64,000 bases of DNA from Cyanobacteria bacterium P01_D01_bin.156. GTDB lineage: Bacteria; Cyanobacteriota; Cyanobacteriia; Phormidesmidales; Phormidesmidaceae. Position numbers and translations under genes: made by a program. Each line of letters starts with the position of its first letter. Within the stretch, counting starts at the first letter, position 1. The notes below the pieces were generated by a model. It ran no database searches, had not been told where the DNA came from, and was given only the letters and a program-made list of their open reading frames with translations. Below are positions 1 to 64,000 of the stretch, piece after piece. The stretch is from contig JBCCQQ010000007.1 in the NCBI GenBank assembly GCA_039024555.1, positions 1 to 64,000 on the forward strand, written 5' to 3'.

Positions 1-24
1 ATACGCTCATAGAGCTCCATAATA

Positions 25-98
25 AAACTAGCTGAATCTTTCACTTCAGCTAGTTTCGGGCATTCCAGGCTCTCTGAGCGATGGAATGTTCTTTTTTA
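25..98. terminator. Two adjacent hairpins, probable intrinsic terminator(s)
   Basis: aaactagctgaa/ttcagctagttt perfect stem (25-56). A second stem cattcca/tggaatg (61-88) is followed by a T-run. Lies downstream of the minus-strand RNase D gene. Confidence 0.6.
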
Positions 99-152
99 TT
101 CAGCGCTTTTGCTAAGCAACAAAAACTTCCTACTGTTCAGTGGGTTATGACG

Positions 153-776
153 TTAGTGCTCAAAAATGTTTGAGTATTGCAACAAGTCGAGGGTGATAAA
201 AGTGGGTAGACAACGGAAACAATCTTCAGCGACAGGCCACCGACCTTCACGCTGAAGCATAAGGCTGAGTCGTTTAGATAGCTCATGTAAATAACGCACA
301 TCATTCGCCGCGTAGGCAAGCTGTTCATCGCTGAGGTCACGCACGTTACCCCAATCGGAGCTTTGGGCAGATTTGTCTAGTTCTATACCAACAGTTTCTT
401 TGACGAGCTCTTTTAGTCCATGTCTGGGACTATAGGTGCGTGCTAACTTGCTAGCAATTTTGGTACAAAAAACAGGAGCAACCTCAATAGCCAGATGATG
501 GCGGAGAGTGGCTAGATCAAACCGAGCAAAATGAAAAATTTTGAGAATACTTGTGGTCTCTAGAAGTTGTTTAAGGTTAGGAGCACTGGTTTGTCCACGT
601 TCAATCCGTACAGCAGAACTATAGCCTTCGGTATCGCATAGCTGAACTAGACATAGACGATCTCTAAGGGGGTTCAGTCCCATAGTCTCAGTATCAACAG
701 CGATGGCGTCGGATACTAAATAGCGCTCTAGAAGAGAGCTGGGAATGTCGCGATCGCAAACCTCAAAATTTTCCAA
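153..776 (-). CDS. rnd: Ribonuclease D-like 3'-5' exonuclease (DEDDy)
   Basis: AVDTETMGL, FHFARFD, SDWG and YAANDV motifs; TTG start. Confidence 0.88.
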   Translation of the reverse strand: MENFEVCDRDIPSSLLERYLVSDAIAVDTETMGLNPLRDRLCLVQLCDTEGYSSAVRIERGQTSAPNLKQLLETTSILKIFHFARFDLATLRHHLAIEVAPVFCTKIASKLARTYSPRHGLKELVKETVGIELDKSAQSSDWGNVRDLSDEQLAYAANDVRYLHELSKRLSLMLQREGRWPVAEDCFRCLPTFITLDLLQYSNIFEH

Positions 777-784
777 GATAAAAA

Positions 785-960
785 TTCCTGTGATGAAGAC
801 AATGGCTTGGGCTTGGGGGGAGCAATATAAAGCAAAATGATTTTCCGAAGAACCCTTTGTTAGGAAGTCGGAACGTTTACCCCTTCAGGCTTCCGACTTG
901 ACTCCTAACTAGGGTTTTTCACCTGAAATTGATACCCCGCTTGGGGAGCCAACTCAGGAA
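785..960 (+). ncRNA. ssaA: Probable 6S RNA (SsaA)
   Basis: About 180 nt non-coding rod. Outer pairings ttcctg/caggaa, tggct/agcca, gggg/cccc and caat/attg; an A-rich central bubble; inner stems aaccct/agggtt, gttagga/tcctaac and aagtcggaa/ttccgactt. TTCACCTGAA on the 3' side of the bubble resembles 6S RNAs. Strand and ends are approximate. Confidence 0.6.
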
Positions 961-989
961 AAATGATTGAGTCCCTGCGCCCCATACTG

Positions 990-2246
990 TTAACTATCAA
1001 ACTTCAGCACCTTAGCCACAGTTTGAACGTCTTTATCTCCCCGACCGGAACAGTTAAGGACAATCTTGGGACTGCCTTCTAGCTGGGGGCAGAGCTTTTC
1101 TAAATACGCGAAGGCATGAGCCGTTTCTAAAGCTGGAATAATTCCTTCTCGTTGGGACAACAGCTGAAACGCATCTAGGGCCTCTTGATCCGTGACTCCG
1201 TAGTACTCTGCACGACCAATTTCCTTGAGATAGCTATGTTCAGGTCCTACACCAGGGTAATCAAGACCGGCGCTGATGGAGTGAGGCTCGATCACCTGAC
1301 CATCATCATCCTGGAGTAAAAAGCTCATGGCTCCGTGGAGTACGCCTACACGACCAGCTGTGAGCGTAGCCGCGTGCTTTCCAGTACTCACGCCTTCTCC
1401 CGACGCTTCAATGCCAATCATGCGCACAGAGGTATCGTTTACAAACTCGTTGAACAGTCCCATGGCATTGGAACCACCCCCGACGCAAGCCATCAAAATA
1501 TCCGGTAGCCCATCCCATTTTTCTTGGCACTGGGCGCGGGTTTCCTGACCGATGATGGCGTGGAACTCACGCACAATCATGGGGTAAGGGTGGGGACCTG
1601 CCACGGAACCCAAAATATAGTGGGTACTTTCTACATTGGTTACCCAGTCTCGAATGGCTTCGGATGTGGCATCTTTTAGGGTACCGGTACCGGCACTAAC
1701 AGGCTGCACTGTCGCCCCCATTAACCGCATCCGGAATACATTCAGGGACTGACGCTCCATATCATGGACGCCCATGTAAATGACGCAGTCGATGCCGAAG
1801 CGGGCGCACACTGTGGCCGTCGCCACCCCATGTTGGCCAGCTCCGGTTTCAGCAATAATGCGCTTTTTACCCATGCGTTTAGCCAGCAGTACCTGACCCA
1901 GCGCATTGTTAATTTTATGGGCTCCGGTGTGGTTTAGGTCTTCTCGCTTTAGATAAATTTGAGGGCCGCTACCGTCGGGGCGAGCGTAGTATTCCGTTAG
2001 CCGTTCAGCAAAATATAGCGGATTAGCACGACCTACATAGTCCTTGAGCAATCCGTTAAGTTCAGCCTGGAATTCAGCATCATCGCGATATTGATAGAAC
2101 GCTTCCTCAAGTTCTGTCAGAGCAGGCATCAAGGTTTCAGGCACATACTTGCCACCAAAGCGGCCAAAGCGGCCCAACTTATCGGGGCGGACTTCAGGGG
2201 CAGTGAGGTTAGGAGAAACGGATGGAGAAAGCGGAGTGACAGTCAC
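990..2246 (-). CDS. trpB: Tryptophan synthase beta chain
   Basis: [27 protein letters not shown] (PLP lysine), [16 protein letters not shown]. Start set at GTG 2246 instead of the ORF-track 2477, which overlaps aroE. Confidence 0.97.
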
Positions 2247-2413
2247 GATGGTTGCAAAAATTAAATTTGGTGTTTGCAGACAAGCCCATGAAAAACCTGC
2301 AGCAGGCGTTCTTGCCAGGTAGCAGGTTTCATTATAAGTAATTGAGAGGTGTCTAACGGGAGCGTAACAAATAAGTGCGTTCCATTTGTAACGCTGTGGT
2401 GAGTCAATCGTTA

Positions 2414-3277
2414 ATGATCGAGGGGACAACCCAACTGCTAGGAGTGATTGGGTACCCGGTGAAGCATTCCATGTCACCGGTGATGCATAATGCTGCGATC
2501 GCTACTTTGGGATTGGACTATGTCTATTTACCCTTTTCCATAGCCCCCGACCAGCTTAAAACAGCCATTGATGGCTTTGCAGCTGTGGGGTTAAAGGGCT
2601 TTAACATCACTATTCCCCACAAGCAAGTCATCATGTCACTGCTGGCAGAGGTTTCGGAGGTGGCCCAAGCCATTGGTGCAGTGAATACAGTTTGGTGGAG
2701 TGAGCGAGGCTGGTGCGGCACAAATACTGACGCCCTAGGATTTATGGCCCCACTCCAAGCATTGGAACAAAGCTGGCATGATACCCCAGCATTAATTTTG
2801 GGGAATGGTGGAGCTGCTCGGGCTGTGGTCGCTGCTTGTCATCAGTTGGGTTGTCCAGAGATTTGGGTCGTGGGGCGTAGTCCACAAAAGCTGTCAGCAT
2901 TTCTGGATAGCTGGCAAACATCTCCCCTAAAGCCTAATTTGACCGTGCATCTTTGGCAGGAGTTGGAACAGCTACTGCCTCAAGCAGGGCTAGTAGTCAA
3001 TTCTACGCCTGTGGGCATGGCGCCCAATGTGCAAGCATCGCCCTTAACGTCTGAGCAGATGGCAATTCTACCTGACCGTGCTATTGCTTATGACCTAATC
3101 TATACACCGCGACCGACTCAATTTTTGCAACAGGCAACAGCGCTTGATTTACATGGCATTGATGGGTTGGAAATGCTGGTACAGCAAGGGGCGGCAGCCT
3201 TAGAGATCTGGACCCAGAAAACGCCACCTGTGGAGGTGATGCGTCAGGCATTGGAGTCCCAGCTACAGCAGGCCTGA
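2414..3277 (+). CDS. aroE: Shikimate dehydrogenase
   Basis: [44 protein letters not shown] 2414. Confidence 0.95.
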
Positions 3278-3290
3278 TAGTTAATGGGGT

Positions 3291-4406
3291 CTAGGATTCT
3301 GCCTTGAACAGGGGAAGGCCCCTGGAATTGGCCCGAATAGAAATTTTTACAGCGTCGCCGAGGTTAAATCGAGCATTGGTGCGAGCCTGTAAGTTGCCTT
3401 GGGTAGGGTGGATAAGCGTGTACTTATATTCACGCCCCAAAAATTCGCGATCGCAAATAATTAAAGCCGCATCGCCAGCCTCAACGCCCTGCAGTTGAAG
3501 CTCTTCTTGACGCAACATCAAGCTGCCTGAACTCGCTGATGTGGGTTGCACCATGGCATCATCAACAAAACCCAGCGCCGTTTGCCAACCACCTTCTACA
3601 CGATGGGCCTCAATAAAGTTTGCCTGGGTCACAAAATCAGCAATAAAGCGCGATGCTGGGTGCTCGTAAATTTTCTCTGGACTGGCCAGCTGCTCAATCC
3701 GACCATCCCTCATTACGGCCACCCGGTCAGCAATTGCCAAAGCCTCCTGCTGGTCATGGGTGACAAAAATACCAGATGCCCCCACTCCTTTGAGGATACT
3801 GCGTACTTCCTGGCGCAGATACAGTCGCACCTGCACGTCTAAATTACTAAAAGGCTCGTCTAACAGGACTAGGGAAGGACGAGGAGCTAGAGCTCGTGCC
3901 AGTGCTACCCGCTGCTGCTGACCACCCGACAGGGCGTGGGGATATCTCTGCTCCAGACCATCTAAACCAACAAGCCGAATCGATTCTGCAGCAATCTCAC
4001 GAGTGCGCTGATTGGGTAACCGTCGGTGACGACTGAGATGCTTTAACCCAAAGGCAACATTGTCTAAAACGGTCAAATGGGGAAAGAGCGCATAGTCCTG
4101 AAAAACAATTCCCACATCCCGGCGTTCCGGCGGCACCGCGGCCCCTTGGCCACACACCTGCTGCTGCGCCAACTTAATCCATCCAGCTTCCGGCGTTTCA
4201 AAGCCTGCAATAGTCCGCAACAAAGTAGTTTTCCCACAGCCCGATGGCCCCAACAAAGCCAATAATTCTCCCTTTTCGAGTTTTAGGCTGGCCTGATCCA
4301 CAGCGGGTATCGTCTGTTGTGCATACTGTTTGGTCACTCCATGGAGTTCTAAAACAGTCGATAGAGGGGGGGACTTTAAATCAGAAACCTGCGAAGCCGT
4401 AGGCAT
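3291..4406 (-). CDS. futC: ABC transporter ATP-binding subunit, Fe(III) FutC/SfuC-like
   Basis: GPSGCGKT, VFQDYALFPHL, LSGGQQQRVALARAL, LLDEPFSNLD, TOBE-like tail. A Fur-box-like palindrome lies upstream. Start is 4406 or 4427. Confidence 0.75.
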   Translation of the reverse strand: MPTASQVSDLKSPPLSTVLELHGVTKQYAQQTIPAVDQASLKLEKGELLALLGPSGCGKTTLLRTIAGFETPEAGWIKLAQQQVCGQGAAVPPERRDVGIVFQDYALFPHLTVLDNVAFGLKHLSRHRRLPNQRTREIAAESIRLVGLDGLEQRYPHALSGGQQQRVALARALAPRPSLVLLDEPFSNLDVQVRLYLRQEVRSILKGVGASGIFVTHDQQEALAIADRVAVMRDGRIEQLASPEKIYEHPASRFIADFVTQANFIEAHRVEGGWQTALGFVDDAMVQPTSASSGSLMLRQEELQLQGVEAGDAALIICDREFLGREYKYTLIHPTQGNLQARTNARFNLGDAVKISIRANSRGLPLFKAES

Positions 4407-4445
4407 AGGAATTAACGTAAATCTCAACCATTTTGGATCTAAAAA

Positions 4446-4479
4446 AGACAGCTATTGAGACTTAAACGCAATAGTGTCT
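4446..4479. promoter_or_regulatory. Fur-box-like inverted repeat upstream of the iron ABC ATPase
   Basis: agacagctATTGAGACTTAAACGCAATagtgtct is a palindrome resembling the cyanobacterial Fur consensus ATTGAGAAT-n-ATTCTCAAT. Confidence 0.5.
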
Positions 4480-4818
4480 GGACACATCATATCGCTATCC
4501 CCCCTGATCAAAAAAACATCCATCTGTCTGTTCGTAAGTATGGGACAAATTCCCTTTGTAACCTTTTGATGACATGGGGATTGTTGGACAGTAGAGTCAG
4601 GCATTCCCTAATCCCATGGATCCTAAAGAATGGAGTAAGGTAGCAATCATGGTAGACACAGCATCTTTCTAAAGAATGCGATTTTACGATGGCAAGAACT
4701 CTTAGAAAAATGTCCGTTCTGGAAGTGGAAGAAAGCCCTACAATAATCTGGATTTATGGATTTAGGTTGTCCATGCCAACATCCTAGATTTTGCTCCAAT
4801 CATTTCTACCTCCCGCCT

Positions 4819-7800
4819 ATGCCTCGCCGCAGTGACCTCAACAAGATTTTATTGATTGGCTCTGGTCCAATTGTGATTGGTCAGGCTTGTGAGTTTGACT
4901 ATTCTGGTACGCAGGCATGTAAAGCTTTGCGGGAAGAAGGCTACGAAGTGGTGCTGATTAATTCGAATCCGGCCACTATTATGACCGACCCAGAAACGGC
5001 GGATCGCACCTATATTGAACCCCTCACGCCGGAACTGGTGGCCAGAGTTATTGAACAGGAAAAACCCGATGCGCTTTTGCCCACCATGGGGGGGCAAACG
5101 GCTCTCAACCTTGCAGTCAGCCTAGCTAAGAGTGGCGTACTGGCTAAGAATAATGTGGAGCTGATTGGGGCAAAACTAGATGCCATTGAAATGGCCGAGG
5201 ACCGCCGCCTATTTAAAGAAGCTATGGAGCGCATTGGCGTGGGCGTGTGTCCATCAGGTCTGGCGGAAACGATGGATCAGGCTGAGGCTATTGCCCAAGA
5301 CATTGGTTCGTATCCACTCATTATTCGGCCCGCTTTTACCCTTGGTGGAACGGGGGGAGGCATTGCTTACAACCAAGAAGAATTTGAGGCAATTGCGAAA
5401 TCTGGTCTGGATGCCAGTCCGGTGTCGCAAATTTTGGTGGAAAAATCACTGCTGGGTTGGAAAGAGTATGAGCTGGAGGTGATGAGGGATTTAGCAGATA
5501 ATGTGGTGATTATCTGCTCCATTGAGAATCTAGACCCCATGGGTATCCATACGGGGGATTCGATTACGGTAGCTCCAGCCCAAACCCTGACAGACAAGGA
5601 ATACCAGCGGCTGCGAGATGCTTCGATCAAAATTATTCGTGAAATTGGTGTTGAGACAGGTGGGTCAAATATTCAGTTTGCGGTGAGTCCCGATACTGGG
5701 GACGTCATTGTCATTGAAATGAATCCCCGGGTGTCTCGTAGTTCCGCGTTGGCATCTAAAGCGACTGGATTTCCCATTGCTAAATTTGCAGCCAAGTTAG
5801 CAGTTGGTTACACCTTAAGCGAAATTTCTAACGATATTACGAAAAAAACCCCCGCTAGTTTTGAACCCACCATTGACTATGTGGTAACTAAGATTCCTCG
5901 GTTTGCCTTCGAAAAGTTTCCTGGTAGTGCCCCCCTGCTCACGACTCAAATGAAGTCCGTGGGAGAGGCCATGGCCATTGGCCGTACCTTCCAAGAGTCG
6001 TTCCAGAAGGCACTGCGTTCTTTAGAAACAGGGCGTTCCGGCTGGGGCTGCGATCGCACTGAAAACTTACCCACCATTTCTAAGGTACGGGCCAGCCTGC
6101 GATCTCCAAATCCGGACCGTATTTTTGCACTACGCCATGCCCTACAGCTGGGGTTAAGCACGGAGGATATTTATGAGCTCACGGGCATTGACCCCTGGTT
6201 TTTGGATAAACTTCAGGACCTGTTGGTCACGGAAAAATGGCTCAAGCGTACGCCTCTGGATGCGATTACTGCAGAGCACATGATAGCGGTAAAACAGCAG
6301 GGCTTCAGCGATTTGCAAATTGCTTTTGCCACTAAAACCGATGAAGACCAGGTGCGGGCCAAACGCAAAGCGTTGCATGTTATCCCGGTGTATAAAACCG
6401 TAGATACCTGCGCTGCGGAATTTGAAGCCTATACCCCTTACTACTACTCCACCTACGAAGCGGAAACTGAAGTTAAACCTTCCGATCGCCGTAAGGTAAT
6501 GATTTTGGGTGGGGGGCCTAACCGAATTGGCCAGGGAATTGAGTTTGACTACTGCTGCTGCCATGCATCCTATGCGCTGCAGGCCGAAGACTTTGAGACA
6601 ATCATGGTCAATTCCAATCCGGAGACCGTATCCACTGACTATGACACCAGCGATCGCCTGTACTTTGAACCGTTAACCAAAGAAGATGTGCTCAATATTA
6701 TTGAGGCAGAAAATCCTGAAGGGGTGATTATTCAGTTTGGCGGGCAAACTCCCCTAAAGCTGGCAGTTCCTTTACAAGAGTATTTGTCCAATGCGCCTGA
6801 GGTTAACGGTCAGCCTATTCAAACCAAGATTTGGGGAACATCTCCTGATTCCATCGACACCGCTGAAGACCGCGAACGGTTTGAAAAGATTCTGTGGGAT
6901 TTAGAAATTAAGCAACCCCCCAATGGCATTGCCCGTAGCTACAAGGAAGCCCTGGAAGTGGCAGAAAAAATTCACTACCCGGTGGTAGTACGCCCTAGCT
7001 ATGTGCTGGGGGGACGGGCCATGGAGGTTGTCTATTCCGATGCAGATCTGGAGCGCTACATGACCACAGCGGTGCAGGTGGAGCCGGATCATCCCATTCT
7101 GATTGACGGCTTTTTAGAAAATGCCATTGAGGTAGATGTGGATGCTATTTGCGATCGCGCTGGCCATGTAGTGATTGGTGGCATTATGGAGCACATTGAA
7201 CAAGCTGGTATCCATTCCGGGGATTCTGCTTGCTCCCTACCGACAATTACCCTTAGCGAGCAAGCTCTCAGCGTTATCCGCGACTGGACCGTGAAGCTTG
7301 CTAAAGCGTTACAAGTAGTTGGCTTAATGAACATCCAGTTCGCCGTTAAAGATAATCAGGTTTATATTCTAGAAGCCAATCCCAGAGCATCCCGGACTGT
7401 CCCCTTTGTCTCTAAAGCAACTGGTATTCCCCTAGCGAAGACAGCTGTTCTAGTCATGTCTGGCCAAACTCTGGATGAAGTCGGGGTTACCGAAGAGCTG
7501 ATCCCCAGTCATATTTCCGTCAAAGAAGCCGTATTACCCTTTAGTAAGTTTCCTGGCACTGACACTCTCCTTGGCCCTGAAATGCGTTCTACTGGAGAGG
7601 TAATGGGAATTGATCTCGACTTTGGTCGGGCCTTTGCTAAAGCGGAATTAGCCGCGAGTCAAACGCTGCCGTTGGCTGGGACTACGTTTATTTCCATGAA
7701 CGACCGTGAAAAGGAGGCGGTGGTTCCCATCGTCAAAGAGCTGATAGAGCTAGGGTTTACACTCATGGCGACAGCTGGTACGCGCAAAGTGCTACAAAGC

Positions 7801-8073
7801 CATGACCTCTCTGTGGACCTGGTGTATAAAGTTCACGAAGGCCGTCCCCATGTTGTTGATGCCATCAAGAATAAGGCAATTCAGCTCATCATTAATACCC
7901 CTGCAGGGGCTACAGCCAAAGAAGATGACCGGATTATTCGCCGTACGGCGCTTGACTATAAAATCCCTACTATCACCACTTTGGCTGGGGCTCGGGCCAC
8001 TATCGAAGCCATTCGTTCAATGCAGAAACAAACCTTGGCTGTTAAAGCACTACAGGACTATCTAGCTAAATGA
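4819..8073 (+). CDS. carB: Carbamoyl-phosphate synthase large subunit
   Basis: [30 protein letters not shown], duplicated ATP-grasp halves ([17 protein letters not shown]), C-terminal MGS domain; ATG 4819. Confidence 0.98.
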
Positions 8074-8150
8074 TTTAGCGTGTTAAGAGCGCCCTGTGAA
8101 ATGGCGACAGTGGCCGTTTGCAAAAGCGCTTCTTTATTTGTTTGTCGCAC

Positions 8151-8195
8151 AGCAAAAAGCGCCCTTCTTTTGATGAGGAAAAGGCGCTTTTTGCT
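8151..8195. terminator. Bidirectional intrinsic terminator between carB and rpsU
   Basis: agcaaaaagcgcc...ggcgctttttgct, 13 bp perfect inverted repeat between convergent genes. Confidence 0.8.
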
Positions 8196-8215
8196 TAAAA
8201 GGAATGGAATAACGT

Positions 8216-8428
8216 TTAATCTTTGTTGTTATTCCGATTACTGCGATTACGACTCCAGCGCTTTTGACGATGCTTTGCGATCGCTTTACGCTTTAGCTTT
8301 TCAGCAGGTGTCTCAAAATAGCGGTGCTTTTTCATATCTGAAAAAATACCTGCTTGAACAACCTTACGCTTAAACCGTCGTAGCGCTGATTCAATACCTT
8401 CATCATCCCCAAGGATAACCTGGGCCAT
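8216..8428 (-). CDS. rpsU: 30S ribosomal protein S21
   Basis: [23 protein letters not shown]...[15 protein letters not shown] 8428 with GGAG upstream; follows rbp as in many cyanobacteria. Confidence 0.95.
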
Positions 8429-8523
8429 AGTACTCTCCTTTAACAACAAAATGGGGCAAGATAGCTGCCCCATAATAAGACATGATCGAATGTTAAAAAC
8501 ACCCATCAAAAACGGATTAGTCT

Positions 8524-8799
8524 CTAGAAGCGACCACCGCCACCACCGCCACGCTGTTCACGGGGGCGAGCTTTATTCACTCGCAGGTCTCTACCCATCC
8601 ACTCTGCACCATCTAGCGCTTCAATAGCAGCAGACTCTTCATCTTCAGAAGACATCTCTACAAAGGCAAAACCACGAGGGCGACCGGTTTCACGATCGGT
8701 GGGTAAATGAACCCGCTGGACTGAGCCATACTCAGCGAAGACCGTATTAATGTCATCGCGAGTGGCATCATAGGATAAGTTTCCAACGTAAATAGACAT
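8524..8799 (-). CDS. rbpA: RRM RNA-binding protein with Gly-rich tail (cyanobacterial Rbp)
   Basis: IYVGNL (RNP2), RGFAFVEM (RNP1), [14 protein letters not shown], poly-Gly C-terminus. Confidence 0.92.
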
Positions 8800-8912
8800 A
8801 GGGAGGTCTCCTAGATTTGATTTGCAACGAGTTATACGGAGATCCCTCTAGAATCAAGTCGTAGTCGAAATTAAACTAGTCGAGTTGAACTGTGAGCGTA
8901 TCGTACCGAAAA
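8800..8912 (-). promoter_or_regulatory. rbp 5' UTR cis-elements (RBS-sequestering box)
   Basis: On the minus strand TTCGGT...TCTCCGTA...TAGGAGA-ATG. TCTCC can pair with the GGAGA RBS, as in the conserved leaders of cold-inducible cyanobacterial rbp genes. Confidence 0.5.
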
Positions 8913-9112
8913 CTGTACGTCACTAGCCATAGTAACGTATTGCTATCAAACTCTAGCACACCTTGCTAATTGCTAAGTTTAATTCTTAAGAATTACTTTT
9001 CCCAACGTTTCAATGGGTTACCCAATCCTGTGAAGTCCCCTAAACTAGGCAGCTTCAGTCCTAATATCCAACTCTATGGATATGAATAATACAGTATCAG
9101 AAAGGTTCGCTA

Positions 9113-9901
9113 TCAGTGCTTAAAATGCCGCTTTAGCTCAGCCTTTAGCTCCTCTAATGAACCATTCATCAAGTCGAATATAGAAATTTGACTGGGGTAG
9201 TAAGTATCAATCAGTTTGTGGATTCGTTCATCTTCAGATGGGCTTGCTCCGCTGATAGTATTGGCTACTGCATCAGCTAGTCGGCCACTACCGGCAATGA
9301 TGATCACCTGCCTACCCAACTGCAAATTGACCTCTAAATCCTGCAGTGATATTTGCCCTCCATTTATAAGGAGAGTCATAGACGGACATGCACCCGCTAA
9401 AGCTGACGACAATTCAGCCAGCCAGTGAGATTCGCTACCCCAGTTTTCCCCAGGCACCAAAAAAAAGTGCGTGTGATGGGGTTCCAATTCCACTGGTGGC
9501 TCTTCAGCATCCTCAGGTACGTGGGAGCTGTCCCCATCCGGAAAAACAATCCTTTTGAGAGGAGCAACCCCCACTAAATTAAATTGGCCGTGGACATGAT
9601 GGCGAGCTTCTCCCATCATGTGGATAACCCCAGCATCGGTTCCACCGTCTAGTACGGTAATGCCCTGCTCATTAGATAGAGTGGCCAAGGGACCGTTAAA
9701 AAACTGAACTAACTTTGCCTGGCTTTCATCAGTCATGTAGCTTGCGCCACCAATAACCAGAAGCGTTGGTGTCGGGCTTTGTAAGCCCAATGCCGATAAA
9801 GCATGTATGTATGCCGTACCGTTAGCAACTTTTAGCATTTTGGCCAGCTGCCCATTTGAAAACCTATGTTCAACGAGTCCATGAGCTGACATTTTGGGCA
9901 T
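9113..9901 (-). CDS. SLOG-superfamily LSDAT (prokaryotic TRPM-like SLOG) protein
   Basis: PTLLVIGGA, VLDGGTDAGVIHMMG, LVGVAP, LEPHHTHFFLVPG..WGSE, LLINGG, IIAGSGRLAD; paired with a DUF4231/SLATT gene. Confidence 0.8.
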   Translation of the reverse strand: MPKMSAHGLVEHRFSNGQLAKMLKVANGTAYIHALSALGLQSPTPTLLVIGGASYMTDESQAKLVQFFNGPLATLSNEQGITVLDGGTDAGVIHMMGEARHHVHGQFNLVGVAPLKRIVFPDGDSSHVPEDAEEPPVELEPHHTHFFLVPGENWGSESHWLAELSSALAGACPSMTLLINGGQISLQDLEVNLQLGRQVIIIAGSGRLADAVANTISGASPSEDERIHKLIDTYYPSQISIFDLMNGSLEELKAELKRHFKH

Positions 9902-10060
9902 TACTGATATCTCTTAAAGAAGTTGGTTAGACAGTCTGTGCGAATTACCCCATTTACACCCTCAAAACCGCTCATGTCAAACCCGCTCAAAACTATTAAT
10001 AATAAGGTGGCCGATCTGATTCAGAGCCATTCAATAATGGTAGAGCTGAAGTTTCCTTTG

Positions 10061-11608
10061 TTAGGCTAGGCTTGCCCGAGCGCGCTCTACATATTTCGAG
10101 AAAACATCCCAACCATGATATCCACCGTTGACTAACTTGCGAACGCGTCGCCAGTCACCAGCGCGAGATGCATCGGCCACGCCTCGTTCTTTAAAGTAGC
10201 AAGTTAGCACTAGTGCTGATATTTCTGGATCCATCGCTAGATCTGGATTGTTCTCCAGGTCTACCCCCAATTTCTGACCATAGGTTTGATAGTTGGCTCG
10301 TCCCGTCAGCTGAATATAACCACGACCATGGTACTTCACTCCATCTCCAGGGTTCACATTCCCTAAATCAGCCCTATCTTCGTAGCGTTTCCAGTAACTT
10401 TCGCCGCCCCACTCATGAACAGGCTTGAACCCACCGGTTTCAATGCGTATTGTCGCCAGTAAGCCAATCAGCACAGACTTGTCTAAAATGTCGTACTTCT
10501 GCATGGCTGCTAAAATACCCGGCAAATAGAGCTTACAGTCTTCTAATGAACATTCTAAAATCTGCGACACTTCATCGGGGGTGACCAACTGTTTGACTTG
10601 AGTGGTAGCAGCAGTCGTCGTACTACTTTGAGCCGATACACTAGTCGTACTATTTTGTTTGGTCAAAATAGTTTTGAGAGCCTTAAAGTCTACTTTCTCT
10701 TCCCATTCAAGGGCATGTTCCCCTAAGGGAGGCAAAGAGCTGCTTGAAGAGAGGGTGCGTTTAGAAGAAGAAGTACGTGCCGCAGGTTGTTGACTTGTGC
10801 CAGAGCTCGACGACATCAGAGACTGTACTTCGGTAACCGGAGCACCGGCGGTACCATGACTTACCTCTACTGCCTCAGTACCTGAGGGCATAGAAATATC
10901 TAACAGTTCACCGGAGTATGCAACACTTTCCGACACTGGCGGCTGGCTCGCCTGCTGGGCAGCCAGTTCAGCTCTTTGCTGTTCCAAACGCTGAGTCCGA
11001 GCCTCCAGTTCTTGGTTAAGACGCATCAATGCTTTTTCAGCATTGTTCTTTGCTTCTTGTGTCTCTTCCTTCTCTTCTTCCTGTTTCTCTTCTAGACGGG
11101 CAATAAAACCTTCCACATCTTTTTGAATATAGGATTCTACCCGTTGAGCAAAGTTTTTGTAGGCATCGGAGTGAACTTTGAATTTACGATAAGGGCCTGC
11201 TAGCTGCATAAACTGCCAGCCCTCAATTTTCATGCTTTCTGCTGTGCTGCGATAGTTTCGATATTTGTCACCGTGGCCAAAAAATTCTTCTACAGCAGCG
11301 GAAATAGCTACCGCCTGACTGATGCCTAAGGCAACCCAACCCACGACTTCACCAAGGGTATATCTGCCTAAACGCTGGTCACTCCTAAACCCCACCATAG
11401 CCGGCACAATCACACCGCCAATAATCGTGACCATGCGTAGGCGAAAGTGTTGATTACGCTCTTTTGTAGCTCGTCCTTCCAGCCACATCACTTGGTCCAA
11501 CCAACGGTTTTTGAGAAACTCCTTACGTAAATCCGAAATCTCTAGCTTGTCGATCAACCCCCCTAAGGTCTGCTTGAGATAGTCATTGTAAGTATTTTTT
11601 TTGCCCAT
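10061..11608 (-). CDS. DUF4231/SLATT 2-TM domain + coiled coil + Ser/Thr-rich linker + GH19 lysozyme/chitinase domain
   Basis: N-terminus RWLDQVMW...two hydrophobic helices...KYRNYRSTAESMKIEGWQF...FAQRVE. C-terminus IETGGF.PVHE...GDGVKYHGRGYIQLTGRANY...LENNPDL...VNGG (endolysin-type GH19 signature). Confidence 0.82.
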   Translation of the reverse strand: MGKKNTYNDYLKQTLGGLIDKLEISDLRKEFLKNRWLDQVMWLEGRATKERNQHFRLRMVTIIGGVIVPAMVGFRSDQRLGRYTLGEVVGWVALGISQAVAISAAVEEFFGHGDKYRNYRSTAESMKIEGWQFMQLAGPYRKFKVHSDAYKNFAQRVESYIQKDVEGFIARLEEKQEEEKEETQEAKNNAEKALMRLNQELEARTQRLEQQRAELAAQQASQPPVSESVAYSGELLDISMPSGTEAVEVSHGTAGAPVTEVQSLMSSSSGTSQQPAARTSSSKRTLSSSSSLPPLGEHALEWEEKVDFKALKTILTKQNSTTSVSAQSSTTTAATTQVKQLVTPDEVSQILECSLEDCKLYLPGILAAMQKYDILDKSVLIGLLATIRIETGGFKPVHEWGGESYWKRYEDRADLGNVNPGDGVKYHGRGYIQLTGRANYQTYGQKLGVDLENNPDLAMDPEISALVLTCYFKERGVADASRAGDWRRVRKLVNGGYHGWDVFSKYVERARASLA

Positions 11609-12538
11609 TTTATTGAATTTAGATGCAGTGCTTGGTTAAACAGAAAGCTCATGTCATGTCATCAACAACTGACAAAAACCTATGAACGCTGCTGAGCTCT
11701 GGCTGAATATGTCTCAGAAACTATGGCACGGAGCATACCTTGTAGACCAGAGCAGGGTATTGGTTATATCAACAACGGCATCCTGTAAAGAAACATGGAG
11801 AGCTAAAAATTCTACATAATCTATTGAATGGAGATATCTATATTAAAGGTTAAGGTTGCTTGGCCTAAGTCTACCCACAGAAATCGCTGTTCCTTAAGTC
11901 TCTTAATGCAAATTACTGAGGGTAAAATACAGTAATTTGCGCCAAGTTAAACAAGGTATTGCTTACATTTCAAATCAAAATCCCCAAAACGCCTAAGTTG
12001 TAACGCAACTCAAAGATAGACTGCATCACTTTGGAAACCAATCTTGTGTTTTACAAAAATTCACTCAAGAGCAAGATAAGTTGATGTAATGCCCAGCGTT
12101 GGTCTAGTCAATATGTTCGAAGCATTGTTAGGAAAGTGCTAGATAAGCATTGCAAACGATTGCTGAAAGAAGGACTGGTAGCAAGTGGAACCCAGATGGG
12201 GTTGACCTATATTGTCAGTTGTTATGAAGTCGATAGATATGTAAGGGGGGCAGATTTGGGCGATGTTTGTGACAAAAGGCTTTTAGCGTTATCCAATATT
12301 TGGGTAAAACTACTGAGTCAGCCTGGTTTTCCTATTCTAAGTTTTAGCTGTTCTGAGCTATAACAGACAGAACTTTGGGCCTAATGTTTTCAGGCTTAAG
12401 TTTGCTTGTTACTGCATTATTGATTGAGCTAATAACACTAGGGTCGCACTGGCAAAAGTCTATGCAGATTTATGCGTGGAACATAGTCCTGGTAATAGGC
12501 ATTTATTTTGATCAGTCGCCCTCTTGCAGTGGTGTTTA

Positions 12539-12638
12539 GGGCTTGTTAAAAATTAGAATCATGGCGGCCCTGTGCATTTAAATCACGGCTTAACAAGCTT
12601 TTCAGGCTTAAATCGTGAAGTCGTTTCTTAACCGCTAC
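12539..12638. mobile_element. ~100 bp MITE, family A, copy 1
   Basis: Near-identical to 60568-60664; imperfect terminal inverted repeats (gggcttgttaaaaa...tttcttaaccgctac); flanked by TTA...TTA. Confidence 0.75.
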
Positions 12639-12699
12639 TTAGTCAGGGTAGTCAAGGGTTGACTGTAGTGTTGTCAGGTTGTTTCATCTACGAGTGATT

Positions 12700-13890
12700 A
12701 TGGATTTAACTCTAGAAAAGCTGGAGACAGAATATAAGGCGGCGTTTGACTCCTGTGCTTTGCAGTCTAATGTGGAACCTACGGTCAGGGGGATTGTGGG
12801 ACGCATGGTGCAGTTGAGATCGCACTATGAAACCGTTGAAAAAGCAACGGGTATGCCCTGGTGGTTTATTGGAATTCTGCACTACAGCGAGTGGAATTTT
12901 CGCGAACCCGGTCAATTTGAGCAGGAAATTACCAACGTATTGATCGCCAAAAAGTATCACCAGGCCAAGACCCGTACCCTAGGGGCAATGTTGTGGGGAT
13001 TTGACCTATGGAATGGTTTTCGTGGCGGGGCTGGTAAACAATCTACCTGGGTATGGGGAGGGACCACAGTACTTAAAGAACCAACATCGCGGGTAGGAGC
13101 CGCAGCTATTGTGCGCTACCTACAGCAGCAGCAGCTGATTGATATCGGCCAAAAATCAGCCATTGAACTACTGGTACTGACAGATACCTTATTTAAACTA
13201 CGGCCAGAACAAAGTGCCCGCCTATCTGAGCGCGATAAGATCCGGGTGTCCGCTGGTACCCGGTTGGAGCTACTAGGGGATGACCCAGATCAGGGTAACC
13301 ATGTCAAAATTCGCATCCCGGATGGTTTGCTGATTGGTCAATATGATCGCCTGGACTGGTATGTGTATGCCCAACACATTCAGCTAGAAGGCACTGAACC
13401 TAACAATAAACCCAACGATCCGCCCGTAGAACCCGAGACAAAAATTGCTGCTCCCGACCGGGGGCGTCCAATTACTGTCCCTAAGTTAGGTACGGTATAT
13501 CTTGGGGAGCCTATTTTGACTAATGGGAATTTTAGCTGGGCTGAAGCCACTAAAAATGGAAATCGTATCCCAGTGGATGAAACCGTTGTTGATGGCATTA
13601 TTAAAATCGCCGAGGTGATGGAAGAGGTGCGAGAACTCCTGGGAAATCGGCCTATTACCGTGAACTCCTGGTACCGAGATCCGACTTCTAATCGAAGAGC
13701 AGGGGGGGCTAGTCGCTCTCGGCATCTGTCTGGTGATGCTATCGATTTTGTGGTTAAGGGAATTTCTCCTCCCCAGGTCAATCGTCAGCTAGAACCCTGG
13801 TGGGGTAATCGCGGTGGCTTAGCTAGCGCATCAGTATTCACCCACCTGGACGCCCGTGGGTATCGAGCCCGCTGGAGCTACGGCTTCTAG
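12700..13890 (+). CDS. Cell-wall hydrolase: lysozyme-like N-domain, middle beta-domain, C-terminal peptidase M15A (Zn D-Ala-D-Ala type)
   Basis: YETVEKATGMPWWFIGILHYSE; NFSWAEAT; PITVNSWYR...NRRAGGASRSRHLSGDAIDF...FTHLDARG; no signal peptide. Confidence 0.8.
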   Translation: MDLTLEKLETEYKAAFDSCALQSNVEPTVRGIVGRMVQLRSHYETVEKATGMPWWFIGILHYSEWNFREPGQFEQEITNVLIAKKYHQAKTRTLGAMLWGFDLWNGFRGGAGKQSTWVWGGTTVLKEPTSRVGAAAIVRYLQQQQLIDIGQKSAIELLVLTDTLFKLRPEQSARLSERDKIRVSAGTRLELLGDDPDQGNHVKIRIPDGLLIGQYDRLDWYVYAQHIQLEGTEPNNKPNDPPVEPETKIAAPDRGRPITVPKLGTVYLGEPILTNGNFSWAEATKNGNRIPVDETVVDGIIKIAEVMEEVRELLGNRPITVNSWYRDPTSNRRAGGASRSRHLSGDAIDFVVKGISPPQVNRQLEPWWGNRGGLASASVFTHLDARGYRARWSYGF

Positions 13891-14136
13891 AAAATTGACC
13901 AGTTCAGATTGTAAAGTCTGGGCTTAAACTGATTATTAGGTGGCTTACTCTTCTGGCTTCACCCAAGAGTTCGCTATGCTGAGGCTATGGTTGCAAATCT
14001 CTAGCGGAGTTGTCGACGGTAGACAAACTAAGAAGAATGCACTGGTACTACGAGGGCTAGATTTATGCAACAACTTTTTAGATAAAATGTAATTAAGGCT
14101 AATCAATATTCTATTTTTAGAAATACTGAAAATCTT

Positions 14137-17100
14137 ATGACACAAACATCTTTCTCTCCCCAGGATGTTTTTATCTCCTATGGCAGAGCAGACAGTCGTT
14201 TGTTTGCCCGCAGGCTCAAGGATCGTTTAGTAGAGTTAGGATTGACAGTCTGGTTTGACTTTGACGATATCCCTCTAGGAGTGGACTATCAAAATCAGAT
14301 TAATGACGGCATTGAAAAGGCTGATAATTTTCTCTTTATTATTTCTCCCCACTCCGTTAATTCTCCCTACTGTGCCAAAGAAGTCGAGCTGGCCTTGGCT
14401 TGTAATAAGAGAATTATTCCGCTGTTGCACGTGGAAGAGATTAGTCAGGAAACCTGGCAGCAGCGAAATCCAGACGCCAGTCAACTCAACTGGCAGGCTG
14501 TCAAAGAAAAAGGCGCTCACAGTAGCTTCCCGAATATGCACCCGGAAATTAGCAAAATTAACTGGGTTTATCTACGGGAAGGGATAGATGATTTTGAGCA
14601 GGGGCTGGCAGGGCTCAAGGTCATATTAGATCGTCATCAATCCTATGTACATCAACATACTCGACTACTAACCAAGGCATTGGAGTGGGATCGCCAACAG
14701 CGTCAGCCCCAGTATTTGATGGCTAATAATGAGTTGTTAGCTGAAGCTGAAAAATGGCTTGGTACAAGGTTTAAGGATGATCAGCCTCCCTGTATTCCTA
14801 CGGATTTGCACTGTGAATTTGTTACCGAGAGTATCAAGGTTGCCCATGAGCAGATGACCCAAATTTTCATATCCTACAGTGAAGAGGATATGGACATTCA
14901 GCAAAAGATCCGTAAACGCCTGATGAGAGAGGGCTTTACGGTTTGGGTAAACACCGTGGATATTCCCACGGCAACGGATTTTCAACAGGCGATTAATCGA
15001 GGAATTGAAAAGGCTGACAATATTGTTTTGTTGCTATCTCCCAATTCTCTGGCATCACAGTATTGTCAGCAAGAACTGGCCTATGCCCGTCAATACCACA
15101 AGCGGATTATTCCTTTGCTGGTGCAGTCCATGGATGTGGCGGTACTGCCTGACGATCTGCGGATGGTACAGTTTATTGATTTCTCATCCCTGGCGTCTGA
15201 TCTACATTTTGATCGAGCAGTGGCTGAGCTGATCCGCACTCTAAACAGTTCAGCTGATTACTTAACACAGCATAAGCAGCTGTTGGTCAAGGCTTTAGCC
15301 TGGGAAAATCAGGGGCGCGATCGCAAATTTTTACTGAGATCGAATGACTTTGCGGCGGCCAATACATGGCTATCGGAGTCTAGCCCCATCGGCAGTGAAC
15401 CCACCGACCTCCACACCGCGTTTATTCAAGCTAGTCAGGGAATAAATCAGTTTTACGACGTCTTTATTTCCTATGGGCGAGCCGATAGTAAGGCATTTGC
15501 TACCGATTTATATCAGCGGTTAAGCGCTCAAGGATTTCAGGTCTGGTTTGATCAAAATGCGATTCCCTTGGGCGTCGACTTTCAAGAACAGATTAACGAT
15601 GGCATTGAAAAAAGCCATAACTTTATCTTTATCATCGCTCCCCACTCGGTTAATTCTCCCTACTGTGCCAAAGAGATCGCTCTTGCTCTGAAATATAACA
15701 AACGTATTATTCCAATTTTGCAGGCGGAAGAAATTAGCTACTCCACCTGGCAAGAGCGCAACCCTGGCGGAAGCTCAGACCAGTGGGATGCCTATAAAGC
15801 GAAGGGTAAGCATTCCAGCTTTCCGAATATGCATCCTGAAATCAGCAAGATTAACTGGATCTATGCGCGGAACGGCATGGATGATTTAAACGCCGCCATG
15901 AATGGGCTCATGGAATTATGCCATCGCCATGAGGACTATGTTCATCAGCATACTGAGCTACTGATTCAGGCGCTGGCGTGGGAGCGTCATCAGAATCAGA
16001 GTTCCTATTTACTAATGGGAGAAGAGCGGTTACAGGCCCAAAATTGGCTGCTTACGGAATTTACGGGCGAGCAGGCCCCCTGTTCTGCTAGCCTGCTACA
16101 GGCAAAATTTATCACCGAGAGTGTCAAGACTGCAGATAGTGGTATGACTCAGGTCTTTCTCTCCTATGCAGAGGAAGATTTAGCTACTCGCGAAATAGTG
16201 CGGTATCACCTGCTTCAGTCCGGGGTAACCGTATGGACTAACACGGTAGATATTCGTATGGGGGAAGACTTTGAAGCCGCCATCCAGCGAGGGATTGAGG
16301 AAGCTGACAATATAGTCTATTTAATTTCTCAGAAATCCCTAGACTCAGAATATTGTCAAATGGAGATAGACCAGGCATTGGATCTCAATAAAAGAATTAT
16401 TCCGATGCTGGTGGAGGACCTTGATGTCAATCTATTGCCAGATACGATTCGCAAAATTCAATTTATTAATCTAACCGATAACCAAGCCGCCATTGACTTG
16501 GAAAAGGACTTGGCAGAATTACTGAGAGCCATTCGACAAGATGCCCCTTACTATAACCAGCATAAGCGGCTATTAGTACGTGCCCTCAAATGGGAACGAC
16601 AAAAACAAAATCCTAGCCTGTTGTTACAGCGACGTATGCAGGAGACCTATTTTGCCTGGGCACAAAATGCTAAAGGCAGGGCCGTAGGAGGAGCGCTACC
16701 GCTGCAGTTAGCATTTTTAGAGGCGAGCCAGACTCAATCCCCTGATCAAACGCTAGGGGTATTTTTTATTCACCACGTTGATGATTTTGATTTTGCTCAG
16801 CGCTTAAATGAAACTCTCTTGGTTCAAGGGAAAAGCTCCTGGCTTGCTCCGGAAGGGGCTGTGGGCGAAATGGACCGTTGGGATGATACAAAACAGCTCA
16901 TGGATAATGCCGAGAATGTTTTGTTTTTGTTGTCTCCGAGTTCGTTGCGCTGTAAGGCCTGCCTAGAACAGCTCAGCTATGCTCAAGCTCAACAAAAACG
17001 GGTGTTGCCCGTGATTTATCGAGATGTGGTGAAATCCTTGGTGCCAGGGAGTATTAAGACCGTTCCTTGGAGTGATTTTCGACGACATGGGGGAGACTTC

Positions 17101-18618
17101 TTAGTCAACTTTGGTGAATTGTTTCGTACGCTAGAGAGTGATCCGTACCATGTGAAATCCCACACTCGCCTGTTAGTCAAAGCTGCTGAATGGGATACTG
17201 CCAAGCGGGACGACAGCTTTTTACTGCGGGGAAATGACTTAGCAGATTCTGAGCGTTGGCTGCAGCAGGCTAAAGGCAAAGTTCCCCCCGTTACCAATTT
17301 ACAAAAAACGTATATTCAAGCAAGTCAGGCCCTGCCGTTTAAGCGTATTAAGCCGCGTTCTGTGGCCCTAGCTACCGTGGTTAGTACTCTAGTGCTGGGG
17401 GCTGTGCGGTTATTTGGTGGATTGCAACCCCTAGAAACCCGTGCCTACGATCAGTTTCTTCGCTGGAAACCCAGTGAAGCCGAGCAGGATGAGCGTTTGC
17501 TGATTGTTAAAGTGGATAGCCAAAGTGGAGAATGGCTGCGATCGCAAATGATCGATGGTCAGTACGATCCCGGCATTGGCACCATTCCCGATGCGGCCCT
17601 GGCGGAGGCGATTGAGGTACTCAATCGGCATCAGGCCCAGGTAATTGGCCTAGATTTTTTCCGAGACTTTCCAACGGAGGAACCCCTGATCCAGCAGCTG
17701 GCCAGTACCGACAATTTGGTCGGTATCTGTCAGTCTGCTAGCCAGCAGGTGGAAGATATTCCCGAAATTCCTAGCGAAATGCCCAATACACCGGTGCGGT
17801 TTGCTAATTTTCTTTTGGATGGAGGCACCATTATTCGTCGTCAGCCCCTCACCCAATGGATTCCTGAGCCAGGGGCATGTACTACTGAAGAATCTTTTAC
17901 CCTACAGCTGACAGCTAATTATTTAGCCAATACGAACATTGACTATACAAATACGGGGGATGAGTACGACGTTGGCACGATTACCCTTGGGGATGTCACT
18001 GTTCCCAATCTGGATGGCAATGGTGCCGGGTATGTGTATCAATCTCCCTGGCAGGGTTGGAGTGGTTTAGAAGATTATCAAACCCTAATTAATTTTCGTA
18101 CCTACAGTGATGGTAGCGACGGACCTGCCACCGCTAAGTTCATCAATTTTGCCCAGCAGGTTTCCCTGGATGCGGTCATTCGAGATGAGGTACCTCCGGA
18201 ACTGATTCGTAATCGCATTGTCTTAATCGGATATACCGACTTTAGCGATCGCAACTCAGATGCCTTTAATACGCCGTACGGAGACTCCGTGCCTGGAGTT
18301 TACCTTCATGGGCAGATGGTCAGTCAGCTCGTGAATGCCGTGCTGGAAGATCGCCCTTTGGTGCGTTGGTGGCCATTTGTAGGGGAAACAAGTTGGATTT
18401 TACTCTGGTCTGGTGTGGGCGGCGCTATTTTTTGGATATTTGTCAGACCCGTTCCATTAGTTTTTGCCAGCCTGAGTTCCATTGGCCTGCTAACCTTGGC
18501 CTGTTATGGGTTGCTGGTTGGGCCAGTGCTTTGGATTCCCTGGGTGCCTGCCTTAATGGGTTGGGGAGCAACTAGCATAGGAGTCAGCTACATGACATAT
18601 CGGTTACGCAAGGGGTAA
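14137..18618 (+). CDS. Membrane receptor with five tandem TIR domains, TM, CHASE2 sensor and 3 TM
   Basis: Five repeats of the type VFISY...VWFD...IEKADN...SPYCAKE...KRIIP, each followed by a HxRLLxxALEW helical spacer. CHASE2 motifs LQPLETRAYDQF, VIGLDFFRD, RIVLIGYT, PGVYLHGQMVSQL, then three hydrophobic helices. Confidence 0.88.
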   Translation: MTQTSFSPQDVFISYGRADSRLFARRLKDRLVELGLTVWFDFDDIPLGVDYQNQINDGIEKADNFLFIISPHSVNSPYCAKEVELALACNKRIIPLLHVEEISQETWQQRNPDASQLNWQAVKEKGAHSSFPNMHPEISKINWVYLREGIDDFEQGLAGLKVILDRHQSYVHQHTRLLTKALEWDRQQRQPQYLMANNELLAEAEKWLGTRFKDDQPPCIPTDLHCEFVTESIKVAHEQMTQIFISYSEEDMDIQQKIRKRLMREGFTVWVNTVDIPTATDFQQAINRGIEKADNIVLLLSPNSLASQYCQQELAYARQYHKRIIPLLVQSMDVAVLPDDLRMVQFIDFSSLASDLHFDRAVAELIRTLNSSADYLTQHKQLLVKALAWENQGRDRKFLLRSNDFAAANTWLSESSPIGSEPTDLHTAFIQASQGINQFYDVFISYGRADSKAFATDLYQRLSAQGFQVWFDQNAIPLGVDFQEQINDGIEKSHNFIFIIAPHSVNSPYCAKEIALALKYNKRIIPILQAEEISYSTWQERNPGGSSDQWDAYKAKGKHSSFPNMHPEISKINWIYARNGMDDLNAAMNGLMELCHRHEDYVHQHTELLIQALAWERHQNQSSYLLMGEERLQAQNWLLTEFTGEQAPCSASLLQAKFITESVKTADSGMTQVFLSYAEEDLATREIVRYHLLQSGVTVWTNTVDIRMGEDFEAAIQRGIEEADNIVYLISQKSLDSEYCQMEIDQALDLNKRIIPMLVEDLDVNLLPDTIRKIQFINLTDNQAAIDLEKDLAELLRAIRQDAPYYNQHKRLLVRALKWERQKQNPSLLLQRRMQETYFAWAQNAKGRAVGGALPLQLAFLEASQTQSPDQTLGVFFIHHVDDFDFAQRLNETLLVQGKSSWLAPEGAVGEMDRWDDTKQLMDNAENVLFLLSPSSLRCKACLEQLSYAQAQQKRVLPVIYRDVVKSLVPGSIKTVPWSDFRRHGGDFLVNFGELFRTLESDPYHVKSHTRLLVKAAEWDTAKRDDSFLLRGNDLADSERWLQQAKGKVPPVTNLQKTYIQASQALPFKRIKPRSVALATVVSTLVLGAVRLFGGLQPLETRAYDQFLRWKPSEAEQDERLLIVKVDSQSGEWLRSQMIDGQYDPGIGTIPDAALAEAIEVLNRHQAQVIGLDFFRDFPTEEPLIQQLASTDNLVGICQSASQQVEDIPEIPSEMPNTPVRFANFLLDGGTIIRRQPLTQWIPEPGACTTEESFTLQLTANYLANTNIDYTNTGDEYDVGTITLGDVTVPNLDGNGAGYVYQSPWQGWSGLEDYQTLINFRTYSDGSDGPATAKFINFAQQVSLDAVIRDEVPPELIRNRIVLIGYTDFSDRNSDAFNTPYGDSVPGVYLHGQMVSQLVNAVLEDRPLVRWWPFVGETSWILLWSGVGGAIFWIFVRPVPLVFASLSSIGLLTLACYGLLVGPVLWIPWVPALMGWGATSIGVSYMTYRLRKG

Positions 18619-18626
18619 GACATCTC

Positions 18627-19703
18627 ATGATCAAACAATTCAGAACGATTTGGGCAATGTCAAATTCTACTCGCCGTCAGCTGACCTTCGCACTTAGCCT
18701 GATTCTTGGTCTTGGGGTTATGGAGCCTGCCCTTAACCCACCCACAGCGAATGCCGCCTGTTTTTTCTGGCAAGCCTGTGCCAGAAGCCGGGGAAGTGCC
18801 TCCAATACCAGGGCAGGGGGTAAGCGTACGGGGCGTATCCGCGGTGGCAACAATGCCGAAATTCCCTATGTCATTTCGCCGCGAAATGCCTGGATTCGTC
18901 AGCCTGAAGTAGATGAGGCCAATTACACCATTCGCTGGAATCCGGTCGAGGGGACTGCAAGCTACACGGTGCAACTTTGGTTATGGACCTATGAACAGGA
19001 TGAACCTAACGTAGCTCTTTGGGAAGATACTGTTGACGGTACCGTTACTGAAGTTGAGTTTCCTAACCTGGTGCTAACACCCGGTGCCTACTATTCCATA
19101 GAAGTCACGACCGATAGTGGTGTGTCTTCTGATTTAGATGAAGGCTTTTATAAATCTGGTTTCCAGCTATTGTTTAGCGAAGATTACGAGATCCTAAAGC
19201 TGCAACTATCGGATATTGCTGCTGATATTCCTGATGACACCGACAATGTTCTAGCCGCCGCTGATGGGCTTGGAGACTTGACAGAAGAGTCTGCTTTGGC
19301 CAAAGCGGGTGTCTTTTTTCTAGAGGAAATGTATGCGGATGCATTGATTGTTTTGCAGGAATTAATAGCAAGCAACAAAGCATCAGATTTGGTCTATACC
19401 GCGCTAGGCGATACGTATAGTCGCACAGGGCTAAACCAGCTATCGATTGCGTCCTACAGAGAAGCATTAAAGCTCGCTCAATCAAACAGCGACCTACTCA
19501 GCGAAGCCACAATACGAGTGAATTTGGCAGATGTCTATGCCACCCTCGGTGAATTTGATGATGCCCTGGGCCAGTTATCATTGGCGCGTCTGGCTTATAT
19601 TGAGCTGGCGGAAGAGGCAGAAGTTGAACGGCTAAACCGTCGTATTAGCCTGCTATCTCAGCTGGTTGCTCAGCAAAATGAGTCTGCCGATCAAGATTTA
19701 TAG
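18627..19703 (+). CDS. Secreted protein with DUF928-like/FN3-like N-region and C-terminal TPR repeats
   Basis: Signal-peptide-like N-terminus, RAGGKR..GG, PYVISPR..IRWNPVEG, TPR helices (ALGDTYSRTG..YREAL; NLADVYATLG); 8 nt after the TIR-CHASE2 stop. Confidence 0.65.
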   Translation: MIKQFRTIWAMSNSTRRQLTFALSLILGLGVMEPALNPPTANAACFFWQACARSRGSASNTRAGGKRTGRIRGGNNAEIPYVISPRNAWIRQPEVDEANYTIRWNPVEGTASYTVQLWLWTYEQDEPNVALWEDTVDGTVTEVEFPNLVLTPGAYYSIEVTTDSGVSSDLDEGFYKSGFQLLFSEDYEILKLQLSDIAADIPDDTDNVLAAADGLGDLTEESALAKAGVFFLEEMYADALIVLQELIASNKASDLVYTALGDTYSRTGLNQLSIASYREALKLAQSNSDLLSEATIRVNLADVYATLGEFDDALGQLSLARLAYIELAEEAEVERLNRRISLLSQLVAQQNESADQDL

Positions 19704-19850
19704 AAAAACGCCGTTGCTGAGCCTCGGAAGGACTATCAGACAAAATCTCAAAGTTTACCTCCTGAACTGACCCTAGCAGAAACAAACATTCAGGACTTTA
19801 GTCATCCCTATTACTGGGCTGTCTTTAGCTTAGTGGGCAGTCCTTGGTAG
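19704..19850 (+). pseudogene. Orphan 3' end of a CHAT-domain gene
   Basis: Translates KNAVAEPRKDYQTKSQSLPPELTLAETNIQDFSHPYYWAVFSLVGSPW*. It matches the C-termini of the two downstream paralogues (QDFSHPYYWAAFNLVGSPW*) and has no in-frame ATG. Confidence 0.8.
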
Positions 19851-19995
19851 TAAAGCCTTAAAGCATGTGCTCTTCCTTGGACTGAGTATTGTTACTTAAT
19901 GAGGGCATAAACTTCAGAATCAATCTACTCAACAGGGGTACCTCCCAAACATTCTAAGCAAATTATTAAGTCTCACACCTAACGATATTGCTCAC

Positions 19996-22900
19996 ATGGT
20001 TCGCCTATTTAATCGTCATCACACAGCTTCCCTACTCATCACATTCATCAGTCCTGTAGCCCTGGTGACGACTGCCCAAGCCCAGTCCATCACCTCAGCA
20101 GATAACGCTACAACCGTTCAGCAAATTGGTGATCAGTATCAAATTGATGGGGGAAATGTATCTGGAGATAGCACCACCCTAATCCACAGCTTTGACCAGT
20201 TTGGTCTACTCACGGGCGAATCGGCTCAGTTTAGCAATGCGGCCACTATCGAAAACATTATTGGCCGCATTACCGGTGGTGATGCCTCCATTATTGATGG
20301 GTTGCTGGCGGTGGATGGCAATGCCAATTTGTATTTGCTCAATCCATCCGGCATATTTTTTGGCGAAAATACCCAGCTCAATCTTGCCGGTTCCTTTTCC
20401 GCATCCACAGCCACGGGTCTTAACTTTGGTGATGAACTACTCGATACGTTAGGAACTAATGACTATGCATCGTTAACCGGTGCCCCCACAGGCTATGAGT
20501 TTGCCACGGAAACCGGTGCGCTAATCAATACAGGCGATTTAGCCGTTACATCAGGGCAGTCCCTCACCCTGCTGGGTGGCCAGGTGATCAACACAGGCCA
20601 GCTATCTAGCGGTGAAGTGTTGGTCATGGCTGTGCCTGGAGAAAACCGGGTACGCCTTAGCCAGTCAGGATCATTGCTAGGTTTGGAACTGGAAACCTTA
20701 CCCAATGCAGCTCCCACAGCTGCCTTTACCGCTTCAACGGTGCCAGCCCTGCTGACTGGGGCTGGTGACTTAGGTATGGCCACAGATATTACTGTGAATG
20801 CTGACGGTAGTGTGAGTTTGTCGGGCTCATCGCTACAGATTCCGATGGAGGAGGGCACAGCTGTTGTTAGCGGTCAGCTAACGACCGATGGTGGCAATGT
20901 TGGTGTATTAGGAGAACAGATTGCCCTGGTGGGTGCTGCGATTGATGCTTCGGGTGATGCTGGCGGTGGCACCGTACTCATTGGTGGTGATGAGCTGGGC
21001 AATGGTAGCGTGCCTAATGCAGAGGCAACTGTTATTGATAAGAATTCTGTTGTTCTTGCTGATGCGAGAGATACGGGCAATGGTGGCAAGATTGTTGCCT
21101 GGGGAACAAACCTGTTGCGATCTGCGGGGCAGCTGTTTGCGCGTGGTGGAGTCAACGGGGGTGATGGTGGTTTTATTGAGACGAGTAGTTTAGGTCAGTT
21201 AGAAGTTAGTGCTACACCCGATGTGTCTGCTGTCAATGGAATCGGTGGGCTATGGCTATTAGATCCTGCTACTATTCGAATTGTTGCTGGTAGTGGTGCC
21301 ACTAACATCAGCAACACAAATCCTTTCATAGTAGGAGGAGATATCACTGATGCGCTGTTGGGTGTGGATTTGATTACAGCTGCTTTACAAGGCGGTAATA
21401 CCGTCGAAATCAGAACCACCGGGACGACGCCTGGTGATGGCAACATTACCCTAGAAACACCTCTCGACTATGACGATATTGATAACAGCTCATTGACTCT
21501 ATCAGCTGCAGGCTCAATTGATATTCAGGCCGATATTATTGATGGCGAAGTTTTAGTATTTGACCCTGTTAGTTCGACTGAAAGTCCCGATGAACAGAAT
21601 CTAACGCTGACATTACTAGCAAACGAACAAATTAATATCAACGGGAATATTGAGACTGGCACAGGAGCTCTTACTATCATATCTGATCAGGGCAACATTG
21701 ATATAACAAGGCGTTTAGTGACAACATCTGGAGATGTCTCTATTAGAGCTCCTGAAGGTAGGGTTACTATATCTAATGTGATTCACACCTCATTAGATCG
21801 CTTTTCAGAAGCTTTTGGTCTTCCCGAAGAACAATTGATTGCTGATACTCCGGGAGGTGACGTAACAGTTTCAGCACGAAGAGCTATTGCAGTTGGTGAT
21901 ATTATCACAAGTTCTAATGGCGATCTGGCAGGAAGTATTTCTCTTGAGTCGCAAATCTCGACTATTCAAACGGGGAAAATTCTCGCAAATATTAGTGACT
22001 CAGTTGATGGGAACATCACAGTTGCGATTAACCATGGTGGTGGTGATTTTCTTCCCTTTAAGGTTGGTGATAATTCGATTAATGGTACTGCAGGTGTAAT
22101 CTCTTTAGGAAATGATATTGTTTTCGAGAATAGGAGCTTTTTAGGATCTTCTGAAACGCCCAATGGAAATACGACCCTCTCATTTGCACCAAACAGTATT
22201 ATCCTTTTTGGGGATGAGACGTCGGAGGGATTGGATCAAGCTACAGAGCTTGCAACGGGAGAAATTATCGGTCGCTTTGATGATCTTAATATATCGATAG
22301 AGAATAGTACTGGCCAAGTATTCGGCCTTATGGGTGATAATTTTCCTGATATATCGATAGATGATATTACTGGCGAAGCATTCTCTGATGGTCAACTTGT
22401 TGCATTCGCTCCTCTTCGTGCAGATGAAAGTGGAGATGCAAGTGTGCTCAATGCGCTAGGTGTAGATTCAAGTGTGTCCAATACGCTACAGCTGCTTCCA
22501 CAAACGGAACCTGAGTTCGTGCGAGTTCTAGAAGAATCAACTGATATCCAAATTGGTGAAGTGCAATTAGGCAGAAGCCTTCTAACAGGTTTAATTTTTC
22601 CTATTAGAGATGTTTTATTGCCGGTCGATACTACTAGTAGCGGATTTGGCCCAGTAGGTCTTTCTATTAATGCAGAAACTGGCTTCGCAACAGCTATAGG
22701 TGAAAACGGTGATCTAGAGGTTGTTGGAAAAGCAACTATGGGTTCTTTAGACTCTATCTTGGAAGATCCTGTTACAGGTGGTCTGGACCTAAGCCTTCTT
22801 GCGGGTTCTGTCATAAATCTGCGACCAGAAGTGGACCTCGTTGAGATACCAGTGATAGATGAACTGACTGGCCAGTCAATCGGTAAGGTGACATTGAATG

Positions 22901-24879
22901 AAAGTCGTATAACCGGGAATGTCTTCAATCCAGTTGGTTCAACAAGTACCTCATTGTTGGTCGATAGAGACTCTGGTGAAGATATAGTAATTGATGCAAC
23001 AACTGGATTGGCGACAACTATAGACAATGGTCAAGAGATTGTTGTTGGAGAAGCAACTATGGATTTGTCCAACTCCATCTTGGTAAATCCTGGGACAAAT
23101 AAAGTAGAACTAAGCGGGCTTGTCGGTAACGATATAGAGTTGGTGGCTGCAACAGTTCCTGTTGAGATCCCAGTTGTAGACTTCTCAACAAATCAAACAC
23201 TTGGTCAAGTGTCTTTATCTCAAAACGGATTGACGGGTGAAATTATTAACTCAGGAGCTTCCCCATTGTCGGGGCAATTAATACTGCCAGAAACAATGCA
23301 GTCCGGAGATATTGAAATTGATCTGGAGACAGGCTCTATTGCTGATTTGTCTGGCAATATTGTTGGACAAGTTCTAGACACCTCACAACTTACTAGCTTG
23401 ACTGCGGATGGAGAACTGGAAATCGCTTTATTATTGCCACCAGCCAATGTGCCGCAAGAAGGAGCGCAGCCCCAAGTACTTGCACCAGAAGAGATAGCAC
23501 TTAGCTGTATTACTGATTGTTATGAACTTGAAACCTCCAGTGATTCTGTGCAATTTTTTGGAGGAGAAATTGATGTTTTGCCAGAACCTGAGTTAGCTTT
23601 TCAATATTTTGAACAGCAGATAACACAAGAAGTTGCTAATTATTTAGGGATAGAGGCAAGTGGTAGTGTCACAGGTGAGATATCCGCTAGCACCGAATCT
23701 TCGACTACCCTAGACTTACCCAAGGCAAAAGCTAGACTTAAGCAAGCGCAAGCGCAAACCGGTAAGCGCCCAGCGCTGATTTATGCTGTATTTGGCAACG
23801 CTGAAGAAGGCCTTGATAATGTTCTGCAAAGTACTGCACCGTTAGATCCGCTAGAGCTTCTACTGGTAACCGCAGATGGAGAGCCTATATATATCCAACT
23901 GCCTGCAAATCGGCGTGACGTTCTCGCACTAGCCCATCGTTTTCGGCGACAGGTAGCATCTCCTAGCCGTGTTGGCACCCAATCATATTTATCGATTGCG
24001 CAAGAGCTATATCAATTGCTCATTGCGCCTCTAGCAGCCGAACTGGCTGCTCAAGAGATCGATACCATTAGCTTTATTACCGATGCTGGGTTAAGGTCGC
24101 TGCCCTTGGCCGCTCTCCATGATGGCGAAAACTTTCTAATCGAAAACTACAATATTGGGTTGATGCCCAGCCTTACTCTCACAGATTTCACCTACAAAGA
24201 TATTCGTGATGTAGACGCGCTGGTGGCGGGCACATCTGTCTTTTCTGATCAGATTCATTTGCCCAGTGTCCCGGTGGAACTAAACGCAATTTCTTCTCAG
24301 TGGCGTAGTGCGTTGATCCAGGGCGATACCTTTAATTTGGAAACCCTTAAGGGAGAGCGGCAAACCAATGGCTACGGGATCTTACATCTAGCTACCCATG
24401 GTGAATTTAACCCAGGGGATTTATCGAAGTCTTATTTACATTTACACAACGACAAACTAGGACTACACGAGCTCCGCACCCTGGGTTTACATAAGCCCGG
24501 AGTAGAGCTAATTACCCTAAGTGCCTGCCAGACCGCATTGGGAAGCCGTACCGCTGAATTAGGCTTTGCAGGCTTTGCTGTATTAACCGGTGCTAAAACA
24601 GCGGTTGCCAGTCTGTGGAACATCAGTGATGACGCCTCAGCCGGGTTAATGATTGAATTTTATCAACAGCTTCAGGGCAGTCAGCCCACTATCAAAGCGG
24701 AGGCCCTACGCCAGGCACAGCTGGCCATGCTGCGCGGACAGATTACTGTTGAAAATGACCAGCTCAAGTTGCCCAGTGGTAATCATTCATTACCGACTGG
24801 CTTAGGAGAAGATGCAGTACAGGACTTTAGCCATCCCTATTACTGGGCTGCATTCAACCTAGTGGGCAGTCCTTGGTAG
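19996..24879 (+). CDS. Secreted filamentous-haemagglutinin (TPS-domain) protein with C-terminal CHAT caspase-like peptidase, paralogue 1
   Basis: Signal peptide ...AQAQ; HSFDQFGL, NIIGRITGG.ASIIDG, NLYLLNPSG; CHAT catalytic motifs HLATHG and LSACQTA; HPYYWAAF. Confidence 0.88.
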   Translation: MVRLFNRHHTASLLITFISPVALVTTAQAQSITSADNATTVQQIGDQYQIDGGNVSGDSTTLIHSFDQFGLLTGESAQFSNAATIENIIGRITGGDASIIDGLLAVDGNANLYLLNPSGIFFGENTQLNLAGSFSASTATGLNFGDELLDTLGTNDYASLTGAPTGYEFATETGALINTGDLAVTSGQSLTLLGGQVINTGQLSSGEVLVMAVPGENRVRLSQSGSLLGLELETLPNAAPTAAFTASTVPALLTGAGDLGMATDITVNADGSVSLSGSSLQIPMEEGTAVVSGQLTTDGGNVGVLGEQIALVGAAIDASGDAGGGTVLIGGDELGNGSVPNAEATVIDKNSVVLADARDTGNGGKIVAWGTNLLRSAGQLFARGGVNGGDGGFIETSSLGQLEVSATPDVSAVNGIGGLWLLDPATIRIVAGSGATNISNTNPFIVGGDITDALLGVDLITAALQGGNTVEIRTTGTTPGDGNITLETPLDYDDIDNSSLTLSAAGSIDIQADIIDGEVLVFDPVSSTESPDEQNLTLTLLANEQININGNIETGTGALTIISDQGNIDITRRLVTTSGDVSIRAPEGRVTISNVIHTSLDRFSEAFGLPEEQLIADTPGGDVTVSARRAIAVGDIITSSNGDLAGSISLESQISTIQTGKILANISDSVDGNITVAINHGGGDFLPFKVGDNSINGTAGVISLGNDIVFENRSFLGSSETPNGNTTLSFAPNSIILFGDETSEGLDQATELATGEIIGRFDDLNISIENSTGQVFGLMGDNFPDISIDDITGEAFSDGQLVAFAPLRADESGDASVLNALGVDSSVSNTLQLLPQTEPEFVRVLEESTDIQIGEVQLGRSLLTGLIFPIRDVLLPVDTTSSGFGPVGLSINAETGFATAIGENGDLEVVGKATMGSLDSILEDPVTGGLDLSLLAGSVINLRPEVDLVEIPVIDELTGQSIGKVTLNESRITGNVFNPVGSTSTSLLVDRDSGEDIVIDATTGLATTIDNGQEIVVGEATMDLSNSILVNPGTNKVELSGLVGNDIELVAATVPVEIPVVDFSTNQTLGQVSLSQNGLTGEIINSGASPLSGQLILPETMQSGDIEIDLETGSIADLSGNIVGQVLDTSQLTSLTADGELEIALLLPPANVPQEGAQPQVLAPEEIALSCITDCYELETSSDSVQFFGGEIDVLPEPELAFQYFEQQITQEVANYLGIEASGSVTGEISASTESSTTLDLPKAKARLKQAQAQTGKRPALIYAVFGNAEEGLDNVLQSTAPLDPLELLLVTADGEPIYIQLPANRRDVLALAHRFRRQVASPSRVGTQSYLSIAQELYQLLIAPLAAELAAQEIDTISFITDAGLRSLPLAALHDGENFLIENYNIGLMPSLTLTDFTYKDIRDVDALVAGTSVFSDQIHLPSVPVELNAISSQWRSALIQGDTFNLETLKGERQTNGYGILHLATHGEFNPGDLSKSYLHLHNDKLGLHELRTLGLHKPGVELITLSACQTALGSRTAELGFAGFAVLTGAKTAVASLWNISDDASAGLMIEFYQQLQGSQPTIKAEALRQAQLAMLRGQITVENDQLKLPSGNHSLPTGLGEDAVQDFSHPYYWAAFNLVGSPW

Positions 24880-25022
24880 TAAGGTCTGAACTGTGTGATT
24901 TCATTCAGGCTGAGCGTTCCTTAATGAAGGAATACAATTCAGAGGTAGGCTATCCCATAGGATTAAACTCTAAGTACCCCAAGCAAAGTACTGAGTTTCA
25001 AACCTAGAGAGATACTGCTCAC

Positions 25023-28000
25023 ATGGTTCGCCTATTCAATCGTCATCACACAGCTGCCCTACTCATCACATTCATCAGTCCTGTAGCCCTGGTGACGACT
25101 GCCCAAGCCCAGTCCATCACCTCAGCAGATAACGCTACAACCGTTCAGCAAATTGGTGATCAGTATCAAATTGATGGGGGAAATGTATCTGGGGATAGCA
25201 CCACCCTAATCCACAGCTTTGACCAGTTTGGCCTACTCACGGGCGAGTCGGCTCAGTTTAGCAATCCAGCCACTATCGAAAATATCATTGGCCGCATCAC
25301 CGGTGGTGATGCCTCGATTATTGATGGGTTGCTGGCGGTGGATGGCAATGCCAATTTGTATTTGCTCAATCCATCCGGCATATTTTTTGGCGAAAATACC
25401 CAGCTCAATCTAGCCGGTTCCTTTTCTGCATCCACCGCCACGGGCCTTAACTTTGGCGATGAGCTACTCGATACGTTAGGTACCAATGACTATGCATCGT
25501 TAACCGGTGCCCCCACAGGCTATGAGTTTGCGACTGAAACCGGTGCCCTAATCAATGCGGGGGATTTGGCGGTTACATCGGGGCAATCCCTCACCCTGTT
25601 GGGTGGCCAGGTGATCAATACAGGCCAGCTATCTGGCGGTGAAGTGTTGGTCATGGCTGTGCCTGGAGAAAACCGGGTACGCCTTAGCCAGTCAGGATCA
25701 TTGCTAGGTTTAGAACTAGAAACCTTACCTAATGCAGCCCCCACAGCTGACTTTACGGCTTCAACTGTGCCTGCTCTACTGACTGGGGCTGGTGATTTGG
25801 GTATGGCTACAGATATTACTGTGAATGCTGACGGTAGTGTGAGTTTGTCGGGCTCATCTCTACAGATTCCGATGGAGGAGGGCACAGCTGTTATTAGCGG
25901 TCAGCTGACGACCGATGGTGGCAATGTTGGTATATTGGGAGAACAGATTGCTCTGGTAGATGCAACACTTGATGCTTCGGGTGATGCTGGCGGTGGCACC
26001 GTACTCATTGGTGGGGATGATCTAGGCAATGGTACAGTGCCTAATGCAGCGGCAACTGTTATTGATGAGAATTCTGTTGTTCTGGCCGATGCGAGAGATG
26101 CGGGTAATGGCGGCAAGATTGTTGCTTGGGGAACAAACCTGTTGCGGTCTGCAGGGCAGTTGTTTGCCAGGGGAGGAGTCAATGGTGGTGATGGTGGTTT
26201 TATTGAGACGAGTAGTTTAGGTCAGTTAGAAGTTAGTGCGACACCAGATGTGTCTGCTGTCAATGGAAGTGGCGGGCTATGGCTATTAGATCCTGCCAAT
26301 ATTCGAATTGTTGCAGGTGATGGCTCAACTAATATTAATAGTACTCCGGGAACAGTAGCTACTTCAGAGGTCATTACTCCAGCTATGCCAGGGATGACGA
26401 TAACAGACCCTATTACAGGTGTGATGACAATTACACCCGGTACTCCAGAGACAATTACTCCGGCGACTCCAGGAACTCCAAGTATTTTTAGCTCAGGTGC
26501 TGCACCACCTGAATCGACATTGGGAGTCGACTTAATTACCGATGCACTGGCTAATGGGACCAATGTCGAAATTATTACAACTGGTGATACCCCTGGCGAT
26601 GGCAATATTATTCTAGAAACTCCGCTTGATTACCATCAGACCGGTAGCAATAGTCTAAGTTTGATTGCAAAAGGTGAGATTCAGATCCTGGCTGATATCT
26701 TTGACAGTGAGTTGACTACTTTTACTGAAACGGTAATGGTTACAACTGGCCCTCCTCTGATAGGCCCTGACGGACTTCCAATTCCTGGCACTGAAACAAC
26801 AACGACAACGACGACGATAACAACAACGGAGTCGTTTGATGATTTGAATCTCACGCTTGAGGCTAATGAGCAAATTACTGTGACGGGCTCTATTAATTCA
26901 GGCGAAGGCGACATTAATATCTCGTCTCTTGAGGGAGATATTAATATCAGCAATAATTTAACCACCTCGGGCGGGGACGTATCTCTTAGCGCACCACAAG
27001 GAGATATTGTTTTTGATTCCATTGACACAGGTAGTAATCTCGCATCTGGCAATGGTGGTGACGTCACTATTGCCGCCATAGAAGGGACTGTTAGGGGCAT
27101 AGGCGGACCTACAACAATCGCAACCGTTGGAGAACTTTCAGATGGAAGCATCACCATTACCCACGGAGGTGGTCTGGACGATACCCCTTTCACAGTTGGT
27201 GATGCATCTGTAAACGGAACAGCGGGCTCGATTATTACCGGAGAAACCACTCTGGAAAATTTATCCTTTCCAGGCAGTGTGGAAATAGGCAATATTCAGA
27301 TTCTAACTCCAGATTCTGAGGTGGCAGAAACAGAAGAAACAACTGAAACTTGCATCACTGACTGTGAGGATGAAGAGCTAACTGAAAATGCTATTCAAGT
27401 TCCCTTAGAAGCCGTCAATGTGTTGCCAGCACCGGAACTGGCTATGCAAACCTTGGAACGACAGTTAACAGAAGAAGTCAGTGATTATTTGGGCCTAGAA
27501 GATAGTGTAGGTTCAACTAACTCAACTGAGCTTGCCAACTTACCCATGGCTCAAAACAGCTTGCGCAAAGTGCAAGGACAAACGGGTAAACGTCCTGCCC
27601 TTATTTATGCCGTATTTGGCTCTGGGGAGACTGCTGACGATGCTGAAAATATTCTTCAACAGTCGATGCCATCAGATAAGTTAGAACTTTTACTAGTTAC
27701 TGGCGACGGCCCGCCTAAGTATATTCAAATGTCAGAAACACGAGCAGAGGTTCTACAACTGGCCCATCGTTTCCGGCGTCAGGTAGCATCCCCGAGTCGT
27801 GTGGGCACTCAATCGTATTTACCGATTGCGCAAGCGCTATATCAATTACTCATCGAGCCCCTAGTAGCAGAACTTAATGCCCAAGAGATCGATACCATTA
27901 GCTTTATTACCGATGCTGGCTTGAGATCATTGCCTTTGGCCGCTCTCCATGATGGCGAAAGCTTTTTAATCGAAAACTACAATATCGGGTTAATGCCCAG

Positions 28001-28709
28001 CCTTAGTCTGACAGATCTCACCTATAAAGACATTCGTGATGTGGGTGCATTGGTAGCGGGCACCTCGGTCTTTCCGGATCAGGTTTCATTACCCAGCGTT
28101 CCAGTGGAACTAAAGGCGATTTCGTCTCGGTGGCGTAGTGCTTTGCTTGAGGGAAATTCCTTTAATCTAGATACTCTAAAAGGTGAGCGCCAGACAGCAT
28201 CTTATGGAATTCTACATCTGGCGACCCATGGTGAATTTAACCCAGGGGATTTATCGAAGTCTTATCTGCATTTACACAATGAAAAGCTAGGGTTAGATCA
28301 GCTACGTACCCTAGGCTTACACAAGCCTGGGGTAGAACTTATTACCCTAAGTGCCTGCCAGACCGCCTTGGGCAGCCGCGCCGCTGAGCTGGGCTTTGCA
28401 GGCTTTGCTATATTGACGGGAGCCAAAACAGCGGTTGCCAGTCTATGGAACATCAGCGATGACGCCTCAGCAGGGTTGATGATTGAATTTTATCAACAGC
28501 TCCAGGAAAGTCAGCCCACCATCAAAGCAGAGGCTCTACGACAGGCTCAGCTAGCCATGTTGCGGGGGAAGATTACTGTCGAAAATGGCCAGCTCAAGTT
28601 GCCCAGTGGTAATCATTCACTACCGGCTGGCTTAGGAAAAGATGCGGCACAGGATTTTAGCCATCCCTATTACTGGGCTGCATTTAACTTGGTAGGCAGC
28701 CCATGGTAA
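25023..28709 (+). CDS. Secreted filamentous-haemagglutinin (TPS-domain) protein with C-terminal CHAT peptidase, paralogue 2
   Basis: The N-terminal ~430 aa and the CHAT domain are nearly identical to 19996-24879, but the central region differs and is shorter. HLATHG and LSACQTA are intact. Confidence 0.88.
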   Translation: MVRLFNRHHTAALLITFISPVALVTTAQAQSITSADNATTVQQIGDQYQIDGGNVSGDSTTLIHSFDQFGLLTGESAQFSNPATIENIIGRITGGDASIIDGLLAVDGNANLYLLNPSGIFFGENTQLNLAGSFSASTATGLNFGDELLDTLGTNDYASLTGAPTGYEFATETGALINAGDLAVTSGQSLTLLGGQVINTGQLSGGEVLVMAVPGENRVRLSQSGSLLGLELETLPNAAPTADFTASTVPALLTGAGDLGMATDITVNADGSVSLSGSSLQIPMEEGTAVISGQLTTDGGNVGILGEQIALVDATLDASGDAGGGTVLIGGDDLGNGTVPNAAATVIDENSVVLADARDAGNGGKIVAWGTNLLRSAGQLFARGGVNGGDGGFIETSSLGQLEVSATPDVSAVNGSGGLWLLDPANIRIVAGDGSTNINSTPGTVATSEVITPAMPGMTITDPITGVMTITPGTPETITPATPGTPSIFSSGAAPPESTLGVDLITDALANGTNVEIITTGDTPGDGNIILETPLDYHQTGSNSLSLIAKGEIQILADIFDSELTTFTETVMVTTGPPLIGPDGLPIPGTETTTTTTTITTTESFDDLNLTLEANEQITVTGSINSGEGDINISSLEGDINISNNLTTSGGDVSLSAPQGDIVFDSIDTGSNLASGNGGDVTIAAIEGTVRGIGGPTTIATVGELSDGSITITHGGGLDDTPFTVGDASVNGTAGSIITGETTLENLSFPGSVEIGNIQILTPDSEVAETEETTETCITDCEDEELTENAIQVPLEAVNVLPAPELAMQTLERQLTEEVSDYLGLEDSVGSTNSTELANLPMAQNSLRKVQGQTGKRPALIYAVFGSGETADDAENILQQSMPSDKLELLLVTGDGPPKYIQMSETRAEVLQLAHRFRRQVASPSRVGTQSYLPIAQALYQLLIEPLVAELNAQEIDTISFITDAGLRSLPLAALHDGESFLIENYNIGLMPSLSLTDLTYKDIRDVGALVAGTSVFPDQVSLPSVPVELKAISSRWRSALLEGNSFNLDTLKGERQTASYGILHLATHGEFNPGDLSKSYLHLHNEKLGLDQLRTLGLHKPGVELITLSACQTALGSRAAELGFAGFAILTGAKTAVASLWNISDDASAGLMIEFYQQLQESQPTIKAEALRQAQLAMLRGKITVENGQLKLPSGNHSLPAGLGKDAAQDFSHPYYWAAFNLVGSPW

Positions 28710-28720
28710 GGATGCTAAGT

Positions 28721-28883
28721 TAAGCCGAGAAATTTTGGCTATGGACGAATTTGGAGTTTTGAATCCGGAGTTCAAAAAGGTAGGATATTCCAAATTCAAG
28801 ACTCTGAAGACCTTGGGAAATCATTCTGCTCTGTGGTCGGTGGGTGGTCGTCCGGCGCAAGCCATGACAATTTTCTAGGCTCA
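28721..28883. repeat. ~160 bp dispersed structured repeat (MITE-like), family B, copy 1
   Basis: Starts taagccgagaaattttggct and ends aattttctaggctca (imperfect inverted ends); aligns by eye with 48171-48312. Confidence 0.65.
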
Positions 28884-30929
28884 CACGAGTGTCTGTAGAG
28901 TATCTAGTTCAGTATGAATTCTCTCCTCTAATGCTTTAAGGCGCTCAATGGTCTGCTCTCGGTTAATTTCGTTCTGTTGCTTCTTTTCTACTAGACTACT
29001 GAGTTCTAAACGACGGGAAGCAATGTCAGCACTCACACGGTCAATGGCGCGTTCTTCATAGGTACCAAAACAATCGGTGACGGCCTTGTAGATAGGCTGC
29101 CACTGATCAGCCGCAATCTGGGGAAGATGTTTGACAAACTCTTTACGGGTTGCTTTGAGAAATTCTTGACGGACAAACTCGGCCTGGGCTGCTAATAGGC
29201 CACCGGCTGCTGCAATCACTCCCACAATGTTGAGGAATAAACTACTAAAGAGTAACCCTAAAATTTGTAAAGCGATAACAATACAGACATAGCTAACGGC
29301 CATCTGTAGTACGGACTGCCAAAAATGGTTGAAGGGCATGACCGCATCGTTTAGGGTGTCGGGAATCTCATCGAAGAGATCGCGAATGTTGTCAAGCCAA
29401 GGGCGCGGTTCTTCAGTGGAACGGGTGCCGGGGGCATAGAACTTACGTCCCATCATTTTTTCATGGATAACTTCTACCACTTCGGCATAGGCCACCTGGT
29501 ATTCGTTAGCGCTCTCATTGAGTTCATCAAAGACCTGACCAATTTTTTGCTTGGCGGTAAACTCCCAAGCGGCTAGGCGATCGTTAATGTAGCGCTCAAA
29601 CGCTCGCTTAAATTCTTTGTAAAATTCGTCTCGCTGCTCTTCGTCGAGAAAGCTCAGAAAGTCGAGATCGGGCTGAGAAGCGACAAAGTCGGTTTCGAAA
29701 CTTGCTTCTAGGTTAAGGATATAGGTTTTGAAAGAGTCGGCAATGGCTTTAGCGCTGCGATCGCAGCGTCCCCGAATGAGTTGTCGATAGTTATCGCGAA
29801 TTTTCTCCAGTTTCCCAAACTCGCTTTCCACCGAAACTACCCGCTGCTGTAGCTCACTGAGGTCTTCATCTAGTAGCGGAATGCGTCGAGCAACGGTTTC
29901 TTGCACGGCACTGTAGGCTCGATGGGCCAACTTGGCCGCTCGTTGTAGTTCCGCTTGCCCCCGCTCTTGGGTCAAAAATGATTCCAGAGCAGTGAAAAAG
30001 GTATCCACACCACTGCCCGCCAGAGATGTCTGTTTACGCTGTTGGCGCAGTGCGGTAAGAGCTGATACCTCAAACCAGGTGGTTTCTGGTGGCAGACTTT
30101 GGGCAAATACCTGACGTTGACGGTTCTCGGCGTCTTCTAAAGCCGCGTCATCTTCAGGATTAACCAAACTCGCCCGAATCCGGTCCCAGCCATTGATTAC
30201 GTAAAAACACTCCAGGTCTCGACTCTGAATGTAATTATTTAAGTAGCGACGTTCGTCCAGGGTCATGGGCTGCATTGCATCCACCACAAACACTACCGCC
30301 TGCGCCTCGTTTAAGTAACTCAGGACCTGCTGGTTGCGGGTTTCTGTATCGTTAAGACCGGGAGTATCCACAATCTCCAAACCAGAGGCCAATAGAGGAA
30401 CAGGAGCTTCAATTACGACGTGACTAATATCAGGAAACGCATTGGTTTCTAGCTGACGAGCTTCATCAGGGGAGATGGTGTAATCGTTCTGGAATGTCTC
30501 AAAATCAATGACCTTAGGGGCATTATTGTTGTTGTAATGTATGGTCACTCGACGCTCTGGTCCGTGCCGTAGCACGCTTAGCAGGGCCGTGCAGGGGTTC
30601 ACGTCACTGGGTAGCAGCGTATCTCCTACCAATGCGTTAATTAGGGTGCTTTTTCCCCGTTTCATTTCCCCTAGAACAACGATACGGTAGGTGCCCTCTT
30701 GAAGTTGTTCTGCGGTGCTTTTCAGAGTACTTATGTGGCGACTCAGCCCCAGCTGTCCGGAACTCTCGTGGGTATCGGCCCGGTCCATCGCGATCGCAAT
30801 TTGGTCCAAAACCTGGGCTGCCTGTTGGCGATTCTGATAAAACTGGTCAAGGCTGTTAGCCAAGTTAGGGAAAGAACCGTTTGCTGCCGGAGATGTGACC
30901 ATAGAAAAAATATTTGCTTTTACACTCAC
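28881..30929 (-). CDS. Bacterial dynamin-like protein (BDLP family GTPase)
   Basis: G1 GEMKRGKST, PSDVNPCT, G3 DTPGLND, G4-like INGWD, hydrophobic paddle near the C-terminus. Start is GTG 30929 or ATG 30902. Confidence 0.88.
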   Translation of the reverse strand: MSVKANIFSMVTSPAANGSFPNLANSLDQFYQNRQQAAQVLDQIAIAMDRADTHESSGQLGLSRHISTLKSTAEQLQEGTYRIVVLGEMKRGKSTLINALVGDTLLPSDVNPCTALLSVLRHGPERRVTIHYNNNNAPKVIDFETFQNDYTISPDEARQLETNAFPDISHVVIEAPVPLLASGLEIVDTPGLNDTETRNQQVLSYLNEAQAVVFVVDAMQPMTLDERRYLNNYIQSRDLECFYVINGWDRIRASLVNPEDDAALEDAENRQRQVFAQSLPPETTWFEVSALTALRQQRKQTSLAGSGVDTFFTALESFLTQERGQAELQRAAKLAHRAYSAVQETVARRIPLLDEDLSELQQRVVSVESEFGKLEKIRDNYRQLIRGRCDRSAKAIADSFKTYILNLEASFETDFVASQPDLDFLSFLDEEQRDEFYKEFKRAFERYINDRLAAWEFTAKQKIGQVFDELNESANEYQVAYAEVVEVIHEKMMGRKFYAPGTRSTEEPRPWLDNIRDLFDEIPDTLNDAVMPFNHFWQSVLQMAVSYVCIVIALQILGLLFSSLFLNIVGVIAAAGGLLAAQAEFVRQEFLKATRKEFVKHLPQIAADQWQPIYKAVTDCFGTYEERAIDRVSADIASRRLELSSLVEKKQQNEINREQTIERLKALEERIHTELDTLQTLV

Positions 30930-31181
30930 TACAGTTCAGTTTGCCTCAATTCCCTAGAACCGTGATCACTCAGCGCAAGTCTGCGGACTCAATTTAATCA
31001 GAATGAATAATTAAACAGGCAACATTGTTCATGAGCTCAATTTTTGTAAAGGTGACAGCACGATTCTTAGGCTTCCTACCCTATTAACGAAGGGAAGATG
31101 GCTACAATAGAAGCGTTTAGTAGGCATATTTCTCCAAATATTTCAAGCGCTGTCCCCACTGTTCTATTTGTTTAGTTGTTT

Positions 31182-32492
31182 ATGGCCTCTGCTGACGATT
31201 ACTATGCGCGGCTACAGGTATCTTCGGATGCCAGTCAAGCAGAAATTAAGGCAGCGTTTCGTCGCCTGGCACGGCGCTATCACCCTGATCTAAATCCAAA
31301 CGATCCTAGGGCACTAGAAAAATTTCGAGCCCTGCACGAAGCCTATGAAGTCCTGATGGATCAGGTGCAGCGACAGCTGTATGACCGCACGGGCACTACA
31401 GAATACAACGGTACCCGTCCGCAAACTGCCCACGATTTCTATATGCGGGGTATTCAGCAAACCTTGGCCCGTCAATACAAGTCAGCGCTGACGGATTTTA
31501 ATCGGGCTATTGAACTCCAACCCGCATTGGCAGAAGCCTATCTGCGGCGAGCCCAAGTCCGCTACATTTTGAATGATGATGCTGGGGTGTTAGCGGACTG
31601 TCAACAGCTACGACAGTTTCCTCGCCAACTACCGCAGACTTACTATTATCTTGGGCTAGCGCGCTATCGTTTGGGGTATACCGAAAGTGCACTGGCTGCT
31701 TTTTCTAGTGCCATTGAACAAGAGCCAGATGACCCTAAGCTTTACTTTCAGCGAGGGGTGGCATACGAAGATATTCAAGAATGGAACGAAGCGGCTAACG
31801 ATTTTCAAACGGCCTCTGTCCACTACCAGGCCCAGGGCGATTTAGAAGGCTATCATCACAGTCGCGATCGCATCCAAAAGCTACAGAAACAACGTCGCTA
31901 CAAGTTCAAACATCGTCGCACTCGAGATCTAGCAAGCCGTTTAGGACGATTTGAACAAGCCAATCGCCTATTATTTGGATTATTGGGAAATCCTGCCATA
32001 GAACTTATCAATTTGCATAGCCGCCTGACTCAGCGACAGGCGTCATACATGGGGTGTATCCTTGCTGCCTTTGGGTTACTGGGGTTTACATTGGGAGGCT
32101 ACGTTTTACAGTTTGCTGAAAATACTAGCCCGGGTATTGCCTTTACTGGTCTATGGCTGGCAGGTTGTACAGTCTTTTTGAGTTTGATTATTGCCCTGGG
32201 CGGTTCACGTCTGTGGCTGCGTCGCCATGGTAGCTGGGCTAACGATACCTTCATTGCCGGAGCTACCCTTTTGCCCATGGGTATGTTTGTGCTTATCAGC
32301 CCGATGGTTTTGCTCATCCCATGGCTGTGGTTGTTATTGCTGAGTGTTAGCCTGCACCATACTTTTTTAACCCTTTACAGCGGTTGTCATCACATTCATC
32401 ACTATTCTGAAGTGGTAGCTACTTGGCTAACGCCCAGTTTACTTTTTCTCAGCATGAGCCTGGGCTATTTAATGTGGAATACTTGGATATAA
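31182..32492 (+). CDS. DnaJ-domain + TPR + C-terminal multi-TM protein
   Basis: DYYARLQV...RRYHPDLN...EAYEVL (J domain, HPD), four TPRs, several hydrophobic helices. Confidence 0.85.
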   Translation: MASADDYYARLQVSSDASQAEIKAAFRRLARRYHPDLNPNDPRALEKFRALHEAYEVLMDQVQRQLYDRTGTTEYNGTRPQTAHDFYMRGIQQTLARQYKSALTDFNRAIELQPALAEAYLRRAQVRYILNDDAGVLADCQQLRQFPRQLPQTYYYLGLARYRLGYTESALAAFSSAIEQEPDDPKLYFQRGVAYEDIQEWNEAANDFQTASVHYQAQGDLEGYHHSRDRIQKLQKQRRYKFKHRRTRDLASRLGRFEQANRLLFGLLGNPAIELINLHSRLTQRQASYMGCILAAFGLLGFTLGGYVLQFAENTSPGIAFTGLWLAGCTVFLSLIIALGGSRLWLRRHGSWANDTFIAGATLLPMGMFVLISPMVLLIPWLWLLLLSVSLHHTFLTLYSGCHHIHHYSEVVATWLTPSLLFLSMSLGYLMWNTWI

Positions 32493-33173
32493 CCATCAAA
32501 CTAAGATAGTAAAGGGTTCAAATATTGTTTGACTGTGTAGTATATTTTCTTTTTCATAAAACAGCTTGAGAGTATGCATCGTCTTGAACAGACTATACTT
32601 CAGCCGTTCCTGTTTTAGGACATGCAATGGATTGTCGATCTCATTAGACTGCAAGACTTGGAATTGAAAATAATCCTAGGATTTACTCATGCCAGTGCCC
32701 TAAGTTCGTAAAAAAATAGATTTCTAGGTGCTGTGACTTGATTAGACGCAATAAATATAAACCCTATGTACAGAGAAAATTTCAGTAATAACAGGTAGCC
32801 TTCCTCAAGCAAAAACTTTAAGACAACTTACAGATATTTCACTCTGTTCAAAGGGTACTCTATGTGCTGTTAATGCTGAAAGCATAACATACGCTAATCA
32901 GTAGGATAACTAAAACATGGTTGATAACAGGCTCATAAGGTTCTGAATAGTTGTAGCACTCATATCTTTTTTGTCATCTCTTCATATTCAATCAATGTAT
33001 CTCGTGTAAACAAAAGGTTTTCATCGATAGGCATAGCCTGACTATAGATCGGCCAAAGCGCTGAATAATCAATGAACACCTAGAATTCAGTGATTATTCT
33101 AGATGCAGAAGCTTACTTATTTAGGCAGACTTGTATGAGATAAATCTTATGGTAAGTGTGAGTTCCCCAAGAT

Positions 33174-34424
33174 ATGCCATCTCTACAAATTAGAAACGAT
33201 TTAGGAAAGAGAATTAACTACTACAGGGAGCAACATTTTACAGGCATTCTTTCAGTTGTCGTAGAATCAAAAGCTCCATGGTATATCTACTTTCTGGCTG
33301 GACAAATTGTTTGGGTAAATACACAAACACAGTCAAAACAACGATGGCATAGACAACTTTCCATACACTGCCCAAAGCTGCTTCAACCCAAATATAATCC
33401 TGCAAAGAGAGTAACCTACAGTGATTTAGTTAAATTGGTCAGGCATAAAAAATTTGACCGTCGCCGCTTTTGTGACATCGTTGCAGGCTATATTTCAGAA
33501 AATCTATTCGACATTATTCAACAGGGAACTCTGGAATTTCAACGCTCAAAGACACCATTGAGCTACAAGGTAAGCTCGCGAGACGCTGCCAGCTTCCCAT
33601 ATATTAACCTGCGGCACAGACACCTCTGGGAGCAAGTTCTACAAAGCTGGCAAGCTTGGGAGGAGCTTGATCTACTCGATGTTCAACCAAACCAAGTTCC
33701 CGTAATTGTAAATTCCACCGTATTACGACAGCATATTTCTCCTAATCTACTGCAATATTTATCAACGTTAAAGGAGCAACGCCAGACGCTTCGGGATATA
33801 GCAACAAAGCTCAATCAGCCTCTGACTCTAACATCTTTAGCGGTGTCGATTGTGCCTCACATACGGAATAACTTGATTCGTATGGTTGAACTTGAAGACT
33901 TGATTGCGGGTAAAGTTGCTACATCTGGCACCCTTTATTCTGGCCAGACCGCTGCTAATGCTAACAGCCCCGCATCTAATCATTCAAAACTCTCAGGCAA
34001 TGGTGCTCTAGTTCTCTATATTGACGATAGCCCAACAGATAGTCAGAAAATGGCAAATATCGTCGAAGGCGCTGGATATCGTTACATTAATATCGCTGAC
34101 CCCCTGCAGGCGTTACCCAAGCTATTAGAGGTTAAACCTCAAATCATCTTTTTAGATCTGGTAATGCCCATTGCCAACGGATACGAGCTATGTGCTCAAA
34201 TTCGTCGAATTTCGGCATTCAAAGATACCCCCGTCATTATTGTTACTAATAATGACGGTATTGCCGATCGCGTACGTGCCAAAGTAGTCGGTGCTTCTGG
34301 TTTTATGGGCAAACCTATTAGCCAACAAAAAGTACTAAAGATACTCAAAAAGTGTACGTTTGGTCATACTAAGGCTTACACAGCGATTAAACAGCCCCTC
34401 AATCTTGCCGTCTCAGCCTCATAA
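33174..34424 (+). CDS. PatA-family response regulator (PATAN + REC; PixG-like)
   Basis: N-terminal FTGILSV...WYIYFLAGQIVW; REC YIDDSP...FLDLVMPIANGYELC...KP; first gene of the che cluster. Confidence 0.85.
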   Translation: MPSLQIRNDLGKRINYYREQHFTGILSVVVESKAPWYIYFLAGQIVWVNTQTQSKQRWHRQLSIHCPKLLQPKYNPAKRVTYSDLVKLVRHKKFDRRRFCDIVAGYISENLFDIIQQGTLEFQRSKTPLSYKVSSRDAASFPYINLRHRHLWEQVLQSWQAWEELDLLDVQPNQVPVIVNSTVLRQHISPNLLQYLSTLKEQRQTLRDIATKLNQPLTLTSLAVSIVPHIRNNLIRMVELEDLIAGKVATSGTLYSGQTAANANSPASNHSKLSGNGALVLYIDDSPTDSQKMANIVEGAGYRYINIADPLQALPKLLEVKPQIIFLDLVMPIANGYELCAQIRRISAFKDTPVIIVTNNDGIADRVRAKVVGASGFMGKPISQQKVLKILKKCTFGHTKAYTAIKQPLNLAVSAS

Positions 34425-34490
34425 GAGAATAACAGCATGTGGCACTTAAACATTGCTGTAGATACTGTACACCCAACAGATAAAAATACT

Positions 34491-34853
34491 ATGATCACCG
34501 CCTTGATTGTGGAAGATAGTTTTACAGACAGAGAGCGACTAACTCATTTTTTACAAGAGTCTGGAATAGCTGTCGTAAAGGCTACGAGTAGTGAAGATGC
34601 CTTACACAAGCTCCAAAACAAACGACCTGATATGGTTTTTTTGGATGTTGTTTTACCAGGTCAAAGTGGGTTTGAGTTTTGTCGCAATCTAAAGACCAAT
34701 ATTCAAACTCAGAGTATTCCTGTAGTGATTTGCTCTATTAAAACCACTGAAGCTGATAAGCTTTGGGGTTCAATGCTTGGAGCTGATGCTTATTTGAGTA
34801 AGCCGATAGATCCACAACAACTACTTGCTACGGTGCAGCAAGTTATAGGATAA
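34491..34853 (+). CDS. cheY: CheY-like single-domain response regulator (PixH/PilH-like)
   Basis: ALIVEDS, FLDVVLPGQSGFEFCR, LWGSMLGADAYLSKP. Start is 34491 or 34437. Confidence 0.85.
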   Translation: MITALIVEDSFTDRERLTHFLQESGIAVVKATSSEDALHKLQNKRPDMVFLDVVLPGQSGFEFCRNLKTNIQTQSIPVVICSIKTTEADKLWGSMLGADAYLSKPIDPQQLLATVQQVIG

Positions 34854-34863
34854 ATCTTAAAAA

Positions 34864-35403
34864 ATGACAGTTGCTACTAATTTTTTAGAGCTTGAGTTTA
34901 ACAAACTTAGCTTCAAAGCTGATCCACTCGGATTGGACCCAATCCCTGAGGATACAAGACAACGATTTTTACGGTTCCAGCTTTTAGAAGGATATAAAAC
35001 ATTCTTGTCGCTCCAAAGTATTTTAGAAATTCGACATTTAAGCACCTCAAGTATTTTATCAATTCCAGACATCTCTACACCCATGCTAGGCGTTTGTAAC
35101 TGGCGTAGTGAGATTCTTTGGTTGGCTGATTTAAACGCACTAGTTGGCAATATACCTCTATGGCATATGCACCCATTATTAGAACAAGCAACCGTAATTA
35201 TTGTGGAGTTCAATCAAATAAAAATTGGGTTAGTCGTAGAGCAAGTAGACGATATTGATCTACTTGAGCCTCAAGATATTCAGCAACAAGATTGGTGCCC
35301 TTCCGAACTGACTCCTTATGTTGCAGGTTGTTTAACAAACCCTGAAGGTGTGATTTTAGATGCAGCTGCTATTGTTGAGCATTTACTTCAGAAGAGAACC
35401 TAG
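34864..35403 (+). CDS. cheW: CheW-like adaptor (PixI-like)
   Basis: FLRFQL, IPDISTPMLGVCNWRSEILWLADL, IGLVVEQVDDI. Confidence 0.85.
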   Translation: MTVATNFLELEFNKLSFKADPLGLDPIPEDTRQRFLRFQLLEGYKTFLSLQSILEIRHLSTSSILSIPDISTPMLGVCNWRSEILWLADLNALVGNIPLWHMHPLLEQATVIIVEFNQIKIGLVVEQVDDIDLLEPQDIQQQDWCPSELTPYVAGCLTNPEGVILDAAAIVEHLLQKRT

Positions 35404-35470
35404 ATTGTTGTTTCAATATATTCTAACCATCGCTAAAGTCGTCTTAATAGTTTTATAGTTGTAAAACCTC

Positions 35471-38400
35471 ATGTCACAGCTTACTCATAATTCCTCAGAA
35501 CAAAACCCTGATAAGCTAGAATCCATTCTTCATATGGATACATCCTTTCAAAATTTAGACCTTGAACTTAATGAGCTAATCCTCTCTGAGGAAGACATTT
35601 GCTTAGATAGGGACGTACCTCAAGGAGATTCTGAAAAACACAGGGTTGAGATATCTAAGGCACTTCCGCTAGTAACTCAATCTATACCATTTACAGCAAA
35701 CCAAGGGAAGCGGCCTTTTGCCATCGCAAATATCATGGCACAGGCCAACACCCTAGAGAACCTTTATCAAATCACTGTTACGGAACTGCGCAAACAATTC
35801 GAAGTTGATAGAGCTGTCATCTATCAATTTCAATCTCCTACCTATGGCACAGTAATCGCTGAATCTGTTGCTGCTGCTTATCGACCAGCCTTAGGCCAAA
35901 CAATGGCAGCTCTTGCCTTCGGCTCCGTTAATATTAAAAGCTACGAGCAACAGCCCGTTGTGAGTATTTCAGATGCAGCAGAAACTGCCATTAATCCCTA
36001 CCAAATGCAGCTGTATCAGCATCTACAAGTGCAAGCTGCTTTAACTATACCAGTCTTCCTAAAGGATGAACTTTGGGGGCTACTTGTGCTTCAATCTTGT
36101 TCCACCCCCCGTCAGTGGACTAAGCGCGAAATTAGCTGCTTCTATCAGGTAAGCACTGAGCTAACTCTTAAACTGCAAATCCATGAACTAAATAAACAAC
36201 ATCAAAAAGAGGTTGAGGGCGAGCGTTTATTACGTAGAATTATCGAAGAAATAGGTGATTCAGCTGATACACAACAAATATTTGAATTCACGGCTCGCAC
36301 GCTCCACCAATATTTGCACACTGATCGAGTTGTAATCTTACAACTTAATTCTGATGAAAATAATTACAGCAAGAGTGTTGTAGCTGAATCTGTCAGTGCT
36401 AACTTCATTTCCACCCAAGATATATCCCAAAACGAATATTATATCAGCGAGCAGATGAACCACGCCTTTGAGCAAGGTGATGTTTGGAAAAGTGCGGATA
36501 TTTATGAGCAAGGGTTATCCGAGCGTCATCTTGATATGCTAGCGCGTCTGCAGGTGCACGCTATGCTGGTAGTACCCCTATTTAAAGCAGGACAATTATG
36601 GGGTGTCTGTTATGTTCACCACTGCGTGGCTCCTCGTAATTGGAAAGCAACTGAGATTGCCTTTGTTCAGAGAGTTGTTGCTCAGTTAAATATGGCTTTA
36701 CAACAGGCCGATTATATTGAACAAGTTAAGAAAAAAACTCAGCAACTTAAACAAATTGCACACCAAGAGCAACTCATTACTAAAATTACCGAACGGCTGC
36801 GTAAAACGACAGATCTCTCTAAGACCCTTAGAACCGCCGTTCGAGATATCCGTCATATGCTCAATGCAGATCGAGTGGGTCTGTTTCAATTCGATGTTGC
36901 TACCAACTATAGCGTCGGTGAATTTGTTGTTGAAGATGTCGCTAAAGATGTGGCTTCGGCAATGGCCACTAAGGTTCAAGATCACTGCTTCGCCGAGGGA
37001 CAGGCAGAAAACTATAGTAAAGGTCGCTACTGGGTCGTTAACGATGTAGAAACGTTAGATTTACCCGATTGTTTGGTAGAGCTGCTGTCGCAGCTTCAGG
37101 TTCGAGCTAGCCTGGTAGTGCCCTTACTTAAGGGTGATATCCTCTGGGGGCTATTCTGCGTTCATCAATGTAATGGACCGCGTCAATGGCAAGATGCAGA
37201 AGTAGAATTTGTTCATCGTATCGGCGCTCAGCTCAACTTAGCGCTAAAGCAGGCTGATTATATTGAACAAGTTAAGAAGAAGAATCGGCAACTTAAACAA
37301 ATTGCACACCAAGAGCAACTCATTACTAAAATTACTGAACGGCTGCGTAAAACGACAGATCTCTCTAAGACCCTTAGAACCACCGTTCGAGATATCCGTC
37401 ACATGCTCAATGCAGATCGAGTGGGTCTGTTTCAATTCGATGTTGCTACCAACTATAGCGTCGGTGAATTTGTTGTTGAAGATGTCGCTAAAGATGTGGT
37501 TTCGGCAATGGCCACTAAGGTTCAAGATCACTGCTTCGCCGAGGGACAGGCAGAAAACTATAGTAAAGGTCGCTACTGGGTCGTTAATGATGTAGAGACA
37601 TTAGATTTACCCGATTGTTTGGTAGAGCTGCTGTCGCAGCTTCAGGTTCGAGCTAGCCTGGTAGTGCCCTTACTTAAGGGTGATATCCTCTGGGGGCTGT
37701 TCTGCGTTCATCAATGTAATGGACCGCGTCAATGGCAAGATGCAGAAGTAGAATTTGTTCACCGTATCGGCGCTCAGCTCAACCTAGCACTAAAACAGGC
37801 TGAATATTTAGACCAATTAAAAGAGAAAAATACAGCATTAAAGGAAACGGCTGCTCGAGAAAAAGCTTCTAAAGAAGACTTGCAAGAACAAGTCCTGCAG
37901 CTACTATTAGAAGTCCGCCCCGCGCTACAAGGAGATTTAACTGTTCGAGCTCCGGTTACAGAAACAGAAGTAGGTACCGTCGCTAGTGCCTATAATAATA
38001 CCTTGCAGAGCCTTCAAGAAATTGTTGTAGAAGTAAAGCAAGCGGCTGAGCAGGTAGGGCAAACATCTCAGCTCAGTACGAAGTTTGTTAGCTCATTAAA
38101 TGCAGAAGCCCAACAACAGGCACATTCGCTGGAAAATACTCTCAAGCATGTGCAAGAAATTATGAGCTTTACTGAAACGGTTGTAGGAGATGCGAAACGG
38201 GTAGAAGCTGCTGTACAGCAAGCCAATGAAACTGTACAGATCGGAGATACTGCAATGAATCATACAGTGGACGGCATTATTGCTATTCGCTCTACCGTAG
38301 CTGACACTAACCAAAGAATTAAACAACTCAGTGAGTCATCGCAGAAAGTTTCTAGAATTGTTAGTCTAATTGGCAACTTCACGACCCAAACCCAGCTTCT

Positions 38401-38866
38401 CGCAATGAATGCTTCCATCGAAGCAACTCGAGCGGGTAAGTATGGTCGTGGGTTTGCTGTAGTTGCGGATGAAGTCAGGTTTCTGGCTCGACAGTCTGCA
38501 GAAGCCGCAACTGAGATTGAGCAACTAGTTCAAGAGATTCAAGTTAACACAGCGGAAGTTTCTGCAGCTATGGAAACAGGCATCCAACAAGTAGCTACAG
38601 GTACCACTCTGGTAAAAGATGCTCGCCAAAACCTAACAGCAATTGTAGAAGCTACGGGGCAGATTAGTGGGCTGATTCAAGGTATTACCCACACTACCCA
38701 TAAGCAGGCTTCAGAATTTAAAGACATTGCTGTAACTGTAACTCAGGCAACTGAGATTGCTAATCAAACATCGCATAAATCTGAGCGATTGACTCAATCT
38801 CTTCACCAATTGCTATCGACAGCTAAAACTCTACAAGCAGGTACAGATAAATTTAAGGTGGATTAA
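35471..38866 (+). CDS. Soluble methyl-accepting photoreceptor (PixJ-like): four GAF domains, two of them DXCF cyanobacteriochrome GAFs, plus MCP signalling domain
   Basis: Four DRxxxxQ...LWG...RxW GAF units; QDHCF and LPDCL in GAF3 and GAF4; [37 protein letters not shown]; no TM helix seen. Confidence 0.88.
36704..37795 (+). repeat. 546 bp in-frame tandem duplication (GAF3/GAF4)
   Basis: 36704-37249 is nearly identical to 37250-37795; shadow ORFs recur at exactly +546. Confidence 0.95.
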
Positions 38867-38994
38867 GGCGTAACCCCTCTGCCATAGGTTTTGAATGGAG
38901 CTAGTACTTCAAAAAGTATTCGCATTAGCTGTTCGGAATCTGTAAATCATCATGAAAAATCAGTGTACCTACATATCCATAGGTCTAATGAATT

Positions 38995-41900
38995 ATGTCT
39001 TCTGCGTCAGTAATGGCTGTGTCCCAGCAGGTTCCAGAATATTTTCTACAAGAAGCCTCTGAGCTGCTTCAGCAAATTGATAATGAGTTGCAAACCCTGC
39101 GTCAAGCCTTTAGCGTCCAAAAGATGCACCGTTTGATGCGAGCAGCTCATACGCTCAAGGGGGCAGCCGCCAGCGTTGGTTTGGATGCCATTCAAAAGAC
39201 GACTCACTCCTTGGAGGATACATTTAAGGCTCTCTGTGCACCAGATAGTATCCTCACATCTACTGTTGAAGGACTTATTTTTGATGCTTATGATTGCTTG
39301 CAACTGTTGCTTTCAGCTCAGTTAACTAATGCTCAAATTGATGAGTCAGCAGTGTTGGATCGAATGGCTAATGTTGTTGTTAGTCTGCAAGAGAATTTAG
39401 GCGATCAGTTCGGTCAGGATGGTTACTTACCCACCTCCAGCGAACTTGGTTTTGATATGACTCAGGCCATTTTCGAGATGGGTGTGGCGCAAAGATTAGA
39501 AACTTTAGAAAATGCACTCAAAGTTCCTGAATCCGAACAGTTAACTTCTCTCCTACAATCTCAAGCAGACGTATTTTTTGGCTTAGCAGAGTCCTTAAAT
39601 TTGTCTGGTTTTGGTGACATTGCCCAAACTACCATAAAGGCTCTGGAAAATCAGCCAGACAAGGTAGTTCAAATTGCGACAATCGCTCTGAAAGATTATC
39701 GGGCAGCCCAGACTAGCATACTTCAAGGAGATCGTGCTCAGGGTGGTGCCCCAAGCATCGCACTCAAAAAACTAGCGCAGCAAGCTTCATCTAAGGTAAA
39801 AACAAAAATTTACCAATCAAAAACATTACAAAAAAAAAGTGAAGGGACATTTAAGACTAATTGGTTTAGAAGAATATGGCTACGGTTTAATAAACCAGTT
39901 GATAATACTCCAATAGTTGACAATAGGCTAAATCCCACATCAAAAAGCGACTCTAAAAATCCTGAAAAAAACTCGACTCTGAGATTTTCTGAACAAGTTA
40001 AAAGCACTCAGCTAGTGAGTACTCAGGCATTAGATTTAGGAAATCAGACGGAAACTAAATCAACATTATTAGAACCAGCTATATTAAATAATCAACAGAG
40101 TGCTAACTCTTTAGAAAAGGCTGTTTTAGAACCCCCTATTAGTCAACTAAATCATGCTCCCAAAGAAAATATAGAGCTTACCCAAACGATTGCATCAATA
40201 AAGGAATCTGAGACATTAAGAGTATCTGTTGACCATCTTGAACGACTGAACCATGTCATTGGAGAACTTTTAACTCAGCAAAGCCGTCAGACGCTTTACA
40301 ATCAAAATTTAACAGCTGCAACAAAGACGCTTTTAATTCGCTTGGAACAGCAGCAGAAACAACTATATAAACTACAACGCCAAGCTATTCAGCCCTCAAC
40401 AGGTGGCTTTCTGACGGAGCAAAAAGATACTGATCTCCCGTTTGATGCTTTAGAATTAGAACATTACACTCAGCAACAGTTACTTATTCAATCAACCTTA
40501 GATACAGTAATTCAGCAGCGGGAAAGTACTGAAACAATTGATGTCTTTCTGCGCCAGAGTTACCAAGCCTTAGAAAAGCAACACAGCCTGATTAACGCCT
40601 GTCGTGAAACCATGCTGGAAGTGCGCATGCAACCACTTAGTTACCTATTTCAGCGCTTTCATCAGGTTTTAGATCGATTGTCTGTCCAATATAGTAAACC
40701 TATTGATTTACAGATTCAAGGAGGTACTGTCTTTGCTGATAAAACTATTGTTGACAAGCTTTACGAACCTCTCCTTCATCTGATACGTAATGCCTTCGAT
40801 CATGGCATTGAAACACCAGAGATACGCCAACAGCAAAACAAGCCTAATCAGGGGCAGATTAAAATTTCTGCTTATCACTTGGGACAACAGCTAGTTATTA
40901 AGCTGCAAGATGATGGTAAGGGGTTAAATCTTGAAGCCATTGGTCAAAAAGCTGTTGATAATCAGCTGATAACACCAACGGAAATACACCAGCTGACATC
41001 GAGCCAGATTAGTAATTTTATCTTTGAACCTGAGCTGTCTACTGCATCCCAGATCAATGAACTTTCAGGACGTGGTGTAGGCCTAGATATTGTTCGAGCT
41101 CAGATACAGTCGCTAGGTGGTCAGGTAACCGTCGCCCATCAATCAGGTAAAGGCACGTGCTTTACGCTTAAGGTTCCATCCAAATTAACGATTGCCAAGT
41201 TGCTCCTCTGTCGGGCAGGACAACAGCTATATGCGTTAATGCCAGATACCGTTAAACAAATTGTTATACCCACCACGGATCAAATAAAAATATGCAATGA
41301 CAGAAAAATCTTAAACTTAGTAATTGATGGAAAAAAACAGCGTATTTTTGTCACGTCTTTATCAGCTACACTAGCCTATAACAATTTGCTTCCTAACCCT
41401 TTGGCAACAGAGGCGTCTGAATCTACAGATGCTCATCCGATTATTTTAATTCACCATAGGAATCGCCTAGTGGGGCTAGAAATAGAGCAGCTGATGGGTG
41501 AGCAAGAGTTAGTTATTCAATCTTTCAACCATTTTGTGAAACTTCCACCTCATATTTGTGGTTGCAGTGTGCTGCCCGACGGTTCTCTTAGCCTAGTCCT
41601 AGACCCTACTTCATTAGTGCTGAGATTTCTTAAGAGGATTTCTCCACACTCAAATCGAGCGCCCCAGGCTTCGACGCAACTAACTGCTGCTAAAGATCTG
41701 CAGGGTTTCTCTCATCTGAAACCTTCTATTCTAGTGGTTGACGATTCTATTACTGTGCGTAATACGTTAACGCAAGAGCTTAACAAGAGCGGGTATCAAG
41801 TTCTACAGGCAAAAGACGGCAGCGCAGCCCTAGTACAACTAAAGAGAGCTAAAATTGCTGCAATTTTATGTGATCTGGAAATGCCTGGGATGAATGGGTT

Positions 41901-42102
41901 TGACTTTCTCAAGGTTCGGCAGAAAACACCTGAAATTGCTGCTATTCCTACTATTATGCTAACTTCTCGCACCGGAGATAAGCACAAACAGCTTGCCCAT
42001 GAGCTTGGCGCTACTGAGTATATGACTAAGCCCTATCTTGTTCCACAGATGTTGCAAACATTAAGTAATGTCCTACAGACAAAACTTCAAGAAAACTCAT
42101 GA
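38995..42102 (+). CDS. cheA: CheA-like hybrid kinase (Hpt-HATPase-CheW-REC; PixL-like)
   Basis: AAHTLKGAA, HLIRNAFDHGIE, DDGKGL, SGRGVGLDIV, C-terminal VVDDSITVR..CDLEMPGMNG. Confidence 0.9.
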   Translation: MSSASVMAVSQQVPEYFLQEASELLQQIDNELQTLRQAFSVQKMHRLMRAAHTLKGAAASVGLDAIQKTTHSLEDTFKALCAPDSILTSTVEGLIFDAYDCLQLLLSAQLTNAQIDESAVLDRMANVVVSLQENLGDQFGQDGYLPTSSELGFDMTQAIFEMGVAQRLETLENALKVPESEQLTSLLQSQADVFFGLAESLNLSGFGDIAQTTIKALENQPDKVVQIATIALKDYRAAQTSILQGDRAQGGAPSIALKKLAQQASSKVKTKIYQSKTLQKKSEGTFKTNWFRRIWLRFNKPVDNTPIVDNRLNPTSKSDSKNPEKNSTLRFSEQVKSTQLVSTQALDLGNQTETKSTLLEPAILNNQQSANSLEKAVLEPPISQLNHAPKENIELTQTIASIKESETLRVSVDHLERLNHVIGELLTQQSRQTLYNQNLTAATKTLLIRLEQQQKQLYKLQRQAIQPSTGGFLTEQKDTDLPFDALELEHYTQQQLLIQSTLDTVIQQRESTETIDVFLRQSYQALEKQHSLINACRETMLEVRMQPLSYLFQRFHQVLDRLSVQYSKPIDLQIQGGTVFADKTIVDKLYEPLLHLIRNAFDHGIETPEIRQQQNKPNQGQIKISAYHLGQQLVIKLQDDGKGLNLEAIGQKAVDNQLITPTEIHQLTSSQISNFIFEPELSTASQINELSGRGVGLDIVRAQIQSLGGQVTVAHQSGKGTCFTLKVPSKLTIAKLLLCRAGQQLYALMPDTVKQIVIPTTDQIKICNDRKILNLVIDGKKQRIFVTSLSATLAYNNLLPNPLATEASESTDAHPIILIHHRNRLVGLEIEQLMGEQELVIQSFNHFVKLPPHICGCSVLPDGSLSLVLDPTSLVLRFLKRISPHSNRAPQASTQLTAAKDLQGFSHLKPSILVVDDSITVRNTLTQELNKSGYQVLQAKDGSAALVQLKRAKIAAILCDLEMPGMNGFDFLKVRQKTPEIAAIPTIMLTSRTGDKHKQLAHELGATEYMTKPYLVPQMLQTLSNVLQTKLQENS

Positions 42103-42566
42103 GTGTAGAAACATCAAAAATCGTAAAATTCATTACCTTTAAAGTCGCTGACTATTGGTTTGTTCTGCCTATGAAGGCAATTCAAAAGATTGTTCATTGT
42201 CCACCTGCTAATGAGGGAGGATTAACGCAGCTGGGTATGGTTCAACTCGGCTGTCATACTGTGCAGTTGCTAGATTTGTACAGTGTATTTGGACTTGGTG
42301 TTGCTGGAAAATTACCGGAGAGTACACCTTTTTTGTTAGTGCTCCGAGGTATCCAAAATACGTTTTGGGGCATTGCTCTCGAATCACCGCCAGATTTGGT
42401 TGAATTACCGCTTAGCGAGTTTCAGACGGTATCAGCCAATCAGCGCTTTGTGCCTAAGAAACAATGGATTAGTCATATTGCTATTCTCTCTGAGGCTAAA
42501 ATTAGTCGCACGTTACTGTTCTTAGATCTACAAGCTGTTTTTCAACCTATGGCCGTTGTGGCGTGA
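42099..42566 (+). CDS. CheW-like protein
   Basis: KFITFKVADYWFVLP..IQKIV...VQLLDL; 4 nt overlap with cheA. Confidence 0.7.
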   Translation: MSVETSKIVKFITFKVADYWFVLPMKAIQKIVHCPPANEGGLTQLGMVQLGCHTVQLLDLYSVFGLGVAGKLPESTPFLLVLRGIQNTFWGIALESPPDLVELPLSEFQTVSANQRFVPKKQWISHIAILSEAKISRTLLFLDLQAVFQPMAVVA

Positions 42567-42586
42567 AGGGATACAGTTGTAACCGG

Positions 42587-43837
42587 TCAGATTTGAGGAG
42601 GAACCGTAACTTCAAAGTGAATGTGATTATCATGACCAGCGGCCCTTCTACATAAGCCCTGAGCTATCAATTCCGGATCGTTGAAATAAAGTGTATTTTT
42701 ATTGACCCACGGCTGTGCTCGAAGTGCTTCAAGAATTGCTTTGGTAGCTGCTTGATCATAAACACCTTTGGTTCCCCACTCGATCTGTCCAAAGCTACCT
42801 CCTAGGCGAGGTAGCGCAATATCTCCAGCATTGCCGGTCTCATGACCATAATGGTCTAAGGTATCACCACCCTCAGGCAAACTCACGTCATTAATGGCAA
42901 TGAGCGCAACATTGGATCGATTTTTGCGATAAGCCAACTCATAATGAATACCCGCTGCACGAATAACATTGCTCATCCAATCAATGCCATAGTCATGGTG
43001 ATCATGTTTTTGCTCAATTACCTCAAAGTTATAAAAGCCGACTCCTCGGCCAGGCATCAACATCCATCGAGGAGCATTAGCAGCTTCTAAAAAACGTTGG
43101 GTTCTACCGCCTACATCTACACGCCCATCCATACCCTGTACAGAGGTTCTACCAGCCGTAACTGCCTGAAACAATCGAACGGCTGCCACTAATTTTTCAT
43201 AGTTTTTGTTGGCAAACGTATATCCCAGAGCAGCTAACCGTTCCCGAACCTGTTGAACATCGTTAGACCGGTTTGTTCCTCCTGAACCCACGCTAGCGCT
43301 CAGGTTTAGCTTTTTAGGCCCTGGATGACTCTCAATATAAGGCGTCACGGTAAGCGTGGTGATATCTGTTGCGCTGCCTACCACTACTCTCAGACGACGA
43401 ACTTGAGGCTTGGATACAGCAACAAAGACGGATTGGATTAACCAATGTTGCTTATCATTTACTGTTCCCCTAGCGGCAGGACGTGAGCTGTTGTCTATAA
43501 ACAACTCTACTGATTTGCCTACTAAGTCTTTACTGGCCGTACCAGCTATCTGATAGGGATGGTAAATCTTAACCTGACTAGGGGCTTTGGTAATTTTGAT
43601 GCCTTTGGGTTCAACGGTAGGGGGGACAGGCTCTGGCTCACTGACACCAGTACCTACCGACACTAGAAAAAATCCAGGGGGTTCATCTCCAGTGAGCCAT
43701 TTTTGCAGCTGTTCAGTTCTAAAAAAGGTTTCACCCTCTACCTGACCGGTATGGGGGGTCTTATCAATTTTTTGAAGGTAGTAAGCACCATCCATAAGAT
43801 AGACGGCCTTGTCGGTTTCCTTAATCCAAGTCCCCAT
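42587..43837 (-). CDS. Peptidoglycan-binding domain + MepA/M74-like Zn murein endopeptidase
   Basis: SVGSGGTN..DVQQVRERL...AVRLFQ...DGRVDVGGRT (PG-binding); INDVSLPEGG...HYGHETGNAGD...HDNHIHFEV; ATG 43837; no signal peptide. Confidence 0.7.
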   Translation of the reverse strand: MGTWIKETDKAVYLMDGAYYLQKIDKTPHTGQVEGETFFRTEQLQKWLTGDEPPGFFLVSVGTGVSEPEPVPPTVEPKGIKITKAPSQVKIYHPYQIAGTASKDLVGKSVELFIDNSSRPAARGTVNDKQHWLIQSVFVAVSKPQVRRLRVVVGSATDITTLTVTPYIESHPGPKKLNLSASVGSGGTNRSNDVQQVRERLAALGYTFANKNYEKLVAAVRLFQAVTAGRTSVQGMDGRVDVGGRTQRFLEAANAPRWMLMPGRGVGFYNFEVIEQKHDHHDYGIDWMSNVIRAAGIHYELAYRKNRSNVALIAINDVSLPEGGDTLDHYGHETGNAGDIALPRLGGSFGQIEWGTKGVYDQAATKAILEALRAQPWVNKNTLYFNDPELIAQGLCRRAAGHDNHIHFEVTVPPQI

Positions 43838-43899
43838 AATGTCTCCAGTGATATTGGTAGATGAGCCGCTTGCCACTATTGGGCTAGGATAGCGTACCC

Positions 43900-44038
43900 T
43901 CAGCCAAGAGCAAGGGGGATTTCAATGAAAAACTGTGTACCGGTATGGTCGATGAGGTTCACACTATATTTTTCCTTAGTGAGTTTCGGTAATAATCTTA
44001 TAGCTAATAGATAGCCCCAAGCCAGTCCCCTTGCCCAG
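43900..44038 (-). pseudogene. Relic C-terminus of a sensor histidine kinase (HATPase_c)
   Basis: Minus strand reads LGKGTGLGLSISYKIITETH*GKI*CE..., then frameshifts to TGTQFFIEIPL: a G2 box with two stops and a frameshift. Confidence 0.8.
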
Positions 44039-44281
44039 GACTGATTCATTGTAGGAGCTGAGCAAATCCTCGTTTGGTTACTTGTTGACTTTGGCAGGAG
44101 GGGCAGTCCATTAGCCTGATAACAGTACTCCATCAGGAGTATATCGAGTCCTATGTACAGAAGACCAATGCCAAATGTTCTGAATGTGCGTACCCAATGG
44201 ATGCTATGGGTAGATGGATTATGATTTTGTTGCGAATAGAAAATGTTTAGAAAGTAGCGTCTATGTAGAAGAAGCTGGCCT

Positions 44282-45733
44282 CTACTGGGCGGTCCAGAGT
44301 TGAGCACTTCGGGGGGTGAGAGTAAAGGTAAATGACTCGCTTGTGATCTCAATGGGGGGAGTTTTTGTCAAAATATCTTGATAAGGGTGAAACCACTTAA
44401 ACCTGGATTGAGTGTTTACGGTAATGGTCTTGGGAATACCACATTTATTGATAGCTCCAATGCCAGCTTGTTCTCGTCGCCATAGCAGCGTGCATGGGTC
44501 TGCGTGAAGTATCTCCATGGAAGTGCCTTGCATTTGATTATGGAATCTGATCATATGAATCATGCGATCGTGATTCCAAACATTCTGCCAGCGACCATTA
44601 TCAATCTGGCCAAAGGGTGGAGGTGCCGTAGTGCCATCGTCAAACACCATAGGGGTACCTCCATCTCTCCCCATGATGTAGGCATAGGCTAGATCTTCAT
44701 CAACGGGATCGAATATTAAAGAGCGAAAAGGCTCATTGTAAGGAATATCGTGGGTTGTTACGACGGTTACAGCCCGGTGATTCTCCAGGGCATTACCTGT
44801 ATCGAAGGGATATGCAATATGTGATAGGGGCTGACCATAGCTAAATGCGGTTTTCATGGCATTTAACAAGGGAAAGTCATAGGCAGCGAACTCTGATGGC
44901 AGTTCTTTTAAGTACGGTTCTAAAAACACATTGTAGGCATGGTCGTTGCTTCCCCCTGCAGTAATAATCTCTGCAAACACGTGAGAGTTCTTAGCCACAT
45001 CCTCAGGAATAAAATAGCGAATTGCATCGTTGGGCATATGCTTAGCCGCATCAATGCGAAACCCTCGCACACCCAGTTCATATAGTGCCTGGACATACTG
45101 TTTTCGCTGCTCAAGTACCCAGGTCTCATCAGGTAATGTATCTCTTAAGTCAGGTAATCCTGGATCATTGTCTGCGCCACAAATTCGTCCTTGGATAACC
45201 TCATTACGGTCGCCGTAGTTGCGAATACAGTAGGGAGAATGAAAATCATGGGAGGAAAACAACCCATGCTCCAAGTTTCCATATAACCGTTGCTTTGCCC
45301 AATAGTTAGCGTCATTGGCATATTGTTGTAGCGTAGCTTGTCCTGGAAATGTAGTAGATGCGTCACGCTCGTTGGCCATGTGATTAACAACTACATCGGC
45401 ATAGGTCCTGACATTGACTTTGGATAAGGCTTCAATCATGGCAATAAAATCCTCTTTATTGCCATCACAGTTTTGAATTACCCGTAGGTCTTGTGGTTGA
45501 TATCGTTGATACCAATAGCATTGGGGGGTAATGGGAGACTTAACAGGAGGCGTGACCAAGACCGCGCCATAGCCAGCTTCGGCAATTTCTGCCGCTCGAG
45601 CAGCTACTGTGTTGTAGCTCCAATCAAACGCATGGAGGATAACGGTGTTTTCCCCGCTAGGTTGTGGGGGAAACACTAGGGGAATAGATACTGCTATGAG
45701 GGCAAGCAAAAAAGTAACTAAAGAGCGAAACAT
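44282..45733 (-). CDS. Secreted alpha-amylase (GH13)
   Basis: Signal peptide; ADVVVNHM, GFRIDAAKHM, FAEII, TTHD catalytic regions. Confidence 0.9.
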   Translation of the reverse strand: MFRSLVTFLLALIAVSIPLVFPPQPSGENTVILHAFDWSYNTVAARAAEIAEAGYGAVLVTPPVKSPITPQCYWYQRYQPQDLRVIQNCDGNKEDFIAMIEALSKVNVRTYADVVVNHMANERDASTTFPGQATLQQYANDANYWAKQRLYGNLEHGLFSSHDFHSPYCIRNYGDRNEVIQGRICGADNDPGLPDLRDTLPDETWVLEQRKQYVQALYELGVRGFRIDAAKHMPNDAIRYFIPEDVAKNSHVFAEIITAGGSNDHAYNVFLEPYLKELPSEFAAYDFPLLNAMKTAFSYGQPLSHIAYPFDTGNALENHRAVTVVTTHDIPYNEPFRSLIFDPVDEDLAYAYIMGRDGGTPMVFDDGTTAPPPFGQIDNGRWQNVWNHDRMIHMIRFHNQMQGTSMEILHADPCTLLWRREQAGIGAINKCGIPKTITVNTQSRFKWFHPYQDILTKTPPIEITSESFTFTLTPRSAQLWTAQ

Positions 45734-46050
45734 AGCAGCCAGAAAATCACAATTTCGATTATGCTAAACCACTGCTAATTTCAAGGTTATCATCGTGAAT
45801 AAACTCTTCAAATTCTAGGTTCTGGAAGAACAGATGGTACATTATCAGAACTAAGGAATTAAGCTTTGATAAGTTCTTGATCTTGGGCTTTCAATTCTAA
45901 GTTGTTATTGCAACTGCACGCTTAGAGCTTATAACTGACTCGTTCCTGAGTGGTTTACTTTTTATAACCTGGTGGAGAGGGCTAATTTTTCCTAGTGATG
46001 CTGGGATAATCAACCATCTCTAATCACAGAGATATTTTTCAGGGTCGCTG

Positions 46051-48156
46051 ATGAGTTTATGCATTAATCCCAATTGTTCTCGCCCCGATCACCCACGCAA
46101 CAGTGAGTCAAGTACCTGTCAAGCCTGTGGAACAGCCTTGGTGTTAGAAGGTCGCTATCGTGTGATGCGGTTGCTAAGCAGCCAAACTGGTTTTGGCACA
46201 GTGTATGAAGCCTATGAGCGAGATGTGCCTAGGGTTTTAAAGATTCTACGACCTGAACATAGCGGTATCCCCAAAATCTTGGCCATGTTTCAGCATGAGG
46301 CTGAGGTCCTGAGTCAGTTACGCCATCCGGGAGTGCCCTTTGTTGAAGCGGATGGATATTTTACGATTACGCCACCCAGTAGCGCCGTGATCCTGCACTG
46401 CATTGTGATGGAGAAAATTGATGGTGTTGATCTAACTCAATGGATGCAGCAGCAGGGGCATCATCCGATTCAGGAACGGCAAGCGATCGCATGGCTAACT
46501 CAGCTGGTTAAGATTTTGGACCAGTTACACTGCAACAGTTATTTTCACCGGGACATTAAACCCCAAAATGTCATGCTGCGCACTAGTGGGCAGTTAGCTT
46601 TGGTGGATTTTGGGGCGGCTCGCGAGGTGACACAAACTTACCTAGCCCAGGTTAGTCGAGGGGGCGTGGCTACCGCTATTAGTTCAGCTGGCTATACGCC
46701 TCCAGAACAGGAACATGGACAGGCTGTACCCCAGTCAGATTTTTATGCGTTAGGGCGCACTTTCATTTATCTGCTGACAGCTAAATCCCCAACCGATACA
46801 GCCTTGTATGATTCTTTGCGCAATCGTTTTGATTGGCGATCCCATGCTCCCAATATTTCAGAAGGTCTGGCAGATTTATTAGATAGTATGACGGCCTCGC
46901 GGGCGATTGCTCGCCCCGCCAATGCCCAAGAGATTTTAGGGCGTTTAGACCAATTAGCCGCGTCAAGGTGCGGGCAGGTAGGTCAATCCTACTTTCCGGA
47001 AACCTCTATGCCCAAGGTTTATTCTGCGACCAATGATGTCTCTACGGCAGGAATTTCTGCTAACGGTGCCACAAATTTGCAGATGGGAATTACTACACCA
47101 TCCTGGCGGACATTGCCGAAGACGATGTTTAGGCCAAAACGACGGTGGTCGCTCAAAGCGATAGGTGTTCTGGGGGGATTTTTGTTGGCTGCAAGCGCGA
47201 TCGCACTTTATCGTTATTCATTTTTAGAACGGGCTTCAATATCCCAAACAGCGGTTGCCCAGGCCGGGGTGCAATTACAACGCACACTGCCGAATCATAG
47301 CAGCACTATTAATGACCTACTGATATTTGTTGACGGACTACGGATGGTGAGTGCGAGTGCCGACAAAACGATTCGGCTGTGGGATTTAACCACGGGACAA
47401 CTTCTACAGACCTGGGACAACCAAAGTAGCTTTGTAAATACGATTTTGCTGAGTCACGATGAGACCCGTCTCTACAGTGGCAATGCTGATGGTTCATTGC
47501 GTAGTTGGGTGGTTGCTAACGGTACCCAACTTTGGCAAAACTCCATGGCCCACCAGGGACCGATTAATGCCCTAACCCGCACTCCCGACGGTCAACAATT
47601 ACTCAGTGCCGGGGCCGATGGCATTATCCATATTTGGCAAGCCAGTACCGGCAAAATGCTGCGTTCCATCGATACTGGTCAAGGGACAATCAACAGTCTG
47701 GTGATAACGTCTGATCGCCGGTACCTCATCACTGGGGGGAGCGATCGCACCATCCGCGTTTGGGATTTTGCCACCGGCAAAGCAGAACGTAAACTAACCG
47801 ATCATGACAGCTTTATCAATGCTTTGGCCATTAGCCCCGATGGACGCTTTTTGTTTAGCGCCAGTGCCGATGGCACCGTCCGCCAATGGCGTATTGAAAC
47901 AGGTAAGCTGCTGAAAACTTTAGTCGGTCACTCCAGCTACGTAAACGATATTGTGTTTAGCCGCGATGGTCGTACCTTAAGTACTGGTAGTGCCGACAAG
48001 ACAGTGCGTATTTGGAATGTGGAAACAGGTGTTGCAGAGCAGGTGATAACAGGGTTCAACATGTTTATCGATCATTTGCTGGTGTTGCCAACGGCGCAAA
48101 TTGTGACCGCCAGCGAAGCTGCATCGACGATTAAAATTTGGCAAGTGAGTCAATAA
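46051..48156 (+). CDS. Ser/Thr protein kinase with 4-Cys prefix, TM helix and WD40 propeller
   Basis: CINPNC..CQACG, HRDIKPQN, DFG, GYTPPEQ, TM segment, seven WD repeats. Confidence 0.93.
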   Translation: MSLCINPNCSRPDHPRNSESSTCQACGTALVLEGRYRVMRLLSSQTGFGTVYEAYERDVPRVLKILRPEHSGIPKILAMFQHEAEVLSQLRHPGVPFVEADGYFTITPPSSAVILHCIVMEKIDGVDLTQWMQQQGHHPIQERQAIAWLTQLVKILDQLHCNSYFHRDIKPQNVMLRTSGQLALVDFGAAREVTQTYLAQVSRGGVATAISSAGYTPPEQEHGQAVPQSDFYALGRTFIYLLTAKSPTDTALYDSLRNRFDWRSHAPNISEGLADLLDSMTASRAIARPANAQEILGRLDQLAASRCGQVGQSYFPETSMPKVYSATNDVSTAGISANGATNLQMGITTPSWRTLPKTMFRPKRRWSLKAIGVLGGFLLAASAIALYRYSFLERASISQTAVAQAGVQLQRTLPNHSSTINDLLIFVDGLRMVSASADKTIRLWDLTTGQLLQTWDNQSSFVNTILLSHDETRLYSGNADGSLRSWVVANGTQLWQNSMAHQGPINALTRTPDGQQLLSAGADGIIHIWQASTGKMLRSIDTGQGTINSLVITSDRRYLITGGSDRTIRVWDFATGKAERKLTDHDSFINALAISPDGRFLFSASADGTVRQWRIETGKLLKTLVGHSSYVNDIVFSRDGRTLSTGSADKTVRIWNVETGVAEQVITGFNMFIDHLLVLPTAQIVTASEAASTIKIWQVSQ

Positions 48157-48170
48157 ACTGGGTATCAACC

Positions 48171-48312
48171 TAAGCCGAGAAATCTTGGCTGGGAGTGAAT
48201 TCGGAAGGCAGAATTCGGAAGGCAGAAAGGCAGGGCACTACTCCGAACTTTGAACTATGATTGCCGTAGGAAAGCTTTTTGCTTTGTGTTGGTGACCAAG
48301 CCATCAGCCATG
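48171..48312. repeat. Dispersed structured repeat, family B, copy 2
   Basis: taagccgagaaatcttggct...gaattcggaaggcagaattcggaaggcag...ctccgaactttgaac...; diverged homologue of 28721-28883, also between convergent genes. Confidence 0.65.
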
Positions 48313-48342
48313 TCTGATTGAACTGCGGATGTACAGTCCCCT

Positions 48343-48885
48343 TCAATCTCCCCCTTTTATGGAAGCTGCTGAGGCCAATATTTCAGCCCCTGAGCGCATC
48401 TGCCCAATGTCTGCCTCCGACCATGCTTTGGTTGCTCGGCAATGGTGGGCAACTAATAACCCCCATAATCCTTGCTCCGTTAATATGGGCACTACCAAAT
48501 TGGCCCGAACGTGTAAGTGTCTAAGAAAGTCACGGTGGCAAGGCTCAATGGCGGCTGTTTCAATATCTGAGATCGCGCTGACTCGGCCTGATAAATACAG
48601 CTCAGCATACTCACTGCTAAAGCACTGGTCTGGTCCAGTGGACCCATAGATGGAGAACTCTCCTGAACTCAAGGCTTCAAAGGTTACCTGACCTTCCCAT
48701 TGAGTGTAAAAATAATAGAGCACGACCCGATCCACCTGGAGAAAATTCCGGATATCGTCAGTGGTACTTTGCACCAGCTGATCGCGCTGCATGCTCTCGC
48801 CCAGACGCCGCAGTATAGAGCGCATAGCGCCTACTTCCGAACTGAGTCGCCGAGTATGGATATCTGGATCAAACTGCGTTGACAT
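48343..48885 (-). CDS. Stand-alone DXCF cyanobacteriochrome GAF protein
   Basis: DRVVLYYF, GPDQCF (second Cys), IEPCHRDFL (first Cys-His), LWGLLVAHHC; no output domain. Confidence 0.8.
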   Translation of the reverse strand: MSTQFDPDIHTRRLSSEVGAMRSILRRLGESMQRDQLVQSTTDDIRNFLQVDRVVLYYFYTQWEGQVTFEALSSGEFSIYGSTGPDQCFSSEYAELYLSGRVSAISDIETAAIEPCHRDFLRHLHVRANLVVPILTEQGLWGLLVAHHCRATKAWSEADIGQMRSGAEILASAASIKGGD

Positions 48886-49122
48886 AGGAATGCAGTACTC
48901 CTCAGCATCCCTTCCCTTTTACCACTTGCTGTAGAAATACATTTGCTTATTCACAGAATCTTAAACCTCGCTACTTATTGCTACGTGAGATCGCTCATAT
49001 TGTGGACTTGTGCATAAATCTATGGGTTCTATTGAATTTGTTGTAGACGAAGAGGTGTAATTTTCAGGCAAACCACCGCGTCAGAGATAATGGCTGTTTT
49101 TTAAGATTTGAAAAACAATATC

Positions 49123-49932
49123 CTATAAAGAATAGTCACGTAAGTCTGCTTCTGAATTACCCTCTAGATAGATCACACCTTGCACATTGTTTTGTTCAAT
49201 GGGCTCTAACCAAACAAAGCTGTTGGTCTTATTATAGTTTTCTAATGATTCTTGCTGACCTTCAAAAGCATTGCTAATAAGCTCTTCCAACCGCTTGGCA
49301 ACAAAGAGACGTTCAAATGGGATCTCATTCTCACTTTGATTGTCAGGTACAGAATACCGAGTCTGGTTATTGTAATACCACAGAGCATCTGTATCAGATG
49401 GATCGGGTAAGTAAAGCGTTGCTGACCAAACTAGCTCTGAACGGGTCAATGTTTCAAATGCCTGTTGTAACTGAGAAGAGGCTGTAGGCGCTGCCAGATC
49501 GGATGGCAAAAAACTAGCGATCTTTGGTGATAGTTGCTGAGTTTGTTGCTGTACTAGCTGGCGAAATACTCCCTGACGATGCTCTTGGACACCGGCATTT
49601 ACTAAACTCAGGGCGATCAACAATCCTACTAGCGCAGAAACGCCTAGCACACTGCGTTTCGCAAAGTAACCAAGGCGAGGTGGTGGCGGTAAAACTCTCC
49701 CCTCGTGGGAAGCACGCATAATCTCCACAATTTCTAGTAAACCTAGAACAAAACTCAGCGCTATCCCTACACCTGCCAGCACCAAACAAGAAAAAAATAC
49801 GCCATACAGAAAATTTTCGACACTTTGGCTAAAAATATTCCAGCCTAAAAAAGCGTCAAATAACCCTACAATCACCAATACAGCACCAATGGAAAGCAAA
49901 ATAGCCGTGGTGCGAATTACAAGTCGAATCAT
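49123..49932 (-). CDS. Hypothetical membrane protein (3 TM + soluble domain)
   Basis: 269 aa ORF with three hydrophobic segments. Confidence 0.7.
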   Translation of the reverse strand: MIRLVIRTTAILLSIGAVLVIVGLFDAFLGWNIFSQSVENFLYGVFFSCLVLAGVGIALSFVLGLLEIVEIMRASHEGRVLPPPPRLGYFAKRSVLGVSALVGLLIALSLVNAGVQEHRQGVFRQLVQQQTQQLSPKIASFLPSDLAAPTASSQLQQAFETLTRSELVWSATLYLPDPSDTDALWYYNNQTRYSVPDNQSENEIPFERLFVAKRLEELISNAFEGQQESLENYNKTNSFVWLEPIEQNNVQGVIYLEGNSEADLRDYSL

Positions 49933-50138
49933 TCTGTAACTTTTTGAATCATTTTAAATACACTTCTATACCTTCAAAACGATCCATTAAGGTTCTTGAC
50001 TACTTTAGGCCTCTCCCTCAGGAGAAATCTAAAGGAATACGCATAAAAACGAGGTTGCATCAGTCAGTTACAACATACTGATGGTCATGACAAAACTGTC
50101 GCAGACAGTCAACGTTACGGTTTGGCAGAAGGTTTCCC

Positions 50139-51020
50139 ATGGAATTCAAGCAGCTTATTCTTTTAGGGCCTCCCGGTATTCAGCTTCAGGGCCAGGCGAA
50201 GGCCCTGGCTGGCCGCTGGCATATTCCCCATGTGTCTATGGGGCGACTAATTCAGGATGCAATTGGTAAACAATCCACCATTGGTATAGACATCACTGCT
50301 TATATAGAAGCAGGAGAGCCAGTGCCAGATGCATTAATGATGAAGCTGCTGCGAAAGCGGCTAGAGCAGCCGGATACGATGCTTCAGGGCTATGTTCTAG
50401 AAGGGTTTCCTTGCACATTGGCCCAGGCGGAGGCATTAAATGAATGGTTGGCCAAAGTCGGTCAGCCAGCAGCGACAGTTGCCTACCTAAAAGCAATGAC
50501 TGGGTTGTTGATTGATCGGCTATCTAGGGAAAATGCATCCCTGCCAGAGATTCGCCGTCAGTTAGCACAGCACAAGGAAGCTGTGGCACCGTTGCTAAAC
50601 TACTATGCGCAACAAAAGCAGCTGACAACTATCAACGCCAGTAAGTCTAAAGCTGAAATTACCCAGGCATTGGCAGAACTATTTGAGCAAGAAACGGGAG
50701 CCGCCGATTTTATTCAGAATGAGTCGGAACTGAATGCTCTTTTGGCAAGAGAGCCCTTGTTGGTGGTGGACTGTATGGCCTCTTGGTGTGGGTCTTGCAA
50801 GCTAGTGACGCCGCTGATCGATCAGTTGGCTGATGCCTATCGGGATCGGGTAAATGTGAGAAAGCTCGATTTTGACTCAAATAAGCAGGTAAAACAGCGA
50901 TTTGGGTTAAAGGGAATGCCTGCAGTTATGTTTTTTAAAGGGGGAGAGCTAGTAGAAATCCTAACTGGGGTAAAACCCTATCAGGCGTACAATGCCACCG
51001 TTGCTCATCTCTTGGATTAG
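50139..51020 (+). CDS. Adenylate-kinase-like domain fused to thioredoxin
   Basis: LILLGPPG, IPHVSMG, GEPVPD, GYVLEGFP.TLAQA, PLLNYY; C-terminal ASWCGSCK...GMPAVMFFKGG. Confidence 0.82.
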   Translation: MEFKQLILLGPPGIQLQGQAKALAGRWHIPHVSMGRLIQDAIGKQSTIGIDITAYIEAGEPVPDALMMKLLRKRLEQPDTMLQGYVLEGFPCTLAQAEALNEWLAKVGQPAATVAYLKAMTGLLIDRLSRENASLPEIRRQLAQHKEAVAPLLNYYAQQKQLTTINASKSKAEITQALAELFEQETGAADFIQNESELNALLAREPLLVVDCMASWCGSCKLVTPLIDQLADAYRDRVNVRKLDFDSNKQVKQRFGLKGMPAVMFFKGGELVEILTGVKPYQAYNATVAHLLD

Positions 51021-51302
51021 AGTCCTTATTCTTCAAGGATGATTTTAATAGCGTCCAACTCACGACATATATTTTTGAATGAAGATAGATGCCTGGGTCA
51101 ACGTTAGAACATGTCCAGTAAAGAAGTTAACGGGTATCCAGTCCTCCTAAGTCCCACAGTTTGGGAGCTTTGACTCTTATCTACTGAAGGATTGGGCGGT
51201 TAGAGAGTATTCAACTATTACAGTCTTGCCGAGAAAACACCCTGCCTCCTACTGTTGTTATTTAATAATCTCTTGCTAAGTCTTTAACAGATATTCAGCC
51301 AC

Positions 51303-53816
51303 TTACAACCCAATTAAAAAGAAGGCTGCCCAATCTCGGGGGTTAGGATGTTTTTCTAATGTAGCTAACATTGCCTTACGCAGAGCCACTGCTTTATCCG
51401 GCTCTGTTTGTAGCTGATTGTAAAATTCCGTCATTAGCATTGCTGTGGCTTCATCGGGTACCGCCCACAGGGATGCGACTAAGTTGTTTGCTCCGGCTGC
51501 TAAAAAGGATCTTGACAGGCCGACTACACCATCTCCAGTAATCCTTCCCCGACCTGTATTGCAGGCACTTAAAACCACCAAATCCGCTTTTAGGTTTAAC
51601 TGCATTACCTCTTGGGCAGTCAGTAACCCATCATCAGATGGATCGTTGCTTACAGGTGTTAATGCGATCGCACTGCTCAACCCTTGCTGCTCATCCAATA
51701 ACCCATGGGTGGCTAGATGAATAATATCCGCATCGGCCAACCGTTCCCGAACAATGGCTTCTGTTGCTGCTGCACCCAGTAGTGGATCGGTATTGAGCAG
51801 AGGCGCGATCGCAACCGCCTCTGCCTCTGCCCCTGGTAACGGTGTTAACGGCATCGGGGGACCACCGAGTCTAATCGGCACCGACGGCATCTCTGGATTG
51901 CCCACAATTACAGCTGAACGATCCACACCTACCACCAGAGATTCCCCTGGGCGCTTTGCTAAACGCTGTTGCAAAATGGTTAGCGTCTGTAGCGACGGTG
52001 TTGTTACTAACGTGTGATTTTCAATCAGATACGTTCCTTCGGAACTTTGCAATGCTGGAAAGGGCACCAAAAACAGTTCCCGATGGGGTACCACAATTAC
52101 TTTTTCTGTAGACGAGGTTGGTAAATATTGCTCAATTGGCTCAACCAACACCCTATAAAGCTGTTGGAGATGCTCTGGATTTTTGATTGCCTGAGCCGTT
52201 TGAAAGCTCTGCCCCCAGGCATTAAAGCCACGTACGCCGAGACTATCTTGACTTGCCTGGAGTAATGTTTTGATGGAGCCCGGCTGCTGGGTTAAATCCA
52301 CCTGCTCGAAGTGGATATCGCCACTAGGCTGAACGACCCAAATCAATAGTGTGCGTTCCTCAAATCGACTCCGCCCCAAAGAAGGCTGACGAATCATAGA
52401 ATACTGCACCAGTGTGGCCGACTGTTGTTTGGCTAATGTTTTAATTTGATCAATGGTGAGGTTTTCAACAGCTGCAGTCGCTGTTGTTTCCGTTGACTGA
52501 TTTGCCAACAATTCAGCAAAGGCTCTAGCTCTCCCTCGTTCTGATACCTCCAGAGCGGCTTTTACGTTACCCTGCTCAATCAGGAGCTGTTGGAACTGAT
52601 CGTAAAGATAGGACTGGGTCTCAAACAGAGAGATTTTGTTAATGTCCTGTAGACCTGGTTGCAGTGCCTCAAATTTTTCTAGGGCTTCGTATAGTGTCTT
52701 TTCTGCTTTAGACCGGTTTCCCTGGCTCCGTTCAATATTGGCAAGGCCACTCAACGCTGTGATTTGCCCAATTTCGTCATAGTTGTTGCTGGCCCAGGCA
52801 TAGGCATTGGTGTAATACTCCAGTGCGGTCTCTGGTTGTTGCCGAGCTAAGTGTAACTGCCCTAAATGGCTTAATGTGCGGCTATATTCTGGCCCTACAT
52901 ATTTATCTCGATAGCCTAGGGCTTCTGTAAAGGTATCCAGTGCTTTATTAAACTGGCCTTGTTCCGCATATAGCTCTCCCAAACTGTTGAGAATACTGGC
53001 CAACTCGTGCCACTGACCAAAGGAAATAGCCACCTGCCGAGCTTCTAGATAAGCATCCCGTGCCTGAGCATAGGCCTGACGCTGTAGGTAAACATGCCCC
53101 AAACCATTCAGATAGCGGGGTATTCCCTGCCAGTAACCCATGGATTTTGCCGTTGCCAAGGCTGCTTCATAGGAAACTTCTGCCTGGTCGTAGTCTCCTA
53201 GGGTGTAGTGAATATTTGCCATTTCTCCCTGGGCACGGGCACGATCCACTCGATCTGAACTACGAGACAGGGTAGCCTGCAGCGTTGTGATGGCTCGGCT
53301 GTACTGCCCTGTGTGGCGATAGATTTCTCCCAGGGCCAGATTTACCCGATTGCGTTCTGCAAAGTCTGGTAGCAGACCTGGCTGTACCTGCCTCAGTCGC
53401 TGCCAGCTGCGGGAAATGTTCCCTTGCTCTAGCCAGATTAGCGCCTGCATTAGAAACTGTCGGTTTCGCTGGGGTAAAAATGCTGCTGACGGCAGTGACG
53501 GTTGTTCCGTTTGATTGAGTATTTGCTGGGCGCGGTTGTAGTTACCCAAACGATAGTAAGCAAAACTCAAATCAATCAGGCTGTTATGCTCTCCCACCGG
53601 GTCCCCGGCCTGGCGATATAGCTCGACTGCCATCTCTAAGGGACGAAGAGCGGCCCTGCTGTTACCGAGCTGTAAAAACGAACGCCCCTGCTGATATTGG
53701 GTTTGGGCACTGTTCTCTGTTGTGAATGTTGTCGGTTTAGAGTGTGCTGGTGCTATCCAAGGGCCGATCAGTAACCCCATACTTAGCAACCAACCAACCC
53801 TATGGAACTTGCTCAT
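51303..53816 (-). CDS. Secreted TPR-repeat + CHAT (HetF/caspase-like) protein
   Basis: Signal peptide, multiple TPRs, ERGRARAF, IHLATHG, VLSACNTG, HPNPRDWAAF. Confidence 0.9.
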   Translation of the reverse strand: MSKFHRVGWLLSMGLLIGPWIAPAHSKPTTFTTENSAQTQYQQGRSFLQLGNSRAALRPLEMAVELYRQAGDPVGEHNSLIDLSFAYYRLGNYNRAQQILNQTEQPSLPSAAFLPQRNRQFLMQALIWLEQGNISRSWQRLRQVQPGLLPDFAERNRVNLALGEIYRHTGQYSRAITTLQATLSRSSDRVDRARAQGEMANIHYTLGDYDQAEVSYEAALATAKSMGYWQGIPRYLNGLGHVYLQRQAYAQARDAYLEARQVAISFGQWHELASILNSLGELYAEQGQFNKALDTFTEALGYRDKYVGPEYSRTLSHLGQLHLARQQPETALEYYTNAYAWASNNYDEIGQITALSGLANIERSQGNRSKAEKTLYEALEKFEALQPGLQDINKISLFETQSYLYDQFQQLLIEQGNVKAALEVSERGRARAFAELLANQSTETTATAAVENLTIDQIKTLAKQQSATLVQYSMIRQPSLGRSRFEERTLLIWVVQPSGDIHFEQVDLTQQPGSIKTLLQASQDSLGVRGFNAWGQSFQTAQAIKNPEHLQQLYRVLVEPIEQYLPTSSTEKVIVVPHRELFLVPFPALQSSEGTYLIENHTLVTTPSLQTLTILQQRLAKRPGESLVVGVDRSAVIVGNPEMPSVPIRLGGPPMPLTPLPGAEAEAVAIAPLLNTDPLLGAAATEAIVRERLADADIIHLATHGLLDEQQGLSSAIALTPVSNDPSDDGLLTAQEVMQLNLKADLVVLSACNTGRGRITGDGVVGLSRSFLAAGANNLVASLWAVPDEATAMLMTEFYNQLQTEPDKAVALRKAMLATLEKHPNPRDWAAFFLIGL

Positions 53817-54122
53817 AATTTTTACCCTATGGCAAGACAGCCTCTACTATATGCGCGGCACGGCTGATTTTTAGGAGAAGCGTGGTTATCATGTTCGGAC
53901 TGTTTTGTTTCCTACCTCAGCAACGGTAGTCACCCCTTCGTTTCTACAGGCTCAACTGGACAATTTAGGAAAATTAGAGAAAGGATTAAACTACTCGACT
54001 ACTTTTCATAACTGAAAGCTACAGAGACGAACGTTTATCAATGGGTTGTGGACTTGCACCTCCCTGGTAGACCAGTTGCTATCCTTTGAGATGGTGGTGA
54101 GTTCCCAGGGCAAATTGGCAGC

Positions 54123-55352
54123 ATGAAGGTTCTACATAAACGGCGCTGGATAACGATCTTGCTGTTTGGTTTAGCAATACTCGTATCGCTTGGGTTTTGG
54201 TGGCACCGTGCCCCAGCTATGGGAACCAATGTAGCCGTAGCCACGAAGGCCAATTTCTGGGGAAAGCGCCATGTATCCACGGCGGTACAATCGGGTTTTG
54301 CCCAGGCGGACCAAGCCGCTCGTATGGCCCAGACAGCTCGCACCGTGGATGAATGGGACCAGGTGGTCAGTGCTTGGACAGGTGCGATCGCAACGTTACA
54401 AACGATTCCTGCCCAAAGTCCAGAACGTTTTTTTGTACAGCGCAAACAGCAAGAATACTTGGCTAACCTGGCCCTGGCCCAGCAACAGGCGGACAAAATG
54501 CCCAACGTATTTCCTAGCCTGGGCAGCGCCATTTTGGATGATCAGCTGCGGCTGTATTTGAGCTATGTTGCCACCTTTGGCCCACCGGAGATTTTAATGG
54601 TGGGTAGCTCACGGGCGCTGCAGGGAATGGACCCTCGACAGCTACAAGGACCATTAAACGAGCAGGGCTATTCTGTCAGGGTTTATAACTTTAGCGTGAA
54701 TGGTGCCACGGCTCAGGTGATGAACTTTGTGCTGCAGCGATTGCTAACGCCGGATCAGTTGCCCCAGCTGGTGATTTGGGGAGATGGTTCCCGTGCCTTT
54801 AACAGTCGGCGGCTGGATGTTACCTTTGCTCAAATTTTAGCCTCACCCGGCTACCAGGCGATGTTAGCCGGTCAGCGTCCAGGTTTTAGTGATAGTCCTG
54901 CGATTTCTAGACCTCCCACTGGCATTACGGCCTATGGTTTTTCGCCAGTGGCCGATGTGTTTGACCCGGCTGTTTTTTATCAAACCTATCCTCGGGTCAG
55001 TGGTCGCTACGACGGGTTTTATAATCCCTTTGGTCTAACCGGATTGCAAGAAGGCTCGTTGCGATCGCTAGTGGGCTATCTCAAAGGCCGCAACGTTGAG
55101 TTAATTTACGTCAATCTACCCCTCAGCGGCGACTACCTAGATAGCTTCCGTCTAGGCCTAGAGCAACAGTTTCAAGAATTTCTACAAACCGAGAGCCAGC
55201 GCCTAGGCTTTAAGGTCATTGATTTACTGACCCAATGGACCAGCCAAAATGTATTTTTTGCTGACCCCAGCCATTTAAACCAACAAGGTGCTGCCGCCAT
55301 TTCTCAACAGCTCACTAAAAACCCCCTCGTATTAGAAAAACTGAATGGTTAG
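54123..55352 (+). CDS. Membrane-anchored SGNH-like (DUF1574-type) protein
   Basis: N-terminal TM, MVGSSRALQG, NFSVNGATAQ, FADPSHLN. Confidence 0.6.
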   Translation: MKVLHKRRWITILLFGLAILVSLGFWWHRAPAMGTNVAVATKANFWGKRHVSTAVQSGFAQADQAARMAQTARTVDEWDQVVSAWTGAIATLQTIPAQSPERFFVQRKQQEYLANLALAQQQADKMPNVFPSLGSAILDDQLRLYLSYVATFGPPEILMVGSSRALQGMDPRQLQGPLNEQGYSVRVYNFSVNGATAQVMNFVLQRLLTPDQLPQLVIWGDGSRAFNSRRLDVTFAQILASPGYQAMLAGQRPGFSDSPAISRPPTGITAYGFSPVADVFDPAVFYQTYPRVSGRYDGFYNPFGLTGLQEGSLRSLVGYLKGRNVELIYVNLPLSGDYLDSFRLGLEQQFQEFLQTESQRLGFKVIDLLTQWTSQNVFFADPSHLNQQGAAAISQQLTKNPLVLEKLNG

Positions 55353-55833
55353 AGCAGTCATGACCTGCGATGTATCTATTGCAATGCCATAGCTGCTGTT
55401 GAAGCCTTATGAATATAATTTGAGCATATTAGTTACTTAAGGCCAGCAGTAGCTAAAAAAACGCTGTTGCTGATTTAGAGGATGAAACGCTCTGCAGAAT
55501 TTGCCAGTTACCTGGATTTAACAGCTCAACATCATCCCGAGGATCAGTAGCGCCAAAAAAACATTTGTTACGTGGCTAGATCTTGTTGCCCAAAAAACTG
55601 ACGCTTTTCCCTTTATTCGGTCCTGAGTTACTAATTTTGCATCAGATGTAACATCTAATCAGCAAACTGAGTGCGAGCTTGATTTACTAGTAACATAGGA
55701 GCAGGGACAGCCTTTAATATCATTACCATCTTTATAACGGCGATGTTTTTTAACTTCGCTCCAGTTTAGTTAATCAAAATCGTTCAAGAGAGCAGCAACG
55801 ATTAGCGTTAATACAAGCATTAGGAATACCAAC

Positions 55834-57051
55834 ATGGCATTAGTATTCTCAGTCACAAAATTCTCTCTATTTAGCTTGGTCACTGCGTCTGTTCTATTTC
55901 CATTAGAAGCCTCAGCAGCATCCCTCAGTCGCACAGACGTCTTTAGCAAACTCTACGTTTTTGGCGATAGTCTGTCCGATGCTGGCAATGTCTTCAATGC
56001 GACTACAGCCGTTAGTGAGCTACCACTGCCTCCAGGAGTGCCTGTTCCGCCGATTCTTCCCCCTGATCCACCGTACTTTCAGGGGCGTAATTCCAATGGT
56101 CCTGTTTGGGTGGAGTATCTTGCCGATGAACTGAATCTATCGCTAACCAACTCCACTGAGCTATCTACTGTCTTTCCAGGCGTACCTGTTTTCTCACCTA
56201 TTACCGTCTCAACAGCTGGACCAAGTGTTAGTCCTTTTTTCAATGGTGTGTTATCCACAACAGGGGTTAATTTTGCTTTTGGTGGCGCTCAAACAGGCTT
56301 TCAAGGCTCTACTGACTTTGGTGAGCTGATTCCCGGTGTATTGACTCAAGTGGGCTGGTTTTCCAGTGATCTAAACCTTGCAAGCACCACAGCCGATCCG
56401 GATGCCCTTTATGTTGTTTGGGCTGGGGCTAATGACTACTGGGGAGCAGATCCAGGAGAAGATACAACTCTTTTAAGTACGACGGCGATCAATAATTTAA
56501 CTGCAGCATTGGGGCAGCTGTACGACACGGGTGCTCGCAATTTTCTGGTGCCTAATTTACCCGATCTCGGCCTCACTCCCCGAGGCCAAATTTCTAGCTC
56601 AGAAAATCAGCGGCTGACTAACGTATCCCTTAGCCATAACAGTCTTTTAACCACAGCTCTTGATAGTCTCAGCTTGCTGCCCGATGCTGAAATATTCTCA
56701 CTGGATGCTTTTTCCCTATTCAACCAGGCCCTGACAAGTCCAGCTGACTTTGATTATGACAATGTGAGCGATGGGTGTTTGCTAGTGCCCACATGTTTGG
56801 GTAACCCTGCTGTGCAAGACAGCTTTTTGTTTTGGGACGATCGTCATCCAACAACATCGGCCCATGAGGAGATAGCAAACTTCGCCTTTGCAGCAGTTCC
56901 TGCCCCCACTAGCGTGCCAGAGCCTGCTAACACATCTGTTTTAGGAATACTGGGAGGTGCAGCCTTACTGCTGCGTCAGACTTTGAAACGACTGTCCCAA
57001 GGAAAAGCATTGCTGCCTCATCACAAAAAGCCCCGTAGCACTTGTAGTTAA
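55834..57051 (+). CDS. SGNH/GDSL esterase-lipase with PEP-CTERM sorting signal
   Basis: VFGDSLSDAG, SNGPVWVEYL, NFAFGGA, GANDY, FWDDRHPT, VPEP followed by a hydrophobic and basic tail. Confidence 0.9.
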   Translation: MALVFSVTKFSLFSLVTASVLFPLEASAASLSRTDVFSKLYVFGDSLSDAGNVFNATTAVSELPLPPGVPVPPILPPDPPYFQGRNSNGPVWVEYLADELNLSLTNSTELSTVFPGVPVFSPITVSTAGPSVSPFFNGVLSTTGVNFAFGGAQTGFQGSTDFGELIPGVLTQVGWFSSDLNLASTTADPDALYVVWAGANDYWGADPGEDTTLLSTTAINNLTAALGQLYDTGARNFLVPNLPDLGLTPRGQISSSENQRLTNVSLSHNSLLTTALDSLSLLPDAEIFSLDAFSLFNQALTSPADFDYDNVSDGCLLVPTCLGNPAVQDSFLFWDDRHPTTSAHEEIANFAFAAVPAPTSVPEPANTSVLGILGGAALLLRQTLKRLSQGKALLPHHKKPRSTCS

Positions 57052-57063
57052 TCATTTACCAGC

Positions 57064-57106
57064 GAGCAGGTGTATTCTGCGCAGATAGCCCACACTACAC
57101 CTGCTC
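57064..57106. terminator. Hairpin between convergent genes
   Basis: gagcaggtgta/tacacctgctc 11 bp inverted repeat. Confidence 0.5.
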
Positions 57107-57132
57107 TTCAAACGTAGCCCAATATCAGAGCT

Positions 57133-57759
57133 CTAATCGTCAAAGCCAGTCTCCTTGAGGATTTTCTCTATTTTGGCTCGATGGGCAGCCTGCCAAGACT
57201 CTAGGGACTGAGTTTTCTCTTTCTCGGCACACTGTTGGGCCAGCTCCCAAATAGCCCCTTGCCGCTCTGATGGAATTACAGCAATCCCTTCTTCGTCGGC
57301 GACAACAATATCCCCTGCTGCTACTTGAACACCGCCACAAATAATGGGGGTCTGTAGTGTTCCTATGCCTTTCTTTTTGCCTGGAATTGGCATTGCTCCT
57401 CGAGCAAAGACAGGAAACTGCAGTTCTCGCACTTCCGCCACATCGCGAATCACCCCATCAATAATAAATCCAGCAATTCCCCGCGCCTGAGCCGTGGCAC
57501 ACACATTACCACCGGCCATGGCATAGTCTACATCCCCAGCCTTTAAGACAATAACCGAGCCAGGAACTGCTCGATAAATAGCCGCATGAAACATGAGATT
57601 ATCCCGTGGTCCACAGCTAACGGGATAGGCGGGTCCGGCAATCCGGGGAATACGGGACCACATTTCCCGGATGCCCATATCCATAAACTGTTCTCGACCA
57701 AGACCGGCATCGGCATAGGTTGTCGGGGAGAATTCGTGAAAGTCTGAAGGTGAGGGCAT
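57133..57759 (-). CDS. RraA/HMG-aldolase family protein
   Basis: IAGPAYPV, DNLMFH, AMAGG, IDGVIRDV, GDIVVADEEG. Confidence 0.88.
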   Translation of the reverse strand: MPSPSDFHEFSPTTYADAGLGREQFMDMGIREMWSRIPRIAGPAYPVSCGPRDNLMFHAAIYRAVPGSVIVLKAGDVDYAMAGGNVCATAQARGIAGFIIDGVIRDVAEVRELQFPVFARGAMPIPGKKKGIGTLQTPIICGGVQVAAGDIVVADEEGIAVIPSERQGAIWELAQQCAEKEKTQSLESWQAAHRAKIEKILKETGFDD

Positions 57760-57819
57760 GGGCGTTAGTAAAGATTAGACTGATTCCATAGTCTCCACTA
57801 CATTACCGCGATGATTGAG

Positions 57820-57873
57820 CGCGCCGTTGTTTCATCGCGCCGTTGCTTCATCACGCTGTTGATTGAACACGCT
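57820..57873 (+). repeat. Short tandem 16 bp repeat, about 3.4 copies
   Basis: cgcgccgttgtttcat / cgcgccgttgcttcat / cacgctgttgattgaa / cacgct. Confidence 0.7.
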
Positions 57874-57902
57874 AAAGTGAAGGAGCTGTACAACCGTCTT
57901 CC

Positions 57903-59414
57903 ATGCAAGAAATTTGGTGGATCTTGATGTTTCGCCTGAGGACACAGCTAGCCTTACTGCAGCTAGCTGCGGTAGAGCCCTACGGCAGTATCGCCTATGA
58001 GTATGAGAAGAATTCCTACCCCCTAGCCATGGCAGATATGCTGTGGGGGCAACAGTCAGCGGCTCTGGATTTTTTACAACAGATAGACCCCCAAGCGAGG
58101 GAAACCCAGGGGATAGATCTGCTGTCAGGATTTACCCTCAAGGGTCAAATTCGCAAGTATTTTTACTTTGGTGACCAGTTAGATTCAGCCTATCGTCAGC
58201 GTATGTGGGAGGCGATGCATGAGTTTACTCGCAGAGATCCGCTTACCCGTACGGCCAACCCACCCCGTAAGTTTTGGTCTCGTTCCAAGGATGATTGCCA
58301 GACTCCGGTGGACTGTCGTAATACGGATAATCTTCGGGCCATGCGGGATACATCGGTGTATCTGATGGCGGAGGAAACCGGTAATGAGATCACACGGTTA
58401 GTCTATAAGCAACGGCTAGAACGTTACGTTTCTACGCTGTTGGACATTGGCATGGGGGAATGGGACAGTCCGGTCTACCACGGATTTACAACCGCTGCTT
58501 ATCTAAACCTGTACGACTTTGCAAAGGACCCTGAGGTCAAACAGCTAGCTCAAGATGCACTGGACTGGCTGTATCGCTCAGCGGCGATCAAGTACTGGCG
58601 CGGCAGCTGGAATGGACCATCTAAGCGTACCTATGGGGAAAATGCAGCCCGGTTTTTCTGGCTTCATTTTGGGGATGGCCCTGCACCGACAGACATCGAG
58701 CGAGACTGGCTCTATGGAATTACCAGCGACTATCTGCCACCGGATGAGGTGGTTGCGATCGCACAGCGTAAATTTGCTAAACCGGTTGAGTTACGGCGCA
58801 CCCATCCCCACTACGAAAATTGGAAACCGGGACGCTACGGTCCGGCCTTTTATGAAACGATTTATATGGGCCATAGCTACCAGCTCGGCAGTCTAGCAAA
58901 AGGTACCGGAGGCGATTGGAGTGGTTTTAGTCTGCGGGTGATGAATGATCGAGGCAGCACCGATGGGCTGACGGTAACTGCTCAAAAGCCCCACACCGTT
59001 GCCCAGTATAAAAATCTACTAATCTGGCAAGGGGCAGAAACACCGATAATCACAGCGCCTGATGGCTGCAGTACGGACACGACAACAGATAAAACATTTA
59101 TGGCCTGCGATCTCACCTGGATAGCGATTCATCCCTTTGAGACTGGCTTTGCTATAGAAATTGGAGAGTTTCAAAGTCACGGCAGCCTTGATAATTTTAC
59201 GCAAGCGGTTAATACTCACTCTCGGCTAACGGTGACAGAAGACCAGATTGAGTATAGGGGAAGTCGAAGAGAAACTGTTGCAATTTCATCTAATTCTCAG
59301 GGTACAGGGTTACCCCAGGTATGGCGCAACGGTGAGCTACATAAATGGCAAACCCACCATCAGGAAACAGAATTCTCATTGCAAAAACTTTCTCCCAGCC
59401 TGTTGTCTCCTTAG
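57903..59414 (+). CDS. Hypothetical protein, possibly alpha/alpha-toroid (heparinase/lyase-like)
   Basis: 503 aa ORF; helical N-half with TDNLRAM, GMGEWDSPVYHG and YDFAKDPEVK; beta-rich C-half. The family call is weak. Confidence 0.55.
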   Translation: MQEIWWILMFRLRTQLALLQLAAVEPYGSIAYEYEKNSYPLAMADMLWGQQSAALDFLQQIDPQARETQGIDLLSGFTLKGQIRKYFYFGDQLDSAYRQRMWEAMHEFTRRDPLTRTANPPRKFWSRSKDDCQTPVDCRNTDNLRAMRDTSVYLMAEETGNEITRLVYKQRLERYVSTLLDIGMGEWDSPVYHGFTTAAYLNLYDFAKDPEVKQLAQDALDWLYRSAAIKYWRGSWNGPSKRTYGENAARFFWLHFGDGPAPTDIERDWLYGITSDYLPPDEVVAIAQRKFAKPVELRRTHPHYENWKPGRYGPAFYETIYMGHSYQLGSLAKGTGGDWSGFSLRVMNDRGSTDGLTVTAQKPHTVAQYKNLLIWQGAETPIITAPDGCSTDTTTDKTFMACDLTWIAIHPFETGFAIEIGEFQSHGSLDNFTQAVNTHSRLTVTEDQIEYRGSRRETVAISSNSQGTGLPQVWRNGELHKWQTHHQETEFSLQKLSPSLLSP

Positions 59415-59454
59415 GCTAAATAAATGTCTTTTGGACGCATCTGTAGTGCTTAAT

Positions 59455-60012
59455 TTAATTCAGTAATTTGCGAGCGAGCAGCCAAACTTCGCATCTACCC
59501 AGATGCGGATCATCGGGCTGCAGTTGGTGCATCGTGTTGCGAATGGCAAACGCTGTATCACAATCGTCAATCAAGCCAAAACTGTTAACATTCGATGGAT
59601 GAAATGCGTCAGGAATTGAACCACAGTTGGTTAGTGTACTGTTACCAAAGTAGGCATCCATAATGTCGTAACCACAGGCGGTAAAGCCTGGAGGCACTTT
59701 ATGGATAACAGATGGGCATTCCATGACAGCAAGTACCTGATGTTTTGCTGGGTCCAGTGGTTGGCGTGTGAGCAGATAGTCAAGATTATGAAATAACCCT
59801 GTACGAAAGTCTTGGTGTATATTGTGCTGCCAGTCTTCGGACCGTAGTTCAGTGACGAGATCAGGACACATCATGGAATCTAGGGTGATTAGTTCTGTGA
59901 TGTGGATAAAGCCAGAAAAGGCTTGGTAGCTTTCAAAGCGTCCTTTCTGATCCGCTGTTAAACGCTCGCGAAGGGTATAGAGCCAATTGTGCGCGAGTTC
60001 CGGACTTACCAT
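59455..60012 (-). CDS. Hypothetical protein
   Basis: 185 aa ORF whose start overlaps the GNAT stop (translational coupling). Confidence 0.7.
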   Translation of the reverse strand: MVSPELAHNWLYTLRERLTADQKGRFESYQAFSGFIHITELITLDSMMCPDLVTELRSEDWQHNIHQDFRTGLFHNLDYLLTRQPLDPAKHQVLAVMECPSVIHKVPPGFTACGYDIMDAYFGNSTLTNCGSIPDAFHPSNVNSFGLIDDCDTAFAIRNTMHQLQPDDPHLGRCEVWLLARKLLN

Positions 60013-60533
60013 AGCGCTGGATCGGATAAAGATTGGACACAGGCTATTTGGGTCAGAGGTTGTTTAATACTGCGTTCGCTAAGGATTATAGCCTGCCACC
60101 CAAAGGGATACTCTAGCTTGTAGGGTGGAATATAGCTTTCAGCAGCATCGGCATTAAAGCCAAATCTACCGTAGTAATTAGGGTCACCATAAACAAAAAG
60201 AATATCCACATCCACGATCGACAGCTGTTCCATGCCGGTTTCGATTAGCTGCGAACCAATGCGACGTTTTTGGTATTCGGGTTTAACAGCAAGGGGGGCC
60301 AGAATATAGCCTTTGCTATCACTGCTATCAAGAGTGACAGGACTAAAAGCCATGTGACCGACCACATTATCCTCACTTTCAGCCACCAAAGAGATGACTG
60401 AAGGCGTTGTTTTTTCTAACAGCAGGTTGATTGCCAGTTTGGCAACAACCTCTCGTTCACTCTCAGGAAAAGCAGACCAATGAACATTGTGAATATTGTC
60501 TTGATCACGATGTGTTGCTACTCGTATATGCAT
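60006..60533 (-). CDS. GNAT N-acetyltransferase (YhbS-like)
   Basis: SLVAE...VVGHMAFSPV, LAPLAVKPEYQKRRIGSQLI, VYGDPNYYGRFGF; AGGA RBS. Confidence 0.9.
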   Translation of the reverse strand: MHIRVATHRDQDNIHNVHWSAFPESEREVVAKLAINLLLEKTTPSVISLVAESEDNVVGHMAFSPVTLDSSDSKGYILAPLAVKPEYQKRRIGSQLIETGMEQLSIVDVDILFVYGDPNYYGRFGFNADAAESYIPPYKLEYPFGWQAIILSERSIKQPLTQIACVQSLSDPALW

Positions 60534-60567
60534 GATTGACTCCTTTATGAAAGCTGAGAGGCAATAA

Positions 60568-60664
60568 GGGCTTGTTAAAAATTAGAATCATGGCCTTGTG
60601 CATTTAAATCATGACTTAACAAGCTTTTCAGGCTTAAACCGTGAAGTAGTTTCTTAACAGCTCA
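60568..60664. mobile_element. ~97 bp MITE, family A, copy 2
   Basis: Near-identical to 12539-12638 (3 bp indel, a few substitutions); flanked by TAA...TAA. Confidence 0.75.
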
Positions 60665-60962
60665 TAAGAGTAAGTTAATACCTGGTAGATACTTTTTGTT
60701 TCTCTGATTGCATAGTGTTAGCTATCTTATAAACACAATATGGCTATGCTAGGTCACCCAGCACAATCTTATCTGATTCTGAAAGGGGCCAAACGGATAT
60801 TGCCTGCGACAAGTTGTGGAGTAATCGAGTAGTTTATTGTCCCCTCCGGCGCATTGATACAGCTTTGGGACATATGTCCTATTCAATTTAGGAAGTTTGG
60901 TACAAGCGCTGATCGGGGCAGATTGCATAGGATAAACATGTTCCAAACAAGGGAACATATTT

Positions 60963-61400
60963 ATGACTAATCGGAGCATTCTTATGCAATTTCGACTCAC
61001 ACGCAAACAAATCATCAACGCATTTTTACTAGTCGCTTTAGGAATCGGAAGTCTCAGCATTCAGCCCGCTGCTGCTCAGGTTAGCCGGAGCGCCTTTCGA
61101 GAAACAGCAGAAGAACTCGGTTTAAGCCGTTCGCAAATGCGAGAGGTAGGCGGTATCATGCGAAGTTTGAATTCTGAAGTTGAGGATATTCTCACGACTG
61201 AGCAGTTCGAGTTGATAAAAGCTGCCCGTGAGGAACAAAATCAGGATCCTCAGGCGCTACAGGAGGACCTCAATTTAACCGATTCCCAGGCGGAACAGCT
61301 AGCCTTAGCACGCCGAGAAACAGTTGTTGAGCTTCGCCAAGTACTCACTCCCACTCAACTTCAAGGGATTATGGACATGGCTGGGTTTACCCAGTTCTAA
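60963..61400 (+). CDS. Periplasmic Spy/CpxP-like (LTxxQ) protein
   Basis: Signal peptide ...PAAAQ; LGLSRSQ, ILTTEQ, LNLTDSQ, VLTPTQ motifs. Confidence 0.7.
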   Translation: MTNRSILMQFRLTRKQIINAFLLVALGIGSLSIQPAAAQVSRSAFRETAEELGLSRSQMREVGGIMRSLNSEVEDILTTEQFELIKAAREEQNQDPQALQEDLNLTDSQAEQLALARRETVVELRQVLTPTQLQGIMDMAGFTQF

Positions 61401-61435
61401 AGAAGATTTCATTGTGTTAAGGACACCTCCACACC

Positions 61436-61480
61436 AAAACTCCTCTTAATCTGATTTAAGAGGCTAAGAGGAGTTTTTTT
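61436..61480 (+). terminator. Intrinsic terminator-like hairpin inside the putative operon
   Basis: aaaactcctctta/taagaggagtttt followed by further Ts. Confidence 0.65.
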
Positions 61481-61497
61481 CCATATTCGGTATTACG

Positions 61498-62850
61498 ATG
61501 AATAATCATCCTGGTGCTAGTAGGACACTAGCGATCTCAACTGAAAAATCGATTGCACCTAAACCACAGAAAAAAGCGAACCGTCATTGGCCTTGGTTTG
61601 TAGGCATACTGAGTCTAATTTTGTTCCTGGGACTAGGGGTCGCTCGTCGCTCATCTGCGCCTCGTAACTCTGAGTCTCTGGAAGCATTGACGGTCCCAGT
61701 AACCCGTGAACCTTTGGCTATTCGGGTTGAGGGCAGCGGCACTGTAATCTCGAAAGATACTGTTAACCTTAGCCCAAAAACAACCGGCCGTTTGGCCGAG
61801 CTCAATGTCCAGCAAGGCGATCGAGTTGAGACAGGTCAGGTGGTTGCACGTATGGAAGTGGGCAGCTTGGCGGCTGAGCTACAGCAGCGAGAAGCAAATC
61901 TGGACCAAGCTGAGGCCGATTATGCCAGAATTTTAGCAGGCAATCGCGAAGAGGATATTCTCCAGGCTGAAGCGCGTTTGGTGGCGGCCCAATCCCAAGC
62001 AGATTTGACAACAGCGCGCCTTGTAAGGTTTGAAGATTTAGCCCAACAGGGAGCAATTTCTCAGGATGAGCTAGATCAGTATGTGAATGAAGCCCAAAAT
62101 GCAGCAGCAAATTTTGATGAAGTGCAGCAACAGTTACAAGCAACCACCAATGGCTCGCGCCCTGAAGAGATTGCAGCGGCAGCAGCCAATGTAGCAGCGG
62201 CACAGGCACAGATCAAAGTCATTGAAACCGAACTATCGGAGGCCAACATCCGCGCTCCTTTTGATGGGTATGTTACCCAAACCTATGCCACCATTGGGGC
62301 AATTGTGACGCCTACGACAACTGCTTCGGCGACAGCTTCCGCTACATCTAGTTCTATTTTGGCACTGTCTTCGGGGCTGGAAGTTGAAGTAGATATTTTA
62401 GAAGCTAACATTGGCCAGATTGAGGTGGGTCAAATGGTTGAGATTGTGGCAGAAGCATTTCCTAACCAGGTCTACACAGGTCGGGTGCAGCGAATTGCCC
62501 CAGAAGCCATCATTGAGAATAACGTCACCACATTTCAGGTTGTGGTCGAACTATTGACCGGAGCTGACCAACTAAAGTCAGGGATGACAGTGGATGCTAT
62601 TTTCCTGGGTGAGACGTTAGCCAATGCTTTGATGGTGCCGACTGTTGCGATCGCAACCCAAGATGGAGAGCTGGGTGTACAGAGGCCCGATAGCGAGGGA
62701 AATGTCACCTTTCAACCCGTAACTGTCGGCGTCACCCAGGCTGGGAACACCCAAATTGTTCAAGGATTGGAAATAGGCGATCAAATCTTTCTAGAACTTC
62801 CTCCAGAAACGAGACGTCGCCGTGGCGGATCTAGATCATTTCCGCCTTAG
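61498..62850 (+). CDS. Efflux periplasmic adaptor (HlyD/MacA family)
   Basis: TM anchor, VNLSPKTTGRL..V.QGDRV..GQ, coiled coil, IRAPFDG, LKSGMTV, GLEIGD. Confidence 0.92.
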   Translation: MNNHPGASRTLAISTEKSIAPKPQKKANRHWPWFVGILSLILFLGLGVARRSSAPRNSESLEALTVPVTREPLAIRVEGSGTVISKDTVNLSPKTTGRLAELNVQQGDRVETGQVVARMEVGSLAAELQQREANLDQAEADYARILAGNREEDILQAEARLVAAQSQADLTTARLVRFEDLAQQGAISQDELDQYVNEAQNAAANFDEVQQQLQATTNGSRPEEIAAAAANVAAAQAQIKVIETELSEANIRAPFDGYVTQTYATIGAIVTPTTTASATASATSSSILALSSGLEVEVDILEANIGQIEVGQMVEIVAEAFPNQVYTGRVQRIAPEAIIENNVTTFQVVVELLTGADQLKSGMTVDAIFLGETLANALMVPTVAIATQDGELGVQRPDSEGNVTFQPVTVGVTQAGNTQIVQGLEIGDQIFLELPPETRRRRGGSRSFPP

Positions 62851-62937
62851 AAAATCAAGTTTGCACAAATCACACTTTTTTGAAGCTACGCTAAGAAAGA
62901 TTTATCAATACTACAAAACACCTAGCACACTTGACCC

Positions 62938-64000
62938 ATGGGATTCAATGTTTTTGAAAATGCCAAAATGGCCGTCAAAACCCTAGCGGCCAACAAAATG
63001 CAAAGTGGCCTCACTATGCTAGGAATTATCATTGGCAATGCATCTGTCATTGCTATGGTAGCTGCTGGAGAAGCCGCCCAAGAATTTGTCACTGCACAAT
63101 TTGAATCCCTAGGAACTAATCTACTATTTATTACCCCTGGTGACGCTCAACGAGGGCCATTATCTGGCGTGGCCCAGGCCGATACCCTCACATTAGCGGA
63201 TGCTACAGCCATAAGCCAAGAAGTATCAACAGTCCGTGCTGTTGCACCTCAAAAGAGTACACGGTTACGTATTGTCCAGGGGGCTGCAGAGACCCAATCT
63301 AGTATTACAGGAACAACTCCAGACTATTCAGTTGTTCGAGATATCCAGATGGCTCAAGGCCAGTTCTTAACTTCGATTGATCTCCACACCAACGCTCGAG
63401 TGGCTGTTCTGGGTAGTGAAACCGCTCGCACATTGTTTGGCAGTCAAGAGCCGGTCGGACGTAAAATCCGCATTAATAACCTCAGCTTTACAGTAAACGG
63501 TGTTGTGAAAGAACGTGGTTCTTCATCTGGCCAAAATGAAGATGAGGCCGTTTATATTCCAATTAATGTGATGGTGAGTCAGCTAACAGGTCAAGAAACC
63601 GGCAAAATCAGCCCAACGGTCCAGGTGATTTCAGTGTCTTTAAAAAGCCCGGATATGACCAATGCAGCCATTTATCAAATTAGAAATTTATTACGTCTAC
63701 GCCACAACATTTTGCAAGGGGACGACGACTTTTCCTTACAAAGTCAGCAGGAATTATTGGAGCGATCTAGCAGCATCACCGACATTCTAGTTCTTGTCCT
63801 AGGCTTTACTGCCGGTATCTCACTGTTGGTGGGGGGCATTGGCATTATGAACATCATGTTGGTATCGGTGACAGAACGTACGGGAGAAATCGGTCTCCGC
63901 AAAGCCATCGGGGCTACTGGGGCAGATATTTTATCCCAGTTCACCATTGAAGCCGTCATCCTAGCAGCAACGGGCGGCATGATTGGCATTGGTGTAGGTC
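62938..64000 (+). CDS. MacB/FtsX-type ABC permease (3' truncated by the window end)
   Basis: Own translation: MGFNVFENAKMAVKTLAANKMQSGLTMLGIIIGNASVIAM...ISLLVGGIGIMNIMLVSVTERTGEIGLRKAIGA; missing from the ORF track, presumably because no stop falls inside the window. Confidence 0.92.
   Translation, partial: MGFNVFENAKMAVKTLAANKMQSGLTMLGIIIGNASVIAMVAAGEAAQEFVTAQFESLGTNLLFITPGDAQRGPLSGVAQADTLTLADATAISQEVSTVRAVAPQKSTRLRIVQGAAETQSSITGTTPDYSVVRDIQMAQGQFLTSIDLHTNARVAVLGSETARTLFGSQEPVGRKIRINNLSFTVNGVVKERGSSSGQNEDEAVYIPINVMVSQLTGQETGKISPTVQVISVSLKSPDMTNAAIYQIRNLLRLRHNILQGDDDFSLQSQQELLERSSSITDILVLVLGFTAGISLLVGGIGIMNIMLVSVTERTGEIGLRKAIGATGADILSQFTIEAVILAATGGMIGIGVG

Follow-up and report, generated by a model that had tools for sequence, protein, structure and literature searches.

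A candidate Toll-like lysis pathway in cyanobacteria, with membrane TIR receptors, a TRPM2-like LSDAT protein and SLATT-muramidase effectors

Judged from genomes, many cyanobacteria seem to combine membrane-spanning TIR receptors, a stand-alone LSDAT protein and SLATT membrane proteins in a Toll-like suicide pathway for which no description is known. The locus in question lies at positions 9113-32492 of a 64,000-nucleotide stretch (the window) from Cyanobacteria bacterium P01_D01_bin.156 (GCA_039024555.1 JBCCQQ010000007.1:1-64000), and bases 9113-18618 probably bring together the core genes of a Thoeris-like lysis pathway that extends over the whole genome and whose steps would run from TIR to LSDAT to SLATT to wall hydrolases. 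The original prediction had allowed that the adjacency of the genes may be chance. That doubt does not hold for 9113-18618; the segment 18627-28709 is a generic cassette, and for 28881-32492 the doubt was justified.

Genes of the locus

All predicted genes are present in their places and all of their domains score above the Pfam cut-off. The LSDAT protein (9113-9901, minus strand, 262 aa) is a stand-alone SLOG domain with no SIR2 part, found as a single copy in the source genome, and matches LSDAT_prok (PF18171) at E 5e-57 (192.8 bits against a cut-off of 25.4). Its best solved relatives are TRPM2 (profile E 2e-21; Foldseek E 6e-15), and W154 and R207, both invariant in 41 LSDAT sequences, align with Y295 and R358 of human TRPM2; no Arg counterpart of TRPM2 R302 was found in the aligned LSDAT. 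Long forms of LSDAT are fused to SLATT in 11 of 12 cases, and no SIR2 family is listed among these 12. LSDAT is proposed here as a putative reader of a TIR-made nucleotide.

On the same strand, 159 bp upstream of LSDAT, lies a gene (10061-11608) that encodes a SLATT (DUF4231) domain, a Ser/Thr-rich linker and an endolysin-like GH19 muramidase (Pfam). The DUF4231 part passes the NCBIfam SLATT_1 model (NF033634; 96.5 bits against a cut-off of 41) and has two hydrophobic helices (about 55-73 and 88-106), while the GH19 part matches the phage endolysin family phrog_181 (E 3e-46) and carries Glu...Glu and GRG..QLT motifs. Divergent from this gene is that of a Peptidase_M15_3 wall hydrolase (12700-13890, plus strand; Pfam, ortholog lengths), for which the ATG at 12700 is preferred as start over the TTG at 12679. 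The hydrolase is signal-less, with no hydrophobic segment; it consists of an unnamed N-domain that resembles viral proteins (score 0.92; a phage/lysozyme-like lead), a middle domain which we take to be SH3-like, and an M15 zinc peptidase with His/Asp/His motifs. The motifs of the GH19 and M15 domains are presumed to be catalytic. Signal-less wall hydrolases also partner long SLATT fusions in other genomes, and the muramidase joined to SLATT is GH19 in 75 and GH24 in 28 of the 120 listed among 166 homologues. The SLATT-GH19 fusion is a candidate pore-plus-lysin effector. No informative repeat was found in the 1.09-kb divergent gap, and scans for promoters (10 against 17.3 in shuffles) and terminators (11 against 12.0) gave no excess.

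The receptor gene (14137-18618, plus strand) is on the strand opposite to LSDAT, with the hydrolase gene in between. Its product has five TIR_2 domains (Pfam), each followed by a helical unit of ~55 residues, then a membrane helix at ~1076-1094, a CHASE2 domain and C-terminal membrane helices; the fold search of the repeat unit covered the TIR part alone, and the membrane topology of this and related receptors was predicted from hydropathy alone. The catalytic Glu is present in TIR1-4 (E82, E313, E513 and E743) and replaced by Gln in TIR5, and is found in 34 of 36 aligned TIR units. Across the family, the last TIR unit precedes a predicted membrane helix in 102 of 109 such TIR proteins, and the part C-terminal to this helix is WD40, CHASE2 or another domain, WD40 being commoner than CHASE2. 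Receptors may be amplified in tandem, as on C11 of genome G000, where four stand in a row.

Eight bp behind the receptor, in the place held by DUF928 in related cassettes, is the gene of an exported protein (18627-19703, plus strand). It had been described as a secreted TPR protein, and the TPR (Pfam) is borne out; by structure the N-terminal half resembles DUF928 (TM 0.62), but an hhalign profile comparison with DUF928 was not significant (probability 2%), and true DUF928 stands behind three-TIR paralogues of the receptor. Two plus-strand genes for TPS (haemagglutinin-type)-CHAT proteases follow (19996-24879, with His1468/Cys1511 present, and 25023-28709, with His1069/Cys1112 present; Pfam), and in each product the CHAT part is preceded by a hydrophobic stretch at the N-terminus and by a TPS domain for export. 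They form a tandem duplication, in which the protease 2 duplicate occurs in the source genome alone, and an orphan CHAT-gene 3' end (19791-19861, plus strand; repeat family D5, 87% to 24820-24890) is, judged from this repeat, a relic of tandem amplification. The TPS-CHAT proteases, originally proposed as part of the system, are accessory members of a CHASE2-DUF928-TPS-CHAT cassette that recurs in G000 (29 TIR genes, about 50 TPS/CHAT relatives) with many other CHASE2 receptors. Of the 13 genus relatives in which the region following the receptor could be seen, 3 lack them there. The bacterial dynamin-like protein (28881-30929, minus strand; Pfam) and the DnaJ-TPR membrane protein (31176-32492, plus strand; Pfam) had likewise been counted in and are rejected as members since their linkage is not conserved: among 11 relatives whose flank could be seen, 1 has the dynamin gene in the 20 kb that follow the receptor, and the DnaJ-TPR gene travels with it as a bystander.

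Co-occurrence and linkage

Among 301 cyanobacterial genomes, which are related to one another so that the counts are not independent, 77 have both LSDAT and a match to the TIR+helical-unit profile, five have only the one, five only the other and 214 neither (phi 0.92). TIR_2 in general occurs in 188 of the 301 and has a phi with LSDAT of only 0.47; within these 188 genomes the corresponding counts for LSDAT and the TIR+helical-unit family are 77/5/5/101, and in all genomes but the 15 from which the profile was built they are 62/5/5/214. Presence is patchy within families of 29 genomes each, with 15 LSDAT over the cut-off and 16 TIR in f14, 19 and 19 in f16, and three and three in f5. All 33 carriers of a TIR+CHASE2 receptor have LSDAT, and in nine LSDAT genomes the TIR+helical-unit receptor is the sole TIR_2 match. 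In five LSDAT genomes, all candidates having been scored (best E 1e-13 to 1e-17), the TIR+helical-unit family was not found, and one genome (G132) has a good receptor and no LSDAT. A PF14015 match at E 1e-8 is missing from 17 of 82 LSDAT genomes; in several of these the neighbour of LSDAT is a patatin gene or a diverged form of DUF4231-SLATT_1. LSDAT is found also in records titled as unicellular groups.

Linkage was assessed at 86 LSDAT loci outside the genus, with a rank-distance control and G000 as background. Of the 493 genes at ranks 1-3 from LSDAT, 29 are TIR genes; the figure is 5 of 295 for ranks 4-5 and 1 of 373 for ranks of at least 6, compared with 29 of 5083 in G000. A TIR gene lies within three genes of LSDAT at 26 of the 86 loci (9 of 15 families) and at the other 60 none does; the LSDAT-adjacent TIR proteins belong to the TIR+helical-unit family in 50 of 53 cases. 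SLATT is found within two genes at 46 loci and a wall hydrolase within four genes at five (a count made with no GH24 model), most SLATT partners of LSDAT being without a hydrolase. Since TIRs and hydrolases near LSDAT are few, muramidase lysis would be one output of the pathway and not the rule. Receptor, LSDAT, SLATT-muramidase and the signal-less hydrolase are found together again, in changed order, in distant families, with GH24 in place of GH19 at L236, L252, L253 and L254, and also at L129, L161, L214 and L121; L250 and L251 have GH19 and the same receptor, with LSDAT not adjacent. On a quick tree, the loci with the shuffled set fall in separate LSDAT clades.

The original prediction was to fall if LSDAT/SLATT-muramidase and the TIR receptors proved neither linked nor co-distributed in other genomes; both associations extend far outside the genus. 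The CHASE2-TIR input it named is linked to LSDAT, and the input side is broader than claimed, CHASE2 being one of several outer domains. With PADLOC models at 1e-10, 11 of 133 flanking proteins at the 26 TIR-linked loci gave matches, mostly to generic families; in this count, which covered those loci alone, no resemblance to defence islands was apparent.

Proposed pathway and rival explanations

The route from TIR receptor through LSDAT to SLATT-muramidase draws its support from linkage and co-distribution, and its activities are predicted. Inner-membrane receptors, with one to five TIRs predicted to face the cytoplasm and a CHASE2 domain or WD40 propeller predicted to lie outside, would be clustered by an outer cue. 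Intact catalytic Glu residues and known TIR chemistry suggest that the TIRs would then turn NAD+ into an ADP-ribose derivative, and fold, pocket residues and co-occurrence point to one shared stand-alone TRPM2-like LSDAT as the protein that would bind this signal. Liganded LSDAT would switch on SLATT or, in other genomes, a patatin lipase, as adjacency and the LSDAT-SLATT fusions suggest. The GH19 domain is on the predicted cytoplasmic side of SLATT and is paired with the signal-less M15 hydrolase; a membrane breach would give both access to the wall, in the manner of a signal-gated holin-endolysin, and the cell would lyse. In the CHASE2 version, the outer ligand is probably made up or processed by the DUF928-like/TPR protein and the TPS-CHAT proteases, a step to which we attach little weight. 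The protease-generated cue and the sacrifice of a filament cell in the original prediction, and an anti-phage role, would be hypothetical additions to this scheme. More tentatively, and as a possibility short of an even chance, there may be a Toll-like immune network of 1 to ~15 transmembrane TIR receptors per genome with variable WD40 or CHASE2 parts, an NAD-derived messenger, one TRPM2-like reader, a SLATT pore and the cell's own endolysins.

The same circuit might instead be non-lethal, with SLATT a regulated channel for ions or solutes that LSDAT gates (TRPM2-like, but split) and the hydrolases locally remodelling wall or septum or breaking the filament in a developmental or cell-cell contact role, not in defence. 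The stable chromosomal site (the block stands beside carB throughout the genus, and LSDAT is in 21 of 21 genus relatives) would fit this, as would the apparent lack of a defence-island signature, the service of CHASE2-DUF928-TPS-CHAT cassettes to many other CHASE2 receptors in G000 and the absence of a hydrolase from most SLATT partners. However, LSDAT and TIR are patchy within families and genera, the receptors are tandemly amplified, and the effector is exchanged between SLATT, SLATT-SLATT_1, CBASS-lipase-like patatin and phage-endolysin-like GH19, GH24 or M15, a habit of death modules, and we regard a non-lethal output as unlikely. Less probable again is that the TIR repeats are a toxic NADase, with LSDAT a brake on, or clean-up of, ADP-ribose products and the SLATT and hydrolases acting in parallel. 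A five-TIR array could deplete NAD alone, some SLOG domains are proposed, in the available text of PMC9503650, to degrade ADPR signals, and an NAD(P)HX repair gene adjoins LSDAT at 15 of 86 loci (counted by eye). Yet these repair-gene loci fall mostly in one part of the LSDAT tree (a quick tree), LSDAT occurs in fusions with, or directly next to, SLATT or patatin effectors, as expected of a sensor, and nine LSDAT genomes have the TIR+helical-unit receptor as their only TIR_2 match.

Chance neighbourhood of families common in large cyanobacterial genomes, held together by ordinary synteny, does account for the dynamin and DnaJ-TPR genes; G000 is rich in the families concerned and housekeeping neighbours are equally syntenic in the genus. 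As an account of the core it is very improbable, given the decay of TIR frequency with distance from LSDAT, the gap in phi between the receptor family and TIR_2 at large, the reshuffled cassettes in distant families and the swaps between non-homologous muramidases. The SLATT-muramidase and M15 genes might also have no connection with the TIR receptors and be a holin-endolysin cassette left stranded by a prophage, as the phage endolysin matches of GH19 and M15 and the virus-like M15 N-domain could suggest. This origin is rejected as barely credible: no phage gene was found among 29 window proteins scanned, the SLATT profile finds in viral contigs only relatives of 26-33% identity (31 loci, many titled as giant-virus bins), and even in distant families TIR receptors and LSDAT still accompany the SLATT/hydrolase pair.

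If the preferred lytic pathway holds, its membrane-spanning TIR family would extend bacterial TIR signalling to extracytoplasmic cues in the fashion of Toll-like receptors. For the LSDAT family of prokaryotes, so far unstudied, it would offer a candidate output and source of ligand, and with these a handle on the origin of the ADP-ribose site of TRPM2. It would also put names to genes in the long-debated matter of how cyanobacterial cell death is regulated. LSDAT and the TIR family occur together in roughly one in four genomes of the sample (77/301), and minimal versions exist that have a single copy each of receptor, LSDAT and SLATT. The wider network, if true, would unite receptor-level sensing of the cell's surroundings, a layout in which many sensors feed one hub as in plant TIR-EDS1 signalling, a split forerunner of ADP-ribose-gated TRPM2 and suicide by a host holin-endolysin.

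Comparison with known systems

Phage holin-endolysin lysis combines a small membrane protein with a signal-less muramidase or peptidase, and the same elements, with catalytic motifs, are seen here; unlike in phage, membrane part and muramidase form one chain, are chromosomal and are tied to a putative nucleotide sensor. The pairing of LSDAT with SLATT was reportedly predicted by Burroughs et al. in 2015 (NAR), and the present proteins are alike in having a SLOG sensor fused to or beside a two-helix SLATT effector. Muramidase fusions, receptor topology and genome-wide co-occurrence were not found in the literature searched, Burroughs et al. 2015 apart, nor did the available portions of PMC8195603, PMC7159879, PMC10799925 and PMC13434031 hold anything on a TIR-LSDAT-SLATT system. 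The ADP-ribose site in MHR1/2 of TRPM2 comprises Y295, R302 and R358 according to the available text of PMC6759353. The fold is shared, and Y295 and R358 have aligned equivalents here; no Arg was found for R302, sensor and membrane part are separate genes, and the latter is SLATT and not a TRP channel. Cyanobacterial caspase-CHASE2 receptors and CHASE2-DUF928 neighbourhoods (PMC3501461, PMC5587647) share with the present receptor an N-terminal cytoplasmic enzyme, one helix, an outer CHASE2 and C-terminal helices, with DUF928 next door there and a putative DUF928-like gene next door here, but here TIR repeats replace the caspase, and the parts of those texts available give no link to SLOG or SLATT.

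The Thoeris types in the texts compared are small operons in which TIR is a sensor of phage infection. Type I (ThsB TIR with ThsA SIR2-SLOG; bioRxiv 10.1101/2021.01.06.425286), in the portion available, is alike in its upstream TIR, SLOG-fold reader and several TIR sensors per reader. It differs in that here SIR2 is lacking, the SLOG is a stand-alone TRPM2-like LSDAT, the TIRs sit in genome-scattered membrane receptors with outer domains, and the output would be SLATT, muramidase or patatin. Type III (several TIRs with a SLOG effector; bioRxiv 10.64898/2025.12.03.692087, available part) shares multiple TIRs and SLOG, but the receptor scores 154 bits with the ThcB4 model, below its cut-off of 220, and LSDAT matches no NCBIfam or PADLOC model. 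Type IV has a cytoplasmic caspase-like protease as signal-gated effector, and neither CHAT protease fits this: in both, a hydrophobic N-terminus and a TPS domain for export come before the CHAT part, and 3 of 13 relatives lack them behind the receptor. Type VII, compared by its description in the available part of the same preprint (which counts 29 putative effectors in Table S1), is a two-gene operon detected through defence-island enrichment, in Cyanobacteriota too, with a TIR, canonical cADPR and a SLATT effector, ThsH, thought to bind the signal. Its TIR gene beside a SLATT membrane effector is the likeness; here a separate LSDAT SLOG would stand between the two, the TIR is in a receptor and SLATT comes with a muramidase. 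By these comparisons the putative TIR-LSDAT-SLATT pathway is Thoeris-like and of no described type.

Gene content and conservation of the locus

All nine genes of the original prediction are present at the start of contig C7 of the 6.6-Mb genome, and their domains score above curated cut-offs in an HMM check. SLATT-GH19, a DUF4231 domain joined to a GH19 muramidase (10061..11608, minus strand), and the stand-alone SLOG protein LSDAT (9113..9901, minus strand) form a leftward pair with 159 bp between them. The rightward run comprises the M15 hydrolase gene, the five-TIR/CHASE2 receptor (14137..18618, plus strand), a TPR protein following after a gap of 8 bp (18627-19703) and two TPS-CHAT genes (19996-24879 and 25023-28709). 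The DUF4231 domain is SLATT according to the NCBIfam model, and both GH19 and M15 resemble phage endolysins. The catalytic Glu is kept in four of the five TIRs, and His and Cys in both CHAT domains; the roles of these residues are well established. The closest named relatives of LSDAT, titled for example Leptothoe, Adonisia and Leptolyngbya, are all cyanobacterial; the cultured strains Leptolyngbya sp. PCC 7375 and Nostoc sp. FACHB-152 are among the LSDAT carriers. An orphan CHAT 3' end just upstream of the first TPS-CHAT gene (19791-19861, plus strand; 87% identity to the end of that gene) appears to be a trace of tandem amplification or of a lost third copy. Another TPR-CHAT protease is encoded at 51303-53816 (minus strand), 19 kb past the locus.

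Of 21 relatives in the genus, 15 have LSDAT and the receptor on a single contig with about 4 kb between them; in the remaining six the contig is broken or the receptor unassembled. This synteny is little proof alone, since carB and the genes around it are just as syntenic. Downstream of the receptor the block dissolves, with one TPS-CHAT gene behind the receptor in 10 of the 13 relatives where that flank is visible. The dynamin (28881-30929) and J-TPR (DnaJ plus TPR, 31176-32492) genes, proposed as members of the locus, proved to be bystanders: one of 11 relatives with a visible flank has the dynamin gene within 20 kb, and J-TPR tracks this gene, lying within about 10 kb of it in all five genomes queried. 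In one sampled genome (G013) the dynamin gene is adjoined by a cluster related to the complete chemotaxis-like cluster of the window (33174-42566, plus strand; two receiver proteins, CheW, GAF-MCP, CheA-like, CheW). The five-TIR/CHASE2 gene of G020 is interrupted by an insertion-sequence transposase (L031:1807-3111), and in G021 the TPR and TPS-CHAT genes are missing, with IS66 at that place (L028:14649-16112). Most relatives in the genus encode a three-TIR/WD40 receptor behind TPS-CHAT (L009:5262-9464; same place in L007, L013, L015, L018, L020 and L024); its orthologue in the window's own genome, G000, is located on contig C6.

Three-TIR/CHASE2 paralogues are accompanied by DUF928, TPS, FhaC and TPR-CHAT genes, and a CHASE2 gene adjoins 10 of the 12 DUF928 genes in G000 (counted by eye). 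In the window the DUF928 position is occupied by the TPR protein, which matches DUF928 in predicted structure and gave no match to it by profile comparison. Bases 18627-28709 therefore appear to be a CHASE2 cassette of a type common in cyanobacteria. The proteases might conceivably produce an outer cue.

Association of LSDAT with SLATT and TIR receptors

The linkage of LSDAT and SLATT with TIR genes put forward in the original prediction was also found outside the genus. Of the 301 genomes sampled, 82 have an LSDAT that passes its cut-off, and 86 of 90 loci outside the genus were taken with flanks of up to 10 kb each side, four contig-end loci (G096, G173:C462, G078 and G143) being omitted. 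Of these 86 loci, 26, drawn from 9 of 15 families, have a TIR gene no more than three genes from LSDAT, and 46 have a SLATT gene no more than two genes away. By rank from LSDAT, TIR genes number 29/493 at positions 1-3, 5/295 at 4-5 and 1/373 beyond, the background in G000 being 29/5083 genes. Among 51 further loci, left after removal of duplicates and the ortholog block, the same distances hold for TIR in 19 and for SLATT in 39. Neighbour domains were called with custom profiles, with a Pfam check on 110 neighbours and later on 20 more proteins.

Where SLATT is missing beside LSDAT, a patatin or TPR-S/cyclase gene can replace it. TPR-S proteins, with cyclase or as a SLATT/LSDAT fusion, recur near LSDAT, SLATT or TIR (L093, L095, L233, P0001, L265 and L277) and may provide an additional output or a second signal. 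An NAD(P)HX repair gene (YjeF_N plus Carb_kinase) adjoins the LSDAT gene or cluster in 15 of the 86 loci (L043, L092, L102, L104, L106, L107, L110, L111, L114, L122, L127, L130, L143, L145 and L154). LSDAT paired with a short SLATT, with no TIR nearby, occurs at L109, L120 and L133 (genomes G220, G168 and G196) and at several Nostoc-titled loci; the TIR receptor family was not found anywhere in the genomes G220, G168 and G196.

A unit of TIR plus a helical segment of about 55 residues is common to 50 of 53 LSDAT-adjacent TIR proteins, and its profile matches 82 of the 301 genomes. The pairing of LSDAT with the TIR receptor expected from the original prediction is borne out by co-occurrence: 77 genomes have both, five the TIR unit only and five LSDAT only (phi 0.92), whereas TIR_2 in general occurs in 188 genomes with a phi of 0.47. 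Some of the sequences behind the profile were themselves LSDAT neighbours; without the 15 contributing genomes the counts are 62 with both, five and five with one, and 214 with neither. A query from the window receptor alone matched 33 genomes, all of them LSDAT carriers. The unit was not found in five LSDAT genomes, and of the five TIR-only genomes four have short or broken matches and one (G132) a good match, so that the exceptions are in part real. Presence is patchy within families, a distribution that would argue against plain shared descent.

The receptors lie far from LSDAT in many genomes, G000 having 15 receptor genes and one LSDAT, so that the locus brings together the core parts of an otherwise dispersed network. 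Minimal genomes with a single receptor, such as G058 and G294, also occur. Elsewhere in G000, four one-TIR/WD40 receptors stand in tandem (C11:64938-77639) and a five-TIR/WD40 receptor of 1782 aa is encoded at C57:34762-40110. Of 109 distinct family members, 102 have a hydrophobic helix behind the last TIR unit (WD40 67/68, CHASE2 28/28, other C-terminal types 7/13), with Lys/Arg ahead of it in the sequences listed. By the positive-inside rule, hydropathy predicts cytoplasmic TIRs and C-terminal domains outside.

Candidate reader and effector

The structure model of LSDAT is confident (pLDDT 94), and its best solved relatives, by sequence and by fold, are TRPM2 N-terminal domains. The ADP-ribose contacts of TRPM2 are given as Y295, R302 and R358 in PMC6759353. 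LSDAT W154 aligns with Y295 and R207 with R358, both without variation across 41 sequences; for R302 the alignment shows no counterpart, and the LSDAT ligand may therefore differ from that of TRPM2. SLATT is fused in 11 of 12 long LSDAT forms (12 among 7999 scored candidates), and two more LSDAT-SLATT fusions precede TIR-WD40 genes (L211 and L238).

Among the 120 SLATT homologues listed of 166, GH19 forms the C-terminal end of 75 and GH24 lysozyme, which is unrelated to GH19, that of 28; others carry a C39-like peptidase, and M15 is in the same frame in G146. Outside the genus, five of six full-length M15 orthologues face a long SLATT gene. In family f10 (L250 and L251; genomes G107 and G119) the order SLATT-GH19, M15, five-TIR/CHASE2, TPR, TPS matches the window, except that a further SLATT gene takes LSDAT's place and LSDAT is elsewhere in the genome. 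A Nostoc record (L236) reads CHAT, three-TIR/CHASE2, DUF928, LSDAT, SLATT-GH24, hydrolase, and three metagenome loci (L252-L254) combine SLATT-GH24, LSDAT, hydrolase and receptor in three different orders, the receptor of L252 being visible only as its CHASE2 end. In a quick tree the LSDATs of the window, of L121/L236 and of L129/L138/L161 fall in separate starred groups. An unannotated ORF of 102-111 aa lies between the SLATT-GH24 and hydrolase genes in all four GH24 loci (L236:13394-13702, L252:4775-5110, L253:11522-11830 and L254:11436-11750). SLATT/DUF4231 relatives with 26-33% identity are also present in 31 viral loci (L278-L308), many titled giant-virus bins.

Proposed mechanism and relation to known systems

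We infer each step of the chain that we favour, and consider it rather probable as a whole. An outer cue would cluster the receptors, the clustered receptors would make an NAD-derived signal, and LSDAT would receive this signal and act on a SLATT pore, after which the wall hydrolases would be released and the cell lysed. SLATT-GH19 is predicted to have two helices and both ends inside, which would hold GH19 back from the wall for as long as the membrane stays intact, and the signal-less M15 protein would be held back likewise. A wall hydrolase is near LSDAT in just 5 of the 86 sampled loci. A non-lethal channel role is a less likely alternative. That LSDAT acts as a brake seems more improbable still. 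There is no clear defence-island signature at the loci, where 11 of 133 flanking proteins match PADLOC.

Burroughs et al. reportedly predicted the LSDAT-SLATT pairing in 2015. Neither LSDAT-coupled membrane TIR receptors nor fusions of SLATT to a muramidase were found described in full-text searches of mainly open-access literature. A 2025 survey of TIR systems was concerned with TIR operons in defence islands; DUF4231, WD40 and patatin have no match in its main text (bioRxiv 10.64898/2025.12.03.692087). The locus is a genuine and apparently undescribed variant of TIR-SLOG signalling, unusual in receptor and output; it would work similarly to Thoeris, but its layout differs from those that define types I, III, IV and VII.

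Follow-up and report, generated by a model that had tools for sequence, protein, structure and literature searches.

The window, i.e. the whole stretch of 64,000 nucleotides analysed here, carries on its minus strand a gene for a SLATT-GH19 fusion protein, followed 159 bp downstream on the same strand by a gene for an LSDAT-type SLOG protein (Table 1). The homologues of the window's proteins are cyanobacterial and Leptothoe/Adonisia-like. The fusion protein was matched by the Pfam profile of DUF4231 (PF14015; residues 38-146, 100 bits against a cut-off of 24.7), by the NCBIfam profile SLATT_1 (NF033634; 96.5 bits, cut-off 41) and by the GH19 profile (32.6 bits, cut-off 25.5). Its parts follow one another in the order SLATT two-helix membrane domain, coiled coil, Ser/Thr linker and GH19 domain. 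Serine and threonine make up 35% of the linker, which in homologues is variable in sequence and roughly 49-222 aa long. By hydropathy, two hydrophobic segments were found at about residues 55-75 and 88-106, with Kyte-Doolittle values (1.6 and 1.9) that are only moderate. Since no hydrophobic segment was found upstream of residue 53, the protein is without a signal-peptide h-region. An earlier note on this DNA had proposed this arrangement of domains, the absence of a signal peptide and the shared order with the LSDAT/SLOG gene, and all three were borne out.

Table 1 Features of the fusion locus and its divergent neighbours in the window
Feature	Position	Strand	Size	Basis or content
SLATT-GH19 fusion gene	10061..11608	-	515 aa	Pfam and NCBIfam profiles, ORF list
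SLATT/DUF4231 domain, residues 1-~185	11054..11608	-		Profiles, hydropathy, AlphaFold2 hairpin
Ser/Thr-rich low-complexity linker, residues 221-338	10595..10948	-		Composition
GH19 domain, endolysin-type	10064..10588	-		PDB, PHROG, E390/E399 spacing
LSDAT_prok SLOG protein	9113..9901	-	262 aa	Pfam profile, TRPM2 alignment
Second wall-hydrolase gene	12700..13890	+ (divergent)		N-terminal domain of weakly lysozyme-like predicted fold, middle module, C-terminal M15 peptidase
Five-TIR + CHASE2 gene	14137..18618	+		Pfam/NCBIfam; candidate signal generator

One 3,636-base assembly piece, possibly from the window's source run and so not an independent one, covers the fusion and LSDAT genes with zero differences. 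An assembly artefact or a one-off fusion was ruled out by the occurrence of the same architecture in homologues from many separate assemblies. The scan for promoters and terminators around the two genes gave results at chance level, and no RNA data set was listed for them.

The GH19 domain contains IET (E390), VHE (E399) and GRGYIQLTGRANY, and its motif GRG-x-x-QLTG-x-x-NY together with two Glu nine residues apart places it in the endolysin (muramidase) subgroup of GH19. The same spacing separates the catalytic residues E51 and E60 of PaGH19Lys, a Pseudomonas muramidase which, in the available part of its description, is without chitin activity (PMC12329726). Both E390 and E399 are invariant in the 90 SLATT+GH19 proteins found among the query and the best 120 of 329 matches. 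In the PDB search, the top four matches were endolysins or phage proteins (9ms7, E 4e-23) and the best chitinase reached E 2e-9; the best PHROG was an endolysin family (E 2e-45), and one chitinase-labelled PHROG was matched at E 4e-20. Within the genus the orthologues keep one conserved GH19 domain (89% identity), and over 13 orthologue pairs pN/pS was 0.09 for GH19, 0.15 for SLATT and 0.47 for the linker, with synonymous sites near saturation. These data support the view that the domain is of the endolysin kind, as had been read from its motifs beforehand, and is conserved as an intact enzyme.

The AlphaFold2 model of the SLATT domain (67 sequences, mean pLDDT 82.5) is a long antiparallel helical hairpin (H26-72 and H85-135) with the two hydrophobic segments at its tip. 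Across the 67 sequences, K/R residues average 5.0 ahead of TM1 and 3.3 behind TM2, against 1.7 in the loop of 10 residues between them, and this bias is alike in fused and unfused forms. LSDAT is a soluble nucleotide-binding fold, and it lies N-terminal to SLATT in seven proteins among the best 150 of 4,053 SLATT matches. The charge bias, the predicted hairpin and these natural LSDAT-SLATT fusions argue for N-in/C-in as the best topology prediction, by which the enzyme is most likely in the cytoplasm, the side that the earlier note had assigned to it. The hallmark of SLATT, a hairpin of two hydrophobic helices whose termini lie on the same side, is here seen in predictions only. Action of muramidase forms on cytoplasmic wall precursors was ruled out, because the MurNAc-GlcNAc bond which muramidases cut is absent from lipid II.

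A search for proteins combining DUF4231 and GH19, which the earlier note had proposed, revealed that the fusion is widespread. The homologue set, consisting of the query and the best 120 of 329 matches listed, contained 90 SLATT+GH19 proteins, 27 proteins in which SLATT is joined to a GH24 phage lysozyme, three with SLATT only and one with GH19 only. The hosts among the matches listed were Leptothoe, Leptolyngbya, Coleofasciculus, Moorena, Lyngbya, Nostoc, Anabaena, Calothrix and Scytonema. Leptothoe kymatousa, Calothrix brevissima NIES-22 and Nostoc linckia are carriers available in culture. The GH24 pattern E-x8-D-x8-T was kept in all 27 SLATT+GH24 proteins. The SLATT profile was also searched across 1.84 billion representatives, giving 4,053 matches, and architectures were taken from the best 150, of which 18 have C-terminal wall-type modules, seven are LSDAT-SLATT fusions and 125 are neither. 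Altogether, the C-terminal partners of SLATT comprised two GH19 clades, GH24, C39_2, an NlpC/P60-like domain and M15; the modules in the 18 proteins were of these same types, with an SH3-like domain alone in two. All C-terminal catalytic domains found in a Pfam scan of 40 longer representatives also belonged to these wall types. The NlpC/P60-like domain is presumed to be such from its Cys/His pattern and weak PHROG endolysin matches, and we infer a wall activity for C39_2.

The exchange of enzymes is seen in the pair P0088 and P0121, whose first 190 residues (the SLATT part) show 94.7% identity, while the last 165, where they carry GH19 and GH24, respectively, show 17.6%. In P0207, SLATT is fused to SH3-like and M15 domains, an arrangement which in the window exists as the separate gene beside the fusion. 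The enzyme types are interleaved in the SLATT tree, which came from a quick, unfinished search on the 79 domains that redundancy filtering at 80% had left of 192. As judged from these sequences, SLATT is fused repeatedly to exchangeable wall-type hydrolase modules, and the convergence of unrelated wall enzymes on SLATT argues for peptidoglycan as their target. Among named phages, only distant relatives turned up, in phages of Staphylococcus and Streptococcus (19-25% identity), and the plasmid search gave no match. Foldseek of the SLATT model against the PDB found no match at E<=0.001; two giant-virus or unnamed proteins were matched in a viral structure library. A search of the ESM Atlas returned viral clusters without names.

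The product of the downstream gene was matched by the LSDAT_prok profile with 192.8 bits (cut-off 25.4), and the best solved matches of the LSDAT profile were the N-terminal MHR1/2 domains of TRPM2 (E 1e-19). According to the available part of PMC6759353, ADP-ribose is held in human TRPM2 by Y295, R358 and R302. W154 and R207 of the LSDAT protein align with Y295 and R358 and are invariant in 56/56 sequences; R302 is not kept and aligns with a non-conserved hydrophobic position. The LSDAT protein is like the TRPM2 MHR1/2 site in having a homologous sensor domain with two invariant equivalents, and unlike TRPM2 in standing alone, in lacking the third equivalent and in having as membrane part an unrelated 2TM hairpin, as far as the available text on TRPM2 allows the comparison (PMC6759353). 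The complex prediction for two SLATT domains plus LSDAT (score 0.01, mark 0.32) counts neither for nor against binding.

The association of the two genes extends beyond the window. Among 401 genomes of the phylum, LSDAT was present in 31 (strong matches, three weak ones in G088, G248 and G016 having been removed from 34), SLATT in 31 and both in 28, and in 21 of these 28 the two genes are adjacent. With these adjacent pairs and the seven single-chain proteins among the best 150 representatives, the proposed linkage to LSDAT holds well outside this locus. Only six of the 31 SLATT-positive sampled genomes carry a hydrolase fusion, which argues that the LSDAT-SLATT pair works without a hydrolase.

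On the opposite strand lie a second wall-hydrolase gene and a gene with five TIR domains and CHASE2; neither these two genes nor the interchangeability of the enzymes had been mentioned in the earlier note. The middle module of the second hydrolase is common to other hydrolases, and we take it to be SH3-like. Foldseek found no match for its N-terminal domain; in a wide fold search the highest Z was 6.1 and almost every top-ranking row belonged to the lysozyme superfamily, which is a weak lead. Glu is kept in four of the five TIR motifs, in a position that is assumed to be the catalytic one. Since the TIR gene is divergent, lies 2.5 kb from the fusion past a hydrolase gene and stands first in a CHASE2/TPS-CHAT signalling cluster, its link to the fusion may be looser.

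To describe the neighbourhood, 31 fusion loci were used, 11 of 42 loci being dropped because they were without a hydrolase fusion; close relatives of the window's genome account for 18 of the 31. LSDAT was found in 27 of them, a TIR gene in 24 and the second hydrolase in 28. In the 11 Nostocales loci the corresponding counts were nine, seven and 11; gene order differs there, and so do both enzymes, which are a GH24 and the endolysin-like domain of phrog_33083. In 11/11 Nostocales loci the fusion is followed by a conserved gene that encodes 111 aa and belongs to no known family; it is absent from the window, and no homologue was found in the window's genome. In two Coleofasciculus loci, a TPR-S protein stands where the TIR gene otherwise stands. 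TIR genes occurred in 11/31 LSDAT windows (six families) vs 0/34 control windows from the same genomes, a comparison that is tilted towards these loci, since they supplied the TIR profile, and in which related genomes are not independent; the other 20 LSDAT windows were without a TIR gene. The controls were 34 of 40 regions, as five did not exist and one was 1 kb; G380 was left out before counting.

Two further arrangements were observed. A patatin phospholipase, which matches PADLOC effector models, takes the place of SLATT between LSDAT and a TIR-WD40 gene in G026 and G366, and no SLATT was found in these two genomes with this query. A tailed-phage contig (L148) with terminase, portal, head and sheath genes carries a TIR gene overlapping a SLATT gene, whose product is 53% identical to the query, and then a PG-binding endolysin-like gene; LSDAT was not found in this 68%-complete record.

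The locus stands at a fixed site beside carB and was found in 18 of the 21 genomes of the genus; the three in which it was missed are fragmented assemblies. Most anti-phage systems are patchily distributed, and the fusion locus differs from this pattern in being stable within the genus. PADLOC gave generic domain matches only in the window, with none for LSDAT and no complete known defence system, and its match to the fusion protein was a weak one in the coiled coil. The stable presence in the genus, the fixed carB site and the want of a complete defence system nearby leave room for a developmental or stress trigger, and the near-universal presence in the genus would suit a developmental cue and phage equally. 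A prophage origin of the locus was rejected because its neighbours are housekeeping genes and no phage genes were found among the scanned ORFs of the window. Elsewhere in the genome, at least six further ORFs have M15, GH24, GH19 or C39 domains.

Each part of this locus is already known. The coupling of a SLOG sensor to a 2TM SLATT, with SLATT as predicted pore-forming effector, was proposed in 2015 by Burroughs et al., as related in the available parts of later papers (bioRxiv 10.64898/2026.04.29.721553, PMC7159879, PMC6459960), so the coupling itself has been predicted since then. The fusion locus is like those LSDAT+SLATT systems in that a SLOG nucleotide sensor is linked or fused to a 2TM SLATT, and it is set apart from them, by the portions of their descriptions at hand, in that SLATT carries interchangeable wall hydrolases and is accompanied by a second hydrolase gene. 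Phage TIR-SLATT pairs (PMC9503650) and DUF4231 in defence islands (PMC10799925) are also on record in the available sections of those papers. Thoeris type VII, a tested anti-phage system reported also in Cyanobacteriota, consists of TIR and the cADPR-activated SLATT effector ThsH, and type III of several TIR proteins with a SLOG effector, by the available text of bioRxiv 10.64898/2025.12.03.692087. TIR, SLATT and SLOG parts are all present in the fusion locus, which differs from both types, as described there, in its separate TRPM-type SLOG, its five TIRs fused to CHASE2 and its lysin-fused effector; the words lysozyme, peptidoglycan and CHASE2 are absent from the main text of that paper. The SLATT-domain effector of type VII is found here, and the two-gene operon of TIR and effector was found only in the phage contig; because of this, the fusion locus falls outside Thoeris type VII.

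A similar point applies to holin-endolysin lysis, as exemplified by the host-kept Pseudomonas enzyme PaGH19Lys (PDB 9EOI) and explosive cell lysis. There, as would be the case here, the inner membrane separates a GH19 of the muramidase kind from the wall until a lesion forms, but here there is one chain, apparent control by a nucleotide sensor, no holin-family match and no prophage gene among the scanned ORFs of the window. The earlier note had called the protein a possible one-chain holin-endolysin, a label that may describe its way of working; no holin was matched in Pfam, NCBIfam or PHROGs, and the only hit was to phrog_7395 of unknown function. Although outside both Thoeris type VII and the holin families, the locus may resemble the two in how it works. 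Among the papers listed by the literature search, none dealt with a fusion of SLATT to a lysin; the search did not extend to Burroughs 2015 or to the bioRxiv supplement with 29 putative Thoeris types, both of which may bear on novelty.

The architecture, the conservation of catalytic residues, the swapping of modules and the linkage to LSDAT, TIR and second-hydrolase genes are all observed at the sequence level, and a SLATT-enzyme fusion near a TRPM2-related gene, often with TIR genes, is likely to be a signal-triggered self-lysis switch. That the fusion is, more specifically, the killing step of a Thoeris-like circuit leading from TIR through LSDAT and SLATT to the wall enzyme is the best of the readings considered, at about even odds. 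In such a circuit, an ADP-ribose-type signal produced by the TIR enzyme would be recognised and bound by the LSDAT protein, SLATT would oligomerise into a membrane lesion, and the tethered muramidase would reach the wall through this lesion on its long linker, or after clipping, with the second hydrolase assisting at the wall; the cell would then lyse, and in a filament one cell would be removed. The trigger may be phage or another cue sensed via the CHASE2, WD40 or TPR-S domains. A folded enzyme on a tether could get out only if the lesion were large or the enzyme were cut free, and the fusion showed no recognisable cleavage site. The full receptor-to-lysis pathway, running from a TIR receptor through a TRPM2-like ADP-ribose sensor to a pore and endolysin in one chain, by which a filament cell would answer a nucleotide signal by digesting its own wall and excising itself, is put forward only tentatively.

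The same parts might serve development or stress, with single-cell lysis used for filament breakage (necridia, hormogonia release) or for release of DNA or vesicles in mats, a use that we consider rather unlikely on present evidence. Stable inheritance in the genus (18 of 21 genomes), the extracytoplasmic-type CHASE2 sensor of the TIR partner and the want of a complete known defence system in the window by PADLOC speak for it. So do two accounts, each drawn from the available part of its source: necridia are regulated dead cells which release hormogonia (PMC9415839), and explosive lysis in Pseudomonas is driven by host-kept holins plus an endolysin (PMC8131026). Against it, the patatin swap and the phage-borne cassette resemble conflict systems. 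The patchy occurrence of the locus in the phylum (31/401 genomes) also speaks against it, although necridia are common in filamentous groups. If the lesion were not lethal, SLATT and the hydrolases might make a local passage across membrane and wall for other signal-less proteins, much as in holin/hydrolase (type 10) secretion. For this speak the further hydrolase-domain ORFs of the genome, the second hydrolase in 28/31 fusion loci and the large TPS proteins that are frequently nearby; but in at least one locus a dedicated ShlB-type route exists for TPS proteins, a search of the neighbourhoods showed no conserved cargo gene and replacement by patatin suits killing better, which makes export improbable.

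Use as an antibacterial weapon, in which the C-terminal hydrolase would be the variable tip of a polymorphic toxin, set free when cells lyse or carried out on vesicles, and SLATT an anchor or delivery part, seems hardly more than an outside chance. It would account for the recent swap of the catalytic tip on the near-identical N-terminus of P0088 and P0121, and the 111-aa Nostocales gene could be the inhibitor; that gene, however, is missing from the window and no homologue was found in its genome, the genus orthologues keep their one GH19 rather than diversifying, and no secretion signal was seen. A very improbable reading is that of a protein free of nucleotide gating, either a periplasm-facing wall remodeller whose TM2 is not retained in the membrane or a chitinase against fungal parasites. 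TM2 is indeed moderately hydrophobic and Gly/Ala/Ser-rich, and GH19 includes chitinases, one chitinase-labelled PHROG being among the matches (E 4e-20). Set against this, the related PaGH19Lys is without chitin activity in the available part of PMC12329726, and exchange with GH24 and M15 indicates a peptidoglycan substrate. The helices on the two sides of the hairpin also form one predicted fold and are conserved alike in unfused forms.

Known TIR/SLOG immune circuits kill by NAD draining, nucleic-acid cutting or membrane depolarisation. If the proposed circuit from TIR through LSDAT and SLATT to the wall enzyme is true, a tethered, swappable endolysin would add destruction of the wall, and thereby full self-lysis, as a circuit output. 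The full receptor-to-lysis pathway, if real, would represent a nucleotide-signalling system with a peptidoglycan hydrolase as effector. The locus would offer a small bacterial model of the TRPM2 ADP-ribose sensor before its joining a channel, and the fusion suggests a route by which signal-less cyanobacterial wall hydrolases might meet their substrate. For filamentous cyanobacteria, the locus gives a concrete gene set for regulated cell death and, if the full receptor-to-lysis pathway holds, a candidate molecular basis for necridia.

Fusion and second-hydrolase genes of the window are separated by a dispersed repeat of ~105 bp, which has 47 matches within the genome. Located 3' of the TIR-CHASE2 gene are a TPR protein, two TPS-CHAT genes composed of haemagglutinin and caspase-like parts, and a bacterial dynamin-like gene. 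M15, GH24, GH19 or C39 domains were also found in six more ORFs of the same genome (G000), and the one on contig C41 has its N-terminal domain in common with the second hydrolase.

In all 11 of 11 Nostocales loci, the SLATT-GH24 and second-hydrolase genes have a conserved gene of ~111 aa between them. This gene had no family match in Pfam or PHROG, and no homologue was found in the window's genome. SLATT paralogues were arranged in tandem at loci L078, L085 and L095 (genomes G029, G194 and G388, respectively), where one paralogue carries an NlpC/P60-like tail and the other an SH3-like, C39 and GH19 tail; the latter copy is interrupted by the contig end in G194. A TIR-WD40 gene adjoins these paralogues in two of the three genomes.

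A compact cassette was found on a 70.9-kb tailed-phage contig (L148, genome G401), in which the SLATT gene is overlapped by a TIR gene and the next gene is endolysin-like and PG-binding. The cassette could serve for lysis timed by TIR, or it could be a defence module that the phage carries. DUF4231 relatives with 22-32% identity are encoded in many giant-virus bins (L149-L177), and the predicted SLATT model matched a Mimiviridae protein structurally (TM 0.78).

Features identified in the window, its genome and the related loci
Feature	Location	Context
~105-bp repeat	window 12538-12642
TPR, TPS-CHAT and dynamin-like genes	window 18627-30929
M15/GH24/GH19/C39 ORFs	G000 C1:315057; C2:160347; C3:95893; C23:38994; C41:26898; C48:17408
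~111-aa conserved gene	L048:7528-7860; equivalents L049-L058	Nostocales
TIR/SLATT/endolysin-like cassette	L148:2547-4788	G401
TPR-S proteins	L060:1490-4669; L061; L073:6171-8528; L098:9432-11642; L106:2382-4556	adjoin LSDAT or SLATT
LSDAT, patatin, TIR-WD40	L109:8985-13594; L110:8993-13540	G026, G366
NAD(P)HX repair enzyme	L082:11219-12811; L088:816-2390; L111:7330-8889	LSDAT/SLATT neighbour
NAD synthase and NrtR-type regulator beside the LSDAT-SLATT pair	L079:6294-8784	G032

At five loci, TIR was replaced by TPR-S proteins, one bearing an N-terminal SLATT_1 and another a cyclase domain. In genomes G026 and G366, LSDAT, patatin phospholipase and TIR-WD40 genes are consecutive, and SLATT was absent from the search results at both loci; this arrangement is a further candidate three-gene system. 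In three genomes, each from a different family, an NAD(P)HX repair enzyme is the neighbour of either LSDAT or SLATT. An NAD synthase and an NrtR-type regulator adjoin the LSDAT-SLATT pair of G032, and genes of similar size to these two occur in G044 and G059. Such neighbours of LSDAT and SLATT point to a possible link to NAD metabolism.
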